A DNA stretch of 64,000 bases from Heteronotia binoei (taxonomy: Eukaryota). The stretch is taken from the NCBI RefSeq assembly GCF_032191835.1, contig NC_083240.1, positions 25,358,001 through 25,422,000 on the forward strand. The letters are read 5' to 3'. The translations under genes were made by a program, and so were the position numbers. Positions 1 through 64,000 of this stretch are shown piece after piece. Position 1 is the stretch's first letter, and each line of letters opens with the position of its first letter. The notes under the pieces are model-generated. The model ran no database searches and was not told the origin of the DNA. It worked only from the letters and a program-made list of their open reading frames with translations.

Positions 1-522
1 GAGGCAGGGACCTCCACACTGCTCAGCTCAGAAATTAACAAGCCTTTGTTAATTTCAAGTCTGATCTGAATAGAGACAGGAGACTGTCCCTAGGCTGATC
101 AGGTCAAACAAATGGAACTTGGGACTTAGATTTTAAATGGGAAAATGTAACTAACAGGGTGAAGTCTGAAGTTTTCAGTATGTTTTCTGCTTTATTGTAG
201 AACTATGCTTTATGCTTGACTGTAACTGTTTTCTGTTTTGCTTTCCTATATTTTAAGCCTTCTGTCTAAAGGAGAAACTGAAATGTACTAATGGTATCTA
301 AACTGTTTCTATCCATATATTTTAAGCCTTCTGTCTAAAGGAGAAACTTGGAGTCTAATAAACTGTTTTGCTTTTCTAAAACTGGAGTCTAATAAAGTTT
401 ATCTATGAGGTCTTAAAACTTACTGGTGAGCATGTATTAGCCTTCTGATAACTGCAGGTTGTTTTGGTTAAGTGCAGGTTTGGGGTTTGTGTTGCTGCGG
501 GGACATGAAAAATCCCGCAACA
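1..522 (+). mobile_element. 3' part of a probable retroviral/Gypsy-type LTR (begins before the window)
   Basis: Ends ...TCCCGCAACA (canonical CA terminus). AATAAA at 357-362 and 391-396. Internal 33-bp direct repeat (247-279, 316-348). No internal retroviral sequence follows. Confidence 0.5.
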
Positions 523-548
523 CCAACCTCTGGCAAGCCTCTCTTTCT

Positions 549-656
549 GGGTGCGTTCACACTACACTAAATAATGCATTTTGCAACTGGATTTTTACTG
601 TGAATAGCAAAAATCCAATTGCAAAATGCATCACTTAGTGTCGTGCGAATGCACCC
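549..656. mobile_element. Palindromic MITE (Harbinger-like)
   Basis: gggtgcgttcacac...gtgcgaatgcaccc fold-back; related copies at about 49668-49745 and 56302-56451. Confidence 0.65.
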
Positions 657-1578
657 TGTCTCTCACATACAAACACACTCTCCCCCACCAGCAGAAAAAA
701 GGGGATAATACTGGCCTATCTTACAGTTGTGGTCTGGGTGAAAAGATACTATGTGCAAAGTACTTTGAACACAAGAAATGCTACTAAAGTGCTAAATAAG
801 ATCCCACTTTTCTCCCAACCCAAAGGGAGATCCAAGGAGGCACACAACAGCCTATTATTGCACCACTGTAATTCTAAAAATGAAAAAAACTGTGAGAGCA
901 AGCCAAGACCAGGGATGCAAAGTTTAATGCACACATGGTCCAAGCCCTGAGGACCAGAAAAGAGATCGAGGAAGTGTTCTGCCTCCATCTTGCTCCAAGC
1001 ATGATGGGTAACTAATGACAGACACCAGCACACACCTGTAAGGATTTCTTATTCATCTCATCAACAGATTCAAGCAATCTTTACCGGGATGCCCAAAGCG
1101 GGTTTCTAGCACAGACTGGCTGGATCGTTTGGATGTCACGGAGCAGCAGAAGAGCCTGGAGCTGCTTTCAAATGCTCTGAACCTAGACAGGTTTATTAGC
1201 AGGAAGAAGAAGGTGGGATTGAGAAAAGGGGGCGGGTGGGCACGTGGCAGGCCAAAGAAAGCCAATTAAGAACCGCAGCATAAAAGACTCAAAGTGCAAG
1301 AAGGGGCAAAACGACAGTTGGAATGAAGGACACTTGTGAGTTGCTCAGCCAAGCAGCACTGAAGTGAAGTTAGTGCATGCTTTGCTAGCCACTGTCACCT
1401 TCTGAAAGCCGGAAACGGACCGTTAATCGATAGAGGGTATGTCACAGGCTGCGAACGACAGCAGCTGTTCACAGCATTTGCGGGTACGGAAGCCAGCCCA
1501 TAAAGCAGATGCTGCCGCCTAACGTCACAAAAATTATCTTCAACAACATGAAGTGGACTGAGACACGCCAGTGGTCAC

Positions 1579-1701
1579 CTGGGCTTTCTTCATGTGGCCC
1601 ACCATTTTCCCCAGATCCTCCACGTCGACCACAGGGCTGCCTACACCTCCGTCCTCGCTGCCGGACTCTTCCTCGCTTGTGGTTTCAAACAGTTCTTCCT
1701 C
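1579..1701 (-). CDS. TYW1: TYW1 exon 7
   Basis: 123 nt; EEELFETTSEEESG...VVDVEDLGKMVGHMKKAQ; CAG|GTGACC donor. Confidence 0.93.
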
Positions 1702-4700
1702 CTGCATCATGGACCAACGGAGAGAAAGGAGAGGAATAATTCTCTGATTAAAGAGCTTCCTGCCAAGTGTTCTGGACGGCAGCGCTTTAAAATCCTTGCC
1801 CAAGCTCCCCAAACCAACACCTGAAGGGTGCTGAGAAAGAACTGAGCCTGGGAAAGCTGGGTTCCAGATCTGCCTTGGCTGTAGGCAAAACATCAACCGG
1901 TTTCCTAAAAACCTACCTCGAAAGGGGGTTGTGGTGGGGGCAAACCAAGAAGCTGCCTTCCACTGCGTCAGATCATTGGTATGCCCCACACAATCTTGTC
2001 TACTCAAGTCAGCAACAATTTTCCCTAGGCTTCTGGCTAAGGAAGCTCTTCTCCCAGCACCTGAGATGCTTGACCTAGCAATGCCAAGAGTAGAACCTGG
2101 GATGCGCTCCAGGCAAAGGGTCCTTTCATGAGCTTGTCCTTCTGCTGAGTTGGCTCGTTCATCCACTTAGGTCAGTGCCATCTGCTCTGACTGGAGGTGG
2201 CTCTCTAAGAAGCCCATATACGGAGGCAGCAACATCTGAATGCCGGTGCTAGGCTGTAAGGCCTCAGCTGTATGCTTTCTGAGGCAGCTGACTGGCTGCT
2301 GTGAAAGAAGATACTCCACTGGATAGATCACTGGCCTAATCCAACAAGGTTCTGCTTATGTCCTTAAGCAGGAAACGGTCCTCCCCAGCCTTACTAGCCA
2401 GAGATCAAACCTCTTCTGCCAACCTACAGTCCTTCCTGAAAAGGAAGGCAAAGATCAGAAGGCAGGGCTTTGGGCTCAGCAGAAGAACCTCTGCTTTGCA
2501 TGCAGAAGGTCCCAGGTTCAATCCCAGGATTAGGAAGTAGCTGGTGGGAAAGACCTCTAGCTGAAACCCTGGAGAGCTACTGCCAGTCCCAATAGACATT
2601 ACTGACTTTTTTAAAAAAAATGGTGTGTGTGCATGCCTGGAAGTCATGGTGACTTCTTGTGACCGCTACTGGGGCACGGAGGAAGTTCAGAGAAGTGGCT
2701 TGATACAGCCTGCCTCCCCCTCAGCTCCTGGTATTCCAAGGAGGTCTCCCATCCAAGTACTTGCCAGAGTTGGCCCTGCTTAATTTCTGAGATCAAGATC
2801 GATGATCTGATTCACTATAAGGCAGCTCCACGTGCAACTGTGTGTGAGTGTAAATGTACCTTAGGTGCAGACAGTCTGTTCTGTCTACTCTGCCTTGTCT
2901 ACTCTGCCTGGCTTTGCAGGGTCTAAGGAGAGAAAAGTCTTCCCAGTTCCTGCTCCCTGAAACCCTTGAACTGGAGATGCTGGGACCAGACATACACACC
3001 TCCTTCTCCTCTTGCCTCAAGGCCCTTTGCTCCTGGTCTGATGCTTCGGGGCTCCCCTTCTTTTTGGACCTGCACCTGCCTTTCTTGCATTTTCCACTGC
3101 AGGGTTTCTTCTGCCCTCTGCAAAGGTCTTGGAGACGAGCGAGGAACTTGGCTTTCCAGGCCTCGAAGTCAGCCTCGATGCTGCCGTGCTTACTCTTGGC
3201 GACGTTGCTGTCACCCTTGGTGCAGGACAGGATGCGGCTGGCCCCCAGCATCCAAAGCCACCTGTCGATGCTTCGGCCCACCTACGGCGCGCCCCCCGAG
3301 GAGAGAGAAAAACACAAGCAAGCTGAAGCCAAGCAGTGGCCGGCACTCAGTGGAGGGCATTCAATTCATGCATATATTGTCCCAGACTCCTCCAGTGCTC
3401 TGAAATGTGAACTCCCGAGGGACTCACAGTGTTGTAGTGGTCAGCGTACAAGGAATTGCCCAGCCCAAAGACTGCATACTGCAAACCCTTCAGAAACTTC
3501 TTGCCGACTCTGAAGTCGTTTGCCGCCTCTTCCAGCCACTTGCAGAACCAGGCGGCGTTGTCTGTTGGCTTCCCATCTGTGTACGTGGCCGCTAGGAACA
3601 CACAGACGGTCTTGCTGGTTGTCTAAAGAGACCGCGGGAGGAAAACAGACATTAGTTTGTCAGTAGGCCAGCCCATCGTGAGCTTGTACGAAAGCCTCTG
3701 GGAGCCGAGAATGCACCAAGAGTAATTTCACTTTTTTTTCCTTACAAAAATGCAACCAGTCCTTTACTCACTCGCTCACTGTGTAGAAATGCATGAAGCG
3801 CACAGCGACACTTGGTGAAATTGCACAAAAACTGCCAGAAGTCTTAAAGGGCAGTTTCATTACAGAGTCTGAGAAGACAGGTCCCTGCCCCAAACTAGAA
3901 TTTGGCATAAGGGAGATGGGGGCAGAACCAACTTTGCAGGCTCCTCATGTTACTATTGGAGATCAGCAGCCTGAGCCAGCCAGCCAGCGCCACCTCACAG
4001 AGTGGTGGTTGCTGTTAGGATACAATAGAGAAGGAGATAATGCTTTTTTTAAAGCTGCTCTGGGCCCCTCATTTGGGAGAAAAGGTAAAGGTAGTCCCCC
4101 TGTGCAAGCGCCCAGTCGTCACTGACCCATAGGGTGACGTCACATCACATTTTCTTGGCAGACTTTTTGTTAATGGGGTAGTTTGCCGTTGCTTTCCCCA
4201 GTCATCTACACTTTACCACCTGCAAGCTGGATATTCATTCTATTGACCTTGAAAGGATGGAAAGCTGAGTCAACTTTGAGTCAGCTACCTGAAACCAGCT
4301 TCTGCTGGGATCGAACTCAGGTTGCGAGCAGAGCTTGGACTACAGTACTGCAGCTTACCACTCCGCACCACAGCGTTCACTATTTGGGAGAAAGCTAGGA
4401 TATAAATACCTAAATACTTTAAAAAAAAACCCACAAACCTCTTCCACTAGAGAGTCATCCGGATCATAGTCTCTCATGTCAATGACTTCTGCTGGCAAAT
4501 TAAGACCGGCCACAGCTTCAGCAAGAATGGATGCAAACCGCTGAAATGGAAAACAAAAAGCTAAAGATTATTTGCGGAAGGCTGGCTGGAGACCCACAAG
4601 CTGGGCCTTGTCATTTTTGCCTCCGGTTATACCACAGAAGCCCTTGTCATTTTTGCCTCCGGTTATACCACAGAAGCCCATTTCCACAACAGCAGAACTT

Positions 4701-6231
4701 GGAATCAGTCCTCAAACTTACTGGCAAGCAGTTCTGAGCAGAAAAGACTAGAAAACAAGGCCTCTAGCAAACAATGTGAAATTAACATATGGAACTCCTG
4801 GCTGCAAGACAAGATGACAGCTAAATGCATAAAGGTCTTTGAAAAATAAGAGTATAGCCAAGTTCAAGGAGAACAGCTCCATAACTGGCTCCCAATAAAA
4901 TATAAAGGATTTTGAAGTGGCGATTGTCCATGGTGGTGAAATGGAACCACCATGTTCTAAGGCAGGTGCTGGTAGCCAAAGTTCAGGTAAGAACCATTGC
5001 CTTTGTGCCCTCTTTGCAGGCTTCCCTGCAAAGAACACTGGATTAAGAAGCATCAAGGAGAACATCCAATGCCCTGACCCTTTCCTGAGAATCTGGACTT
5101 GCAACTTGAGAAGGAGGCATAGCACAGCTCAGTGACAGAGCACCTGCTTTGCCTGCAGGAAGTGCCAAAGAAAACTGCAGGTAATTTCAGTTCAAAAACA
5201 GTTTTCATTCTAAAGCAAGTGGGTCAGCCATGTCCACACTGACTTGCTTTAAAGCTGCAATGAATTTCGGATGCTCCTATAGAAGATCATAAAGTACGTT
5301 GGGTTCTGGTCACAGCACTTGAAAAAGGATACTGTAGATCTTGGAAAGGCGTAGAAAAGAGCAACCAAAAGGATCAGGGGGTTACAGCAACTGTCCAATG
5401 AGGATCAGTTAAAACACTTAGGCCTGTTCAGCCAAGAAAAAAAGGCATGTAAAAGGGGACATGATAGAAGTTTATAAAATTATGCATGGCATGGAGAGAG
5501 TGCACAGGGAGAAACTGTCCCTCCTCTCCTGTAATACTAGAACCTGGGGTCATCCACTGAAACTGAAAGATGGGAGATTCAGGATAAACAAAATGAAGTA
5601 TTTCTTCACCCAGCATATAGCTAACTTGCTGCCACAGGATGTGGTCATGCCCACCAACTTGGGAGGGCTTTAAAAGGGAAGTGGACAAATCCATGGGGGA
5701 CTGGGTTATCATGATGGATGCTTGTTTCCTCCAGTACCAGAGGCATTATGCCTTTTTAAATCGGCTGCTGGGGAGCACAGGCAGAATGATGCTGTTGCAA
5801 TCTTCCTGTTTGTGGGCTTTCTACAGGCTAGCCACTGTGCAAGCAGAATACTGGACTAGATGAGCCTTTGGTCTGAACCAGGATGGCTCCTATGTTCTTA
5901 TGATGGATCTAGAACCTGGGACTCCAGCAGCAGAAGCAAGGCAGTTTATTCTTTGTGCTACACAGAACAGCTCTGCTGGAGAAGAAAGCTGCCGGCCTGA
6001 TCTAGTCATCCATGGCAGTAGCACTAGAAAGGTCAGTGCAACAGCTATTAGCTTGAAGGGGGTCAGGTGTCACAAGGTGCCAATAAGCCCTATAAAGCTG
6101 TTGATTCTGGTCTGAAGCCTCAGATTAAGTTATTTGCAGGCAATCTTCTTACTTAAGAACATAAGAGAAGCCATGTTGGATCAGGCCAATAGCCCATCCA
6201 GTTCAACACTCTGTGTCACACAGTGGTCAAA

Positions 6232-6297
<66 letters not shown>

Positions 6298-9200
6298 TTG
6301 ATTCAATACCCAACTCCTAGTCCTTCTAGAGACACAGATGAACCTCTTCCCCTGTGCCTCAGAATCATAAACTTGGGGTGTTCCTGGAACCCCAGGCTGC
6401 TGATGCACAGGGTTTACTTTGGGCAGGCACCATCTGGGCCCAGGATCAAAGTCCCTTTTCACATCTGGTATTTCACTATAAATACAAGCGCTGCAAAAAG
6501 TGCTTCGGAGCTCGTACAAAGTGCCTTCCCCTCAAAAGGAATAGCCACCTCATGCATATCTGGATGTATTCACAGGAGAGATGTGGATGCAAGAAAAGTG
6601 TCTCCCCCCCCCTCCCATTAGTTTAACCCAACACTCACCTTTGCTGTTCCAGTCTGAGAGCCATAAAAAATTTTCACCCCAGTTACATGGCGGTCCCTGG
6701 TTTGGTCTTTCGCAAGATCATCTTCAGTGATTTTGGAAACCGTTTGGAGGTGCTTTGCATTCTGTGAATTAAACAGAAGAGAAAAAGAGAACAAAATCCT
6801 TGTGCTAAATCTCACTCCGATCAACAGATATCATGATATGTTCATTTGGCAGCCAGAATGCCAGGAACTGCCCAGGCTAGCCCAACCTCTTCAGATCTTG
6901 GAAGCTAAACAGGGTCAATTCTGGCTAGTATTTGGAGAGGAGACCGCCAAGGAACACCAGAGTCACCACACCAAGGCAGGCAATGGCAAACCACCTCTGA
7001 AAATCCCTTGTCTTGAAAACGCTATGGGCTTGCCATAAGTCAGCTATGACTAGATAGCACTTTTCACCACCATGCTAGGAGCTGTACAAGACACAGCTTT
7101 TGCCAAGGTGTCCTGCTGTTTTTCACCTCACACTGCATTGCATGGACCCTGTCCCTGGAATGCCTGCTTATAAACTCCACTTCACATGTCTTTATTTACT
7201 TACAAGCATCCAGGCCTCTTGTCAGAGTTCAAAGCAGACTGACAATGTGTGCAAAAAGATACCCATGTGATAAAGGTAAAAAAAAAGTAGTCCCCTGTGC
7301 AAGCATCAGTCGTTTTCGACTCTGGGGTGACGTTGCTTTCACAATGTTTTCACGGCAGACTTTTTATGGGGTGGTTTGCCATTTCCTTCCCTCGTCATCT
7401 ACACTTCCCCCCCCCCCCCCCCAGCAAGCTGGGTACTCATTTTACCGACCTTAGAAGGATGGAAGGCTGAGTCAACCTGAAGCCAGCTACCTGAACCACC
7501 TTCCGCTGGGATCCAACTCAGGTTATATCCCGCCCTGAGCCACTTGTTGGGAAGGGCGGGATATAAATAAATAAATTAATTAATTAATTAATAATAATAA
7601 TAATAATAATGAGCAGAGGGCTCCGACTGCAGTACTGCAGCTTTACCACAATTAAACACCAGAACAAATTTAAACAGACAACAGATTCATTTACCAAATG
7701 CCCAGCAGCAGAAGAAAGCAAGGGAGCTCTTCCTCACTTGTTTTCAGATTCCATAAAACTGAAGGCATTATGGAAAACAAAATACCTTCTCACTGCCACA
7801 GCACTCACCTGATAGGTGAATGAGACCCCACCAAAGACCTCGCTGTCCTATCTAAGAGGATGAGCAGGTACACATGGAGAAATTTAGTCCTTTTGACCCC
7901 ATATACAAATGCACAGACATCACGAGTCTGCAGGACCATGATGGTGTTCAACTCAATTTTTTTTTAGGTTGCCTTCAACAACCTTGGAAAAATTACTAAT
8001 CAATGAGCTTTCAAAGTATCAGTTACCATTAAAAGAAAGGAAAAGTACAGCAGTTCAATGGCTTCTTTTTTGATAGTAAATTTCAAAGTCACAACAAGAC
8101 TGCAAAGGAAGAGCTGTACAGACCCTATCCTTAATCGCCAGTTGCTGGAAATGACCTTTCTAATAGAGTCAAATAGCTGACAATAAAAATCAAGATGTTA
8201 AAATGGAGCCATATCCTCATGGCAGACTCATGGATGCAGCAGTGTCTAGTCTGACCCTTAAATACTGTTGTAAGACAGCATAGGATGAAAGGATTGGGTA
8301 GAAATTTTCCAATATGTAAAATGAACTGTCTTATTGGGGCCCAGTGAGTTAGCTCTAAAAAACTGGACCCCCAAGGAGCTTGTCTATTTCAACTGAAAAA
8401 TAAAATATAGTTTGGTGGCTACTATGACTCATCTCACTGGGGAAATCCTGACACCCATAAGAAGGGCCAAAGTACCTGTTTTCTGGCTTTTGTGATGAAC
8501 TGGATGCAGAGCCAAAGGCTGAATCCAAAAGCAGCACAGGAGTAAATATAAAATCTATTCAGCCACAAGGACATCAGCTGAGCACCAAGGCCATTCCAGG
8601 TCTCCATGGTCACATCTGAAAGAAAAAGCAAAGCCATCCTTTAGAATTCCCAGAGAAATAGCTTTCTGAGCACAACAGGCTTAAGCGTCCCAGTTAATGC
8701 TGTTACCATCAAACTTCCAACTCTCTCCTCCTTCTTCCATCAAGGCCAACTCTTCTTAGAACCCCCTTCCTAAAAGGCTGTAAAAGGGGTCTTCCTTCAA
8801 ACTGATCTAATTTGAACTATGAACTTTCCTGATACTGTAGCCAGTGTGCTAACCATGACTGCCTCCAATATATCCACTTGACCTCTGGGAGGCCTGTGAG
8901 TAGGCATGTGGATGTGCAGCTGTATTCCTGAAATTGAGTGTTGTGAAACTTACATATGCATAAATAAACCCTACTGATTTAAGTGGATTTTCCATCCAAG
9001 AAAACATACAGAAAATCCACCAGAGATCTAATGCACAACTTACTCAGTAGTAAGGAAGTGCAATAGAGTGCTACCAAGTAAACAAGTATGAAATTGGGGC
9101 ATATACCCTTCACTGAGATAGATCAAGACAGATACTTTAAGGTACTACTGGACTCTTTCTCTTTTCTAAACCTTCATTAAGAAGGTCTTCCAAGGAGACA

Positions 9201-9522
9201 TCCGAGTACAGGACTGTTAAAAAAGAATAATCTGCACACTTATTCAAAAGTATGCCAACCTTCAGGTGGTGGCTGGGGATCTCTTGAGATTATCTCGAGG
9301 TGACAGAGATCAGTTCACCTAGAGAAAATGGCCAATTTGGAAGGTGAATTCTATAGCTTTACATTCATTAAAGTCCTTTCCCTGTGAAAACCCCACCCTC
9401 ATCAGACTCCACCTTCAAAGTCTCCAGGTATTTCCCAACTCGGAGCTGGCAATCCTAAATGACTCTAAAACAAACCTGCCCAGGATCAAAGAAGCCCCCT
9501 TCCTCGCCACCTTTTTACCCAT
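1579..9522 (-). CDS. TYW1: S-adenosyl-L-methionine-dependent tRNA 4-demethylwyosine synthase, 5' partial gene (N-terminal hydrophobic segment + flavodoxin domain); 3' exons lie beyond the left edge
   Basis: join(9519-9522,8476-8615,6639-6761,4439-4540,3428-3622,3000-3281,1579-1701) = 969 nt, 323 codons, in frame with GT-AG introns. Motifs WLNRFYIY, KIFYGSQTGTAK, YAVFGLGNS, HGSIEADF and VDVEDLGK match vertebrate TYW1. The radical-SAM exons are not in the window. Confidence 0.95.
2622..2803 (-). mobile_element. 5S rRNA-derived SINE, degenerate
   Basis: Reverse complement of 5S-like gatctcagaaattaagcagggccaactctggcaagtacttggatgggagacc plus RTE-type tail. Confidence 0.6.
3000..3281 (-). CDS. TYW1: TYW1 exon 6
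   Basis: 282 nt; VGRSIDRWLWMLGA...HGSIEADFEAWK...EEKE; GAG|GTGTGT donor. Confidence 0.95.
3428..3622 (-). CDS. TYW1: TYW1 exon 5
   Basis: 195 nt; TTSKTVCVFLAATYTDG...YAVFGLGNSLYADHYNT; ACT|GTGAGT donor. Confidence 0.95.
4081..4373 (-). mobile_element. Sauria SINE
   Basis: (ACCTTT)n tail and tRNA-like head; same family as 7272, 13256, 14702, 19783, 24912, 54689. Confidence 0.85.
4439..4540 (-). CDS. TYW1: TYW1 exon 4
   Basis: 102 nt; RFASILAEAVAGLNLPAEVIDMRDYDPDDSLVEE; tttccatttcag acceptor, GAG|GTTTGT donor. Confidence 0.95.
4606..4677. repeat. Perfect 36-bp tandem duplication
   Basis: ccttgtcatttttgcctccggttataccacagaagc x2. Confidence 0.95.
5295..5700 (+). mobile_element. CR1 LINE 3' fragment
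   Basis: Degenerate CR1 ORF2 C-terminus (gdMIEVYKIMHG...TWGHPLKLKDGRFR..KYFFTQ). Confidence 0.8.
6237..6296. repeat. (TA)n microsatellite, about 30 units
   Basis: Direct inspection. Confidence 0.98.
6639..6761 (-). CDS. TYW1: TYW1 exon 3
   Basis: 123 nt; NAKH...VKIFYGSQTGTAK; ttcacag acceptor, AAG|GTGAGT donor. Confidence 0.95.
6865..7071 (+). mobile_element. 5S rRNA-derived SINE (5S-Sauria-like)
   Basis: cagatcttggaagctaaacagggtc..ctggctagtatttgga 5S-like head; ttgccataagtcag...gcacttttcaccacc BovB-like tail. Confidence 0.7.
7272..7649 (-). mobile_element. Sauria SINE interrupted by an L2-tail insertion (7525-7610)
   Basis: SINE sequence resumes (gagcagagggctcc) after an 86-nt hairpin+(TAA)n insert. 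Confidence 0.85.
8476..8615 (-). CDS. TYW1: TYW1 exon 2
   Basis: ttgctttttctttcag acceptor; (D)VTMETWNGLGAQLMSLWLNRFYIYSCAAFGFSLWLCIQFITKARKQ; CAG|GTACTT donor. Confidence 0.9.
9519..9522 (-). CDS. TYW1: TYW1 coding exon 1 (ATG+G only)
   Basis: Minus strand GGAGAC-ATGG|GTAAAA. It gives M-D-V-T-M-E-T-W when joined to 8615, aligning with human M-D-P-S-A-D-T-W. Donor is moderate. Confidence 0.6.
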
Positions 9523-15744
<6,222 letters not shown>

Positions 15745-15788
15745 CATCCGGCTGCCTCCCACCCCCCATCTCTCCCAGCAAGCACTGT

Positions 15789-15794
15789 ATTAAA
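15789..15794 (+). terminator. Candidate SBDS polyadenylation signal (ATTAAA)
   Basis: ATTAAA 45 nt after the stop codon, followed by GT/T-rich sequence. Confidence 0.45.
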
Positions 15795-17969
15795 GGCTGC
15801 CCTCATCCTCCTCATTGTGGTTTTAACTTTTTACAGTTTTCCAATTCCAGTTAAAGTTTGATTTGGGTTTCTTTCCCCCCCTTCATCCTCTGATTCACCA
15901 GGGTTGGGGTGTGGTGCCAGTCTGACCACAGCTATCCCTTGCTTAACTCTAAAGAGGCAAAGAACTAGACAGCTGGTTTAATTATGCTGGGGCTTGCGGA
16001 TCTTTCTCCAGGGACTAAGCCACAGCGAATGAAGTGTGTCCCATGTGCCAAAGGGCCATTCCTCTCAGCTGAGAGGGGCAGCAACTCCGTGAGGCGGGAC
16101 CATCTCTGAGAGAAGCAGCTGAGGGCAGTCCTTTTAAATAAGCAACAAGATTTAAATTGGAGCACAGACTTTCCAGGAGGTGGCTTTGCAGAAGCCTTGC
16201 CTAGGGTTCCTGAAGACCACAGCCCCTATGCAAGCCACCTTCTGCACAAGGCTGCTCTGTGAAGGGAAATAACTCTGTTCTTGCAGGCAAGCCTGTAGCA
16301 CTTCTCAGAGACACATGGAGGTCTTGCACACTACAGAGCCTCTGGACTGGGGTTTTAGGAAGAGCTGTTTGCCCATCTTTCTATAGGTAGCTTTGGTCTT
16401 CAGAGACCTGCATAGGACTAGAGCTTGGTAAGCAGAATACCCTTCTTCATTCCAGAGGAGCCGTAACAAAGCACTGATGGGTCTAAAACACTGACAACTG
16501 AGAAAGAGTTGTCCAGATAATTTATTTTTCTTCTGGCAAGGGGCATGTTTACAGTAATATAAAAGTCAGTATTTCTTAGCTATGTGGCCTTTTGATCTAA
16601 CTAATGACTCAGTCAGCGCTCTGATAAACTTCCAAGCTTTTTGGGGTTGTTTTCTTGATCTTAACAATTTATGATTTGAGGGACAAACCAAATGAATGAA
16701 GACACTGAGTGGAAGGCATTATAAAGTGGTAATAAAGTCACTGAATGGAAAAACTGGGAGAGTGTTAATTTCCTCTGCATAGTCTTGTCACATCAAGATG
16801 CAAAAACATTTCTCGACTAAACATTTAACTTGCTCATTCCCTTGAGCCAGGACTTCTCACGAAGATGTCTTGTACATACAACAGGAAGCTACTATAGAGA
16901 ACTATATGCAGTGCTAACGAATAATGCATTTTTTTCTCCTGATACAGCGTGATGAAGAATGGGCTGGACTCCGCCACCCCCGTTAGACTGCTGGTAGTGG
17001 ATTCCAGGTTTGCAGATTTCTTGCATCAATAGAAGCCTGGCAAATAGGAAACCAACCCAGCAGAAAGAAAGGTTGTCTCTCCTCTCCTGACTTCCTAGTT
17101 GCAGGGCATTCTTAATAGAGGGGAGCCTTCTGGAATGTGTTCCTCTGCCCACAGTCTGAAGTGATGCAGTTCACACTACCACCTCTTTCCTGTGTGTGCA
17201 TGAATCTGGCCTTGGAATGAGTTCACACACGTTTAGGACAGGGAGGAGTCACTAGTGGAGACTTTTCCCTGTCGTGGAGTTGTGTAAAGTGAGAGTGAAA
17301 AGCCTGCAAACTTGAAAGGGAACTGTTTGGAAGACACAGCTTGAGAACTGCAGCCACAGCATTCCAAAAAGTGTAGGCCGGAGGTGACCTTGAACCAATT
17401 AAACTCTTAAGATTTTTAGAGACAGGACACAATATATATATTGTGCCCTTCTCCTTCCTCCTCCAAGCAACTGTCTTGCTGTACTCAGTAGCAAAATCAG
17501 GAGATGATGCACGTGGCCATGTACATGCTACCTCCCGGCCTGAAATTTGCCCACATTCGCTGTACCACCAATTGACCAGGGAAACCAGGAGACGGTTGAA
17601 ACAGGTACAAAGAGATGGATCTGGGTGTAATTTGTTTTGGTCCTGTTGTCTTGCCCAGACCTACTTCAGGCTTCTGGCACCCATTTTATTGTTTGTTGAT
17701 ATAAAATGACCAGTTGACAGATAGATAAGAGACCATGGTTTGTTGGTTTAAAAAAAAATAAACACGAGTTTCTTGTATTTCAGTAGTGGCATCCAACTTA
17801 AGCCTGTTGTAGGGTGGGATACAAATCCAGTCAAGGAGGCTGTTAACTTAGCACAGTGAAGTCAATGCAGGTGTTACTTTGTTTGGTTTACTAACCTGAA
17901 CCAGGGGTTCCTTTGGGCAGTTTAAATTTTGTACCTTTAAAACTGACTCGAGTCAAATAAAATAAAACT

Positions 17970-17975
17970 TTTATT
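17970..17975 (-). terminator. Candidate NF2-like polyadenylation signal (AATAAA)
   Basis: Minus-strand AATAAA about 1 kb after the stop, preceded by TGTAAATA (18005-18012) in U-rich UTR-like sequence. Confidence 0.5.
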
Positions 17976-18964
17976 TTAAAACACCCTGTAATAAACAGCA
18001 GAAGTATTTACAAACATGAATCTTAGTGTACATAACCTCTTTTTGTAAAAAAAACACCAACAAAAAATCCCCAAAGCCAGCTACGCGCATCTTGAAACCT
18101 ACAGGACCAAATGCAGCCCTGTTACAATAAGGTGGTTCGGCTAACTTGCTTCATTGGGACTTAGTCAATGCTGACCTTGGCTGGATTGGGACCACAATAT
18201 ATAGCACTATTTCCATTTCGTGAGAAAACTTCAAATTAGCAAGAATGTTCTTACTGGAAAATACACACATAAATACACAATGTTTTGTGATTTGCGCGTG
18301 CACATAAACACACCCAGTAGGTATATATCACATAACAGCAGGCCTTGAATTCAACAGGAGCTCACAGGAGCACAGCTCCTGAACCTTTGAGGGTTCCCCC
18401 TCCTCCCCATCTACCTTGTCCATTGAACAGTAGGTGCAGCTGCATAACAATCCCTGGATTAGGAGAGCAGGCAGCCACCAGCCAGCCAGCCACACCCCCA
18501 GCAGCCCTCATTAACCCCTGGAGAAGCCCACGCTACCCTTTCTCATGTGATTTTGGGTGGCAGGTGGCTTGCTGGCCTTTTGAGTGGGGGAGGGCAAGGA
18601 GAGCCCCAGGTGAGCGAGGCCTGCTTGGGCTGGATGGATTTCTAAACAGCACAAGCAGGCCTCGCCCAGGGCTCTCCTTTCTTGCATCGGGTTGCTTTTG
18701 GCTGGTGTGGGGGTGGCATATGCTAATGAGTTAAGCTAATGAGCTCCACCACCTATTTTCCTACAAAATGACCCCTGCATAACAACACTGTTCAAACTGG
18801 GTCTGATCAGAGGAGCTGTTCCAGGGCCATTACTCCTGCTCTGTTTTAGCATTTGGCGATGCCTCTTATGGAAATGACAGCAGCTTGGGCAAAAGAAACC
18901 TTTCCGTTTGGTCACATAACAGTTGTTTGTGCCAAGTCTAGCCTCTTAAGAAGCCGCCAGGTCT

Positions 18965-19000
18965 TCAAATGTAGATCACGTCTGTTTTATGCTGCTGAAC
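18965..19000 (-). CDS. NF2L: NF2-like terminal coding exon ([11 protein letters not shown])
   Basis: ttgttttctacacag acceptor, phase 0, 11 aa then TGA. Same length and hydrophobic ending as the NF2 isoform-2 tail PQAQGRRPICI. Confidence 0.72.
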   Translation of the reverse strand, partial: VQQHKTDVIYI

Positions 19001-22000
19001 CTGTGTAGAAAACAATCACAATCTGAGGGGAAAGGAAGTTATTTCTACCTTTGAAAGGTAGAACACCTGGTTTGGGAACTGAGACAATACAAACATTTTC
19101 CAAATTCACAGGTAAACTAGAGATGCACAGTTTCTGGAAATTTTTAAGTCACAGGAATTTACTGGATTTTACAACATAACTGGATCTTGGAGGTTTTTTG
19201 CCATCTTCCAGGCACTGGAGTGTGGGAGGTAGTTGTGAATTTCCTGCATTGTGCAGGAGGTTGGACTAGATGACCCTAGAAGTACCTTCCAACTATAATT
19301 CTTGAATTATAGTAAATAACAAAACATTATAATAACTCAAAAATGGAAAATATTATGCCAAAATATTATAAATACTACTTAATAAACTGCATAATTTATA
19401 AATTAACTGGCATATAAAATTATACTATTAGGTGTATTTATAGAATTTAAAGTAGACAACTTTATTTTGTACTAGAAAAACTGCAACTGTTCCCAGTATT
19501 TGAGAAAGAGCTGCAAACTGCTGCATCCTATGCTATTACAGCGCTTGTATCTTAATTTTCACCATTGTTAGAGGTACAGAAAAATAAAAACACATTCTAA
19601 TCTGTAGTAAACATGTGTATCATTTGGACAGAAATATTCTCATGCAGTCACAATAGGCAGGGCTGCCAGCATTTAGATATTAAGTTGAACTATAGGACTG
19701 AAAACACAACTCTTTAATAATGTATTAACATTAAAAGCATTATCACAATTTAATTGAAGCCAATATTGTATTTAAACAAATTCAAGCACCAGTAGTTTTC
19801 AACTCTGGAGTGACGCTGCTTTCACAACGTTTTCACGACAGACCTTTTTACGGGGTGGTTTGCCATTGCCTTCCCTGGTCATTACACTTTCCCCCAGCAA
19901 GCTGGGTACTCATTTTACCGACCTCAAAAGGATGGAAGGCTGAGTCAACCTGGAGCTGGCTACCTGAATCAGTTTCCACTGGAATCGAACTCAGGTCATG
20001 AGCAGAGGGTTCTGACTACAATACTGGAGCTTTACTGCTCTGCACCACGGGGCTCAGAGTGGCCTACAGTATACGTACATATCATGGGCCTACAGTATAC
20101 TTAGGAGTAAAATGTTATTCATTCCAAAAGGGCAAAAAGGAGGGATTTTAGTCCTTCCTCAAATTTTGCCATTTTCCCTTGGCTTTCACATCTCCAAAGC
20201 AAACTTAAGAATTGGGGACAGGTTATATAGTTCTGGCCTTACCAACTCAAAAGATAACATCTGGAAATTTGGGAAGTAGAATGCTGGAGTCAAGGGGCCT
20301 CAATCTGGCCATCAGATAATTCTTGTGAAAAAAAATAAAAGGTTACTGGGGTGAGGGCTTACAGGGCTCTTCTCACCTCCAACGTCCTAATCCAGACTTT
20401 TAAAATTGGTGTTTGGGGGGGGGGGGCAGAGAAATAGAGGATAAATGTTATTTGGGCTGAGGCTTGATCCCCTAGCCTGGAACACTGACTGGTGAACGTC
20501 TTTTTGAATTGGAATTTTTAAAAAGCTAGTTACCTTAATTTGCTTTCTGGTTCCTGTCCCCACGTTTTCGGCAACAAACGGATCTGTCTGAAGGGAAGGT
20601 TTTTCTATTGGCGTTCCAAGTAAGGTGTTGTCATCTACATTTAACGGATGCATCAAGAAAGGCCGCTGAAGACTGTCTAGAAGGTCTGCCTCAAAGGCTT
20701 CGATCCACAAAGGGGTCTTGAAAGAACACATCAACCAGAAGTTAGCTTTGTGCCAACTCAAAGTGCATCCACATTACAAACCTGAACTGGTATGAAGCCA
20801 CTTTAACTGTCATGGCTCCATTTCCCCCCTCCCCAAAAGAGTCCTGGGGAGGCAGTAAGAGGTCTTCATATGATCAGAAAATCATTGCTACCCTTGGCTC
20901 CAGGGGAGTCCTGGAGGCATCTGACCGGCCACTATTGAAAGCACATACTCAATTAGATGGGCCCTTGGTCTGATCCAGTACTGACTGCCTTTATGCATTA
21001 TTGATTGCCTTTATACTTATAAAAAATAAGTTAGCTTGACTGCATTTCAACCTTGTACATTTTCCGGGAAGACCGGTCCAAGGACCCAAGCAATTCATTC
21101 CAGCGTGAGAGAAGCCCAGCCTGTTTCTCTTCAAGTTTTAGAGCATGGATTTCTGACTTGAGCTCTTTTAGCCGATCTTCAAACTTCCGGCTCTTATCAA
21201 GGTAATCTAACCTGTTGGGCACAGAAAAGAAACTTAAGGAATGAATGAATATAAATATCAGGATCAAGTATACCCTATACATCATCAGGTATGCTGCACA
21301 CATTTTTATTTTTTTTATTATTTATTAATAATTAAAATATTGTTTTAACTATGGTTAGTTTCTGAAACTGGGGTTCATCTTTCTCTCAGTAGCCTCAGAG
21401 GGAAACACCACAGAGCGAGTCAGAATGTCTGAATTTATACAAAACATGAAACAGATTCATAACTCAATTTCATATCGTTGTCTGTTGGACTGAACTAATC
21501 ACAACTAGTGGTGTGGCCCACATTCAGGCAATCACACTAATCTTGGCTACTTCAACCATGGTTTTATGTGCTGTTTGAGCTGAGCCACCTCTAGGACAAA
21601 CACTCCCAAGGCAACTGTTAGTGTATCTTGTGTCGATTATACAATAAACTTTCTGGTGAGCTCATTACCACCCCAACAGTGGAGGCTGCCCATTGCATCT
21701 CTGCATGATCTTCTGCCTCCTTCATACCAGCTTCCTCTGGGGCAGGTAATTCTTTTGTAATTTTTGCATTAAAAGGGATTTATGCATTCAATCACTCGCT
21801 CTTCTTGGCACATGGTTTCCAGGACTTCCTTTTTTTCCTCCACTGCATGGTTTTGAGCTCCTCCCTCTTCTGCTACTAGATGACACTCCTACCTCTCCCT
21901 TTCAATCTCCAAGGAGAGCCTCTTCAAGTCAATATCTCTTAAATCCGACTTCACACCTCCTTTGTCAGCACTGGCATCTCTGGTGTCAGCCAAGGAGGAC

Positions 22001-24208
22001 GGGGAGCACTTAGTGGCATGCAGAGAAAGGCAGAAAGAAAGGGGCATTGTTATTTGTTTATGACTTTTACATACTGCTTTTTGGTTAAGGTGGGGAGCGG
22101 AGAGCTCTTCCAGAATTGTTCACAATAAAGAATTAAAATCAATATTGAAACAAAAACAACAATAAATTGCCACATAAAAAGCAAGCCCAAAGCTTGATAG
22201 TTTACCTGGAATCCAAGCCTCCAAAGGCCAGGCTAAATTTTAAAAATGCTATTGCAACACAGCAAGCACACACCTTGGGGAAGTACATGCCAAAGATCCA
22301 GGGATCACAAGAAATGCCTACTGGACCAGATCAAAAGCTCTACCTAGTCCAACATCTGTGTTGTCCACAGAGGCTGGCCGGACACCTTCAGGAATCCCAG
22401 AAACAAGATATGAATGTGACAGCCTTCCCCTCTGCCACTATTACTAGTACGGTTACTAACATCTAGCATGGACAGGTATATTGCCTCTAAACATGGAGGG
22501 TCCATTTAAACTCTATGGCTTGTAATCGTTGATAGATCTTCTATAGATAGGCATTTTGGTGTCTCAAGCACTGAGGTAGAGACATTGCATCTCAGCGTCA
22601 AGCAGAAACACTGCAAGAGTTCCCAAGGTTTCAGGTCGTTTCCTGGAATCTTTACTGTCCTTGCAGTTGTGACCTCCCACAAATATCAGATAGCTTACAC
22701 CAGCATAGGAGCTACTACCTGAAATTGGTTTAATCATCCTTCCTCCAACATATCCTCAAAACTTGGATTATTTTAGCAGAGACTGATTGATTTAGCACAC
22801 CTCCAAAAAAGAACTCAAAGGCAGTTTACATTTTCCACTTAAAACCATGAATCCACATGAAGCTATCTCATAGTGAATCAGACCTTTGGCCCATCAAGGA
22901 CAGTATTGTCTACTCAGATTGGCAGCAGCTCTCCAGGGTCTCAGACTGAGGTCTTTCACATCACCTGTTGCCTTGTGCTGTTAACTGGAGATGTCAGAGA
23001 CTGAACCAGGGACTTACATGTAAAGCAGGGCTCTTCTACTGAGCCATAACACCTCCCCTAATAAAATAAAAGAACCACATGATATTTTTGTCCACTATCA
23101 CACACCCAGACTGCATTGGATATATTTAGATCCTTCCCTGAATGGCATTATTAGTTATTATTTTATCACAATAGACTAATGTGGCTATCCCAGTGGAATG
23201 TATTTCTCAGGGTTTTAAAGCCAAGGAACCTTGACAGTTAAGCAAACTTTAAAGCTGGTTTACTTTTTGAAGAAGGAAAATTGAAGAATTGCAGATTTAT
23301 ACCCCACCCTTCTCTCTGAATCAGAGACTCAGAGCAGCTTACAATCTCCTATATCTTCTCCCCCCACAACAGACACCCTGTGAGGTGGGGGGCTGAGAGG
23401 GCTCTCACTGCAGCTGCCCTTTCAAGGACAACCCCTGCGATAGCTATGGCTAACCCAAGGCCATTCCAGCAGCTGCAAGTGGAGAAGTGCGGAATCAAAC
23501 CCGGTTCTCCCAGATAAGAGTCCACACACTTAACCACCACACCAAACTGGCTCTCTTTTCTAGTACAGATGTGCTGCAGACTTACTGGAAGATGATTAAC
23601 CTTGTTGACATCTAGAAGTTTCTGCTTGACCTTTTCTTCAGCTTCCCTGGCTTCCTGCAGGTCTTGTTTCAAATGCTCGGTTTCTTTGGCCCTGCCAAAC
23701 CAAACCACTGCCATGAACATACAGGCCCTTGACTACAAATACACAACCATTTCTTAAACCAGAGGGCTGAACTTGTGACCAATGACTCCGAGGCCAGAGG
23801 CAAATATGATTCAGTACAGAACCAAATGTATTGCTTAAAAAAATAAAATGAGATCTAAGGGTAGGTGGAATACTAGAATCATTGATATGCCAAGGAAATG
23901 GCAGGCAAATGTTTTCATGGGACTAGTGGGCTTCTTGGAGATACTTAGCAAAATGGAAGCAAAAGAGGTGAATAGCTGCCAGTTATGCAAGTGCAAACCA
24001 TGCACAGATGCATACCAGTGCACTAAAACAATCATGCAGGGTGCTCCTGGATATGTTTATTACTCATTGTGAGGCCTGCTTCCTAACAGAGAACTATAAA
24101 AACATTATAGGTTATTTATCAATATGTCAATTATCAGTAACATTAAGTGGTTTTGCTCTGAATTTTGATGTAATTTGACCATTTAATTAGAAAAGGTGGC
24201 TGGCCTAT

Positions 24209-24299
<91 letters not shown>

Positions 24300-27200
24300 T
24301 TATTCTTATATCCCGCCCTCCCCCGCCAAGGCAGGCTCAGGGCAGCTCACAGAACATGGTATACCATGATTACAATAAAATACAATCATTACTATAAAAG
24401 GCAGTTAAAATATAATTACATTACATTCATCAGTTAAGTTAAATACACATTAAAATATTATAAATTATAGATTAAAGTGCTACAGTTCGATATATGCATA
24501 GGATGGCTTGTCTATGTTGTAGACAATCCAGCCAAAATTGCCATAAGTCTTACTATGGATGGGACCAATCTGCTGATAAATTAAAGTTCATCATGAATTT
24601 TGAGCAGTTAGTGGATCACAAAACGATGTTTGCGAACTGAAAAGCCACCATGACCTTCCACAAATTTTGATGCAGTTTTTGGCAGTGCGTGGAGACCAGA
24701 AAAGAGGCGTTTAAAAGACTCCCAAGACATTTAAACCCCTGCTCTTTATGAAAAACAGCTGAAAAACAGCCATGAACCAAACCACAAAAATGGAGTTTGT
24801 GCCCATCCCTAAATCTTGCCTCAGTTATTTAGTATAAACTACTGTAGGGGTGGGAAGGTGAAGGTGCAGTGAAAAAACAAATGCAGAGCTCTTTCACATG
24901 CACATGCTAGGAAAGGAAAGGTCCCCTGTGCAAGCACCAGTCATTTCCGACTCTGGGGTGATGTTGCTTTCACAACATTTTCATGGCAGACTTTTACGGG
25001 GTGGTTTGTCATTGCCTTCCCCAGTCTTTTACACTTTCCCCCCAGCAAGCTGGGTACTCATTTTACTGACCATGGAAGGATGGAAGGCTGAGTCAATCTT
25101 GGGCTGGCTACCTTAATCCAGCTTCTGCCGGAATCGAACTCAGGTTGTGAGCAGAGAGTTCAGACCCCAATTATATTCTCAGTCATTAACTGTGAAAACA
25201 GTTTAACTGGCAAAGTTTTCATCTTGTAAAAAGAAATCTGTGACTGTACCTTTTCCCTTTTCATTGTTTGGGAATTATTTTAATCTGCCAGCACCCAACT
25301 GGCACACAATCTGCCCCCACAGAGCTTTGTCAGTGCTCAAAGTGCCCAGTGCGATGACATCACCCAGAAGTGATATCATCGCACCGGGACACTCTAGCAT
25401 TTGGGTACAAAACTCTATGGCACCACAGAGTTTTTTACCCAGTACTAGAGCATCCCCACACAATGTGCCCTGCTTGATGACCTCACTTCCGGGAGACATC
25501 TTTGCATGTGTGAGAGGAATCCCCCTTGCCAGCTGCCAGTAAGATCTGGCAACCCTAGACCTCTGCAGTCTGAAAGTAAGCTGTAATTCCATGAGACCCC
25601 CAGGTCTCCCCAGAGGCTGGCATCCCTACCTGCGGTCCGACTCTTTCACCAGCTGCATGGCAATGAGCTCTGCCTCCCGCATCTTGTGCTCCATCAGGCG
25701 CTTCTCCTCCTTGGTCTTCCGGGCTGCCAGCTCCAGCCTTTGGCGTTCCTGCTCAGCCTCGGCAGCATTCTGAGCCAGCAGCTTCGCCTCGTCCTCCGCA
25801 ATTTGGGCCTTCTCAGCCAACAGCTCTGCAGCTGCCTCTGAACGGCGCTGAAGAGGGATTAAAATGGGACAGTCTAAACCAATCTTGAGATTTTCTTTTT
25901 TTAAAAAAATGCTTTCAACATCTATGGTATTTGGGAATTGTTACTTAAAAAAAATGATTTTAACTTTTCAGAATTTGACCTCAAGGCAGGAATGACAGCT
26001 TCCAGTTTGGGAAATTAGTGAAGATTTGGGGTGGAGTGTGGGGAGAGGATGGACCTCAGTGATGTATAAATGTCAGAGTCCACCCTCCAAAATTGCCATT
26101 TCCTTCAAGGGAACTAGTCTTTGTAATCTAGAGATCCGGGAGATTGCCAGGCCCCAACCTGGAAACAAGCAACACTACACCTGGAAACAAGGCTGAAGAA
26201 TAGCATAGATGGCAACCAGCTAACTGAACAGCTCATCTCCAGTCAGCAAATGCACTCTGGCTTCCAGTTATCGCAGGCTCCAACCAACTCAGAGCACCTC
26301 CAAGGCCGAGTCACCATGGCAACCCCTGCTGCCCAGCTTCAGTAAGGCTCACCAGGGCCTCGTTGGCTTGCCTGGCTTCATCTTCCACCTCAAACAGGCG
26401 CCTTTCCAGCTCTTCCTTGGCTCGCTCAGCCTCTTCACGCAGCTGCTTCTCCCTCGCAAGCCGCTGGTGCTCCATCTGCAAAATTGTAACATTCAATAGT
26501 CAGGCATAGCCAGGAGCCGCATCCCAGTTTAAGAAAGATGCTCTTGTGAGTGTAACATTTTGTAGGTAAGCTTTTGCTTTCCCAGCATCATGTTTACAAC
26601 AATCCTTGGCTAAGGGACTAGTCTGCTGGAATCTGCTATTTACAAGGAACAATCAAGTCTTCATTATCATCCACCTCAGTCTCTACAGCAACCAACCTCC
26701 AAGTAGGTCCTGGAGATCATGTGGAATTAGGGATGCCAGCCTCCAGGTGAGACCTGAGGGTCCCCTGGAATTACAGCTCATTTCCAGATTACAGAGATCA
26801 GTTCCCCAGGAGAAAATGGATGCTTTGAAGGGTGGACTCTAGGGCATTGTACATTACTGAGGCCCCTGTTCTCAGACTCCACCCCCAAATCTCTAGGAGT
26901 TCCCCTATCTGGAGCTAGCAACCCTACATCTCAGCCAGCAGCCCAGGACCTGGCAACCCTACCTGGAATTACAACTGATCTCTGCAAAAGCTCAGCTACC
27001 CTGGAGAAAATGGCTGCTTTGGAGAGTGGACTCTAAGGCATTATAGCCCACTAAGATCCCTCCCCTTCCCAGACCCCACCCCCAAACATCCAAGAATGTT
27101 GCAGCTCCGAGCTGGCAACCCTAGCCTCCCAACCCTGCAAGCTGATCAAGAGCTCTGTGACTGGGAAAGCATTTTCAGCAGCTGTGGAGCCAACTTTTCT

Positions 27201-30200
27201 CCCAGAGTCACCTTCTTTCTCGCCTTCTCTTCCCTGGCTTGAGCTTTCATTTGCTGGATCTCAATGGGGTCTACTCTCCTCCTCCTCATGAACAAGTCGT
27301 GGTTTCCAATGAAAAGCTGCATGATCTGCAGGAAGAAAACAGGAGTGTTTTTGTTGGGCCGCAGCAAAGGTCCAAGGTTGGGCTTCCAGCAGACGTCACA
27401 CAGATGTTTCTGGGAAGCCTACAAGCAGGGCCCAAAGTACATGGACATTCAATTTCTCCAGTGACCCCTATTGTCTTGCAGACAGTTAAAGATGCTGGGG
27501 ATGCCCTAACAAAGCCCTGAAGTACTAGGGTCAGCCTATCCAAAAGAACACTACAACCCCTATATTTCATCAAGGCGTGTGTTTTGTTTAATTTATTTAT
27601 GATTTATATCCCGCCCTTCCCACCAAGGTGGCTCAGGGCGGCTCACAACACATGAAATCCAACATAACAATATTCAGTTTAGGCATTTACACAATTAAAA
27701 ACATTTAAAATATAAAAACATTAAAACAACAATTAAAACAACACAGAAGTCTAATAGAGCTACATTTAGTTTCCTATGCCGGTTAGTTATAGGCCAGCCG
27801 GAAGAGGGTTGTCTTACAGGCCCTGCGGAACTGAGCAAGGTCCCTCAGGGCCCTCACCTCTTCCGGCAGCTGGTTCCACCAGGAAGGGGCCATTACAGAG
27901 AAAGCTCTATCCCTGGTAGATTGCAGGCGGGCTTCCTTTGGCCCGGGGATAACGAGAAGATTTTGGGTTCCCGATCTCAGCACTCTCTGGGGAACATGTG
28001 GGGAGAGACGGTCCTTCAGGTAGGCAGGTCCTAGGCCATATAGGGCTTTAAAGGTGATGACCAGCACCTTGTACCGGAAGGGTTAAGTCACTTCTGACTT
28101 ATGGCAATCCCATAAATTAATGACCTCCAAAACATTCTATCGTTAACAACCTTGCTCAGTGATTGCAAACTGGGGACCATGACTTCCTTTATTGAGACAA
28201 TCCCTCTCATGCTGGGTCTTCCTCTTTGCCTGCTGCCTTCAACTTTTCCTAGCACGATTGTCTTTTCATCAGACATGCAGAGAGGCATCTTGGTGGCTGC
28301 CTCTCTGCCCTGGAATTCCCTCCCCCTGAAGACTCGCCAAAGTCTCTGCAAAGATTGCTTTGTTCAAATTGGCTTTCAGGTGTCCAGGGGGAAGAAGATA
28401 AGACTGGGGTGATTTGGAATATCAGGGAGTTATGGAATTACACAAGCTGCTCCAAGTCCTTGGGATGCAATGGGCTATAAATTAAATCAAGTGAAATACA
28501 ATTTCAAAAAAGAATTAACTTTAACCAGAGGTCTGCTGCCTCTCTACCTGAAAGTTCCGTTCACAGTTATAATGTCACTCAGAAGAAGAAAAACTCCTAT
28601 AACTTATCCCTTTCAAGGTGAGGACACAATTATTCATATTTTGCTGACAGGTGGACAAAGGCTGAGAGGTAAATGACTTGCCCCTGATCACACTGTAGCC
28701 TCCTGGATCAGGTCCAAGCAGAGCACTGCACCAACAGATCACTTGCCCCTTCATTCCAGTGTGTTACTTTATCCTTCAATGGCCCACCAGGAACTTGGCT
28801 TTTTTATACCACTCCCTCCCAGTGTGACAGAAAGATGCCCGCAGGGCGGCAGCTGACAGAAAACCCTCACCAGTTTATTGACTTTGGGCTGTGAGGAGAA
28901 GAACTTGAAGACTTCGGCTTTCTTGTCAATAGGCTTAATTGTTAACTGGAGAGGAAGAGAGAGAAAAGAGGGCGTAGTCCATCTCATGATGAAACAAGTC
29001 ACAAGGACAAATAGGCAAACATACCTCAAGACATACTGGTGCCAGGGAAGGGAAAAGATCCAACCAGAAATGACAATCCCCTCCCAAGATATAATACCCA
29101 CCTAGTCCCAGTTCCATCTGAGACACTCTCTCCTTTTGGCTTCCGAGTACCAACAATGAGCCACCAGACAGAAGGCAGAAAGCAGACAGGTGCATCCTCA
29201 TCAGGCCTGGATCAGCCAAGAGGCCCTCTGCTCCCCAGCTTCCAACTACTACCAATGGGTCCCTCAGAGCAAGCAGCTGGGCCCTTTCTTTGCCATGACT
29301 GGATCCCAGTCCAATTAGGGCTGCCAATTCCCAGTTAGGAACAGGGGATCCCCCAGTCTGGAGGCCCTCCCCTTGCTTCAGAGTTATCAGAAAGCGGGGA
29401 GGGGAGAGGGAAATGTCTACTGGGCACTCCATATGGAGACTGGTTCCAATAGGGTATAAATGGGTATCTGTGCTCTAGGGGGGGCTGTTTTTTGAGGTAG
29501 AGGCACCAGATTTTCAGTATAGCATCTGATGCCTCCCCTCAAAATATTCACGAAAGTTTGGACCGGGGGTTCAATTCTATGAGCTCAACAAAAGATGACC
29601 CTATCCTCCATTATTTCCAAATGTAGGGAAGGCATTTAAAAGGAACTTGGTCCCTTTAAATGTGATGGAATCGTGCTTGTCACAACCTTGCTCCTGGTTC
29701 CACCTTCAAAGTCCCCAGATATTTTTTGAATTGGACCTGGCAACCCTAAGTCCAATTGAGGAAGTCCTCCTTCGAGCTAACTGATCTGGTTCCTTTCATG
29801 AATACATGAGGCTGCCCTGTACCATCAGACCCTTGGTTTGTCACGGTCAGTGTTGCGTCCTCCGACAGCCAGTGGCCCTCCAGGGCCCCATAGGTCAAGG
29901 TCTTTTGCATCACCTGCTACCTGATCGTTTTAACTGGAGATGTTGGGGATTGAACCTGGAACCTTCTGTACACCCAGCAGATGCTCTATCAGTGGAAGAC
30001 TTTGTATGAAGAGCCCTTTTACATTTTAGAGTAGTTTTATGGTTTTATTTCCCTGCATAAACTAACTTGAGAACTATGACTCTAGAGCACATAATTATAG
30101 CAAACAAATAAAACATGGTCCATGGTCCACAGAGAAGTTCTCCTTCCCGAGAACCTTTTGAAATGGACAAATGATGCCCCAGAGCAGAAGCATCTACAAG

Positions 30201-33200
30201 GGCAGCATTGGTCAGACTCCAACTCTACCACCCTCAATGGCAGCATAAATCCACTGTCCCGGCAGCGCCTTCTCCCCATGACACCATCTTGGTACACCTT
30301 CCTACCTCTTTCTCGCTGTAGGAAATGTTCCGAATGCTGCTCCATTTGAAAGACTTGTTGGGAGAGAACCGATTGTTGATGCTGTACACGTGGATCCCTT
30401 TGGCATCAACACCGAGGAGGAAATCCATGTGGTTCTTCTTCTGCTGCAAAGGACAGTAGTAGATACAAGACCAGAGTGAAAACCTATGACACACCTGGGG
30501 TCAATCTCCACAAGGGGCAGCTGAACCAGATAGCCATTACATGGTAGAACAGCTTTTCCCCATCCTATCTCTTGTCTTTCTCATTAAGACTTCTGAATAG
30601 GTTTATCGGTTTTGTATGGCACTTTGCACGTGGTCCACACTGTGTAAATACTAAAAGATTGTGAGTGAGGTAGGTTTTTGAACATGACAGGTGCACGACA
30701 TGAAAAGAGAAAAGCTATCTGTACTTACAACAATGGGAAAATAATTAACCCCGTACATTGCCAAGTCCTGTGCGATTTTTAAATAGTTCATCTCAGCTTC
30801 ATACCTGGAGGAAGGGGATAGAAACTGTGTTTGGAAATACAAGTTCCAATCCAGAAAATTTAAGAACTGTACTTCTTTTGGGTAGCTGGAAGCAGCTGTG
30901 TTCCATTTTTATAGCCCCACCATTCTCAAGCTTTTACATTTTTAAAAAACCACTCTGTTCCCAGGTTCCCATCTGTCTGTCATACTGCAAGGTGACTGAG
31001 AAATGGAATCCAGGTAAGGCTATACAAATAGGAGGCAGGCATGATCCTCTAGGAGACCATTAAGTAGGTACAGGATGTCCTTTTCCCAGGAATTAGCTGC
31101 CCAGTGGGACCACACCCACCACCCACTATACGATCCTAGCAAAAGGTGTGCCGGTACCTGGCTATACCCCTGTGTCCTGCATACCAGGCAGCTATCCTGT
31201 CTTCCCACATGTCAGGTGTCATTTGATACTGACGGAGGACCTATACAAAGAAAAGAGAGTGCTTTCAGTCAAATCTCAAGGCTGCTTCTCTTGGAGCAGA
31301 GCCCCCTTAGCCCCACCCCACACCCACATATCTTGGAAAAGCACTACACCCCTGAGTCCCAAAGCCAGGAGTCAACATCATGGGAAGGCCTCAGCCTCCA
31401 TGCCCTGTTGTTGGCCATCCAGAGGAACTGGCTGGCCACTGTGTGAGACAGGATGCTGGACTAGATGCACCACTTGTCTCATGCAGCAGGGCTCTCCTTA
31501 CGTTCTTCCAAAGTCTTACCACAGGCTGAAAGATGGCTGATTGTTTTTAAACAAGAACCTCACTTGCTGCAGCAAACCAAAGAGTCACCTGTTCCGACAC
31601 TCCATTTCCAACAAGACCTTCTGAATTTACTCCAAGACTCAGGAAGCAAGAGAATATCAGGAAATGCATCTGCAGGTACCACACTGGGGACCGCTGTCTA
31701 AATTAATAATTCCTGCACAAGATAAACTAGCAAAGCACGCAAAGGGTTAGGCTACAAACTTTCCCCATGATGTGCTTGTACTTTAATTTCCAAGAAGCCC
31801 TGAAGGCACCTCTTGTGTTTGGTTTGCTCCAACTGTGTGTGGCCAACTATAGTCCTACTCTCTATGCTCACCTCCTCTTGTTCTTTGCAAATAGGTGCTT
31901 CTGTTGCCTAATCCTGTCCTGGATCACCCTAGCAATGGCAGGCAAGCATGTTTTGAGGATAACTGAAACTCTCTGTAAATTTACCATGCTGTATTTTTTT
32001 TATTTCCATGCCAATAAAGGTATTTGGTTTTTGGCATGTTTTGAGGAAGGATGGTTCACTGATCTTCTCCTGGAAGAACTGCATAACTACTTTTCCAGGA
32101 ATACTGTTTGAAGGCTTTGATGGACTTGAGGGGTGAATTTAAACAGACTTACACTCTTTGGCAAGAGCTCTTCCTGGGCTAGGAAGCCTGGTTTGTGGAG
32201 TTCGGGGTCATAGTCACCATACTATAATAGAAAGAGAAAGTTTCAGGACTACAGCCCTTTCACAAAACAGATCTTGCATTTGTGGCGTACGTACGCCCTT
32301 GCAAACAGGAAAATAGATACCTCAGCATCCAGAAGAACTGGATGGCAATTCACAGCAATAGATAAAGTGAATGTAGAAAAGAGCAAGAGTCCAGCAGAAC
32401 CTTAAAGACTAAGAAAATTTGTGGAGGGATATGAGGTTTCACGAGTCTGAAGAAGTGAGCAATGACTTGTGGAAGCTTATACCCTGCCACATTTTTTTTA
32501 GTCTTTAAAGGTGCTTCTGAACTCTTGTTCTTTTCTACTGCTACAGACAGACTAACATGGCTACCCATCTAGATTGAAGTGAATTATAGATATTTCTGCA
32601 CAGGTTATCTGCCCCAAGTTCAATGCTTATTGAGAAGGGTTTTTCCCCTCTGCTTCTCTACAGCATGCAGTGCATTCCTGTTAATATGTGGGATTTCCCC
32701 AGTTTTGATCTGATCTTTCTCAAAGCTGCTTTGATCCAAAGTTTTGGGGAAGAATGCAATAATGCCTGGATGGCTGCTGTGTAGGCAGGAAAATCTGAAT
32801 TTTTCATGTACATTACACCCACTTTCCCTGACCCTGTCCCCACAGCAGCCATTTCCTCCCACCGTCACTGTGGGACTCTTTATCTTTAACAAACTGGCAC
32901 TAGAATATTGTTATAGTGCTATATTGTTGTAATGATAGATATTTCAGGTTCTCATCTTCCTAAAAAAACCCAACCCCTCTATCTCCACTCATTGCAAAGA
33001 TATAAAGGAAAAGGCAGATCTTTGCAACAGAAAGAGATAGAGACTTATTTATAAAATGAAAGCTGGGATTCACAGAATCTATTTTTACATTAGTCTGTTG
33101 CTATAACACAGGGGTGCCAGCCCATGCCTGGCAACTGGGGGATGGCCATGTTGACTGTGCCACAATGTCACTTCTTGGGAAACCTGGAAGTAAGGTTGGA

Positions 33201-36200
33201 AAGCTCTAGGAATGGCTAGAAACTTTATGGTAATAGTCTTCAAAGAGGCGTGAGAGAATAATGAACAGGGCTGTGTGTAAGCTGTGATTCCACAGGAGTG
33301 CAAAAAACCTGCAGAGTGTAGCAACTGGCTATAAAATTTGGCTCTCTGAGCATCTCAGTTCATTTTAAAGAATTGCAGAGTTCCTGGTCTTCATGGTTAA
33401 GAAGATATGCTCAAAAGCATATAGTGACTGAACCTGTACATCGGAGGGACATGCCAGGATGTTGTGCTTCTCTGATCCAAATAATGAACTGTATGGATAT
33501 TCTTTTGGCTTATTTTCCATTAGTATGCCTCAGGGATTCTTTTAGGGGGCAGGTTGGAGGTAGACATGTCCACCACACCATCTATTCAAAACAGTTTTAG
33601 GACCACTGGTTGCCAGAAAACAGATTCAAATTTGCAAACGTAGATCTGGCCTCTGGAGTCCACAACCTCTTTTCAGGTCAGAAAGAAGCTAATGGCATGC
33701 CCCTGACTCCTTTTCTTTAGACTACACTGAAACATATCAGGATCCCTTCACTGGGGTGCGCTCTTTTTAAAAGAAAAATCATATTAAAAGACGGGGGGGG
33801 GGGGTGCAGAATCAGGAGCAAACTGCCATGTCTGTGTTCCTGTTGCTTTTCCAGCACTCCGGAGCCATGCTTTTACACATCAATTAACACCCTATAATTA
33901 TGTAGAGCATTTTTTTTTACAACCCAGCAATTTTAAAGCCCCACCTTTGCTTGAACAGCATAAGAAGCCAACAAAATTGTAGCCTCAGGAGAACAGTAGA
34001 TTTCTTCATCCAGTATTTGTTTCTTAACCTAAGGCACAGAGCAGGGAGAAAGAAAGAAAACCGAGGCTTGAAGACAAAGCAATACATGCCCAGACTTTGC
34101 CTTGGCATCTGTCATATAACCGTTTAGGGTTAAAAATGAAAAGGTTCTGCGGTAAACAGGATACTTGAGGTGGATCCCGAAGTAACTCTCTTCCAAGAGG
34201 CATTTCCCATTAGAGCTCTTAAAGTCTGTTCCATGCGCAAGAAAATAAAAATTAAAAAAAGATTAAGAAAAGACTGGCTACTCCCACACAGTAAGAATGC
34301 TGGGCTCCTCTCACAAAATTAAGGATTGGCTTGCTGGACCATTCTCATCCAGTATTCAATTTCCAACAGAGGCTGTTAACCAGATGCCCCTAATGGAAAC
34401 CCATAAGCAGAACATGAATAATAATAAGACTGCTGATTTATACGCCGCCGTTCTCTCTGAATCAGACACTCAGAGCGGCTTACAATCTCCTATATCTTCT
34501 CCCCCCACAACGGACACCCTGTGAGGTGGGTGAGGCTGAGGGAGCTCTCACAGAAGCTGCCCTTTCAAGGACAGCTCTGTAAGAGCTATGGCTGACCCAA
34601 GGCCATTCCAGCAGGTGCAAGTGGAGGAGTGGGGAATCAAACCCGGTTCTCCCACATAAGAGTCCACACACTTAGCCACTGCACCAAACTGGCTCTCTCT
34701 ACAGGCCTCTCTAACTGTTTGGCACTCAGCAGCAGACTGCCCCTGCATGTGGAGGCTCACTAATCCAAAGGCTAATCAAAGAGCAGAAAAAAACACACTG
34801 CAATCCTCAATCAATGGATTTAGAAGGATGAGCCACTGATAGAACCATCCTCCATGAATTTGTTCCACTAGTATTTTAAAGCAATCTATGCAAGTGGCTA
34901 TTAGCATAAGGGTGCATGTGATAGCCAATCACCTACATTAATCAGTTATTATTTATTTCTTTTAAAATGTGTTGTGTGGAGAAACATTCCCTTATCTCTG
35001 TCCTGAACCCACAGCCAATCGATCCTATGGCAAAAAAAACCCCATCTCCATCTGTCCAAACAGTTCACAACTTTATCAACTTCAACCATGTATCATCCCT
35101 AACCAGCATCTTTTTTTTTTAACTGCAGCATCTCAAACGCCTTATAGGCTGCATTCACACATAATAAACAAAAACAGGGTTTGTCGTTACAGCAGAAAGG
35201 CTTGGCAAGCCAAACAGCTCACATTCCCCCCATCCCTTGATCAGGAAAATAAATTGATAGGCCACAATTTGTTTTTGTCTACAAACCAGGATTACAAAGC
35301 AAGATGAAAACATGGTTGGGAACCCTGGTTTCTGAGCGAGAGACCAAATCAGTCCAAAATCTGTTGGACACATTGAAGTATTAGAACCAACATAAAAGTT
35401 GGGGACACGAAAAGCAGAGTGCACAAGCTTAGGGTTGCCAGGTCTGACTCGAGAAATATCTGGGGACCTTGGGGGTGGAGCCAGGAGCAAGGGTATGACA
35501 AGCACATTTGAACTCCAAATGCGTTTTAAATGCCTTCCCTCCACTTGGAAATAATGAAGGACAAGGGCGCCTTCTTTGGGGACCCATAGAATTGGACCCC
35601 CTAGCCCAACCTTTTTTAAACTTGGGGGGGATGTTCTGAGAGGCACCAGATGCTATGCTGAAAATCTGATGCTCCTGCCTCAAAAACAGCCCCTCCGGAG
35701 GCCCAGATACTCACAGATCAATTCTCCATTATACTCTATGGGAACTGGTCTCCATAGGGTATAATGGAGTGCCCAGCAGATATTTCCCTCCCCCCGCCCC
35801 GCTTTCATATAACCCTGAAGTGAGGGGAGGGCCTTCAAACCAGGAGATCTCCTGCCCCCAGCTGGGGATTGGCCACCCTACACAAGCTGAAGGACTTCCA
35901 AACACCTACCATGTGTTGTTACATTAGAATGGGCCCATAACCTTGGGGGTGGGGGGAGGGTCTATGCTTTGTAGAATAGTTCTATTGGATGTGTGTTATG
36001 TCAGGAGAAGACCTGTTGCCTCCTCCTTCTGCATTCATACACACTGGGGCTTTACAAAAAATATTTATGCATAGGATTGCCAATCCCCAGGTGGGGACAA
36101 GGGATCCCCCGGTTTGGAGCCCCCCCCCGGGTCATCAGAAAGCGGGGGGGGGGGGAATGTCTGCTGGGAACTCTATTATTCCCTATGGAGATTTATTCCC

Positions 36201-39200
36201 ATAGAAAATAATGGAGAATTGATCCACAGGTATCTGGGGCTCTGGGGGGGGGCTGTTTTTTAGGGTAGAGGCACCAAATTTTCAGTATAGCATCTAGTGC
36301 CTCTCCCCAAAATACCCCCCAAGTTTCAAAAAGATTGAGCCTCAAAAGAAGGTGCCCCTATCCTTCATTATTTCCTATGGAAGGAAGGAATTGAAAAGGT
36401 GTGCCGTCCCTTTAAATGTGATGGCCGGAACTCCCTTTGGAGTTCAATTATGCTTGTCACAGTCTTGGTCTTGGCTCCACCCCTAATGTCTCCTGGCTCC
36501 ACCCCCAAAGTCTCCAGATATTTCTTGAATTGGACTTGGCAACCCTATTTATGCATGTCCTTTCTGCTCAGATGTTCCCACCTACAAGTTCAAACAATAC
36601 CACCTTGGAGCAGCTGGATTACACATTGGCTTCAACACTGTAGTTCAGCACAATCACAGTATCTGCTCATCTGCACTTTTAAACCTCAAAAGGTTTCAGT
36701 CCTAAGGAAACTCTTGCCGTTCCCCAAATCAACTGGACTTTCTTGCACACAAGATGAATCATTGAACAAATGAACTAGCACAGCCAAGTTCCCAAATGAT
36801 CGTAACATTTTCCCTGCTCTTGACCCTTCGTAATGCAGGCGTGATCTCAGATTCTGACTGCCAGGGAATCCTGCAAGCTCCAGTGTGTTGCTTTGCCCTC
36901 CCCCTCCCTTTCTGTGTTTCTTTTGGAGCTAGAAAAATTCCCCTCTAATTACATACCGCAGTGTCAAAACAAGCTGAGGCAGGCTGAACTCAAGAAGACA
37001 AGCATCCACGAAAAAAAGCCAAAGGAGATGGCCTTTCCTCGCCTCCTCCCCAAGAGTTCAAGAAGAACAACCAGGGAAGAGGAGATTTAAAAAACAAAAA
37101 CCCAAAAGATTCCATGGGGGAAACTAGTTCTAGCCAGCATATCTCTTAAGATGTTAGCAAGTCAAAAGAGCCCATTTGGTGTAGTAGTTAAGGGCACAGA
37201 TGCTTATTTGGGAGAACCAGGCATGATTTCCCACTCCTCCCCATGCAGCTGCTGGAGTGACCTTGAGTCAGTCACAACTCCGACAGAGACTGTTCTGAAA
37301 AGAGCAGTTTCTGTCAGAACTCTCAGCCCCGTCTACCTCACAGGGCGTGAGGTAGGGGAAGGGAAAGGTGATCGTAAGCCACTCTGAGACTCCTTAGGGT
37401 AGGGAAGGGTGGGATATAAATCCAATCTCCTCCTCTTCTTCTTATCTATTTGATCTCTCAACCCAAAGATTGGGCTGGTTAGCTAATTAGAGGCCCCCAT
37501 AGTCTGAATCGGTATAAGGCAATTACATATAAACATGTACCAACTCGCTGATTCCAGTCTTGGGGCCAATCCACATGATACAAATTCCTCATGGCCACCA
37601 CCAGGACTTTTGCCTCAGACATGCGATGGGGTTCTGTGCCTTCCAAACACATTTATTTATTTTTGTTAATTTGTATTCCACCCTTTTCCACGAGTGGGCT
37701 CAGGGCGGATAACGAAAGTCAAAACAATTAAAAACTACAAGGTAAAACCGAAGGATACAATAAAACAAACAACATATACGTCACAAGCAATGTTCCCTCT
37801 AAGCTGCGGAGTCTTGTGAGCAAAAATTCTACTTTGTGAGCTACTGGCATTAAAGCTGTGAGCTACTGCATACATTATTGTGCTCTGGGGTCATCCTTCC
37901 TGAGCTAAGATAAAAATGTGTGAACTGGATGTCAAGTCTGTCTGTAACTCTGGCTCAGACAAAGAGCATTCTGGGTAGAACCAAAGTATATTCAAATGCT
38001 GCTAGCTCATACTCTCCCTACCCCCCCTTTCCTGTACTGTGTAGCTTTGCTTTGAAATGGAGAGATGTGAAAGTCTTATCTGTGCCTTCTCAGGCCTGGC
38101 TCGGAAGGGAGTCAGGAGCCCACTACGATCAAGGCCAAGCAGGCCTGAGAACAAATTGGTAACATCAATGTGTGAATGTTCCCTGCATAATCCTCCCCCC
38201 CTTAGGAATTCCTTTGAAGTACCCCTTATATGCAATGTATCTACAGTATACTCTTTAGTCTTTCAATACTGGCCTAGCCTCAAGTATCAGTATCAATAAA
38301 ATAGTTTCTTTGTATCAACAACGACTCATTGAATCTGCCGACTTGACACTGGAGGCTAAAAATCTGTGAGCTGGCTCACTCTAATTCAGCTTAGAGGGAA
38401 CAGTGGTCGCAGGTGGCAGTTTCCAGTTGGGCACATTATATATATCAATACTAGGCCCAGAGATAGAATAATAGATTGAGATAAGATTAAAAAAAAGATA
38501 GCATCATGACAGGAAAGAGAGGCCAAGCAGATGGAAATAAGGATGTCCACGGCCTCAACCAAAGGTCCGGTGGAATAACTCCGTCTTGCAGGCCCTACGA
38601 AATGGCATTAATTCAGGTAGGGCCCGGATCTCCACAAGGAGCTGATTCCACCAGGCTGCAGCCATGCAGAGCAGATGTGGTTCTGATCACAACAGCAACA
38701 TGCAGATGGAAATGGCTTCAGCAACCCCCACCTGGCCAGTTTTCACCACCTGAAATAGCCCCAGGGAGCCATTACATTCTGCCTATCTCTCAAGTGGTAA
38801 ACTTACAAGAAACAATAGTGATGTTGTGTAAGTTATCCTACCAGAGCAAACAGCAATTCTCCAAATCTCTTTCAGGATGCAAAGAACAAGGGGTGGGGTG
38901 GGGTGGGGGAGAGAGTGAAGCTGCTTCTAACTGCACACTGCGGCCCTCCAAAATTGGCCCTACACAACAGCCTCATGGCAGGACTTTGTATCCTACGAAC
39001 CGGCCCTCAGCGTAGCATTGCTGACTCTGCATGCTCTTCCCCATCATCATCCTCGCCCATCACGTTCCTGCCAACGGGACAGGGCCTGCCCTGCCCCTCC
39101 ACACTGTGCCAGATTGTCCCACCATTCCCTTAGGTCTTCAGCCCCTTTCCTGGCACATAATCTGCTGCTTGCCCAGGCCTAACAAACCACACTGCCTTGC

Positions 39201-42200
39201 CTCTCCCAATGCCTGTGTCAGGTTTTCACAGCCTCCCACACACCGGCAAACCAGAGCAGAAAAGTAATCAAAAACTTTGCAAAGGCAGTAGTAAGGTGGG
39301 GCTTCCCCAATGCATTCTTCATACCTCAGGTACCACTTCTGCTTGGCACTGCTCCAAGTAGAAGCAGAAGATGAGGCTGAGTTGCCTGAAGCCGAACCGA
39401 AATATGTAAAATCAAGCACACCAGGGGAAGTAACTCAGCAGCAAGAGAACCTGCTTTGCACAAAAGAGGTCCCAGGTATCTCAGGTTAAAAGGAGCTCAG
39501 GCAGCAGGAAAAGATCTATCTCTTGGCTGAGATCTTGGGGAGCAGCTACTGGTTGGAGAAGTCAAGCTATGCAGATCAGTGGTTTGACTCAGTATAGGGC
39601 ATAAGTGCAGTTTTGCATGCAGAAGGTCTGAGGTCCAATTCTTGGCACCTCAGCACACATGAAACTGTCTTAACAGACCAAAATTAGTGGGGAACGCAGA
39701 AATCTTCTGTATCAGACCCACCACACAAGTTGAAGACATGGAAAGCAGAGCTCACAAGCCAAAGAACATCATGAAGCTGCCTTACACCAAATCGGACCCT
39801 GGGTCCATCAAAGGCAGTATTGTCCACTCGGACTGGCAGCTGCTCTCCAAGGTCCCAGGCGAAGATCTTTTGATTCCCCTTTGAACTGGAGATGCCACGG
39901 ATTGAACCTGGGACCTTCTGGATGTCAAGCAGAGGCTCTAGCACTCAGCCACTGCCAGTTTAAGTGATACAGGAGGAGAGCCGCTGCCAGTCTGAACAGA
40001 TAATACCCTGGCCTTGATCAGTCAAGGGTCTGGTTCAGTATAATTTAATTTAATTATTATTATTTATTGATACCCCGCCCTATCCTGCAAGCGGGCTCTG
40101 GGCGGCTTACAACATTAAAAAACCTTACAAAACATCAAACAAACTACATCCAAACTAAATAATCTCATAATTGCAGAATTAACAGAAACCATGATCCACA
40201 GCAATGGCAACAAGTCATAAGCCACACATAGGCTGGTAGTGTTCAGCATAAGATAAGCACCTAGATGGTAAGATGCTGGGGGGAGCGATGATTTCAGGGG
40301 GCACCCGTTGGATCAATTAAAAGCCTGGCAGAAGAGCTCCATCTTACAGGCCCTGCAAAACTTAGAAAAGTCCCGCAGGGCCTGGATCTCCAGTGGGAGA
40401 TCAATCCATCAGGTGGGGGCCTGAACCAAAAAGGCCCTGGCCCTTGTTGAAGCCAGTTGGGCGTCCTTAGGACCGGGATCACAAGAATATGTTGTGCAGC
40501 TGTCCTCAGAACCTGAGGCAGCTCCATGTGTTCAAAAACAATCCTGTTATCCTGGGCACAGCCAGAGGATGAGCTGGGGTTGGGGAAATCTTCAAGGAAT
40601 CCGGGGGCTGAGAATGGAGCCTGGGTGGAATCTAGAACTTCTGGTCAGGCACAGAGAAAGGGAAGAATTCAGAGGATACTGGAGAGAGTCTGGCAAAATC
40701 TGGCCTTCCTGGTTGCTCAACAGAAGAGGGTCTTACCGGTTCGCAGCTCTAGTTCTTGAACACGTTGGCTCCTTCAGGACCATAAAGATAAGCTATTTTT
40801 GGCACCTCTGTCTGCCTCTCTGTGCTTTCACATGGGAACAAGAGCGGCAGCAACTTAGATGCACACAAATGCCACTAGCTTTGGGATCAAACAGGATCTT
40901 TTAAATTTCTGATAATCATTGTAAACATTTCTTCGTGAATTAAAACTTTCACTTTCATTGTTGTGTTCTTAAAAAGTTTATTTTTACATTATGCTATGAC
41001 AAAAGCCCATCTCTTTCTGGGCAGGCATCCCTTTGAAATCAGTAAATTCTGCTCTGCCCTGAGAGCAGCTAAATGATCCAATCACATCTGATGCAGAAGA
41101 GTAGATTTACCAAAAGCAAATGGTATGAAAGAGGCATGCCTAGAACAACGGATCATACAGAGATGCAGCAGGCAGCCTCCTCTGTGGACAAATGCTTTGG
41201 ACTCCCAGGATACATTCAAATTTTTAATTAACTTCTTTTTCATGATCCAACATTTGGGAATGATGAGGAAACAGCGGTAGCATCTAAGACAAAGTATGAA
41301 TGTTTTCTGGGGAAGAAGGGTTTGCACAACAGCATGTGTTCAACTAACATCAGCCAAAAAGAAGGACTGAAAGAAAATTCATCTAAAACTTCAAAACCAA
41401 CTTTAAGGAAAAGAAATACCTTCTGACCTGCAGGAAGAATAAGTGTTGGGTGATCTCCTGCAGCAGCTCCTCTTCAACTTTCTCTGGGTAAAATTTAGCC
41501 AGAAAGCGAAAACAAACCGGATCTTCTTTGGGGATTTCCTGATCTAAAACCTTGAGGTGAAAAAGGGAATAGGATTAGCCAAGCTTCTGCTGAGAGCAGG
41601 TGGGGCTGTGAATGTTTGTAGAGTAGCTGCTCTTTCTAATGTTGTCTCAGACACCAGCTCCGCGGGTGGCTTTAGCCTGTTTGCTTGCTTTTTCAGACCC
41701 GCATCCCATTTGCAATATGGGTTTAAAAACACTCTCTTCTTTCCCACTGTTTCAAGGAGTGAGAAAAACAAAAAGGCTTGATGAGAGCCACCCGGTGAGA
41801 TGAAATGGGGAGAGATTTTTCACACAGGTTGCCTAAGCACTTTGAAATCCCTCTCTCTGGCAGCTGGAGGGCATGCACAGAAGGCAGCAGTACAATTTTA
41901 ATTGCCCCAGGATCACATATTTAAATAAGTTCAAGGTGACAAAGAACTTGTGATTGTGTTTCAGATTTTCTGTTGCTTCATCTGGGATCAGATGTGTTCC
42001 AGCATTTACAGTTCTTCCCCCAAACCTGGACGTCTTTCCACACACCCCATTTCTACTATAGAATTTTTTTCTCTCGGTTTCATGGATATTGATTCTCTTC
42101 ACCACTCTCTCAACACAATATTTCTGAGACTTTGTCCTTTTTTCACTGGGAGAGGTTGGTTAACAAAATGTTTCATGCAGGGTAGGGGTTAGAACACATG

Positions 42201-45200
42201 ACAAAGGAGACCAAAGTTTGAATCCCCACTCTGCTTTGAAGCTCACAAGGTGATCCTGAGCCAGCCTCTCTCTCAGCCTAACCTACTTTACAGTGTTGTT
42301 GTGAGGATAAAGCTGTATGTCTCCTTGATCTTCTTGGGGGGAGGGGGGATTTGGTAAAGATGGTGAGGGGTCTGGAAACCTACAAGGAAAGGCTAAAGAG
42401 CTGGGCATGTTTAGCCTGGAGAGGAGATGACTGGGAGGTGATATGATCACCATTTTCAGGTACTTGAAGAGCTGTTTTCTGTTGTCCCAGAAGATCAGAC
42501 CAGAACCAACAGGATGAAATTTAAATCAAAAGAGTTTTCAGCTAAACATTAGGAAGAACTTTCTGACAGTTAGAGTGGTTCCTCAGGAGATGGTGGGCTC
42601 TCCTTCTTTGGAGGTTTTCAAACAGAGGCTTAGACCATCTGACAGCAATGCTGATTCTGTGAACTTAGGCAGATCCTCAGAGGGAGGGCAGGAAGGGTTG
42701 GATCAGGGCTTAGTTCTTGTGGCCCTTTCTTACACACCCAGGGAATGCCAATCAACACTTCGGGGTCAGGAAGCAATTTTCTCCAGGCCAGATCCTGGAG
42801 GGTTTGTTTGGGGTTTTTTGCCGTCTTCTGGACATGGGGCTGGGGGCAGTGGGGGTGCGGGGGGAGATATTTGTAAATTTTCTGCATTGTGCAGGGAGTT
42901 GGACTAGATGCCCCCAGATGCCTTCCAACTCTGTGATTTAAAAATGGACAGGCAGGCACTAGAGCTGACTAGGAAGACAGCTGCAGGCTCCATGGGAGTC
43001 TACTTCGGCCAGTGCTGAAAGAGATGCACTGACTATCTATTGTGTTCCGATTCCATTTCAAGGTGTTGGTATTGACCTTTAAAGCCCTTTATGGTCAGGG
43101 ACCTGTCTATCTGTGGGACCGCAGATAGACAGGTCCCTGTCTATCTGTCTATATGTGTTTCTCCACATATTCCCCAGAGAGCGCTGCATTCAGGGACAAA
43201 AAATCTGTTGTCCATCCCTGGACCAAAGGAGGCTAGGTTGCGTTTGATGCGAGCCAGGGCCTTCCCGGTGGCAGCACCAGAATTGTGGAATGCTCTCCCA
43301 GAGGCCTGCGGGATCTTTCTACTTTCCGCAGGGCCTGTAAGACCGAATTGTTTCAACAATATTTAACCGAGAGAGAGCTGCCACCTGACATCATATAGAG
43401 TACTTGGTGATCACCGTCTGAAAAGAAGAACCCGCCTATATTGTACATCGTAGCGATACAGGACCATGAAATGGTTTTTTAAAAATTTAAAATTGTAATT
43501 ATGTTTTATTGGTTTTTAACTTGTGAAAATGAATGTTGTGAGCCACCCCGAGTCCGCTTGTGGACAGGGNNNNNNNNNNNNNNNNNNNNNNNNNNNNNNN
43601 NNNNNNNNNNNNNNNNNNNNNNNNNNNNNNNNNNNNNNNNNNNNNNNNNNNNNNNNNNNNNNNNNNNNNNNNNNNNNNNNNNNNNNNNNNNNNNNNNNNN
43701 NNNNNNNNNNNNNNNNNNNNNNNGTATGGGCCATCCATCCAAGGCTGGCATATAGAGGGTGTCATACAGCAGCCAGCAGGGATGGGATACTTAAAATGGG
43801 AAGATCATAATCTGCATGCAACAGAAAACACATAAGGGAAGCTGATGAAAGGGACTTGATGTCATCCTCTTGTTTCCCGGCTCATATTCAAGGTCGCCAT
43901 GCAGCACCAGCTTTGTTTGCTTAGGGAGGAAACAGCACTCAGGTTTCACTTTCAGCCTGAGAAATGCTATCAATCTGAAAAACGGAGGGCTTCCAAACCT
44001 TTTTATCCATCTTCAGCCAGGTGATTATCCCTTTGATGGAGTACTGCAAGCCAAAGAACCAGGTTTCCCTCAGACCCAGGGCACAACAGACCTGATCGAA
44101 TAAGTCTTTCCCTTTCCATTTTACCTAGGAATAGAAAGGCAGAAAAATAATATTTATTGAAGACAGCGGTTGTACAGCCAGAATTTAGAAATAAATAATA
44201 CTTTTTATATACAAAGCCAGCCTCTTGTAGTGGTTAGTGTATTGGATTAGGACCAACGAGATCCCATTCAAAACATCACTCTGACCGATTTCGCACTCAC
44301 CCTTATGCCGCTCTCACGTCCGTCTTCTCAGCGCAGCGTGCTCCCGATTTCCCACTATTTGTGCTGGGGCTGCAGCAAACATCGTGGTTTTCATGCAGCG
44401 AATAAAAACCGCTAAAAACCAGTTTCTGTTTGCTGTGCAAAAACAGCAACGTTTGCTGCAGCCCCGACGCAAATATTGGGAAATCGGGAGGTCGCCACGC
44501 TGAGAAGACGGACGTGAGAGCGGCATAAGGTGAGTGCGAAATCGGCCTCTGTGATGAAGCTGAATCGGTGGCCTTTGATCAGTCCTTCTTTGTTAGCCTA
44601 CCATACAGGGCTGTTGTGAGGATAAAGCTGAAGAGAATGAAATGTCCCTCCTTGGCTGTGGGTTCCCAGGTTAGATTACTCATTCAGGCACTCGTTCTCG
44701 GGTCCATTCAGCAGAGACAAGCTGGCTCAAAACATGAGCTGTTAACTTGCAAAGAGACAGCTTCAACCACCAACATCTTCAGCCAACATACAAAACTGGA
44801 AACTGAAACACGAGCGCCACTCAACAGGACCAAACTAAATCACACAGATATTAGGGAGGAGCAGATTGTTCTGTTACATACATATACACAACAAATATAC
44901 CACAGAGAGAACCTTGTAAGCCATCTTGAGCTTTTTGGAGGAAGAGTGAAATAGAAATGAAATAAATTTAAATAACACCCTCTTTTTCTCAACACTGCCG
45001 TATCCCAGGGCTATATGTATTCCATATTTACATGCAAACACAGCCTGTGGTACTGTTTGCAATACTTGTTTTCTAAAATGAATCGAGTTGATTAATAGAG
45101 GTGCTTACATTCTAATTAAAACAGTCTGATATTACACAGCCTTTCATTATTATTTTTTTGTACAGAGCCCTGATCCATTTCACATGCAAGTGGGGAATGC

Positions 45201-47268
45201 GATATCCCTAGATACTCAGCTCAACACAAATTCATTCAGTAAAATTTAATTACTCAATACCAATGAGATGTTTTATATTCATTGTGAGAGTTATTTATTC
45301 TTTCATTCACAGTGATAAACAAGTAATGGTATATTGTTATATTCCATGCACTACCACCCCTTTAAAATTCATATTTCCAAAGAATTTTTTTGTCTTAGAT
45401 TTTGTGCATTTGTGTTGTTTCTCATTTCTAGACCTTATGGTTGATAGTCTGCATGGTAGCACCTGATGAAATCTTAGATGCTAAAGAGGTGCCCATACCA
45501 AGGTCTGCTGTGGCTAAGACTTCAGTCCCCTGGATACATCTTGTCTTTCCCAAGCAGAATTATTAACCATGTTATATCCTTGCATTTATATAAGGCAGGG
45601 GTGGCCAATGGTAGCTCTCCAGATATTTTTTGCCTACAACTCCCATCAGCCCCAGCTGATGGCTGGGCCATGCTGGCTGGGGCTGATGGGAGTTGTAGGC
45701 AAAAAAACATCTGGAGAGCTACCGTTGTCCACCCGATATAAGGGAGAAGGGGCACTACTTTTGGCCAGACTAGACAACGTGTGTGATACATGGCCATCTG
45801 ACAGCAATGCTGATCCTGTGATTTTAGGGAAAGGTATTTGTGAATGTCCTGCATTGTGCAGGGGATTGGACTAGATCATGGGTGGCCAAATTTGCTTAAT
45901 GTAAGAGCCATATGGAATAAATGTCAGATGTCTGAGAGCCGTAAGACATGAATGTCAAATGTTTGAGGGAAGGAAGAAAGGGTGGAAAGAAAGCAACTTT
46001 AACTTTAAATGCATTCTCCAAGTTGCTGGCTGGCTTGGAGAAATGCCTTCTCTAAGCCATCTGACAGGGCAGTGGGGGCTTCAAGAGTCACATAATATGT
46101 GTGAAAGAGCCACATGTGGCCCCCGAACCACAGTTCGGCCACTGCTGGACTAGATGATCCTGAGGGTCCCTTCCAATTCTATGATATGTGTTGGGTCAGG
46201 GGAAGGAATCCCCTGACCACAGCACACCAGGGTTGCCAGTCTGTGTGGAAAATACCTGGAGACTTTGTGGGTGGAGCCAGGAGGAGGTGGGGTTTGGGGA
46301 GGGGCCTCAGCAGGGTACAATGCCCTAGAATCCACCCTTCAAAGCAGCCATTTTCTCCAGGGAAGCTGATCTCTGCCAGCTGGAAATCAGTTGCATAAGC
46401 GGGAGGCTGGCAACCTGGAGGCTGGCAACCCTATGGACACACCGAGCCCCAACATGGGGCAAACAGACCATCCCACTGCAGCCGCTTTGGCTCTGGAAAA
46501 TGATGTGGAGGGAGGAGACTGAAGGTCATCCTCCCCTAGGGTTGCCAGCTCTGAGTTGGAAAATTCCTGGAAATTTGGGGATGGAGTCTGAGGAGGGCAG
46601 GGTTTGGGGCTTCAGATTGCTGCACTTGAAGTGATTCACAGTTTCAGAACAATGAACCCCAAGCGCTGGATTCTTCTCACTATAGATGCTAATTTTCTGC
46701 CACCCCAGCCTTTCTCTTCTGCTCTGATCAAGCCAATTACAACATGTACATTTGCATTCTTTACAAGCATTCGCTACAACACCCTCCCCCCACTTTCTGG
46801 CTGGGACCCAGAGATCTTCATTCCTACTCATGATGGGAGCTTTTATTACTCTGGAAAGCCCACACTCCGAAACTCTGGTTTGTCTCTAAGGTCCTACAGG
46901 GCTTGAATCTAATGATCCTTTATTCCAGTAATTTATTTACTGTGGCCCAGTAACAATTCTTTCATAGTTGGGAAGTGGGCGGATTTAAGTGTGGAAGCCT
47001 TTTAACTTCACATGTAAATAAAACTCCTCATATTAAAAACTAGCAAGCAAGAGAGCGTTCAGCCCACGGTTTTCTACATGCTAGAAAACTGGCGCATGTG
47101 TGCGAATCCAGCCACCACACCATCTGTTACAGTTCGGAGGAAAACTTTACCGCTCGATTCTGGAATGTACAAACTTACCTCACAACTAAACTCCATTTCG
47201 GCATCCATTGTTATCACTTTCACTTTAAACGTCTTTGGCTGCTTCCTTTTCAGTCCTGTGATTGACAT
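18965..47268 (-). CDS. NF2L: Merlin/NF2-like FERM-domain protein (NF2 paralogue, nf2b/NF2L type), complete, 578 aa (639 aa with candidate exon 20534-20716)
   Basis: join(47179-47268,43999-44124,41428-41550,33945-34028,32153-32221,31158-31240,30729-30804,30306-30443,28871-28945,27212-27325,26353-26475,25630-25847,23586-23691,21893-22008,21052-21211,18965-19000). Uninterrupted frame. Exon sizes and phases mirror NF2 (126,123,84,69,83,76,135/138,75,114,123,218,106). KRKQPKTF N-terminus, Blue box YQMTPDM and KRLSLEI are merlin signatures. Divergence and the SBDS/MRPS17 neighbourhood indicate the paralogue rather than NF2 itself. Confidence 0.93.
19783..20053 (-). mobile_element. Sauria SINE (tail missing)
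   Basis: Family similarity; complete 5' head gccccgtggtgcag. Confidence 0.85.
20534..20716 (-). CDS. NF2L: Candidate additional in-frame NF2-like exon (61 aa) with no NF2 counterpart
   Basis: GCTAAC branch point about 25 nt upstream, tgttctttcaag acceptor, 183 nt stop-free in phase 0/0, AAG|GTAACT donor. Confidence 0.55.
21052..21211 (-). CDS. NF2L: NF2-like exon 15
   Basis: [30 protein letters not shown]...RKMYK. Weak donor AAG|GTTGAA; read-through gives VEMQSS* (stop at 21031-21033). Confidence 0.85.
21893..22008 (-). CDS. NF2L: NF2-like exon 14
   Basis: [38 protein letters not shown](R). Donor is clear; the acceptor (ccactaag) is the only in-phase AG after the pyrimidine tract. Confidence 0.88.
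22855..23048 (-). mobile_element. tRNA-derived SINE family A, degenerate
   Basis: Similar to 54289-54501. Confidence 0.65.
23283..23555 (-). mobile_element. tRNA-derived SINE family B (Squam-type), full length
   Basis: Head gagagccagtttggtgtggtggttaag, B box ggtttgattcc, tail ...tataaatctgcaattcttc. It ends about 25 nt downstream of the NF2L exon 13 donor. Confidence 0.8.
23586..23691 (-). CDS. NF2L: NF2-like exon 13
   Basis: [35 protein letters not shown], 106 nt. Confidence 0.95.
24210..24296. repeat. (TAA)n microsatellite forming the tail of a minus-strand L2 3'-end fragment (to about 24355)
   Basis: Direct inspection; adjacent cccgccct...cagggcagctcac L2 terminal hairpin. Confidence 0.9.
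24912..25166 (-). mobile_element. Sauria SINE
   Basis: Family similarity. Confidence 0.85.
25630..25847 (-). CDS. NF2L: NF2-like exon 12
   Basis: [26 protein letters not shown]...KESDR(R), 218 nt, coiled coil. Confidence 0.96.
26353..26475 (-). CDS. NF2L: NF2-like exon 11
   Basis: [41 protein letters not shown], 123 nt. Confidence 0.96.
26728..26926. mobile_element. Older hAT-like MITE (TAGGG(A/T)TGCCA termini); related copies at about 26950-27124, 26000-26160, 46220-46432
   Basis: Terminal inverted repeats present; no TSD recognisable. Confidence 0.55.
27212..27325 (-). CDS. NF2L: NF2-like exon 10
   Basis: [38 protein letters not shown], 114 nt. Confidence 0.96.
27582..28077 (-). mobile_element. 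L2 LINE 3' end
   Basis: ORF2 C-terminus [18 protein letters not shown]...[19 protein letters not shown]...[10 protein letters not shown], then 3' UTR with gccgccctgagcc...gggcgggatataaat terminus. Confidence 0.85.
28085..28270 (-). mobile_element. BovB/RTE LINE 3' fragment
   Basis: [21 protein letters not shown]...[20 protein letters not shown] matches the RTE-BovB ORF end. Confidence 0.8.
28871..28945 (-). CDS. NF2L: NF2-like exon 9
   Basis: [25 protein letters not shown], 75 nt. Confidence 0.96.
29316..29748. mobile_element. Non-autonomous hAT transposon
   Basis: TIRs tagggctgcca / tggcaacccta; perfect 8-bp TSD agtccaat. Confidence 0.88.
30306..30443 (-). CDS. NF2L: NF2-like exon 8
   Basis: (Q)[45 protein letters not shown]; CAGCAG tandem acceptor gives 138 or 135 nt. 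Confidence 0.95.
30729..30804 (-). CDS. NF2L: NF2-like exon 7
   Basis: [25 protein letters not shown], 76 nt. Confidence 0.96.
31158..31240 (-). CDS. NF2L: NF2-like exon 6
   Basis: [27 protein letters not shown](R), 83 nt, contains the Blue box. Confidence 0.96.
32153..32221 (-). CDS. NF2L: NF2-like exon 5
   Basis: [23 protein letters not shown], 69 nt. Confidence 0.96.
32373..32571. mobile_element. Penelope-like element remnant in inverted-repeat configuration
   Basis: gtagaaaagagcaagagtccagcagaaccttaaagactaa ... ttagtctttaaaggtgcttctgaactcttgttcttttctac; central CTGAAGA hammerhead-like motif. Related pieces at about 13040-13095 and 53695-53810. Confidence 0.65.
33945..34028 (-). CDS. NF2L: NF2-like exon 4
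   Basis: [28 protein letters not shown], 84 nt. Confidence 0.96.
34417..34696 (-). mobile_element. tRNA-derived SINE family B, full length
   Basis: Close similarity to 23283-23555. Confidence 0.8.
35430..35880 (+). mobile_element. Non-autonomous hAT transposon
   Basis: TIRs tagggttgcca / tggccacccta; perfect 8-bp TSD cacaagct. Confidence 0.9.
36072..36547 (-). mobile_element. Non-autonomous hAT transposon, same family, inverted relative to 35430
   Basis: TIRs taggattgcca / tggcaacccta; perfect 8-bp TSD tttatgca. Confidence 0.9.
37167..37446 (+). mobile_element. tRNA-derived SINE family B
   Basis: Family similarity. Confidence 0.75.
37788..38405. mobile_element. Non-autonomous hAT transposon (ca(g/a)tgttccctctaagctg TIRs)
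   Basis: 19-bp TIRs; 6/8 matching TSD gtcacaag/gtcgcagg. Confidence 0.75.
38410..38700 (-). mobile_element. L2 3' fragment
   Basis: ttcgtagggcctgcaagacggagttattc ([10 protein letters not shown]) on the minus strand. Confidence 0.65.
39766..39952 (-). mobile_element. tRNA-derived SINE family A
   Basis: Family similarity. Confidence 0.7.
40041..40520 (-). mobile_element. L2 3' end
   Basis: [30 protein letters not shown] plus terminal hairpin and AT-rich tail. Confidence 0.8.
41428..41550 (-). CDS. NF2L: NF2-like exon 3
   Basis: [41 protein letters not shown], 123 nt. Confidence 0.96.
42370..42940 (+). mobile_element. CR1 LINE 3' end with 3' UTR
   Basis: aggaaaggctaaagagctgggcatgtttagcctggagagg... 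and ttggactagatg...ttccaactctgtgatt terminus. Confidence 0.8.
43040..43569 (+). mobile_element. L2 3' end running into the assembly gap
   Basis: [35 protein letters not shown]; terminal tgtgagccaccccgagtcc. Confidence 0.8.
43570..43723. other. Assembly gap (154 N)
   Basis: Run of n. Confidence 0.99.
43999..44124 (-). CDS. NF2L: NF2-like exon 2
   Basis: [42 protein letters not shown], 126 nt. Confidence 0.96.
44283..44547. mobile_element. 265-bp fold-back MITE (PIF/Harbinger-like), inserted in a family-B SINE
   Basis: About 100-bp near-perfect arms g(a/g)ccgatttcgcactcacc...; 3-bp flank tct/tct. Confidence 0.8.
45596..45735. mobile_element. Palindromic hAT MITE
   Basis: caggggtggccaatggtagctctccaga fold-back; perfect 8-bp TSD atataagg; sister copy at 60461-60596. 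Confidence 0.88.
45877..46147. mobile_element. Non-autonomous hAT element inserted into a CR1 3' terminus
   Basis: catgggtggccaaa / ttcggccactgctg ends; perfect 8-bp TSD gactagat. Confidence 0.85.
47179..47268 (-). CDS. NF2L: NF2-like coding exon 1
   Basis: [30 protein letters not shown]; GAG|GTAAGT donor; likely acceptor at 47296-47297. Confidence 0.93.
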
Positions 47269-47432
47269 GTCTGTCAGCCAGCAGGTGAGCCGCACCTGGC
47301 CCCAAACAATGGAAGAATCAAGGTTATGTGTGTGGATCTGGCTGCATAATTCAGCGAAGTACGCATTTAGAAGCAGGTGAACAACGCCTGGCGAAATCGC
47401 AGAAGCCAGAACTCTGCAGCCATCAGGATGAT

Positions 47433-47654
47433 CAGGGCTTTTTTTGTAGCAGGAACTCCTTTGCATATTAGGCTACACTCCCCTGATGTCGCCAGTCCTC
47501 CAAGAGCTTACAGTGATGCAACGTCACCCCAGAGTCGGAAACGACTGGTGCTTGCACAGGGGACTACCTTTACTTTTAAGCTTTTGGAGGATTGGCTATA
47601 TCAGGGGGATGTGGCCCAATATGCAAAGGAGTTCCTGCTACAAAAAAAGCCCTG
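47433..47654. mobile_element. Palindromic hAT MITE carrying a nested Sauria SINE 3' fragment (47513-47577)
   Basis: cagggctttttttgtagcagg TIRs; perfect 8-bp TSD aggatgat. Confidence 0.88.
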
Positions 47655-47704
47655 AGGATGATGATATATTTTGAACTCTATCGATCAATACATTGTAGGA
47701 CAAA

Positions 47705-49630
47705 TTTTCTTTCTTTTTTTTTAAACATAATTTTTATTGAACTTTTTCAAATAATCAAGAAACAGACGTAGAGTAATCCATCAGTATTACCATATACAAT
47801 TCTGTAATCAGAGGTTGTTAATACATAGATGTAAATAACATTAAAACAATTAAAAGTACACTTTGTAACTCTGCTATATAATATTTCTTCTCGCTTCTGT
47901 TAGAAGATATACATTCTTCCATAAATTACATTACTAATGCTTCTTATCATTTATATTACTGCCATAACTGTAGCGATGTAACAATCTTGGGGCTTGCCTT
48001 TTGTAGAATAAGATAGTCCAAAATTGGGTACCAGATGGTATAGAAGTCAGAGTTTTCCAGTTCTATGTCTGTTTTTGTCAAATCTGTTAACTTATCCATA
48101 ATATAAAACTGCCATAGTTTCGTATGCCAGTGATTCAGATTAGGATGCTTGCTTCCCTTTTGCTGCAATGGTTATTTTGGCCGCAAATGTTGGTAAAGGA
48201 ATTCTTTTCACCAATACTGAAGTCAATTTTTACTGATCTCTATAGTTTAGCAGAATTGTTTCTATACCATTGTTTCTATATTTTTATACCAGTGGTGATA
48301 TTTATCTTATCCTGAACTTTTAACTAATATGCATATATTTTAGGGCACCATAACCAACAGTGTGTATATGTTCCAACTTGTGAACATTGTTTCCAACATA
48401 GTGGTGAAAGATCCCTATTACTAAATGATAACTGTTTTTGGCATACAATACCAGAAGGACGATAATTTAAACATAAGGGTCTTAATTATTGTGATATTTG
48501 TTGTATTTTCAAATGATTTCCAAATTCTACCCCAATTTTCTTAGGTAAGCGTACTAGAACATTCTTTTTGCCACCGTTTTAGGTATGATATAATATATTT
48601 TTGGTGTTTGGAATCTAATAATTTATATATTTTTGAAATAATACCTCTCATTTGTGTTTCACTAATTTTCAGTATCATCTCTAGTTTAGTTAATGGCAAT
48701 TTCATAATGTCTGGTAATTTAATTGAAGAACAGAGATGTGCCACTTGAAGGTATTTAAACCATGGTATTTTACTACCTATTATTGTTTCTAAGTCTTTCT
48801 TTTCCTTTAATATATATTTATTTCTTATCATTAGATCCATTAGCTTTGTTATGCCAGCTGTGTGCCAGGATCTATGAACATATGAAGCTGCCTTACACTG
48901 AATCAGACCCTTGGTCCATCAAAGTCAGTATTGTCTTCTCAGACTGGCAGCGGCTCTCCAGGGTCTCAAGCTGAGGTTTTTCACACCATTTTGCCTGGAC
49001 CCTTTTTTGAAGATGCTGGGGATTGAACCTGGGACCCTCTGCTTCCCAAGCAGATGCTCTACCACTGAGCCACCATCCCTCTAGTGTAGCCTGCCCTGGA
49101 GGGCACCAAGCCTGTCTTGTAAAATATGAAAATCTAGAGATTTCAGATAAGTCCTGTTTGCGCATAATGCCCCATTCTTTCAGTATAGGTTGCAGATAAA
49201 GAACTAATTTTGCTGTGCTAGGTCTTTCTTTTGGGGTCTGCCAGATTATTTCTTTTATAGAGCAGGGTAAAGAGTATTCATTAAGAATGTCCACCCAGTC
49301 TGGTTCTTCCTGTTCCCTTAGCATAGTTGTAGTTTTTGATACAAGGATTGCCTCACAGTATTGTAGAATGTTTGGGAAGTTTATGCCTCCTCTCTTTGCC
49401 TGTCCGGTAAAGTGTACTTGCTTTAATTCTGTGGCTTTTGTTGTTCCCAAAGAAGTTCAGCAACATTTGTTGCCACGTTTTCAGAAGTTTTAATGGAATA
49501 TTTATTGGAATGGCCCTAAATAAAAAAAGATAATTTTAGGTAGCACAAAAGATTTGATCAAATGAAACCTCTCTGTCCAGAGGGAAACTGAATTTTCAAA
49601 TTCATCCCAAAGAACAAATGCCTTCTAGGT
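47705..49630 (-). mobile_element. Degraded 5'-truncated L1-clade LINE (ORF2 3' part), interrupted by a SINE
   Basis: Fragments KRGGINFPNILQYCEA, IPWFKYLQV, LKRWQKEC, FYTIWYPILDYL; AATAAA plus A-rich tail near 47705-47740 on the minus strand. Confidence 0.75.
48875..49081 (-). mobile_element. tRNA-derived SINE family A (young), nested in L1
   Basis: Head gagggatggtggctcagtggtagagcatctgc, B box ggttcaatccc, tail catatgttca. Confidence 0.85.
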
Positions 49631-50384
49631 TTTAAAGTCAATTGGCTTTGCAGAATAAACAACTGCTTGTGAGTGGATTTTGCTATTTTTACACAGTAAA
49701 AATCCAGTTGCAAAGCGCATTATTTAGTGTGTGTGAACACACCCCAAGACAGGGTGCAGTGAGACTGAGCAGCATGGTGGCGGGACTTGGGCAGTGATTC
49801 ATAGGGCATTTAATGACAATCAGGTCTCTGTTTTCATCAGGGAAGTGTTGGAGGGGATGGGGGAGGCTGGCTTTGAAAATGATACTCTTGCCAATTATCG
49901 CTGCCCAGAAGGTTGGGGAAAAATAACAGCTACACAGCTGCCTGAAAGGTCGCCTTCTAGCATCCCCCGTGAAATGGCAGGGATGGAACGCTGTGTCTGC
50001 CAGAGGGAGGAAACACACACACCAAACAACCACTGGTTAAAACCAGATCAGACAACAGCAGTCCCACATCCATGCTGGTTTCAGCAACAAGGTAGCAACA
50101 GAACACGCCCTATATCAAGACTAGAAAAAAGTGCATTGAAGAGAAACAAGAATGGAGACCCTGTGTAATTTTAAGCTTTGGCAATACTTAATTATTGCCC
50201 ACGAGTCTTGGTCACAGCACTTGTTTTTTGCACTCTTTTTTTTATTTTATTTTTTTAAAAAGGAAATAACTCTTACATTAACTATATAATCCTCCCCCTT
50301 TAATTGTCTCATTTCTTTTTGTTTCATTTCTTTTTCTGTCTCCCTGCAAATAATTCAGCTATTTAAATGAGGGATTTTTCTTAC

Positions 50385-51040
50385 CTCTTCCGTTTTTTCC
50401 CTGGAAGCGCAGACGCTGTACCTGGAGTCAAACTGGCTCTCTAATTCCTTCTCTGAATGAAGGAATTAAGAGAAATAACCCTTAATCCTAAAGATGGCAT
50501 TCTTTCGCCCATTTAACCAAGCTGGGAGGGGAAAAACACCAAGCACCGGAGGACAGATCTGGCAGCGGCTCTCCTCCCCTTTGTTTGCTCCCAAAGGCAG
50601 GCAGCGTGTCAGCTCAGCTGCCCTCCAAAATCGCATTCACTTTCCCAGGTGATAGGAGGGGTGCGAAGCATTTCCTGGCTGGGCGCTTCTCTTCTCTCCC
50701 AGTCTCCTCCCACGCTGCCAGCCCTGGGGAGACGCGGAGAGGGAAACATTTTGCTTCCCTTCCCCTCCTCAATCCGGTTTCACGAGGAACACAAATCATC
50801 GGAGTCACTTTCACAGCATGCCCGAGAGGGGCTCCCCTCCGACGCACCCCCCTAAGTGGGGCTCTTCATTATTCATAAAAGTGAAACCATCAATATTGAT
50901 AGTGCGCTGCTATGAAGCACCGCGCGCACTGCCGGTGCTGGATGAATGGCAGCGATTGAAAGGATCCATGTGGGGAACTAGACAGCATGGCGGGGGCGGG
51001 GGGACGCTATCCCTGCTGCTTCGCCCGGTGACCTGAGGCC
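50385..51040 (-). promoter_or_regulatory. CpG-rich putative NF2-like promoter with a non-coding first exon ending at 50385
   Basis: Local CpG enrichment at 50560-51040. Minus-strand donor GAAGAG|GTAAGA at 50385/50384; no in-frame ATG before an upstream in-frame TAA. Confidence 0.45.
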
Positions 51041-51236
51041 AATGCTCCAAGCCTGCCTACCTTATGCCACCCACTTCTGATTTATCGAGGGCATTTTTTT
51101 TCCCCGTTCTTTCTCCGTTTGATTTATTTCTTTCATTTGTACCCCACCTTTCTCCCCTGATGGGGACCAAAGCGGCTTAGGTAATTCTCCTCTCCTCCAT
51201 TTTATCCTCACAACAACCCTGTGAGGTAGGTTAGGA

Positions 51237-51408
51237 CAGGGGTGGAATTCTAGCAGGAGCTCCTTTGCATATTAGGCCACACACCCCTGATGTAGCCAAT
51301 CCTCCCAAGAGCTTACAAAAAAGAGCCTTGTAAGCTCTTGGAGGATTGGCAACATCAGGGGTGTGTGGCCTAATATGCAAAGGAGCTCCTGCTAGAATTC
51401 CACCCCTG
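51237..51408. mobile_element. Near-perfect palindromic hAT MITE inserted in a family-B SINE
   Basis: About 80-bp arms caggggtggaattctagcaggagctcctttgcatattaggccacac...; imperfect TSD. Confidence 0.85.
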
Positions 51409-51833
51409 GTAGGACAAGGGTGAACAGCTGGCCTGAGGTTACCCAGTCAGTTTAATGAAAAGTGGGGATTCGAAGCCAGGTCTCTTCAGTGTCGGTCCAA
51501 CAACTGTGAGGTGGTTTATGTGGAATGAGAAATACTGGCCCAAGGTCACCTGACCAGCGAAATTTGAACAGACATCTTTTCAGCCCTAGTCCAGCACTCT
51601 AAGCATTACATGACACTGGCTTCTTAGCGTCTTATAAACTTATATATAATGAATTTAATCATAATTGTATTTCTGTTTGCTATTTATACAGCATGTACAT
51701 GGTGCTTTGTAGGGTACAATCGGGAAGGGGGGGTGGGTTTAGCAGGAACACACATACAGGAACACAGTTCTGGCTGGCCTGGTGTCAGGGAGTGTGGCTG
51801 TGGCCCAATATACAAATAAGTTCCTGCTGGGCT

Positions 51834-52044
51834 TGAACATATGAAGCTGTCTATACTGAATCAGACCCTGGGTCCATCAAAGTCAGTATTGTCTACTCGG
51901 ACTGGCAGCGGCTCTCCAGGGTCTCAAGCGGAGGTTTTTCAAGCCTATTTGCCTGGACCCTTTTTAGTTGGAGATGCCAGGGATTGAACCTGGGACCTTC
52001 TGCTTACCAAGCAGATGCTCTACCACTGAGCCACTGTCCCTCCC
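51834..52044 (-). mobile_element. tRNA-derived SINE family A
   Basis: Family similarity. Confidence 0.85.
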
Positions 52045-52156
52045 TAAATTCCTTCTTTTGCTACAAAAAAAGCCCAGAGTACAATAAGAAAATCAAGGTC
52101 CCTGCCCCATGGAGTTTAGAGTATAATTTATCCATTTTAGGGATGTTGAGTGTATG

Positions 52157-52618
52157 CAGGAGTCATTTCATAGAAAAAAAGGTGCCAGAGCTCATTAGCA
52201 CAGCTTATTTGCATAACTCATTTGCATATACCACACACCCCTGACATCACCAGAAGGTGGACTAAATTATATCAGCTCAGCATCTACCTTAAAATGCTTC
52301 TTGAATTATAATTGTCATAATAAAATCTTATTCCCATCATACTTTTTAGGTAACTTTCTCCTATATGGCCAGTGGCATGATGAAGATTTCCATCTGTCTG
52401 CTCTATTTGCTTTGGTATTTTCCCATTTTTGTGCGGAAAAATATTAGAAAGTTTGTCAAATCTTAAAGCTCAGCAAAATTCTCACGGGGGGGGGGGGGGT
52501 TGAACCATGGAGGCCAGAAGCAAGTATTTGGGGGGGGGGGGTAAGAAGGGAAGAGCACAATAAAATTTAGAGGTTCCAGAGCTCCGCTCCTGTGAGCTCC
52601 TGCCCAAAATGAGGCCTG
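52157..52618. mobile_element. Non-autonomous hAT transposon
   Basis: caggagtcattt / aaaatgaggcctg ends; perfect 8-bp TSD agtgtatg. Confidence 0.85.
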
Positions 52619-54288
52619 AGTGTATGTATGATTTACTTTACTTTATTCGATTTATATCCCGCCCTACCCCTAAATGCAGCCTAAATTCAAAAGGAAGGGG
52701 AAGATAATCAAAGAACGTTAAAGAAGCCCACACTCAGCAAGAGAAGAGATGTGCAAAAGCAAACACCTTTTACTGTGATCCATTCTAGAGGAGTGGTTTT
52801 CTAATCCTGTTCCTTATCTCAGACACTTCAGGGAATGAATGAATTGGTAATGATTAATCGGCTTATCTGAGAGGTACTCTGTGTCTTCTCCTGCCACCTA
52901 CATGTGTACACAAGTTGCTGCCCAAGTTGCAACTGAGTTATGGCAACCCCAGCAAGGAGCTTTCAAGTCAGGCAAAAAGCAGAGGTAGTTCGACCTTGCC
53001 TTCCTCTCCAGAGCCTTCCTTGGTGGTTTGTCTTCAAACACTAACCCTGCTTCTCTTACAGTCTTATGACATCAAACTATACTGTACTGCTTTCCCTCCC
53101 TCTTCTGCCACAGTGCTGTCCTGAGGGGGTTAGCACTCCTCCCAAACTTACTGCATGCCTTAAAATATGCTCTCCCATCATTTGCAATGCAGAAAAGCTT
53201 GCAGGCTGGGGTTTCTCAACAGGCAAATCAGCAAAGGAGCATTCCCTGGAGGAAAAGAAACCACTACTTTTAGAAGGTCAGCACACAGACCAGGTGCTCT
53301 ATTCACAAAGCAAATTGTGACCACTGAACAGATGATCTCCATCCTGCTGTAGCAATACCCTCCCATTTTGCAAACTCTTCATTGGGGGGGGGGATTTATT
53401 AGTCTGGACCACCCTAAACCAAATGGCACCCCAGGCAAGGAAAACCTTTGACACCCCCTACCTCTACATGATCAAGTCTTGGATATTGTATTTTATCAAT
53501 GCATTTTGTGGCCCATTTCATGATGCTGATGCACAGGTTTGTGCACCTGAGTCATCCTTGTCATATTAGACCATCATGTGAATTTACTGCTTACCAATCT
53601 CATGTTTTTGCGGCACTGATGACATGACAATCACAGACATGCAGGCCCAGCTGGAAAGCAATGTTGGCTGTGAAGCAGAAGAACCAAATTTGAATTCAGT
53701 GGCACCTTTAAGACCGACAAAGTTTTATTTAAGGTATAAGCTTGATTCAAGGAATAGGTTTTACTGAAGGTATGAGTGCAAGCACACTTCTTCAGATACA
53801 GTGAAACAGAATCCCCTCAACCATTATAGCGACGGTGGGGGGGTTAGTTGCCCGGAAGGGACAATTAGAATCAAAACAGACAGATACAAAACTGGAAATT
53901 ACCAGTTCCTCCTTATAGGTAGTGTGTGAGTAAATTATCATACAGCATAATGAACATGTGGATTCAAGGATCAATAAGCTTAGTTTGTTTGAGTTCAGTT
54001 CTGGGGGAAAAACAGTGAAGGAAATACACATGTCAAAATTGGAGATTGATGTATCTTTAACTGTAGAATGCTGACAATAATTAACTGAGACCCTGACATC
54101 TGTCTCCTTTCAAGCATGGAGGCAACTTTATAGCATCTTCTTCTTTGAAGTGGGGCAATTGGCTGTGCAGATTTATCTCCCCATCCCCAGACCAGAAAAA
54201 TACATTCTCATTTTTACTATTTGTTACCTTCCATTACAATCTACTATTCTAATCTATTATTCCAAATAAGAGATTAAATAAAATCTTT

Positions 54289-54501
54289 GGGGAGGGACGG
54301 TGGCTCAGTGGTAGAGCATCTGCTTGGGAAGCAGAAGGTCCCAGGTTCGATCCCTGGCATCTCCAAGTAAAAAGGGTCCAGGCAAATAGGTGTGAAAAAC
54401 CTCAGCTTGAGACCCTGGAGAGTCGCTGCCAGTCTGAGAAGACAATACTGACTTTGATGGACCAAGGGTCTGATTCAGTATAAGGCAGCTTCATATGTTC
54501 A
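54289..54501 (+). mobile_element. tRNA-derived SINE family A (Squam-type), full length
   Basis: A box tggctcagtgg, B box ggttcgatccc, 140-nt body, catatgttca end. Confidence 0.85.
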
Positions 54502-54688
54502 AAATGGCCGTTCTGGGAGATTGGTGAGAACAGAGATGTAAGTGATGAATGAGGTTAACATATGTAGTGAGGTAAGAAACCAATATCCCTGTTAAGTCTT
54601 GGGGATTCCATTGTTCTCTGTGTTGTAATAACTTGTAATTCAGCAATTTTCCTTTCTACTCTGCTCCTGAAGTTTCTCTGCAATAAAA

Positions 54689-54987
54689 GGGAAAAAAGGA
54701 AAGGTCCCCTGTGCAAGCACCAGTCATTGCCAACTCTGGGGTGACGTCGCTTTCACAACGTTTTCATGGCAGACTTTTTGTGGGGTGGTTTGCCATCGCC
54801 TTCCCCAGTCTTTTTACACTTGCTCCCCAGCAAGCTGGGTACTCATTTTACCAACCTCGGAAGGATGGAAGGCTGAGTCAACCTTGGGCCGGCTACCTGA
54901 ATCCAGCTTCTGCTGGAATTGAACTCAGGTTGTGAGCAGAAAGTTCAGACCACAGTACTGCTGCTTTACCACTCTGCGCCACGGGGC
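54689..54987 (-). mobile_element. Sauria SINE, full length
   Basis: Complete head gccccgtggcgcagagtgg; flanking tgcaataaaa direct repeat. Confidence 0.88.
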
Positions 54988-55799
54988 CGCTTTTGCAATA
55001 AAATTACTTTAAGGTCACCCACTGAACATCCTGGATGGCTGAAGTGTTCTCCCACAGGTTTCTCAGTCTTTTGGCTCTTGATGTTAGATTTGTATTCATC
55101 GATCCTTTGGCACAGAGCTTAACCTTCATACAGGGTATTTATTAAACAGACAGTGATGTCATACAGGTCAGTGTTACCAGAGTGCAGCTGAAGATGAACT
55201 GCCCAGTGGCTGGATGGATGGGAAGCATCCCCAAGTTCAGCCCACCCACCTGCCCCTAAATTCTGCATGACAAATTCTAGAGAGGTAGCTAAGTGAATCA
55301 GCTGCAGACAAAATAACAGAGTCCTGTGGCATTTTAAGGACGACCATGTTTATTGCTCCACAAGCTTTCATTATTGTTATTTCCCTGCCTTTTGCATCTC
55401 AAAGGCACACTTAACCGATCTCCACCCGTCAACCACATACAATAACATTTGTTGCATTTGTAGAATTTATGGCAGTTGTGGAGCACAGGAATTCTGTCCC
55501 CTCCACCACACCACACACGACAAAAACCTCGAGTGAGAAGGACTATCACTTTCCTTCCACACCTCCATTGCAGAAAAAAGATGCTGTGCTTCAAAGAGAA
55601 AGACAGAAAACAAGTTTCTTCAATAAACTCAAATCAAAACAGCTCGCCCCCTCCCCAACCATTGCATACTCGTGTCGAATGTAAGCCTCCCCATCAGCTG
55701 TCTTAACCTCTCTAAAACTGAAAACAATGCTTGGCTCGCTAATCACAAAACACAGCCTCCGCATTGCCTAAGCAACCACAGCGAACAATTTTTGAATTA

Positions 55800-56027
55800 A
55801 AAAAAAAATCTGTCCAACAGCGACCTCTAGCGTCCAGCCCTTGAACCAACACAACTCGCCTCCTAACCACTGAGCCACACGAACAACTCCTAGAACGTAT
55901 AGCTAGGTCACGCCCTTCTCACCTAAACGTGCCACGGAAGTGAGCAGCACTTCCGCTTCTAGCCCCGCCTTTTCATTCTGTTGTTACTCTACCCCTCCCC
56001 CCTCCTGGTTCCCGGCTTCGAGACCAA
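55800..56027 (+). promoter_or_regulatory. MRPS17 promoter and non-coding exon 1 (donor at 56028)
   Basis: CpG-rich. Inverted ETS pair CGGAAGTG (55935-55942) / CACTTCCG (55948-55955), GC box, CAA|GTAAGT donor, CTCF-like 19-mer at 55818-55836. Confidence 0.7.
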
Positions 56028-56301
56028 GTAAGTTTCGCGGGGGGGGGGGGGTGGCCGGCGCGGAAGGAAGGGGAGTAGGGGGCGCCCTGGTAGGGGGGGG
56101 GGGCTGAGGGTCGAGCCCCGCCAAGGGGGGTGGGCAGTTGGACAGGGATGGCACCGTGAGCAGATAACTGTGGAGGAGAGCCGGTTGGTATGGCAATAGT
56201 GTACCATCAAGTACCAACTGACTTCGGCGACCTGTCGTGGAGTTTTCAAGGCAAGAGGTGAGCAAAGGTGATTTGCCGTTGCCTGCCTCTGCAGCCAGTA
56301 A

Positions 56302-56451
56302 GGCTGCAATCATACAGACACACACACTAAATAATGCACTTTTGATCCACTTTCAGTGCGCTTTCCAGCTGTGTGAACTGTCAAAAATCCAGTTGGAAAG
56401 CACATTGAAACTGGATTGAAAGTGCGTTATTTAGTGTGTGTGATCACAGAC
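56302..56451. mobile_element. Palindromic Harbinger-like MITE
   Basis: acacactaaataatgcact...agtgcgttatttagtgtgt fold-back; taa/tta flanks. Confidence 0.65.
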
Positions 56452-56937
56452 TTAGCCTGTCGGATTCGGCGCCACTTGATGTGGGGCACGGCCACTGGTC
56501 TTTTTATTTATTTTCTATTTATTAAATTGGATTTTAGAATCATAGAGTTGGAAGGAACCTCCAGGGTCATCTAGTTCAACCCCCTGCAGAGATTTTGAAC
56601 TTCCTCTCTAAAAAACAGGGCAATGTACACCATGGAATAAATTAATATAATACATGATTAAAACTAGCAAAAACAGAACTATCAGCCTAAAAGATGATAT
56701 GAAGAATTTCAGTTGTGCCACTGCCTCGTGGAGAGGCAGGGAGTAGAAGCGCCAGGAAGATGGAACTGTCACTGTCTTCAACCAAACACCTGGCAGAACA
56801 TCTTTGCCTTACTTGGCAGACAGTTCTGCTTGGGTGGGAAATTAGGAAGAGCTCTGGAAGATTGGGCATTCTTTCAACAAGAAGCTCTAATATATGCCTT
56901 TATTTGTGTTTGAAATATCAGCGATGTAACAATGGTT

Positions 56938-57152
56938 GTGCTGATCTGGATAGCTCAGGCTCTTTTCAGATCTCAGAAGCTAAGCAGGGTTGGACCTGGT
57001 TAGTATTCGGATGAGAGGCTACTAAGTAATACCAGGGTCATGACACAGAGATGGGCAATGAAAAGCCACTTCTGTTCATCTCATAGCTTGAAAATCCTAC
57101 AGGGTTGCTATAAGTCGACTGTGACTACTTGATGGTACTTTACACATACACA
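56938..57152 (+). mobile_element. 5S rRNA-derived SINE
   Basis: cagatctcagaagctaagcagggttggacctggttagtattcggatgagagg matches the 5S internal control region; BovB-like tail. Confidence 0.75.
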
Positions 57153-57943
57153 ACGGTGTACTTCAGAGTTGTTTCTAAATACAGGGACATTTAGACATGG
57201 TAACTACAATGGCATCTCTGGTTTCCTTGTGATTGCTGAAAGTTGAATGGGAGGGGAGGGATGTTTCCTTTGTGCCCTGCTTCTAGGCTTTAGTATAAAT
57301 GGAGCCCTGTTGAATCAGACCCAAAAGTCCTTGTACTGTGACATAGGTCTCCTTGCTCCTGTTCCAACACTCAAAACTGTATAAACTGGCTTAATAAATG
57401 AAAAGCAAAACCAGAGTTTCAGCGTTTGAGTCCATTGCATGTGTTCCGGAGTCAAGGCAGACTAGTTGTTCTGGAGTAACTTGTTTTTAAATTGGAGCTA
57501 TTTAGTTTGGGAGGGTTCATTTAGCTGTGGTGCTTACATGACTCATGTGCTATTACAGAAGCATTGGCTTTTGGGCCATCATCACGACAGTGCACTGGGA
57601 AAACATTCTATCCCTGCTACCAAATTGCTCCCTTTCAAGAACATGCCTTGCAAACCAAACTTGTATTTAGCCTGCCTATGTATGCATGAGCGCCAAGTTT
57701 TGTAAGCAGTCTTTGTGTGGTTGCCTTAGAAAGATTCTTACTTGCTGCTGGTCACCCAGAAAAATGACCATTTTGGGGACTGATTTTAGTAAAAGAAAAA
57801 GTCTTTCATTTTGGTGAGAAGTCAAGACCCATTAATCAAAGGAAGAAACCTCAGAGTCATCCAGTGCCAAATTACTGTGACTACCAAGAATCCTGAAATA
57901 TCTTTGTCAAAATAAAAACCATGATCATTCTCATCTTCTCTGG

Positions 57944-58500
57944 ACCTCCAGGGTCATCTAGTTCAACCCCCTGCAGAGATTTTGAACCGCCTTCCCCTCT
58001 AAAAAAAAGGGCAATGTACACCATGGAATAAATTAGGCTTGGATATAGAATGTGGCAGCAGAGTTTGCCTTTTTCACTGCTGCAGCACACTGAATTGACC
58101 CTTTCATTGAGCTATCTACTACAACTCCAAGATCTTTTCCCCTCTCAGTCTCAGCAAGTTCAAACCCCATTAGCCTATGCTTGAAGTTGGGATTTTTTTT
58201 CCCGTCCCAGTGTGCCTTACGCTTACCAGCACTGAACTTCATTTGCTGCATAGTTTGCCTACTCACCCAGTCTATGGAGATCCTCTTGGAGCTCTTTACA
58301 GTCAGCCTTGGTTTTAACCATCCTGAATAATTTTGTGTCATTTGCAAACTTAATCACTACATTACTCACCCTTAGTACCAGATCATTTATGAATAAATTA
58401 AATAATGCCGATCCCAGTATCAATCCTTGTGGGACCCCATTGCTTACTTTGCTCCATTGTGAGAACTGTGAGAACGAGGCACTGATAAATACTTTCCTCT
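57944..58500 (-). mobile_element. CR1 LINE fragment (RT C-terminal region)
   Basis: WSKVSNGVPQGLILGSALFNLFINDL...KFANDTKL on the minus strand. Confidence 0.82.
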
Positions 58501-58849
58501 GCTTGAGCCTCAACCAGTCAGAGTAGACAGTGGTGAGCTGATCTGGTATAAGAAGATCAACAGCGTGCCTTCAGGTTGCAGCTGAATCATGGCAGCCCCA
58601 TCCATGAGGCATTCCAGGCAAGAGACAAGCAGAGGTGGTTTACCATTGCCTTCCTCTGTATAGCAACCCCAGTCTGCCTTGGTGGTCTCCCATCCAAGTT
58701 CTAACTGTGGCCACCTCTGCTTAACATTAAAGTTCTGATGAGCTCAGGCTACGCTGGTGTAGTTTATGGTTTTGAAAGGTGCTGGAGTCACTGTTGGATG
58801 GATACTTCCAATTCCTGACAGCCAGAATTGATACTTATAGGGCCATGGG

Positions 58850-59175
58850 ACACCAGCTGCCGGAAGAAGTGAGGGCCCTGCGGGACCTTGGGCAGTTCCG
58901 CAGTGCCTGCAAGACAGCCCTCTTCTGGCTGGCCTATAACTAACTGACATTGGAAACTTTATGGAAGGTTGTAGTGTATCATTTTGGCAGAACGCTTGTT
59001 CTATATGTTTTATTATTTCACTGTTTTAAATTGTCTAAATTGATGTATTTTTAAAGTAATTGTTGTAAATTGATGTATTTTAAAGCCAGACTTTATGTTA
59101 GATTTTATATGTTGTGAGCCGCCCTGAGCCGCTTCGGCGGGAAGGGCGGGATATAAATTGAAATAAACTGAAACT
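58850..59175 (+). mobile_element. L2 3' end immediately upstream of the MRPS17 exon 2 acceptor
   Basis: [29 protein letters not shown] plus terminal tgtgagccgccctgagccgcttcggcgggaagggcgggatataaat. Confidence 0.82.
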
Positions 59176-59223
59176 GAACTGGTCATGTAGAGAGTTTTCC
59201 TTCTTTCCTCCCATAGCCGGAGC

Positions 59224-59346
59224 ATGTCTGCGTTGCGTGGAGCGGTCCATGCCAAATGGATCATAGGGAAAGTCATTGGGACCAAAATGCAGAAGACTGC
59301 CAAAGTGAGAGTAACAAGGCTGGTGCTGGATCCTTACTTATTAAAG
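59224..59346 (+). CDS. MRPS17: MRPS17 coding exon 1
   Basis: Acceptor at 59215-59216, ATG at 59224, AAG|GTAAAG donor. Confidence 0.96.
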
Positions 59347-61743
59347 GTAAAGTATTCAAAGGGTGTTGGACAGAGTGGTTTATGTTGGGGCTCAGATATG
59401 GGAAAGCTGAGTTTAAATTCTCCTACAACTATGAAGGACTTCCTTCCTCCCTCCCTCTTTTACTTCTCTCTCCCTCCCCTGCTATCTTTCTCTTCCAACC
59501 GCAAATGATGCTTTATGGTGCTGGTTACATGGCTCAGCTAAGGTAAGGAGCTTGTAGTACTTGGGAGGGACTGTGGCTCATTGGTAGAGCATCTGCTTGG
59601 TAAGCAGAAGGTTCCAGGTTCAATCCCCGGCATCTCCAAAAAGGGTCCAGGCAAGAAGGCATGAAAATCCTCATCTTGAGACCCTGGAGAGCAGCTGCCA
59701 GTCTGAGAAGACAATACTGACTTTGATGGACCAAGGGTCTGATTCAGTATAAGGCAGCTTCATATGTTCATATGTTCATATATGTACTGTCTCTGAAATG
59801 GAGTAGGTCTTTGCTTGGGTAGTGCAAACATAACTGATGACCTGGCTATCCTGAGGGGTTCTGCTCCTCTTCCATTCAAGATAAAATAACAGTTAGCTTA
59901 TGAGAAAATGTGTATTTTGAAATGTAGAAAGTGGCAGCAGGGAGCTGCATAATTCCATTTCAAGATGCTGTTTAGTGCAAAGAGTGTCCAAAAATGTGTA
60001 CTTGCAGTGCTTAGATTTACATGCAGACAGTGTGAGCGCTGATGGACCAATGAACAAGACATCCTGGGGGAAGGGGTGTTTAAAGCACTTTGAGCTTCAT
60101 GGGGAAGTTGTGTTAGCTTGATACAGCAAAAATAAACAATATTTTTATTATATGAAGGAAGAGGAGCTAGCAGCTGCACAGTGGTGGTGGGCTAACAAGT
60201 CTTTATTCCTAGCATAAGCTTTTGTAGAATAGAACTCAGTGGGAATTTACAATTTGAAAGCAGCCTTGGAAACTGCTTTTGAATGGGTTGCGTGTAGGAT
60301 CCTGGGATTTCCATATTGTTAGGGATAATGGCTGCTTAGTTTATATCATGTATTTTCAGTTACAACATCCTCAGTACTTTAAAAATACATTAACAATTTC
60401 TTATCTTTCCTGTCCCATTCCCAACATGTTAGTCCCTGTGGCTGAGTGAATGCTTTAGTCCAGGAGTGGCCAACGGTAGCTCTCCAGATGTTTTTTTGCC
60501 TACAACTTCCATCAGCCCCAGCAAGCATGGCCAATGCCTGGGGCTGACGGGAGTTGTAGGCAAAAACATCTGGAGAGCTACCGTTGGCCAACCCTGCTTT
60601 AGCCCTTTCCTCCCAAGCTGAGATCTTTAATGTCCTGTGAGGCAAGCAGGGAGAAACCAGTTGCTGCTTTGTCATAGGTGTTAGAATGCCAGTTGCTTGA
60701 ATGCTGTGCCCTCCAGCACGCTCCTTCCAGGATGAGCTGTCCTCCATGACAGAGAAAACTGGAGTGCGATGGAGGGGAGCTAAGGCTGGCAGAATAATGG
60801 CGTAGGCCACTGAAGTGAGTTCATAGCTGAAAAGGAGATTTGAACTATGAACGTCACAGTTTAGTCGAATTCCAAACCTTTAATGGCATAACAATTGCAA
60901 ATAAGAGTACACAGAATGTAAAAAGTTAAACATAGGTGATCAAATCAAAAAGAAACAGAGATTATATGTGCATTTATACAAGATCAGATTTACATTTAAG
61001 AATGTCAACCGAAAATTTTGCCACAGCCTCAGTAACCTCCCACTGTCATTCAGTAAATAACGACAGGATGGCGGAGTAGATGGATCTGGGGAGAAAGAAA
61101 GCTTGCAAGATAGTTCCTTACGGAGATTATGATATATGGAACAATCAAGCAATATATGCTGAATTGAGTCGAGAATATTTGCTCCACAGGTACAGAGTCT
61201 ATCACATAAAGGTACTCAATGATATCTCCCCTGAAAGAATTTGGAGGGGAAGAGCTTAGTCATTATGCTATATTCTTACAATCAGTAAAAGGTTTTAGAT
61301 AAGTGACGGTATTTTAATTCATCCACATCTACATTGCTTCCTTCCAGTCCGAACGGAGTGCAGTTTGGGTGGGGGGAAAAGCTGATTGACAGTAAAGCTT
61401 TAAACTTATTTCACTCTAAACATAATTCTTCTGTCTTCTCCTGCAGTTCTATAACAAGCGGAAAACTTATTTTGCTCACGATCCTCAGCAGCAGTGCCTT
61501 GTGGGAGACATTGTCCTTCTGAAAGCTTTGCCAGTGCGGAGAAGCAAGCATGTGAAACATGAACTGGCAGAAATCGTGTACAAGGTTGGGAAAATTATTG
61601 ATCCTGTGACCGGGAAGCCCTGTGCCGGATCGAAACTCTTGGAAAGTGTAACAGACTCAGACTCAGAAAACCTCACCGATAGAGACACCAGCTTCCTTAG
61701 TGAAAAACTCCAAGAGCTCACTGTTTCCTCTTCGGATAAATGA
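59224..61743 (+). CDS. MRPS17: Mitochondrial ribosomal protein S17 (uS17m), complete, 139 aa
   Basis: join(59224-59346,61447-61743). [41 protein letters not shown]|[59 protein letters not shown]... GT-AG intron. Confidence 0.97.
59563..59785 (+). mobile_element. tRNA-derived SINE family A
   Basis: Family similarity; (catatgtt)n tail. Confidence 0.85.
60461..60596. mobile_element. Palindromic hAT MITE
   Basis: Sister of 45596; TSD ctttagtc/ctttagcc (7/8). Confidence 0.85.
60890..61330 (-). mobile_element. Degraded non-LTR retrotransposon 3' end with CCHC zinc knuckle (RTE-X-like)
   Basis: [39 protein letters not shown] on the minus strand. Confidence 0.65.
61447..61743 (+). CDS. MRPS17: MRPS17 coding exon 2 (to stop)
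   Basis: tcttctcctgcag acceptor; TGA at 61741-61743. Confidence 0.96.
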
Positions 61744-61838
61744 AGGGGAGGCGAGGCTTTGTAAGATGGGACTTTCATGCCTCTATGAAGGGGTTGTATG
61801 TGGCATGGTGCTTCTGTGTTTTTAAAATGGTGGCAGTT

Positions 61839-61844
61839 AATAAA
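61839..61844 (+). terminator. Candidate MRPS17 polyadenylation signal
   Basis: AATAAA 95 nt after the stop. Confidence 0.55.
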
Positions 61845-62844
61845 ATGGAGTTAACTTACCTAGCTTTTGCTATGAACAGGAACATTCATTCTTCTTTTTT
61901 TTAAAAAAAAAAATCACAAATAACCATAAGTTGATTATTTATAGAAGTTTGAAGTCTTCTCTTTGCCAAGAAACCACTGGAGATTACATCATATAAAACT
62001 AGTATTGAATTTCAGGAAGTGCTATAAAACCTGCAGTCAAAAGCAGGTAAGAAAGTGCAAGGAAGAGGAGCTAGCAGGTGCACAGAGGAGTTGGGCATGC
62101 ATGATAGACTCTTCCTCCTCCATTAATAGTTGGATTCAGTTCTTTCACAGGAAGGCACTCAGAAGAAACATACACAGCTTGCCTTAGCAGCAGAGTCCAG
62201 TTGTGTTTTTGTGTTGAGCAAGAAGTCTTCTTGTGCTGGTGCCTCTTGTAGTGAATGAGAAGCTGATGGCCTTATGAAAATACACACGTCTATGTGAATA
62301 GTGCCCTAAAACCCTTATGTTGAACTCAGTAGAAAACACATTACATTTATGGAGCTAAACATCAGGAAGAACACAATCCATTTGGCAATATTGCTAGGCT
62401 GATAGGTTTTAATATCACCAGCTGAAAACCCTGAAGATCAGTGGTGCAAAACATTGGACTGGGTCATAGAGTTTTGGTGAGTAAGTATGGATTGTCCCAC
62501 AAAGATCTTCCTAACTGGGTGGGAAAGAGTTAGAATAGCCTGTCTGTTTGGGGAAAGTGCACAGAGTAAAATGAAGAGAGCATCCTTGCTTATGCCCATT
62601 CTTTTGAAGGGAGGGAGAATGCATGGGAATATATTCAGAGTTCAAAGAGCAGCACTCTCACAGATGGTCTAGTGGAGTAAAAAGACAGGCAGAAGAAAAA
62701 ATATTTGCTTTTGATGTCAGTATTTCCATATTTGCACTTATTTAAAGAAGGGGGCTTGTCAGTCCATGGCCATTATGTTTAAGATCCCTCTAGCATGTGC
62801 ATGAATTTGACATGCCCCCCTTTTAAAGTTTCAATAAATGGAAA

Positions 62845-62954
62845 GCGGTCTCTTTTTGTAGAAAAAGCCCAGCAGGGACTCATTTGCATATTAGGCCACA
62901 CCCCCTGATGCCAAGCCAGCCGGAATTGTGTTCCTGTTCAAAAAAAAAGCCCTG
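62845..62954. mobile_element. hAT MITE (relative of 47433/51237 family)
   Basis: tttgcatattaggccacaccccctgatg core; perfect 8-bp TSD aatggaaa. Confidence 0.8.
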
Positions 62955-63971
62955 AATGGAAATATGTTAATAGTGACAGCAAAAGCAAATATTTTAATTG
63001 CTATCACTCAGCTATCTCAGGTGATTTAAAAAAAAAATTTTTGCCAGTTTTTATCCCATATCAGGGTACTCTGTGAGGAACAGAATTTTCAGCAAATGAT
63101 GAAAATTTGAATGCAATGCTTTGAAAAATGGTCTGCTGTGATCGCTGCAACTCTGATTTCTTGTATGAGTTGGGGGGAGTTTGCTCCATGAGGACAATTT
63201 ATTTGTCAGAAATCATCCATTACCATACACATCCCACATAAAACCCTTTTCTGTAAACTGTTCTTGAGCTCTCAGAAGTGGGATATAAATCCTCCCAACA
63301 TCTACTCTGGTTGTACTCAGAGTGGGGGAGAAATTGTTCAAAGATTCTTTCCAGCATTCTCTATCATGAAGTGAGAACTTGAAGCAATCACCTTGGCATA
63401 TTTTGGGTACCAGGAAGAGTGGCAACGTGTATTGGTTGGGCTGCAGCAGGAGTGGGGAACCTCCGTCCCAAGGTCACTTGGTGTGGCCCTCGGGGATTGC
63501 TGGACCGAATCGAGCCATGTGGCAGCCTCTCTGGGGCCCGGCTGACCAGCAAGGATCGTGGGGCCCAGATGCACTGTGCAACAGTCTCCCCAGGGCTAGG
63601 CAGGGATCACAGATGTACTGTGCAGCAGCCTCCCTAGGGCTTGGCTGGCTGGCCAGAATTACTGCAGGGCCTGGAAAAGTTACTGCACCAGTTCAGTTTG
63701 CACTTGATTGTCCCAGGTGGTGTGGCCTAATATGCTAATGAGTGTGTGACCTAATATGATAATATTAGGGGATGTGGTCTAATATGCTACTGAGTTCCTG
63801 CTGGGCTTTTTCTACAAAAAGCCCCGGACCTAGACATTTGCCTAGGTCGGTGGGCCGGGTGTGTGTGCATGCCAGATTAGATTCTCCCCACATGACTTCA
63901 AATAGAAAAACAATTATTTGCATTAATTTTGCTAGCCTGAATCATTCTCCCTCGGGGGAGCACTGTTTTTG

Positions 63972-64000
63972 GAGAGCCAGTTTAGTGTAGCGGTTAAGTG
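63972..64000 (+). mobile_element. Start of a family-B SINE cut by the window edge
   Basis: gagagccagtttagtgtagcggttaagtg. Confidence 0.7.

What the first reader, a model, noticed from the sequence alone, without database searches (positions are those of the whole stretch)
18965..47268. Intact second merlin gene (NF2 paralogue) apparently absent from mammals
Seen: a complete 16-exon FERM / coiled-coil / C-tail reading frame with NF2's exon sizes and phases. It retains the Blue box (YQMTPDM) and the S518-equivalent kinase site (DLKRLSLEI), and starts at the equivalent of human Met9. Established: merlin is the upstream Hippo-pathway tumour suppressor; teleosts have nf2a/nf2b and birds have an NF2-like gene, and I know of only one NF2 in mammals. 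Inference: this is a functional, little-studied whole-genome-duplication ohnologue. Reptiles would then run a two-merlin Hippo input, with possible heterodimers or tissue partitioning, which is relevant to regeneration in lizards.
Basis: partly seen in the sequence, partly recalled or inferred. Interest (0 to 1): 0.75.

Follow-up and report, generated by a model that had tools for sequence, protein, structure and literature searches.

The report
Gecko merlin-like (nf2b) gene, already annotated
This is an intact, conserved second merlin gene of Bynoe's gecko, but it was described in 2019, is already annotated in public databases, and also occurs in marsupials, monotremes and anteaters, so it is ordinary.

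Summary
The gene is real and intact. It lies on the minus strand from 47268 to 18965 and has 17 coding exons, all with GT-AG splice sites, encoding 639 aa. The translation is letter-for-letter identical to RefSeq XP_060115668.1, "merlin-like isoform X1 [Heteronotia binoei]".

The N gap (43570-43723) sits inside intron 2, and no coding residue is missing. The Blue box, the S518-equivalent site and the start at human Met9 are all confirmed.

A tree places the gene in the nf2b/"merlin-like" clade (SH-aLRT 99). An AU test rejects grouping it with canonical NF2 (p = 0.00012). The same species also has a canonical merlin (XP_060105730.1), 64.6% identical, on a different contig. dN/dS against the Paroedura picta orthologue is 0.077. 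Gene order (MRPS17 – gene – SBDS – TYW1) matches Paroedura.

The paralogue reading therefore holds. "Absent from mammals" is wrong: marsupials, monotremes and Tamandua carry it. It is also not new: Shabardina et al. (PMC6978628) described it as "merlin1", and zebrafish nf2b has been knocked out.

The scan had separately noted the 61-codon exon in this same window.

The parts
47179..47268 (-). Coding exon 1 (E1): ATG at 47268, 30 codons ([14 protein letters not shown]...).
   Evidence: G at -3 of the ATG. An AG lies 2 nt upstream of the ATG, so this may be the second exon of the transcript.
43999..44124 (-). E2, 126 nt.
   Evidence: GT-AG.
43570..43723 (.). Assembly gap (154 N) inside intron 2.
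   Evidence: No coding residue is missing between E2 and E3.
41428..41550 (-). E3, 123 nt.
33945..34028 (-). E4, 84 nt.
32153..32221 (-). E5, 69 nt.
31158..31240 (-). E6, 83 nt. Carries the Blue box YQMTPDM.
30729..30804 (-). E7, 76 nt (FERM_M end).
30306..30443 (-). E8, 138 nt (FERM_C). This exon was the search query.
28871..28945 (-). E9, 75 nt.
27212..27325 (-). E10, 114 nt.
26353..26475 (-). E11, 123 nt (start of the helical domain).
25630..25847 (-). E12, 218 nt (helical domain).
23586..23691 (-). E13, 106 nt.
   Evidence: The tail of RefSeq X3 (500 aa) matches the reading frame that runs on into the intron after this exon.
21893..22008 (-). E14, 116 nt. Carries DLKRLSLEI (S507, the S518 equivalent).
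21052..21211 (-). E15, 160 nt (ERM_C-like helix).
20534..20716 (-). E16, 183 nt (61 codons, phase 0/0).
   Evidence: Omega 0.36. Predicted disordered, at low confidence.
18965..19000 (-). E17, 11 codons ([11 protein letters not shown]) plus the stop codon.
   Evidence: 65 database sequences end in VIYI. dN = 0 against Paroedura.
50557..50623 (-). Putative non-coding first exon (5' UTR), inside a block conserved with Paroedura (49811-50987).
   Evidence: Skink mRNA nt 1-67 match at 78.6%, E = 5e-9. This is an inference, not confirmed by reads.
12039..14310 (+). SBDS exons (neighbouring gene, tail-to-tail).
3350..3601 (-). TYW1 flavodoxin exon (neighbouring gene).
59224..61740 (+). MRPS17 exons (neighbouring gene, head-to-head).

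Best explanation
The stretch is the Heteronotia binoei (Bynoe's gecko) orthologue of the vertebrate gene variously called merlin-like (RefSeq), nf2b (fish) or merlin1 (Shabardina et al. 2019). This gene is the ancient sister of NF2.

It is an intact protein-coding gene under purifying selection. It has 17 coding exons and encodes 639 aa: a FERM domain, a long coiled coil, and a C-terminal region that ends in a tetrapod-specific 61-aa cassette followed by an 11-residue ...DVIYI end.

How it most likely works (inferred). It is a merlin-type membrane-cortex scaffold. It would be recruited through its FERM domain, where the lysines I recall as the phosphoinositide-binding ones are kept. It would be regulated at S507, the S518 equivalent. 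It would feed into the same contact-inhibition/Hippo input as NF2, partly redundantly with it, as zebrafish nf2b does with nf2a.

It lacks the first 8 residues of NF2 and the isoform-1 tail (...AFFEEL). I therefore expect it to behave like the open, isoform-2-like form of merlin.

Shown here: identity, intactness, orthology, selective constraint, and coexistence with canonical NF2 in the same species. Inferred: every biochemical step.
For: - The model is 639/639 identical to XP_060115668.1, merlin-like isoform X1 [H. binoei].
- All 16 junctions are GT-AG and collinear with the Paroedura and Eublepharis orthologues.
- Tree: sister to Paroedura (98), within squamates (100), within the nf2b/merlin-like clade (99). 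AU test against a clade with canonical NF2: delta lnL 232.5, p = 0.00012.
- Identity is 93.0% to the Paroedura merlin-like protein and 64-65% to lizard canonical NF2, and 64.6% to H. binoei's own canonical merlin XP_060105730.1, which lies on a different contig.
- dN/dS is 0.077 overall (dS 0.377). By region: FERM 0.06, helical 0.019, E16 0.36, E17 0.
- Gene order MRPS17 - gene - SBDS - TYW1 is the same in Paroedura.
- The Blue box, S507 and the K-K pairs are conserved.
- Skink RNA-seq contigs hold the uninterrupted orthologous ORF, including the E16 equivalent.
- Zebrafish nf2b is the more highly expressed paralogue in the early embryo. Double nf2a/b knockout gives schwannomas and meningiomas. 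nf2b crispants have a regeneration defect that nf2a loss worsens.
Against: - There is no expression evidence from this species.
- Tetrapod members differ from fish nf2b at the C-terminus: VIYI plus E16, against ...FEEV in fish. They also sit on a long stem branch (0.28). The zebrafish function may therefore not carry over.
- Shabardina et al. argue that merlin1 is unlikely to be a tumour suppressor and report positive selection on it.
- The AlphaFold model is poor (mean pLDDT 64), so nothing is learnt about head-to-tail closure.
Confidence: 0.93

Rival explanations
1. It is the gecko's canonical NF2 orthologue, simply fast-evolving.
For: Exon 8 matches human merlin better than moesin in the PDB search (45.9 against 36.2 bits). 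The domain order is the same as NF2.
Against: The tree and the AU test reject it. A separate canonical merlin is annotated in the same species, 91.7% identical to mouse. The flanking genes are SBDS, TYW1 and MRPS17. The N-terminal MAGAIASR and the isoform-1 tail are both missing.
Confidence: 0.01
2. It is a decaying or non-functional copy (a pseudogene, or a gene under relaxed selection) that merely keeps an open frame.
For: There is no expression evidence from this species. E16 evolves quickly, with omega 0.36. The paralogue was lost in most placental mammals.
Against: The 639-codon frame is open and all 16 junctions are canonical. Omega is 0.077 at dS 0.377 against Paroedura. The gene is retained from sharks to mammals. 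A skink orthologue is transcribed and spliced.
Confidence: 0.03
3. The gene is functional but has left the Hippo/tumour-suppressor role. In tetrapods it would be only a cortical scaffold, or have a new function, as Shabardina et al. propose for merlin1.
For: It lacks the NF2 N-terminal extension and the isoform-1 tail, and carries a tetrapod-specific cassette. The tetrapod stem branch is long, at 0.28. Positive selection has been reported.
Against: The Blue box, the S518-type site and the FERM core are strongly conserved, with FERM omega 0.06. Zebrafish nf2b compensates for nf2a, and double knockout gives NF2-type tumours.
Confidence: 0.35

Closest known systems
RefSeq "merlin-like" / fish nf2b / "merlin1" of Shabardina et al. 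2019 (PMC6978628)
   Same: Exact sequence identity with XP_060115668.1. Member of the same clade. Carries the tetrapod C-terminal insertion, the Blue box and the S518 equivalent, and lacks the NF2 N-terminal extension. Conserved neighbours MRPS17, SBDS and TYW1.
   Different: Nothing of substance. The insertion is 61 aa here, against the "68 aa" the paper gives for tetrapods.
Canonical NF2 / merlin (merlin2, nf2a)
   Same: FERM, coiled coil and C-terminal region in the same order. Blue box. PAK/PKA-type serine. An 11-codon terminal exon, like the isoform-2 end PQAQGRRPICI.
   Different: Only 64-65% identical overall, and 72-74% in the FERM domain. It starts at the Met9 equivalent. No ...AFFEEL tail exon was found. 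It has an extra 61-aa cassette. It lies at a different locus. It evolves faster: canonical lizard against bat is 91%, while merlin-like lizard against koala is 71-77%.
Ezrin / radixin / moesin
   Same: FERM and ERM-helical architecture.
   Different: 42-46% identity. ERMs fall outside the merlin clade at support 100.

Membership tests
Merlin subfamily of the ERM/FERM proteins | FERM domain followed by an ERM-type helical domain and a C-terminal region. | tested here: met
   Pfam FERM_M, FERM_C, ERM_helical and ERM_C on the exon ORFs. The Paroedura orthologue, representative of the 90% cluster that holds the identical RefSeq protein, carries PF09379, PF00373, PF09380 and PF20492.
Merlin subfamily of the ERM/FERM proteins | Blue box (YQMTPEM-type motif) and the S518-type KRLS site. 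| tested here: met
   YQMTPDM at residues 169-175. DLKRLSLEI with S507. Several of these positions are invariant in the 50-sequence alignment.
Merlin subfamily of the ERM/FERM proteins | Groups with merlins rather than ERMs in a phylogeny. | tested here: met
   The split between merlins and ERMs has support 100.
Canonical NF2 orthologue (merlin2 / nf2a) | Falls inside the canonical NF2 clade. | tested here: not met
   (AU p = 0.00012).
Canonical NF2 orthologue (merlin2 / nf2a) | N-terminal MAGAIASR extension and an isoform-1 ...AFFEEL terminal exon. | tested here: not met
   The protein starts at the Met9 equivalent. A tblastn search with seven C-terminal tails found no such exon between 14 and 22.5 kb.
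Canonical NF2 orthologue (merlin2 / nf2a) | Is the only merlin gene in the genome. | tested here: not met
   H. binoei has a separate "merlin isoform X3", XP_060105730.1, on a different contig. It is 64.6% identical to this gene.
merlin1 / nf2b / RefSeq merlin-like | Membership of the clade that holds fish nf2b and the tetrapod merlin-like genes. | tested here: met
   SH-aLRT 99 in both trees.
merlin1 / nf2b / RefSeq merlin-like | Tetrapod-specific insertion in the C-terminal domain. | tested here: met
   E16 (61 aa) aligns with the insertion in turtles, birds, mammals and a caecilian, and is absent from fish nf2b and from canonical NF2. The paper describes this feature.
merlin1 / nf2b / RefSeq merlin-like | Conserved neighbourhood. 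| tested here: met
   MRPS17 - gene - SBDS - TYW1 in both the window and Paroedura.
merlin1 / nf2b / RefSeq merlin-like | Transcribed and spliced in this species. | not testable with these tools
The only evidence is by proxy: skink mRNA contigs and the existence of a RefSeq model.

The most novel reading that the evidence does not exclude
Tetrapod merlin-like genes may be constitutively "isoform-2-like" merlins.

The 11-codon ...DVIYI terminal exon could be the counterpart of NF2 exon 16 (...RRPICI), which I recall as also 11 codons in phase 0. Bichir nf2b still has both ends as predicted isoforms: X2 ends ...EVIYI and X1 ends ...YLEDV. The two alternative tails would then predate the NF2/nf2b duplication.

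On this reading, tetrapods lost the FEEV-type closing helix and gained the disordered E16 cassette. The protein could then never adopt the closed head-to-tail state. Its invariant I-x-I carboxyl end might also serve as a hydrophobic (class II PDZ-type) ligand.
Probability: 0.3. Interest if true: 0.4.

Novelty: already known. Interest (0 to 1): 0.15.

Why it matters
It matters little as a discovery. The gene is annotated in this species, and the paralogue family was published in 2019.

Some value remains:
- No tetrapod member has been studied functionally.
- Recent zebrafish papers still call nf2a/nf2b "orthologs of human NF2" or a fish-specific duplication. The tree here shows the split predates jawed vertebrates, so nf2b results bear on this tetrapod gene rather than on human NF2.
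- Most placental mammals lost a gene that other vertebrates keep under strong constraint.

Tried and rejected
- Representative search. The search with exon 8 returned no full-length canonical NF2. The long hits were the merlin-like gene or ERMs, presumably because NF2 shares a 50% cluster with the koala merlin-like representative. I found a canonical-type query (sturgeon P0190) by its exon-8 signature and used it.
- AU test. On the full 61-row mixture-model tree it did not finish in three 300-s runs. I repeated it on 25 rows with LG+G4.
- Structure. AlphaFold2 on the Paroedura orthologue with a 50-row alignment gave mean pLDDT 64 and pTM 0.27. That is too weak for fold searches or for judging tail docking.
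- E16 origin. My first idea, that E16 derives from the isoform-1 tail exon, has no support. E16 is predicted as coil, and the exon order argues against it.
- Isoform-1-type terminal exon. A tblastn search found nothing.
- WGD paralogy. A literature search on NF2-NIPSNAP1 against MRPS17-NIPSNAP2 found nothing usable. That argument rests on my memory of human gene order.
- Joined model. The spliced model was never sent to a search tool. Only exon 8 was searched, by reference. The joined CDS and protein were built inside scripts from window.fa, for alignment, tree, dN/dS and the identity check.
- Human entry. A human merlin isoform (P0392) appeared among the cluster members. I did not use it.
Full report
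**What is there**

The window has one N run, at 43570-43723. On the minus strand between 47.3 and 18.9 kb, open stretches carry merlin-type peptides. Pfam scans of these stretches give FERM_M, FERM_C, ERM_helical and ERM_C. Exon 8 (window:30306-30443:-) was the only piece I sent to sequence searches, and I sent it by reference. In the PDB search it matches human merlin best (45.9 bits, against 36.2 for moesin), at roughly 60% identity by eye. That is too divergent for a canonical NF2 orthologue.

**Exon model**

The representative search and one word search returned full-length "merlin-like" proteins. The closest are from geckos: Paroedura picta (P0178) and Eublepharis macularius (P0174). Spliced mapping against P0178 gave 17 coding exons. 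All 16 junctions are GT-AG, and there is no insertion or deletion relative to the 639-aa orthologue. The CDS is 1920 nt with a single, terminal stop.

The gap lies in intron 2. E2 ends at ...WLKMDKK and E3 starts at VLDQEIP, exactly as in the orthologues, so no coding sequence is lost.

The scan noted that exon separately (s1-321182).

The joined model was built only inside scripts from window.fa. It was never sent to a search tool.

**Identity**

The translated model is identical at 639 of 639 residues to XP_060115668.1, "merlin-like isoform X1 [Heteronotia binoei]". The genome is therefore Bynoe's gecko, as another report of this scan had said (s1-322588). The gene is already annotated, with E16 included.

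RefSeq X2 (577 aa) and X3 (500 aa) have other ends. The X3 tail matches the reading frame that runs on into intron 13.

**Orthology**

- *Tree.* A 61-row maximum-likelihood tree places the gene as sister to Paroedura (98), within geckos (98), within squamates (100), and within a clade of fish nf2b plus tetrapod merlin-like genes (99). Canonical NF2/nf2a forms the sister clade (88), and ERMs lie outside (100). Sharks and chimaeras occur in both merlin clades, so the duplication predates jawed vertebrates.
- *AU test.* A 25-row AU test rejects uniting the window gene with canonical NF2 (delta lnL 232.5, p = 0.00012).
- *Identities.* 93.0% to Paroedura, 90.6% to Eublepharis, 64-65% to lizard canonical NF2, and 46% to ezrin. 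Canonical lizard against bat is 91%.
- *Second merlin gene.* H. binoei also has a canonical "merlin isoform X3" (XP_060105730.1) on a different contig. It is 64.6% identical to this gene and 91.7% identical to mouse merlin.

The paralogue reading holds.

**Selection and synteny**

I extracted the Paroedura CDS from locus L001 and compared it codon by codon. dN/dS (omega) by region:

| Region | omega |
|---|---|
| Whole CDS | 0.077 (dS 0.377) |
| FERM | 0.06 |
| Helical domain | 0.019 |
| E14-E15 | 0.028 |
| E16 | 0.36 |
| E17 | 0 |

The neighbours in the window are a TYW1 flavodoxin exon, SBDS and MRPS17. This is the same order as in Paroedura. From memory, human NF2 lies next to NIPSNAP1 and human MRPS17 lies next to NIPSNAP2. 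That would fit whole-genome-duplication paralogy, but I could not test it.

**What is wrong in the interpretation**

The gene is not absent from mammals. One search lists annotated orthologues in koala, wombat, wallaby, bilby, Tasmanian devil, Dromiciops, platypus, echidna and the xenarthran Tamandua.

Shabardina et al. (Genome Biol Evol 2019, PMC6978628) described this paralogue as "merlin1". They report it as present in most vertebrates and lost in most Eutheria except armadillos. They note a tetrapod C-terminal insertion, a retained Blue box and Ser518, a missing N-terminal actin-binding site, and a location on chicken chromosome 19.

The fish orthologue nf2b has been studied. It is the more highly expressed paralogue in the early zebrafish embryo, and double nf2a/b knockout gives schwannomas and meningiomas (PMC11646113). 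nf2b crispants have a defect after severe tail-fin injury that nf2a loss worsens (PMC12749930).

**Mechanism (inferred)**

The alignment shows that the Blue box, the KRLS site and the two K-K pairs are conserved. I recall those K-K pairs as the phosphoinositide-binding residues of merlin. The first 8 residues of NF2 are absent.

The C-terminus differs from both NF2 isoform 1 and fish nf2b (...FEEV). After E15 comes the 61-aa E16, then 11 residues ending in DVIYI. In the listed set, 65 sequences end in VIYI. So does bichir nf2b isoform X2, while its isoform X1 ends in YLEDV. This suggests that the VIYI exon is an old, isoform-2-like alternative end that tetrapods fixed.

No FEEV-type exon was detected in the window. 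AlphaFold2 on the orthologue predicts residues 558-639 as coil with pLDDT below 50, but the whole model is weak (mean pLDDT 64).

My best reading is a merlin-type scaffold acting in an open, isoform-2-like form and overlapping in function with NF2.

**Expression**

As a proxy, two Logan RNA-seq contigs hold an uninterrupted 649-aa orthologous ORF with the E16 equivalent and the VIYI end (SRR12656983 and SRR12656984; closest to the skink Lerista at 89%).

The first 67 nt of that mRNA match window 50623-50557, inside a block conserved with Paroedura.

**Verdict**

The paralogue interpretation is right in kind, but the claims of absence from mammals and of novelty are wrong. The finding is already known.

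Noticed in passing
window 49008-49080, 51834-52042, 54292-54501, 59565-59772; older copies at 22847-23046, 29798-29994, 39764-39952 and 2473-2609: A SINE family of about 210 nt with a tRNA-like head. Rfam and ARAGORN call the heads tRNA (Pro-GGG, Thr-GGT). Four young copies are 90-94% alike, and four older copies are 70-79% alike. They are not tRNA genes.
   Followed up: partly
window 47422-47510 and 47577-47665: An 89-nt inverted repeat, 87% complementary with a 66-nt spacer, lies 155-400 nt upstream of the start codon. It creates a spurious in-frame upstream ATG at 47466. It is probably a transposon remnant.
   Followed up: partly
window 3350-3601 (-), 12039-14310 (+), 59224-61740 (+): Neighbouring genes TYW1, SBDS and MRPS17, in the same order as in Paroedura picta.
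   Followed up: yes
window 58036-58513 (-): Reverse-transcriptase (RVT_1) fragment, likely a LINE remnant, just upstream of MRPS17.
   Followed up: no
L001 22957/23583 (Paroedura picta): The deposited Paroedura gene model uses an E13/E14 junction without an AG acceptor (...LPAAK|CPP). The window and Eublepharis use a canonical junction three codons away. This is possibly a mis-called junction in that model.
   Followed up: partly
P0199 against P0200/P0201 (bichir nf2b isoforms): Bichir nf2b has both a YLEDV-type end and a ...EVIYI end as predicted isoforms. This parallels NF2 isoforms 1 and 2.
   Followed up: partly
PMC11646113, PMC12749930: Zebrafish papers treat nf2a and nf2b as orthologues of human NF2, or as a fish-specific duplication. 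The tree here, like Shabardina et al., puts the split before jawed vertebrates.
   Followed up: yes
window 24207-24300 and 6223-6300: Long simple repeats. They translate as runs of I and of IY, in intron 12 and in the left flank.
   Followed up: no

What the first reader, a model, noticed from the sequence alone, without database searches (positions are those of the whole stretch)
20534..20716. Unannotated-looking 61-codon exon inserted in the merlin-like C-terminal tail
Seen: between exon 15 and the terminal exon lies a 183-nt stop-free segment in phase 0/0. It has a GCTAAC branch point about 25 nt upstream, a pyrimidine tract ending CAAG, and an AAG|GTAACT donor. It encodes [61 protein letters not shown], which has no counterpart in NF2 as I know it and does not look like a repeat. 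Established: the merlin C-tail folds back on the FERM domain to control the open/closed state. Inference: a 61-aa insert would alter autoinhibition. It also carries short trafficking-type motifs (DDNTLL acidic dileucine, DPF) that may be chance.
Basis: partly seen in the sequence, partly recalled or inferred. Interest (0 to 1): 0.7.

Follow-up and report, generated by a model that had tools for sequence, protein, structure and literature searches.

The report
Known penultimate exon of second merlin gene
The 61-codon segment is a real coding exon, but it is the ordinary, already annotated and published next-to-last exon of the second merlin gene (an NF2 paralogue that most placental mammals lost), not a new insert.

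Summary
Window 20716..20534 (minus strand) is a 183-nt stop-free phase 0/0 segment with the stated acceptor, donor and branch site.

It is a genuine exon:
- It lies directly between exon 15 and the terminal exon ([11 protein letters not shown]) in about 75 of 97 database models of the "merlin-like" gene. These come from geckos, other squamates, turtles, crocodilians, birds, marsupials, monotremes and xenarthrans.
- An intronless mRNA-like contig from another squamate contains it.
- One RNA contig very probably joins 21052 to 20716 in this species or a close relative.
- Among five geckos it shows only a single 3-nt indel and dN/dS of 0.13-0.53.

It is not new. Shabardina et al. [quoted passage not shown] Squamates carry a 60-61-aa version.

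The DDNTLL and DPF motifs are not conserved and look like chance. AlphaFold2 predicts the encoded tail to be disordered. Detectable similarity to NF2 stops at the end of exon 15.

A side lead: the terminal exon looks like the counterpart of NF2's alternative exon 16. If so, amniote merlin1 would be "isoform-2-like".

Verdict: real, ordinary, already known. Low interest.

The parts
18965..47268 (-). Whole merlin1 (NF2-paralogue, 'merlin-like') coding region. Sixteen exon-sized tblastn matches to the gecko orthologue, plus the short terminal exon.
   Evidence: tblastn of Eublepharis merlin-like P0005 and Gekko kuhli P0076 against the window. Pfam ERM_helical and ERM_C on exon translations.
21052..21211 (-). 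Exon 15, encoding [53 protein letters not shown]. It is the last part with detectable similarity to NF2 and ERM_C.
   Evidence: (ERM_C positions 10-39 of 77). RNA contig X2 record 15 lies on 21052-21182 and ends exactly at the exon boundary.
20717..21051 (-). Intron 15, with GCTAAC branch site at 20746-20741 and acceptor AG at 20718-20717.
   Evidence: Alignments to the other gecko loci have 37-177 gap columns here, against 0-3 in the exon.
20534..20716 (-). The finding: penultimate coding exon of merlin1, 183 nt, 61 codons, phase 0/0. It is the squamate version of the '68-aa tetrapod insertion'.
   Evidence: orthologous exon in amniote models. (frame kept, dN/dS 0.13-0.53). (mRNA-like contig of a relative). 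(52 letters at depth 2.5 in bin 20658-20854).
19001..20533 (-). Intron 16, donor GT at 20533-20532. It contains a SINE-like repeat at about 19800-20060.
   Evidence: Very high repeat-type RNA depth at 19673-20066.
18965..19000 (-). Coding part of the terminal exon, [11 protein letters not shown] plus stop (TGA at 18967-18965). DVIYI is invariant in all 36 aligned amniote orthologues.
   Evidence: Polypterus and Erpetoichthys nf2b X2 end VGHYDSEVIYI*.

Best explanation
The segment is the constitutive next-to-last coding exon of merlin1. Merlin1 is the second vertebrate merlin gene, an NF2 paralogue kept in most vertebrates and lost in most placental mammals. The exon was added in the tetrapod lineage between exon 15 and a short terminal exon. 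It is about 67-68 codons in turtles, archosaurs and mammals, and 60-61 in squamates after a 6-7-codon deletion. It encodes a fast-evolving, most likely intrinsically disordered stretch of the C-terminal tail. Conserved islands within it are PSW(I/M)KxFE, LQRPF and VGTGTRKQI(I)K. It leads into the invariant C-terminal ...DVIYI. Shown: exon identity, orthology, splicing in relatives, purifying selection, and absence of similarity to the NF2 exon-17 tail. Inferred: the tail acts as a flexible spacer carrying short linear motifs, and it does not supply the exon-17-type last helix that closes NF2 isoform 1. On that view merlin1 would be a more open, 'isoform-2-like' merlin.
For: Database searches. 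The representatives search with the 61-aa peptide found three relatives. One is the Sphaerodactylus townsendi merlin-like protein, which reads exon15|exon|[11 protein letters not shown]. The C-terminal 149 aa of that protein is matched at about 100% coverage in NCBI merlin-like models of squamates, turtles, crocodilians, birds, marsupials, monotremes and xenarthrans. In these models the exon follows exon 15 directly and precedes ...DVIYI.

Literature. [quoted passage not shown]

Transcripts. Two intronless Logan contigs (L005, L006) hold exon 14, exon 15, this exon and the terminal exon contiguously. RNA contig X2 record 15 (183 nt) lies with 131 letters on 21182-21052. Bin 20658-20854 has depth 0.66, which equals 52 x 2.5 / 197 and so accounts for its other 52 letters at the exon's 5' end.

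Selection. Across five geckos the exon has no indel, or one 3-nt indel, while intron 15 has 37-177 gap columns. dN/dS is 0.13-0.53, against 0.04-0.23 for exon 15.

Structure. AlphaFold2 with 82 sequences gives pLDDT below 50 and coil for residues 559-639 of the Eublepharis orthologue. The FERM domain and the exon-14/15 helix score 66-91 in the same model.

Limit of similarity to NF2. The sequence search stops within exon 15 and the profile search stops at its end; nothing beyond exon 15 aligns.
Against: No raw junction reads from this species were seen. The 21052>20716 joint is deduced from depth arithmetic, not listed by the tool. The only available runs were two low-coverage metatranscriptomes of one study. 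The donor at 20534 has no RNA support in this genome. Some lacertid isoform models read through the equivalent donor, and one Rhineura isoform uses an internal acceptor, so some alternative use exists. Column identity in the exon (0.49) is as low as in the disordered linker (0.43). The structural models have low global confidence (pTM 0.25 and 0.35). A short helix at WIKAFEADVFD appeared in the shallow-alignment model but not in the deeper one. The function of merlin1 itself is unknown.
Confidence: 0.93

Rival explanations
1. It is a facultative cassette exon, skipped in the main isoform and included only in some tissues. It would then switch the tail between two states, as exon 16 does in NF2.
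For: Alternative 3' ends are predicted in some species. Lacertid isoforms read through the donor, Rhineura X2 uses an internal acceptor, and Candoia and turtles have alternative ends. Polypterus nf2b has two alternative tails.
Against: None of the roughly 97 models joins exon 15 directly to the terminal exon. Models without the exon simply stop after exon 15 or run into the intron. The mRNA-like contigs include the exon. It has been kept in frame across amniotes.
Confidence: 0.05
2. The exon's first residues ([12 protein letters not shown], or PSWMKTFE in other amniotes) are the displaced equivalent of the last C-ERMAD helix (NF2 RVAFFEEL*, ERM RIDEFEAM*). They would dock on the FERM domain, so the exon would preserve autoinhibition rather than abolish it, and the remainder would be an appended tail.
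For: There is a similar hydrophobic pattern right after the exon-15 boundary. W and F are conserved in most amniotes. The first AlphaFold2 model put a helix at 571-581 of the orthologue.
Against: Pfam ERM_C covers only positions 2-40 of 77. Neither phmmer nor a profile search aligns the tail to merlin or ERM ends. The better AlphaFold2 model has no helix there and pLDDT of 34-41. In marsupials and xenarthrans the F is replaced. In Polypterus the exon-17-type tail is a separate alternative exon, which makes an exon-17 origin non-colinear.
Confidence: 0.12
3. It is a chance open frame in an intron that happens to have splice-like flanks, and is not coding.
For: The gene span holds 259 comparable AG..GT stop-free segments. 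The peptide alone gives no Pfam hit. The word search found nothing.
Against: Orthologous peptide is present across amniotes. dN/dS is below 1 and the frame is preserved. It is included in transcripts.
Confidence: 0.01

Closest known systems
Merlin1 C-terminal insertion (Shabardina et al. 2019, Genome Biol Evol, PMC6978628); NCBI 'merlin-like' gene models such as XP_048374563.1
   Same: It is the same gene family member and the same position, after the exon-15 part of the C-terminal domain. The sequence is orthologous, and it is followed by the same terminal ...DVIYI. The paralogue is absent from most Eutheria and present in armadillo, as the paper states and one search shows.
   Different: Here, and in other squamates, it is 60-61 rather than 67-68 residues. 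A block (SSWPCTN in the archosaur and turtle consensus) is missing. The paper treats it as a protein-level insertion; here it is resolved as one discrete phase 0/0 exon.
NF2 alternative exon 16 (merlin isoform 2 tail PQAQGRRPICI; PMC4530865, PMC8318988)
   Same: It is an exon between exon 15 and the last exon that determines the C-terminal tail.
   Different: NF2 exon 16 is 45 nt, carries its own stop and is alternative. This exon is 183 nt, has no stop, appears constitutive and shows no sequence similarity to it. The likelier counterpart of NF2 exon 16 is the merlin1 terminal exon: 11 residues ending I-x-I, and an alternative partner of an exon-17-type tail in Polypterus.
ERM / merlin C-ERMAD (Pfam ERM_C, PF00769)
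   Same: Exons 14-15 upstream match ERM_C positions 2-40 and human merlin CTD.
   Different: The exon-coded segment matches no part of ERM_C. There is no conserved KYKTL/actin-binding tail and no AFFEEL-type end.

Membership tests
merlin1 (vertebrate NF2 paralogue, PMC6978628) | FERM + ERM alpha-helical + partial C-ERMAD architecture | tested here: met
   tblastn of full-length gecko merlin-like proteins covers 16 exon blocks from 47268 to 20531. ERM_helical and ERM_C hits on exon translations. Orthologues carry FERM_N/M/C and ERM_helical.
merlin1 (vertebrate NF2 paralogue, PMC6978628) | Extra stretch of about 68 aa in the C-terminal domain of tetrapods that NF2 lacks | tested here: met
   The 61-aa exon aligns to the 67-68-aa stretch of turtle, crocodilian, bird and mammal models. 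It has no match to human merlin CTD.
merlin1 (vertebrate NF2 paralogue, PMC6978628) | Conserved serine equivalent to merlin Ser518 (KRLS motif) | tested here: met
   [13 protein letters not shown] is encoded at about 21950. R505-L506-S507 of the reference are invariant in A1.
merlin1 (vertebrate NF2 paralogue, PMC6978628) | Closer to merlin1 orthologues than to NF2 in a phylogeny | not tested
   No tetrapod NF2 sequences were retrieved and no tree was built. Assignment rests on 70-97% exon identity to gecko merlin-like models and on the diagnostic tail.
merlin1 (vertebrate NF2 paralogue, PMC6978628) | Genomic neighbourhood distinct from NF2 | tested here: inconclusive
   The downstream neighbour has a Flavodoxin_1 exon. 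I take it for TYW1 from memory only. Synteny in other species was not examined.
NF2 exon-16-type alternative exon | Short exon (45 nt) with an in-frame stop giving an 11-residue tail | tested here: not met
   The exon is 183 nt with no stop. The terminal exon at 19000..18965 fits this description instead.
C-ERMAD last helix / ERM_C C-terminal half | Match to ERM_C profile positions 41-77 | tested here: not met
   ERM_C hits stop at profile position 39-40. The exon alone gives no Pfam hit at E<=10.
Acidic dileucine / DPF trafficking motifs | Motif conserved among orthologues | tested here: not met
   DDNTLL is replaced by ADNSTML, TEDNTLL, ADNTAL, VTNGSLP and TNKIQHT. DPF is replaced by DLL, DQL, NSL and NTL.

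The most novel reading that the evidence does not exclude
Amniote merlin1 may be a constitutively 'isoform-2-like' merlin. Its 11-residue terminal exon (VQQHDSDVIYI*) would be the counterpart of NF2's alternative exon 16 (PQAQGRRPICI*). Polypterus nf2b still has both tail types: VGHYDSEVIYI* and an exon-17-type ...VYLEDV*. The two-tail switch would then predate the merlin1/merlin2 duplication. Tetrapods would have fixed the exon-16-type end and added this exon as a disordered arm carrying new linear motifs (PSWxKx[22 protein letters not shown]) for partners still unknown.
Probability: 0.35. Interest if true: 0.4.

Novelty: already known. Interest (0 to 1): 0.12.

Why it matters
For genome annotation, the last two coding exons of merlin1 are easy to miss. 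The Gekko kuhli model stops after exon 15 and the Sphaerodactylus model lacks most of the FERM domain. A correct model in this gecko should therefore include 20716..20534 and 19000..18965.

Biologically, merlin1 is an almost unstudied paralogue of a major tumour suppressor. Its tail is where it differs most from NF2. Knowing that the tail is exon 15, then a tetrapod-specific disordered exon, then an exon-16-type end gives a concrete starting point for asking whether it is regulated by head-to-tail closure at all.

None of this changes the verdict that the finding itself is ordinary and already described.

Tried and rejected
- Word search with the 61-aa peptide found nothing. This was expected from the length filter and says nothing about full-length kin.
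- Pfam on the exon alone, and on the 128-codon open frame, gave no family.
- My first idea was that [10 protein letters not shown] is the homologue of the NF2 exon-17 or ERM last helix. It got no support from Pfam, phmmer or a profile search against PDB sequences, or the better AlphaFold2 model. It is kept only as a low-probability rival.
- The first AlphaFold2 run, with 36 close orthologues, was too poor to use (pLDDT 59, pTM 0.25). The second, with 82 sequences, is better but still has low pTM (0.35). No fold search was run on either model.
- A search for an exon-17-type relic (...FFEE[LV]*) on the minus strand of 5000-21100 found nothing.
- The RNA runs were two shallow metatranscriptomes dominated by repeats. 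They show no reads on the donor side of the exon.
- The supplement of PMC6978628 is not held.
- My recollection that zebrafish nf2a is merlin1 was wrong or at least unsupported. Proteins named nf2b carry the fish merlin1 motif.
- The window's exons were not joined into one protein. Full-length orthologues from the database were used instead.
- The N run in the window was left alone.

Full report
Observation. The acceptor is ...ttctttcaAG|ACC. The donor is AAG|GTaact. GCTAAC lies at 20746-20741, placing the branch A 26 nt upstream. Exon 15 ends ...SSRKMYK|gt at 21052 in phase 0, and a terminal exon starts at 19000 and reads [11 protein letters not shown]. These features alone are weak evidence. 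The 28.3-kb gene span contains 259 AG..GT, stop-free, phase 0/0 segments of 150-250 nt, and the open frame itself runs on for 128 codons through both splice sites.

What the gene is. Stop-free stretches on the minus strand between 47268 and 18965 encode FERM, ERM-helical and C-ERMAD-like sequence. tblastn of full-length gecko 'merlin-like' proteins covers 16 exon blocks at 70-97% identity. The sequence is merlin-like but clearly diverged from NF2. Shabardina et al. 2019 (PMC6978628) describe exactly such a gene.

Is the exon real? The word search with the 61-aa peptide found nothing because of its length filter. The exhaustive representatives search found three relatives. Two are open-frame calls on short genomic contigs of close relatives, at 92% and 75% identity. 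The third is a Sphaerodactylus townsendi protein (UniRef A0ACB8ED56, clustered with XP_048374563.1 'merlin-like') that reads ...SQKIYK | TPSWIAAFEPNLL...RKQIK | [11 protein letters not shown].

I then searched with the last 149 residues of that protein. This returned 97 proteins, most covering about 100% of the query. They come from geckos, lacertids, iguanians, snakes, an amphisbaenian, turtles, alligator, many birds, marsupials, monotremes, armadillo and tamandua. In about 75 of them the segment sits directly after exon 15 and directly before ...DVIYI. The models that lack it merely end after exon 15 or run into the intron, and none joins exon 15 to the terminal exon.

Transcript evidence.
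- P0055 is encoded by two Logan contigs of 3974 and 2409 nt (SRR12656983 and SRR12656984) as one continuous 1950-nt frame. Window exons 14, 15, the candidate exon and the terminal exon map contiguously onto them. These are spliced mRNAs of a squamate relative.
- In the two RNA runs that hold parts of this stretch, contig X2 record 15 (183 nt, depth 2.5, no mismatches) lies with letters 53-183 on 21182-21052 and stops exactly at the exon-15 boundary. The only other X2 signal nearby is depth 0.66 in bin 20658-20854. That equals 52 x 2.5 / 197, which is the missing 52 letters placed at 20716-20665. I read this as a 21052>20716 junction, but it is a deduction, not a listed joint.
- Nothing covers the donor side of the exon.

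Selection. I aligned the window with four gecko loci: Eublepharis (L001), a Logan contig (L002), Paroedura (L003) and Sphaerodactylus (L004).
- The exon has no indel, or one 3-nt indel. Intron 15 has 37-177 gap columns.
- dN/dS in the exon is 0.13-0.53, against 0.04-0.23 for exon 15.
- Across 36 amniote orthologues, column identity to the reference is 0.49 in the exon. It is 0.76-0.85 in the FERM, helical, exon-15 and terminal parts, and 0.43 in the disordered linker.
- Conserved islands are PSW(I/M)KxFE, LQRPF, LN and VGTGTRKQI(I)K.
- Squamates lack a 6-7-residue block present in other amniotes (consensus SSWPCTN). This explains 61 versus 68 residues.

Relation to NF2 and ERM tails.
- Pfam ERM_C matches exon 15 and the orthologue only over profile positions 2-40 of 77.
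- phmmer, and a profile of 36 merlin1 tails, align to human merlin CTD (4zrj_B) only within exon 15, the profile reaching its end. They align to fly Merlin (7edr_C) over the same region, and nothing aligns beyond that.
- My initial idea was that [10 protein letters not shown] is the homologue of AFFEEL or IDEFEAM. It is therefore unsupported.

Structure. AlphaFold2 on the Eublepharis orthologue with 36 sequences was poor (pLDDT 59). It put a short helix at 571-581. With 82 sequences including fish orthologues, the FERM domain reaches 66-87 and the exon-14/15 helix reaches 91. Residues 559-639, which cover the whole exon-coded segment and the terminal 11 residues, stay at pLDDT 34-41 with no secondary structure. 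pTM is only 0.35, so the domain arrangement is not informative. The most likely reading is an intrinsically disordered tail.

A side result on the terminal exon.
- Fish proteins that NCBI names nf2b carry the paper's fish merlin1 motif (PHSNRNSAYM) and end ...MAFFEEV*, an exon-17-type end.
- Polypterus and Erpetoichthys nf2b have two predicted tails after the same ...FPISR: VGHYDSEVIYI* (11 residues) and WNPEALTSTVYLEDV*.
- NF2 has the same pair: exon 16 PQAQGRRPICI* (11 residues) and exon 17 LTLQSAKSRVAFFEEL* (PMC4530865; PMC8318988).
- The amniote merlin1 terminal exon therefore looks like the counterpart of NF2 exon 16. Polypterus has no insert before it, which fits a tetrapod origin of the 61-68-aa exon.
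- No exon-17-type relic was found downstream in the window.
- NF2 isoform 2 is reported to be constitutively open (PMC8318988). A weakly autoinhibited merlin1 is thus a reasonable inference, but it is untested.

Verdict. It is, however, the ordinary, widely annotated and published penultimate exon of merlin1. Novelty: already known. Interest is low. The remaining value lies in correct annotation of the last two exons in gecko genomes, and in the modest evolutionary lead on the terminal exon.

The window's exons were searched one by one by reference and never joined. The N run was not touched. Read laying was given 5901 letters.

Noticed in passing
window 18965-19000 (minus strand); proteins P0107-P0109: The 11-residue terminal exon [11 protein letters not shown] matches the alternative tail VGHYDSEVIYI* of Polypterus and Erpetoichthys nf2b. 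Their other isoform ends in an exon-17-type ...VYLEDV*. This mirrors the NF2 exon 16 / exon 17 pair and suggests the two-tail arrangement predates the merlin1/merlin2 split.
   Followed up: partly
proteins P0110, P0135, P0137, P0139 and similar: Fish proteins named nf2b by NCBI carry the fish merlin1 motif PHSNRNSAYM of PMC6978628 and end MAFFEEV*. By that criterion fish nf2b, not nf2a, appears to be the merlin1 orthologue. A zebrafish paper (PMC11646113) reports nf2b as the dominant paralogue in embryos.
   Followed up: partly
proteins P0076 (Gekko kuhli) and P0004 (Sphaerodactylus townsendi): Existing gecko models of this gene are defective. The Gekko kuhli model stops at ...RKMYKV just after exon 15 and misses the last two exons. 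The S. townsendi RefSeq model (448 aa) lacks most of the FERM domain. By exon identity the window's species is a gecko closest to the Gekko kuhli model but not identical to it.
   Followed up: partly
window 18294-18884, 19082-19278, 19673-20066, 22825-23021, 23219-23612: Interspersed SINE-like repeats in the introns and 3' region attract enormous summed contig depth, up to about 450,000, in the two RNA runs. They show many variant letters and false joints. This is repeat signal and not expression of this gene.
   Followed up: no
window 18742-19224: RNA-run contig X1 record 3 (488 nt, depth 4.8) runs unbroken across the terminal-exon acceptor at 19001/19000. It may be unspliced pre-mRNA, DNA carry-over or a relative's sequence, having 5 mismatches and 5 gaps.
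   Followed up: no
window 3350-3622 and about 6621-6830 (minus strand): The downstream neighbour has a flavodoxin-domain exon (Pfam Flavodoxin_1, E=6e-9) and a KIFYGSQTGTAK-type exon. It is probably TYW1, named from memory only. That would place the gene outside the NF2 neighbourhood.
   Followed up: partly
window about 43520-43740: A run of 154 N lies inside an intron of the gene.
   Followed up: no
window about 24146-24346: A long AT-rich trinucleotide microsatellite, which translates as a poly-Ile run, lies in an intron.
   Followed up: no
proteins P0008, P0009, P0012, P0013, P0054, P0075: Predicted alternative uses of the orthologous exon exist. Lacertid isoforms read through its donor (IKVTELGN...) into a long alternative tail. 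Rhineura isoform X2 uses an internal acceptor that keeps only the last 19 or so residues.
   Followed up: no
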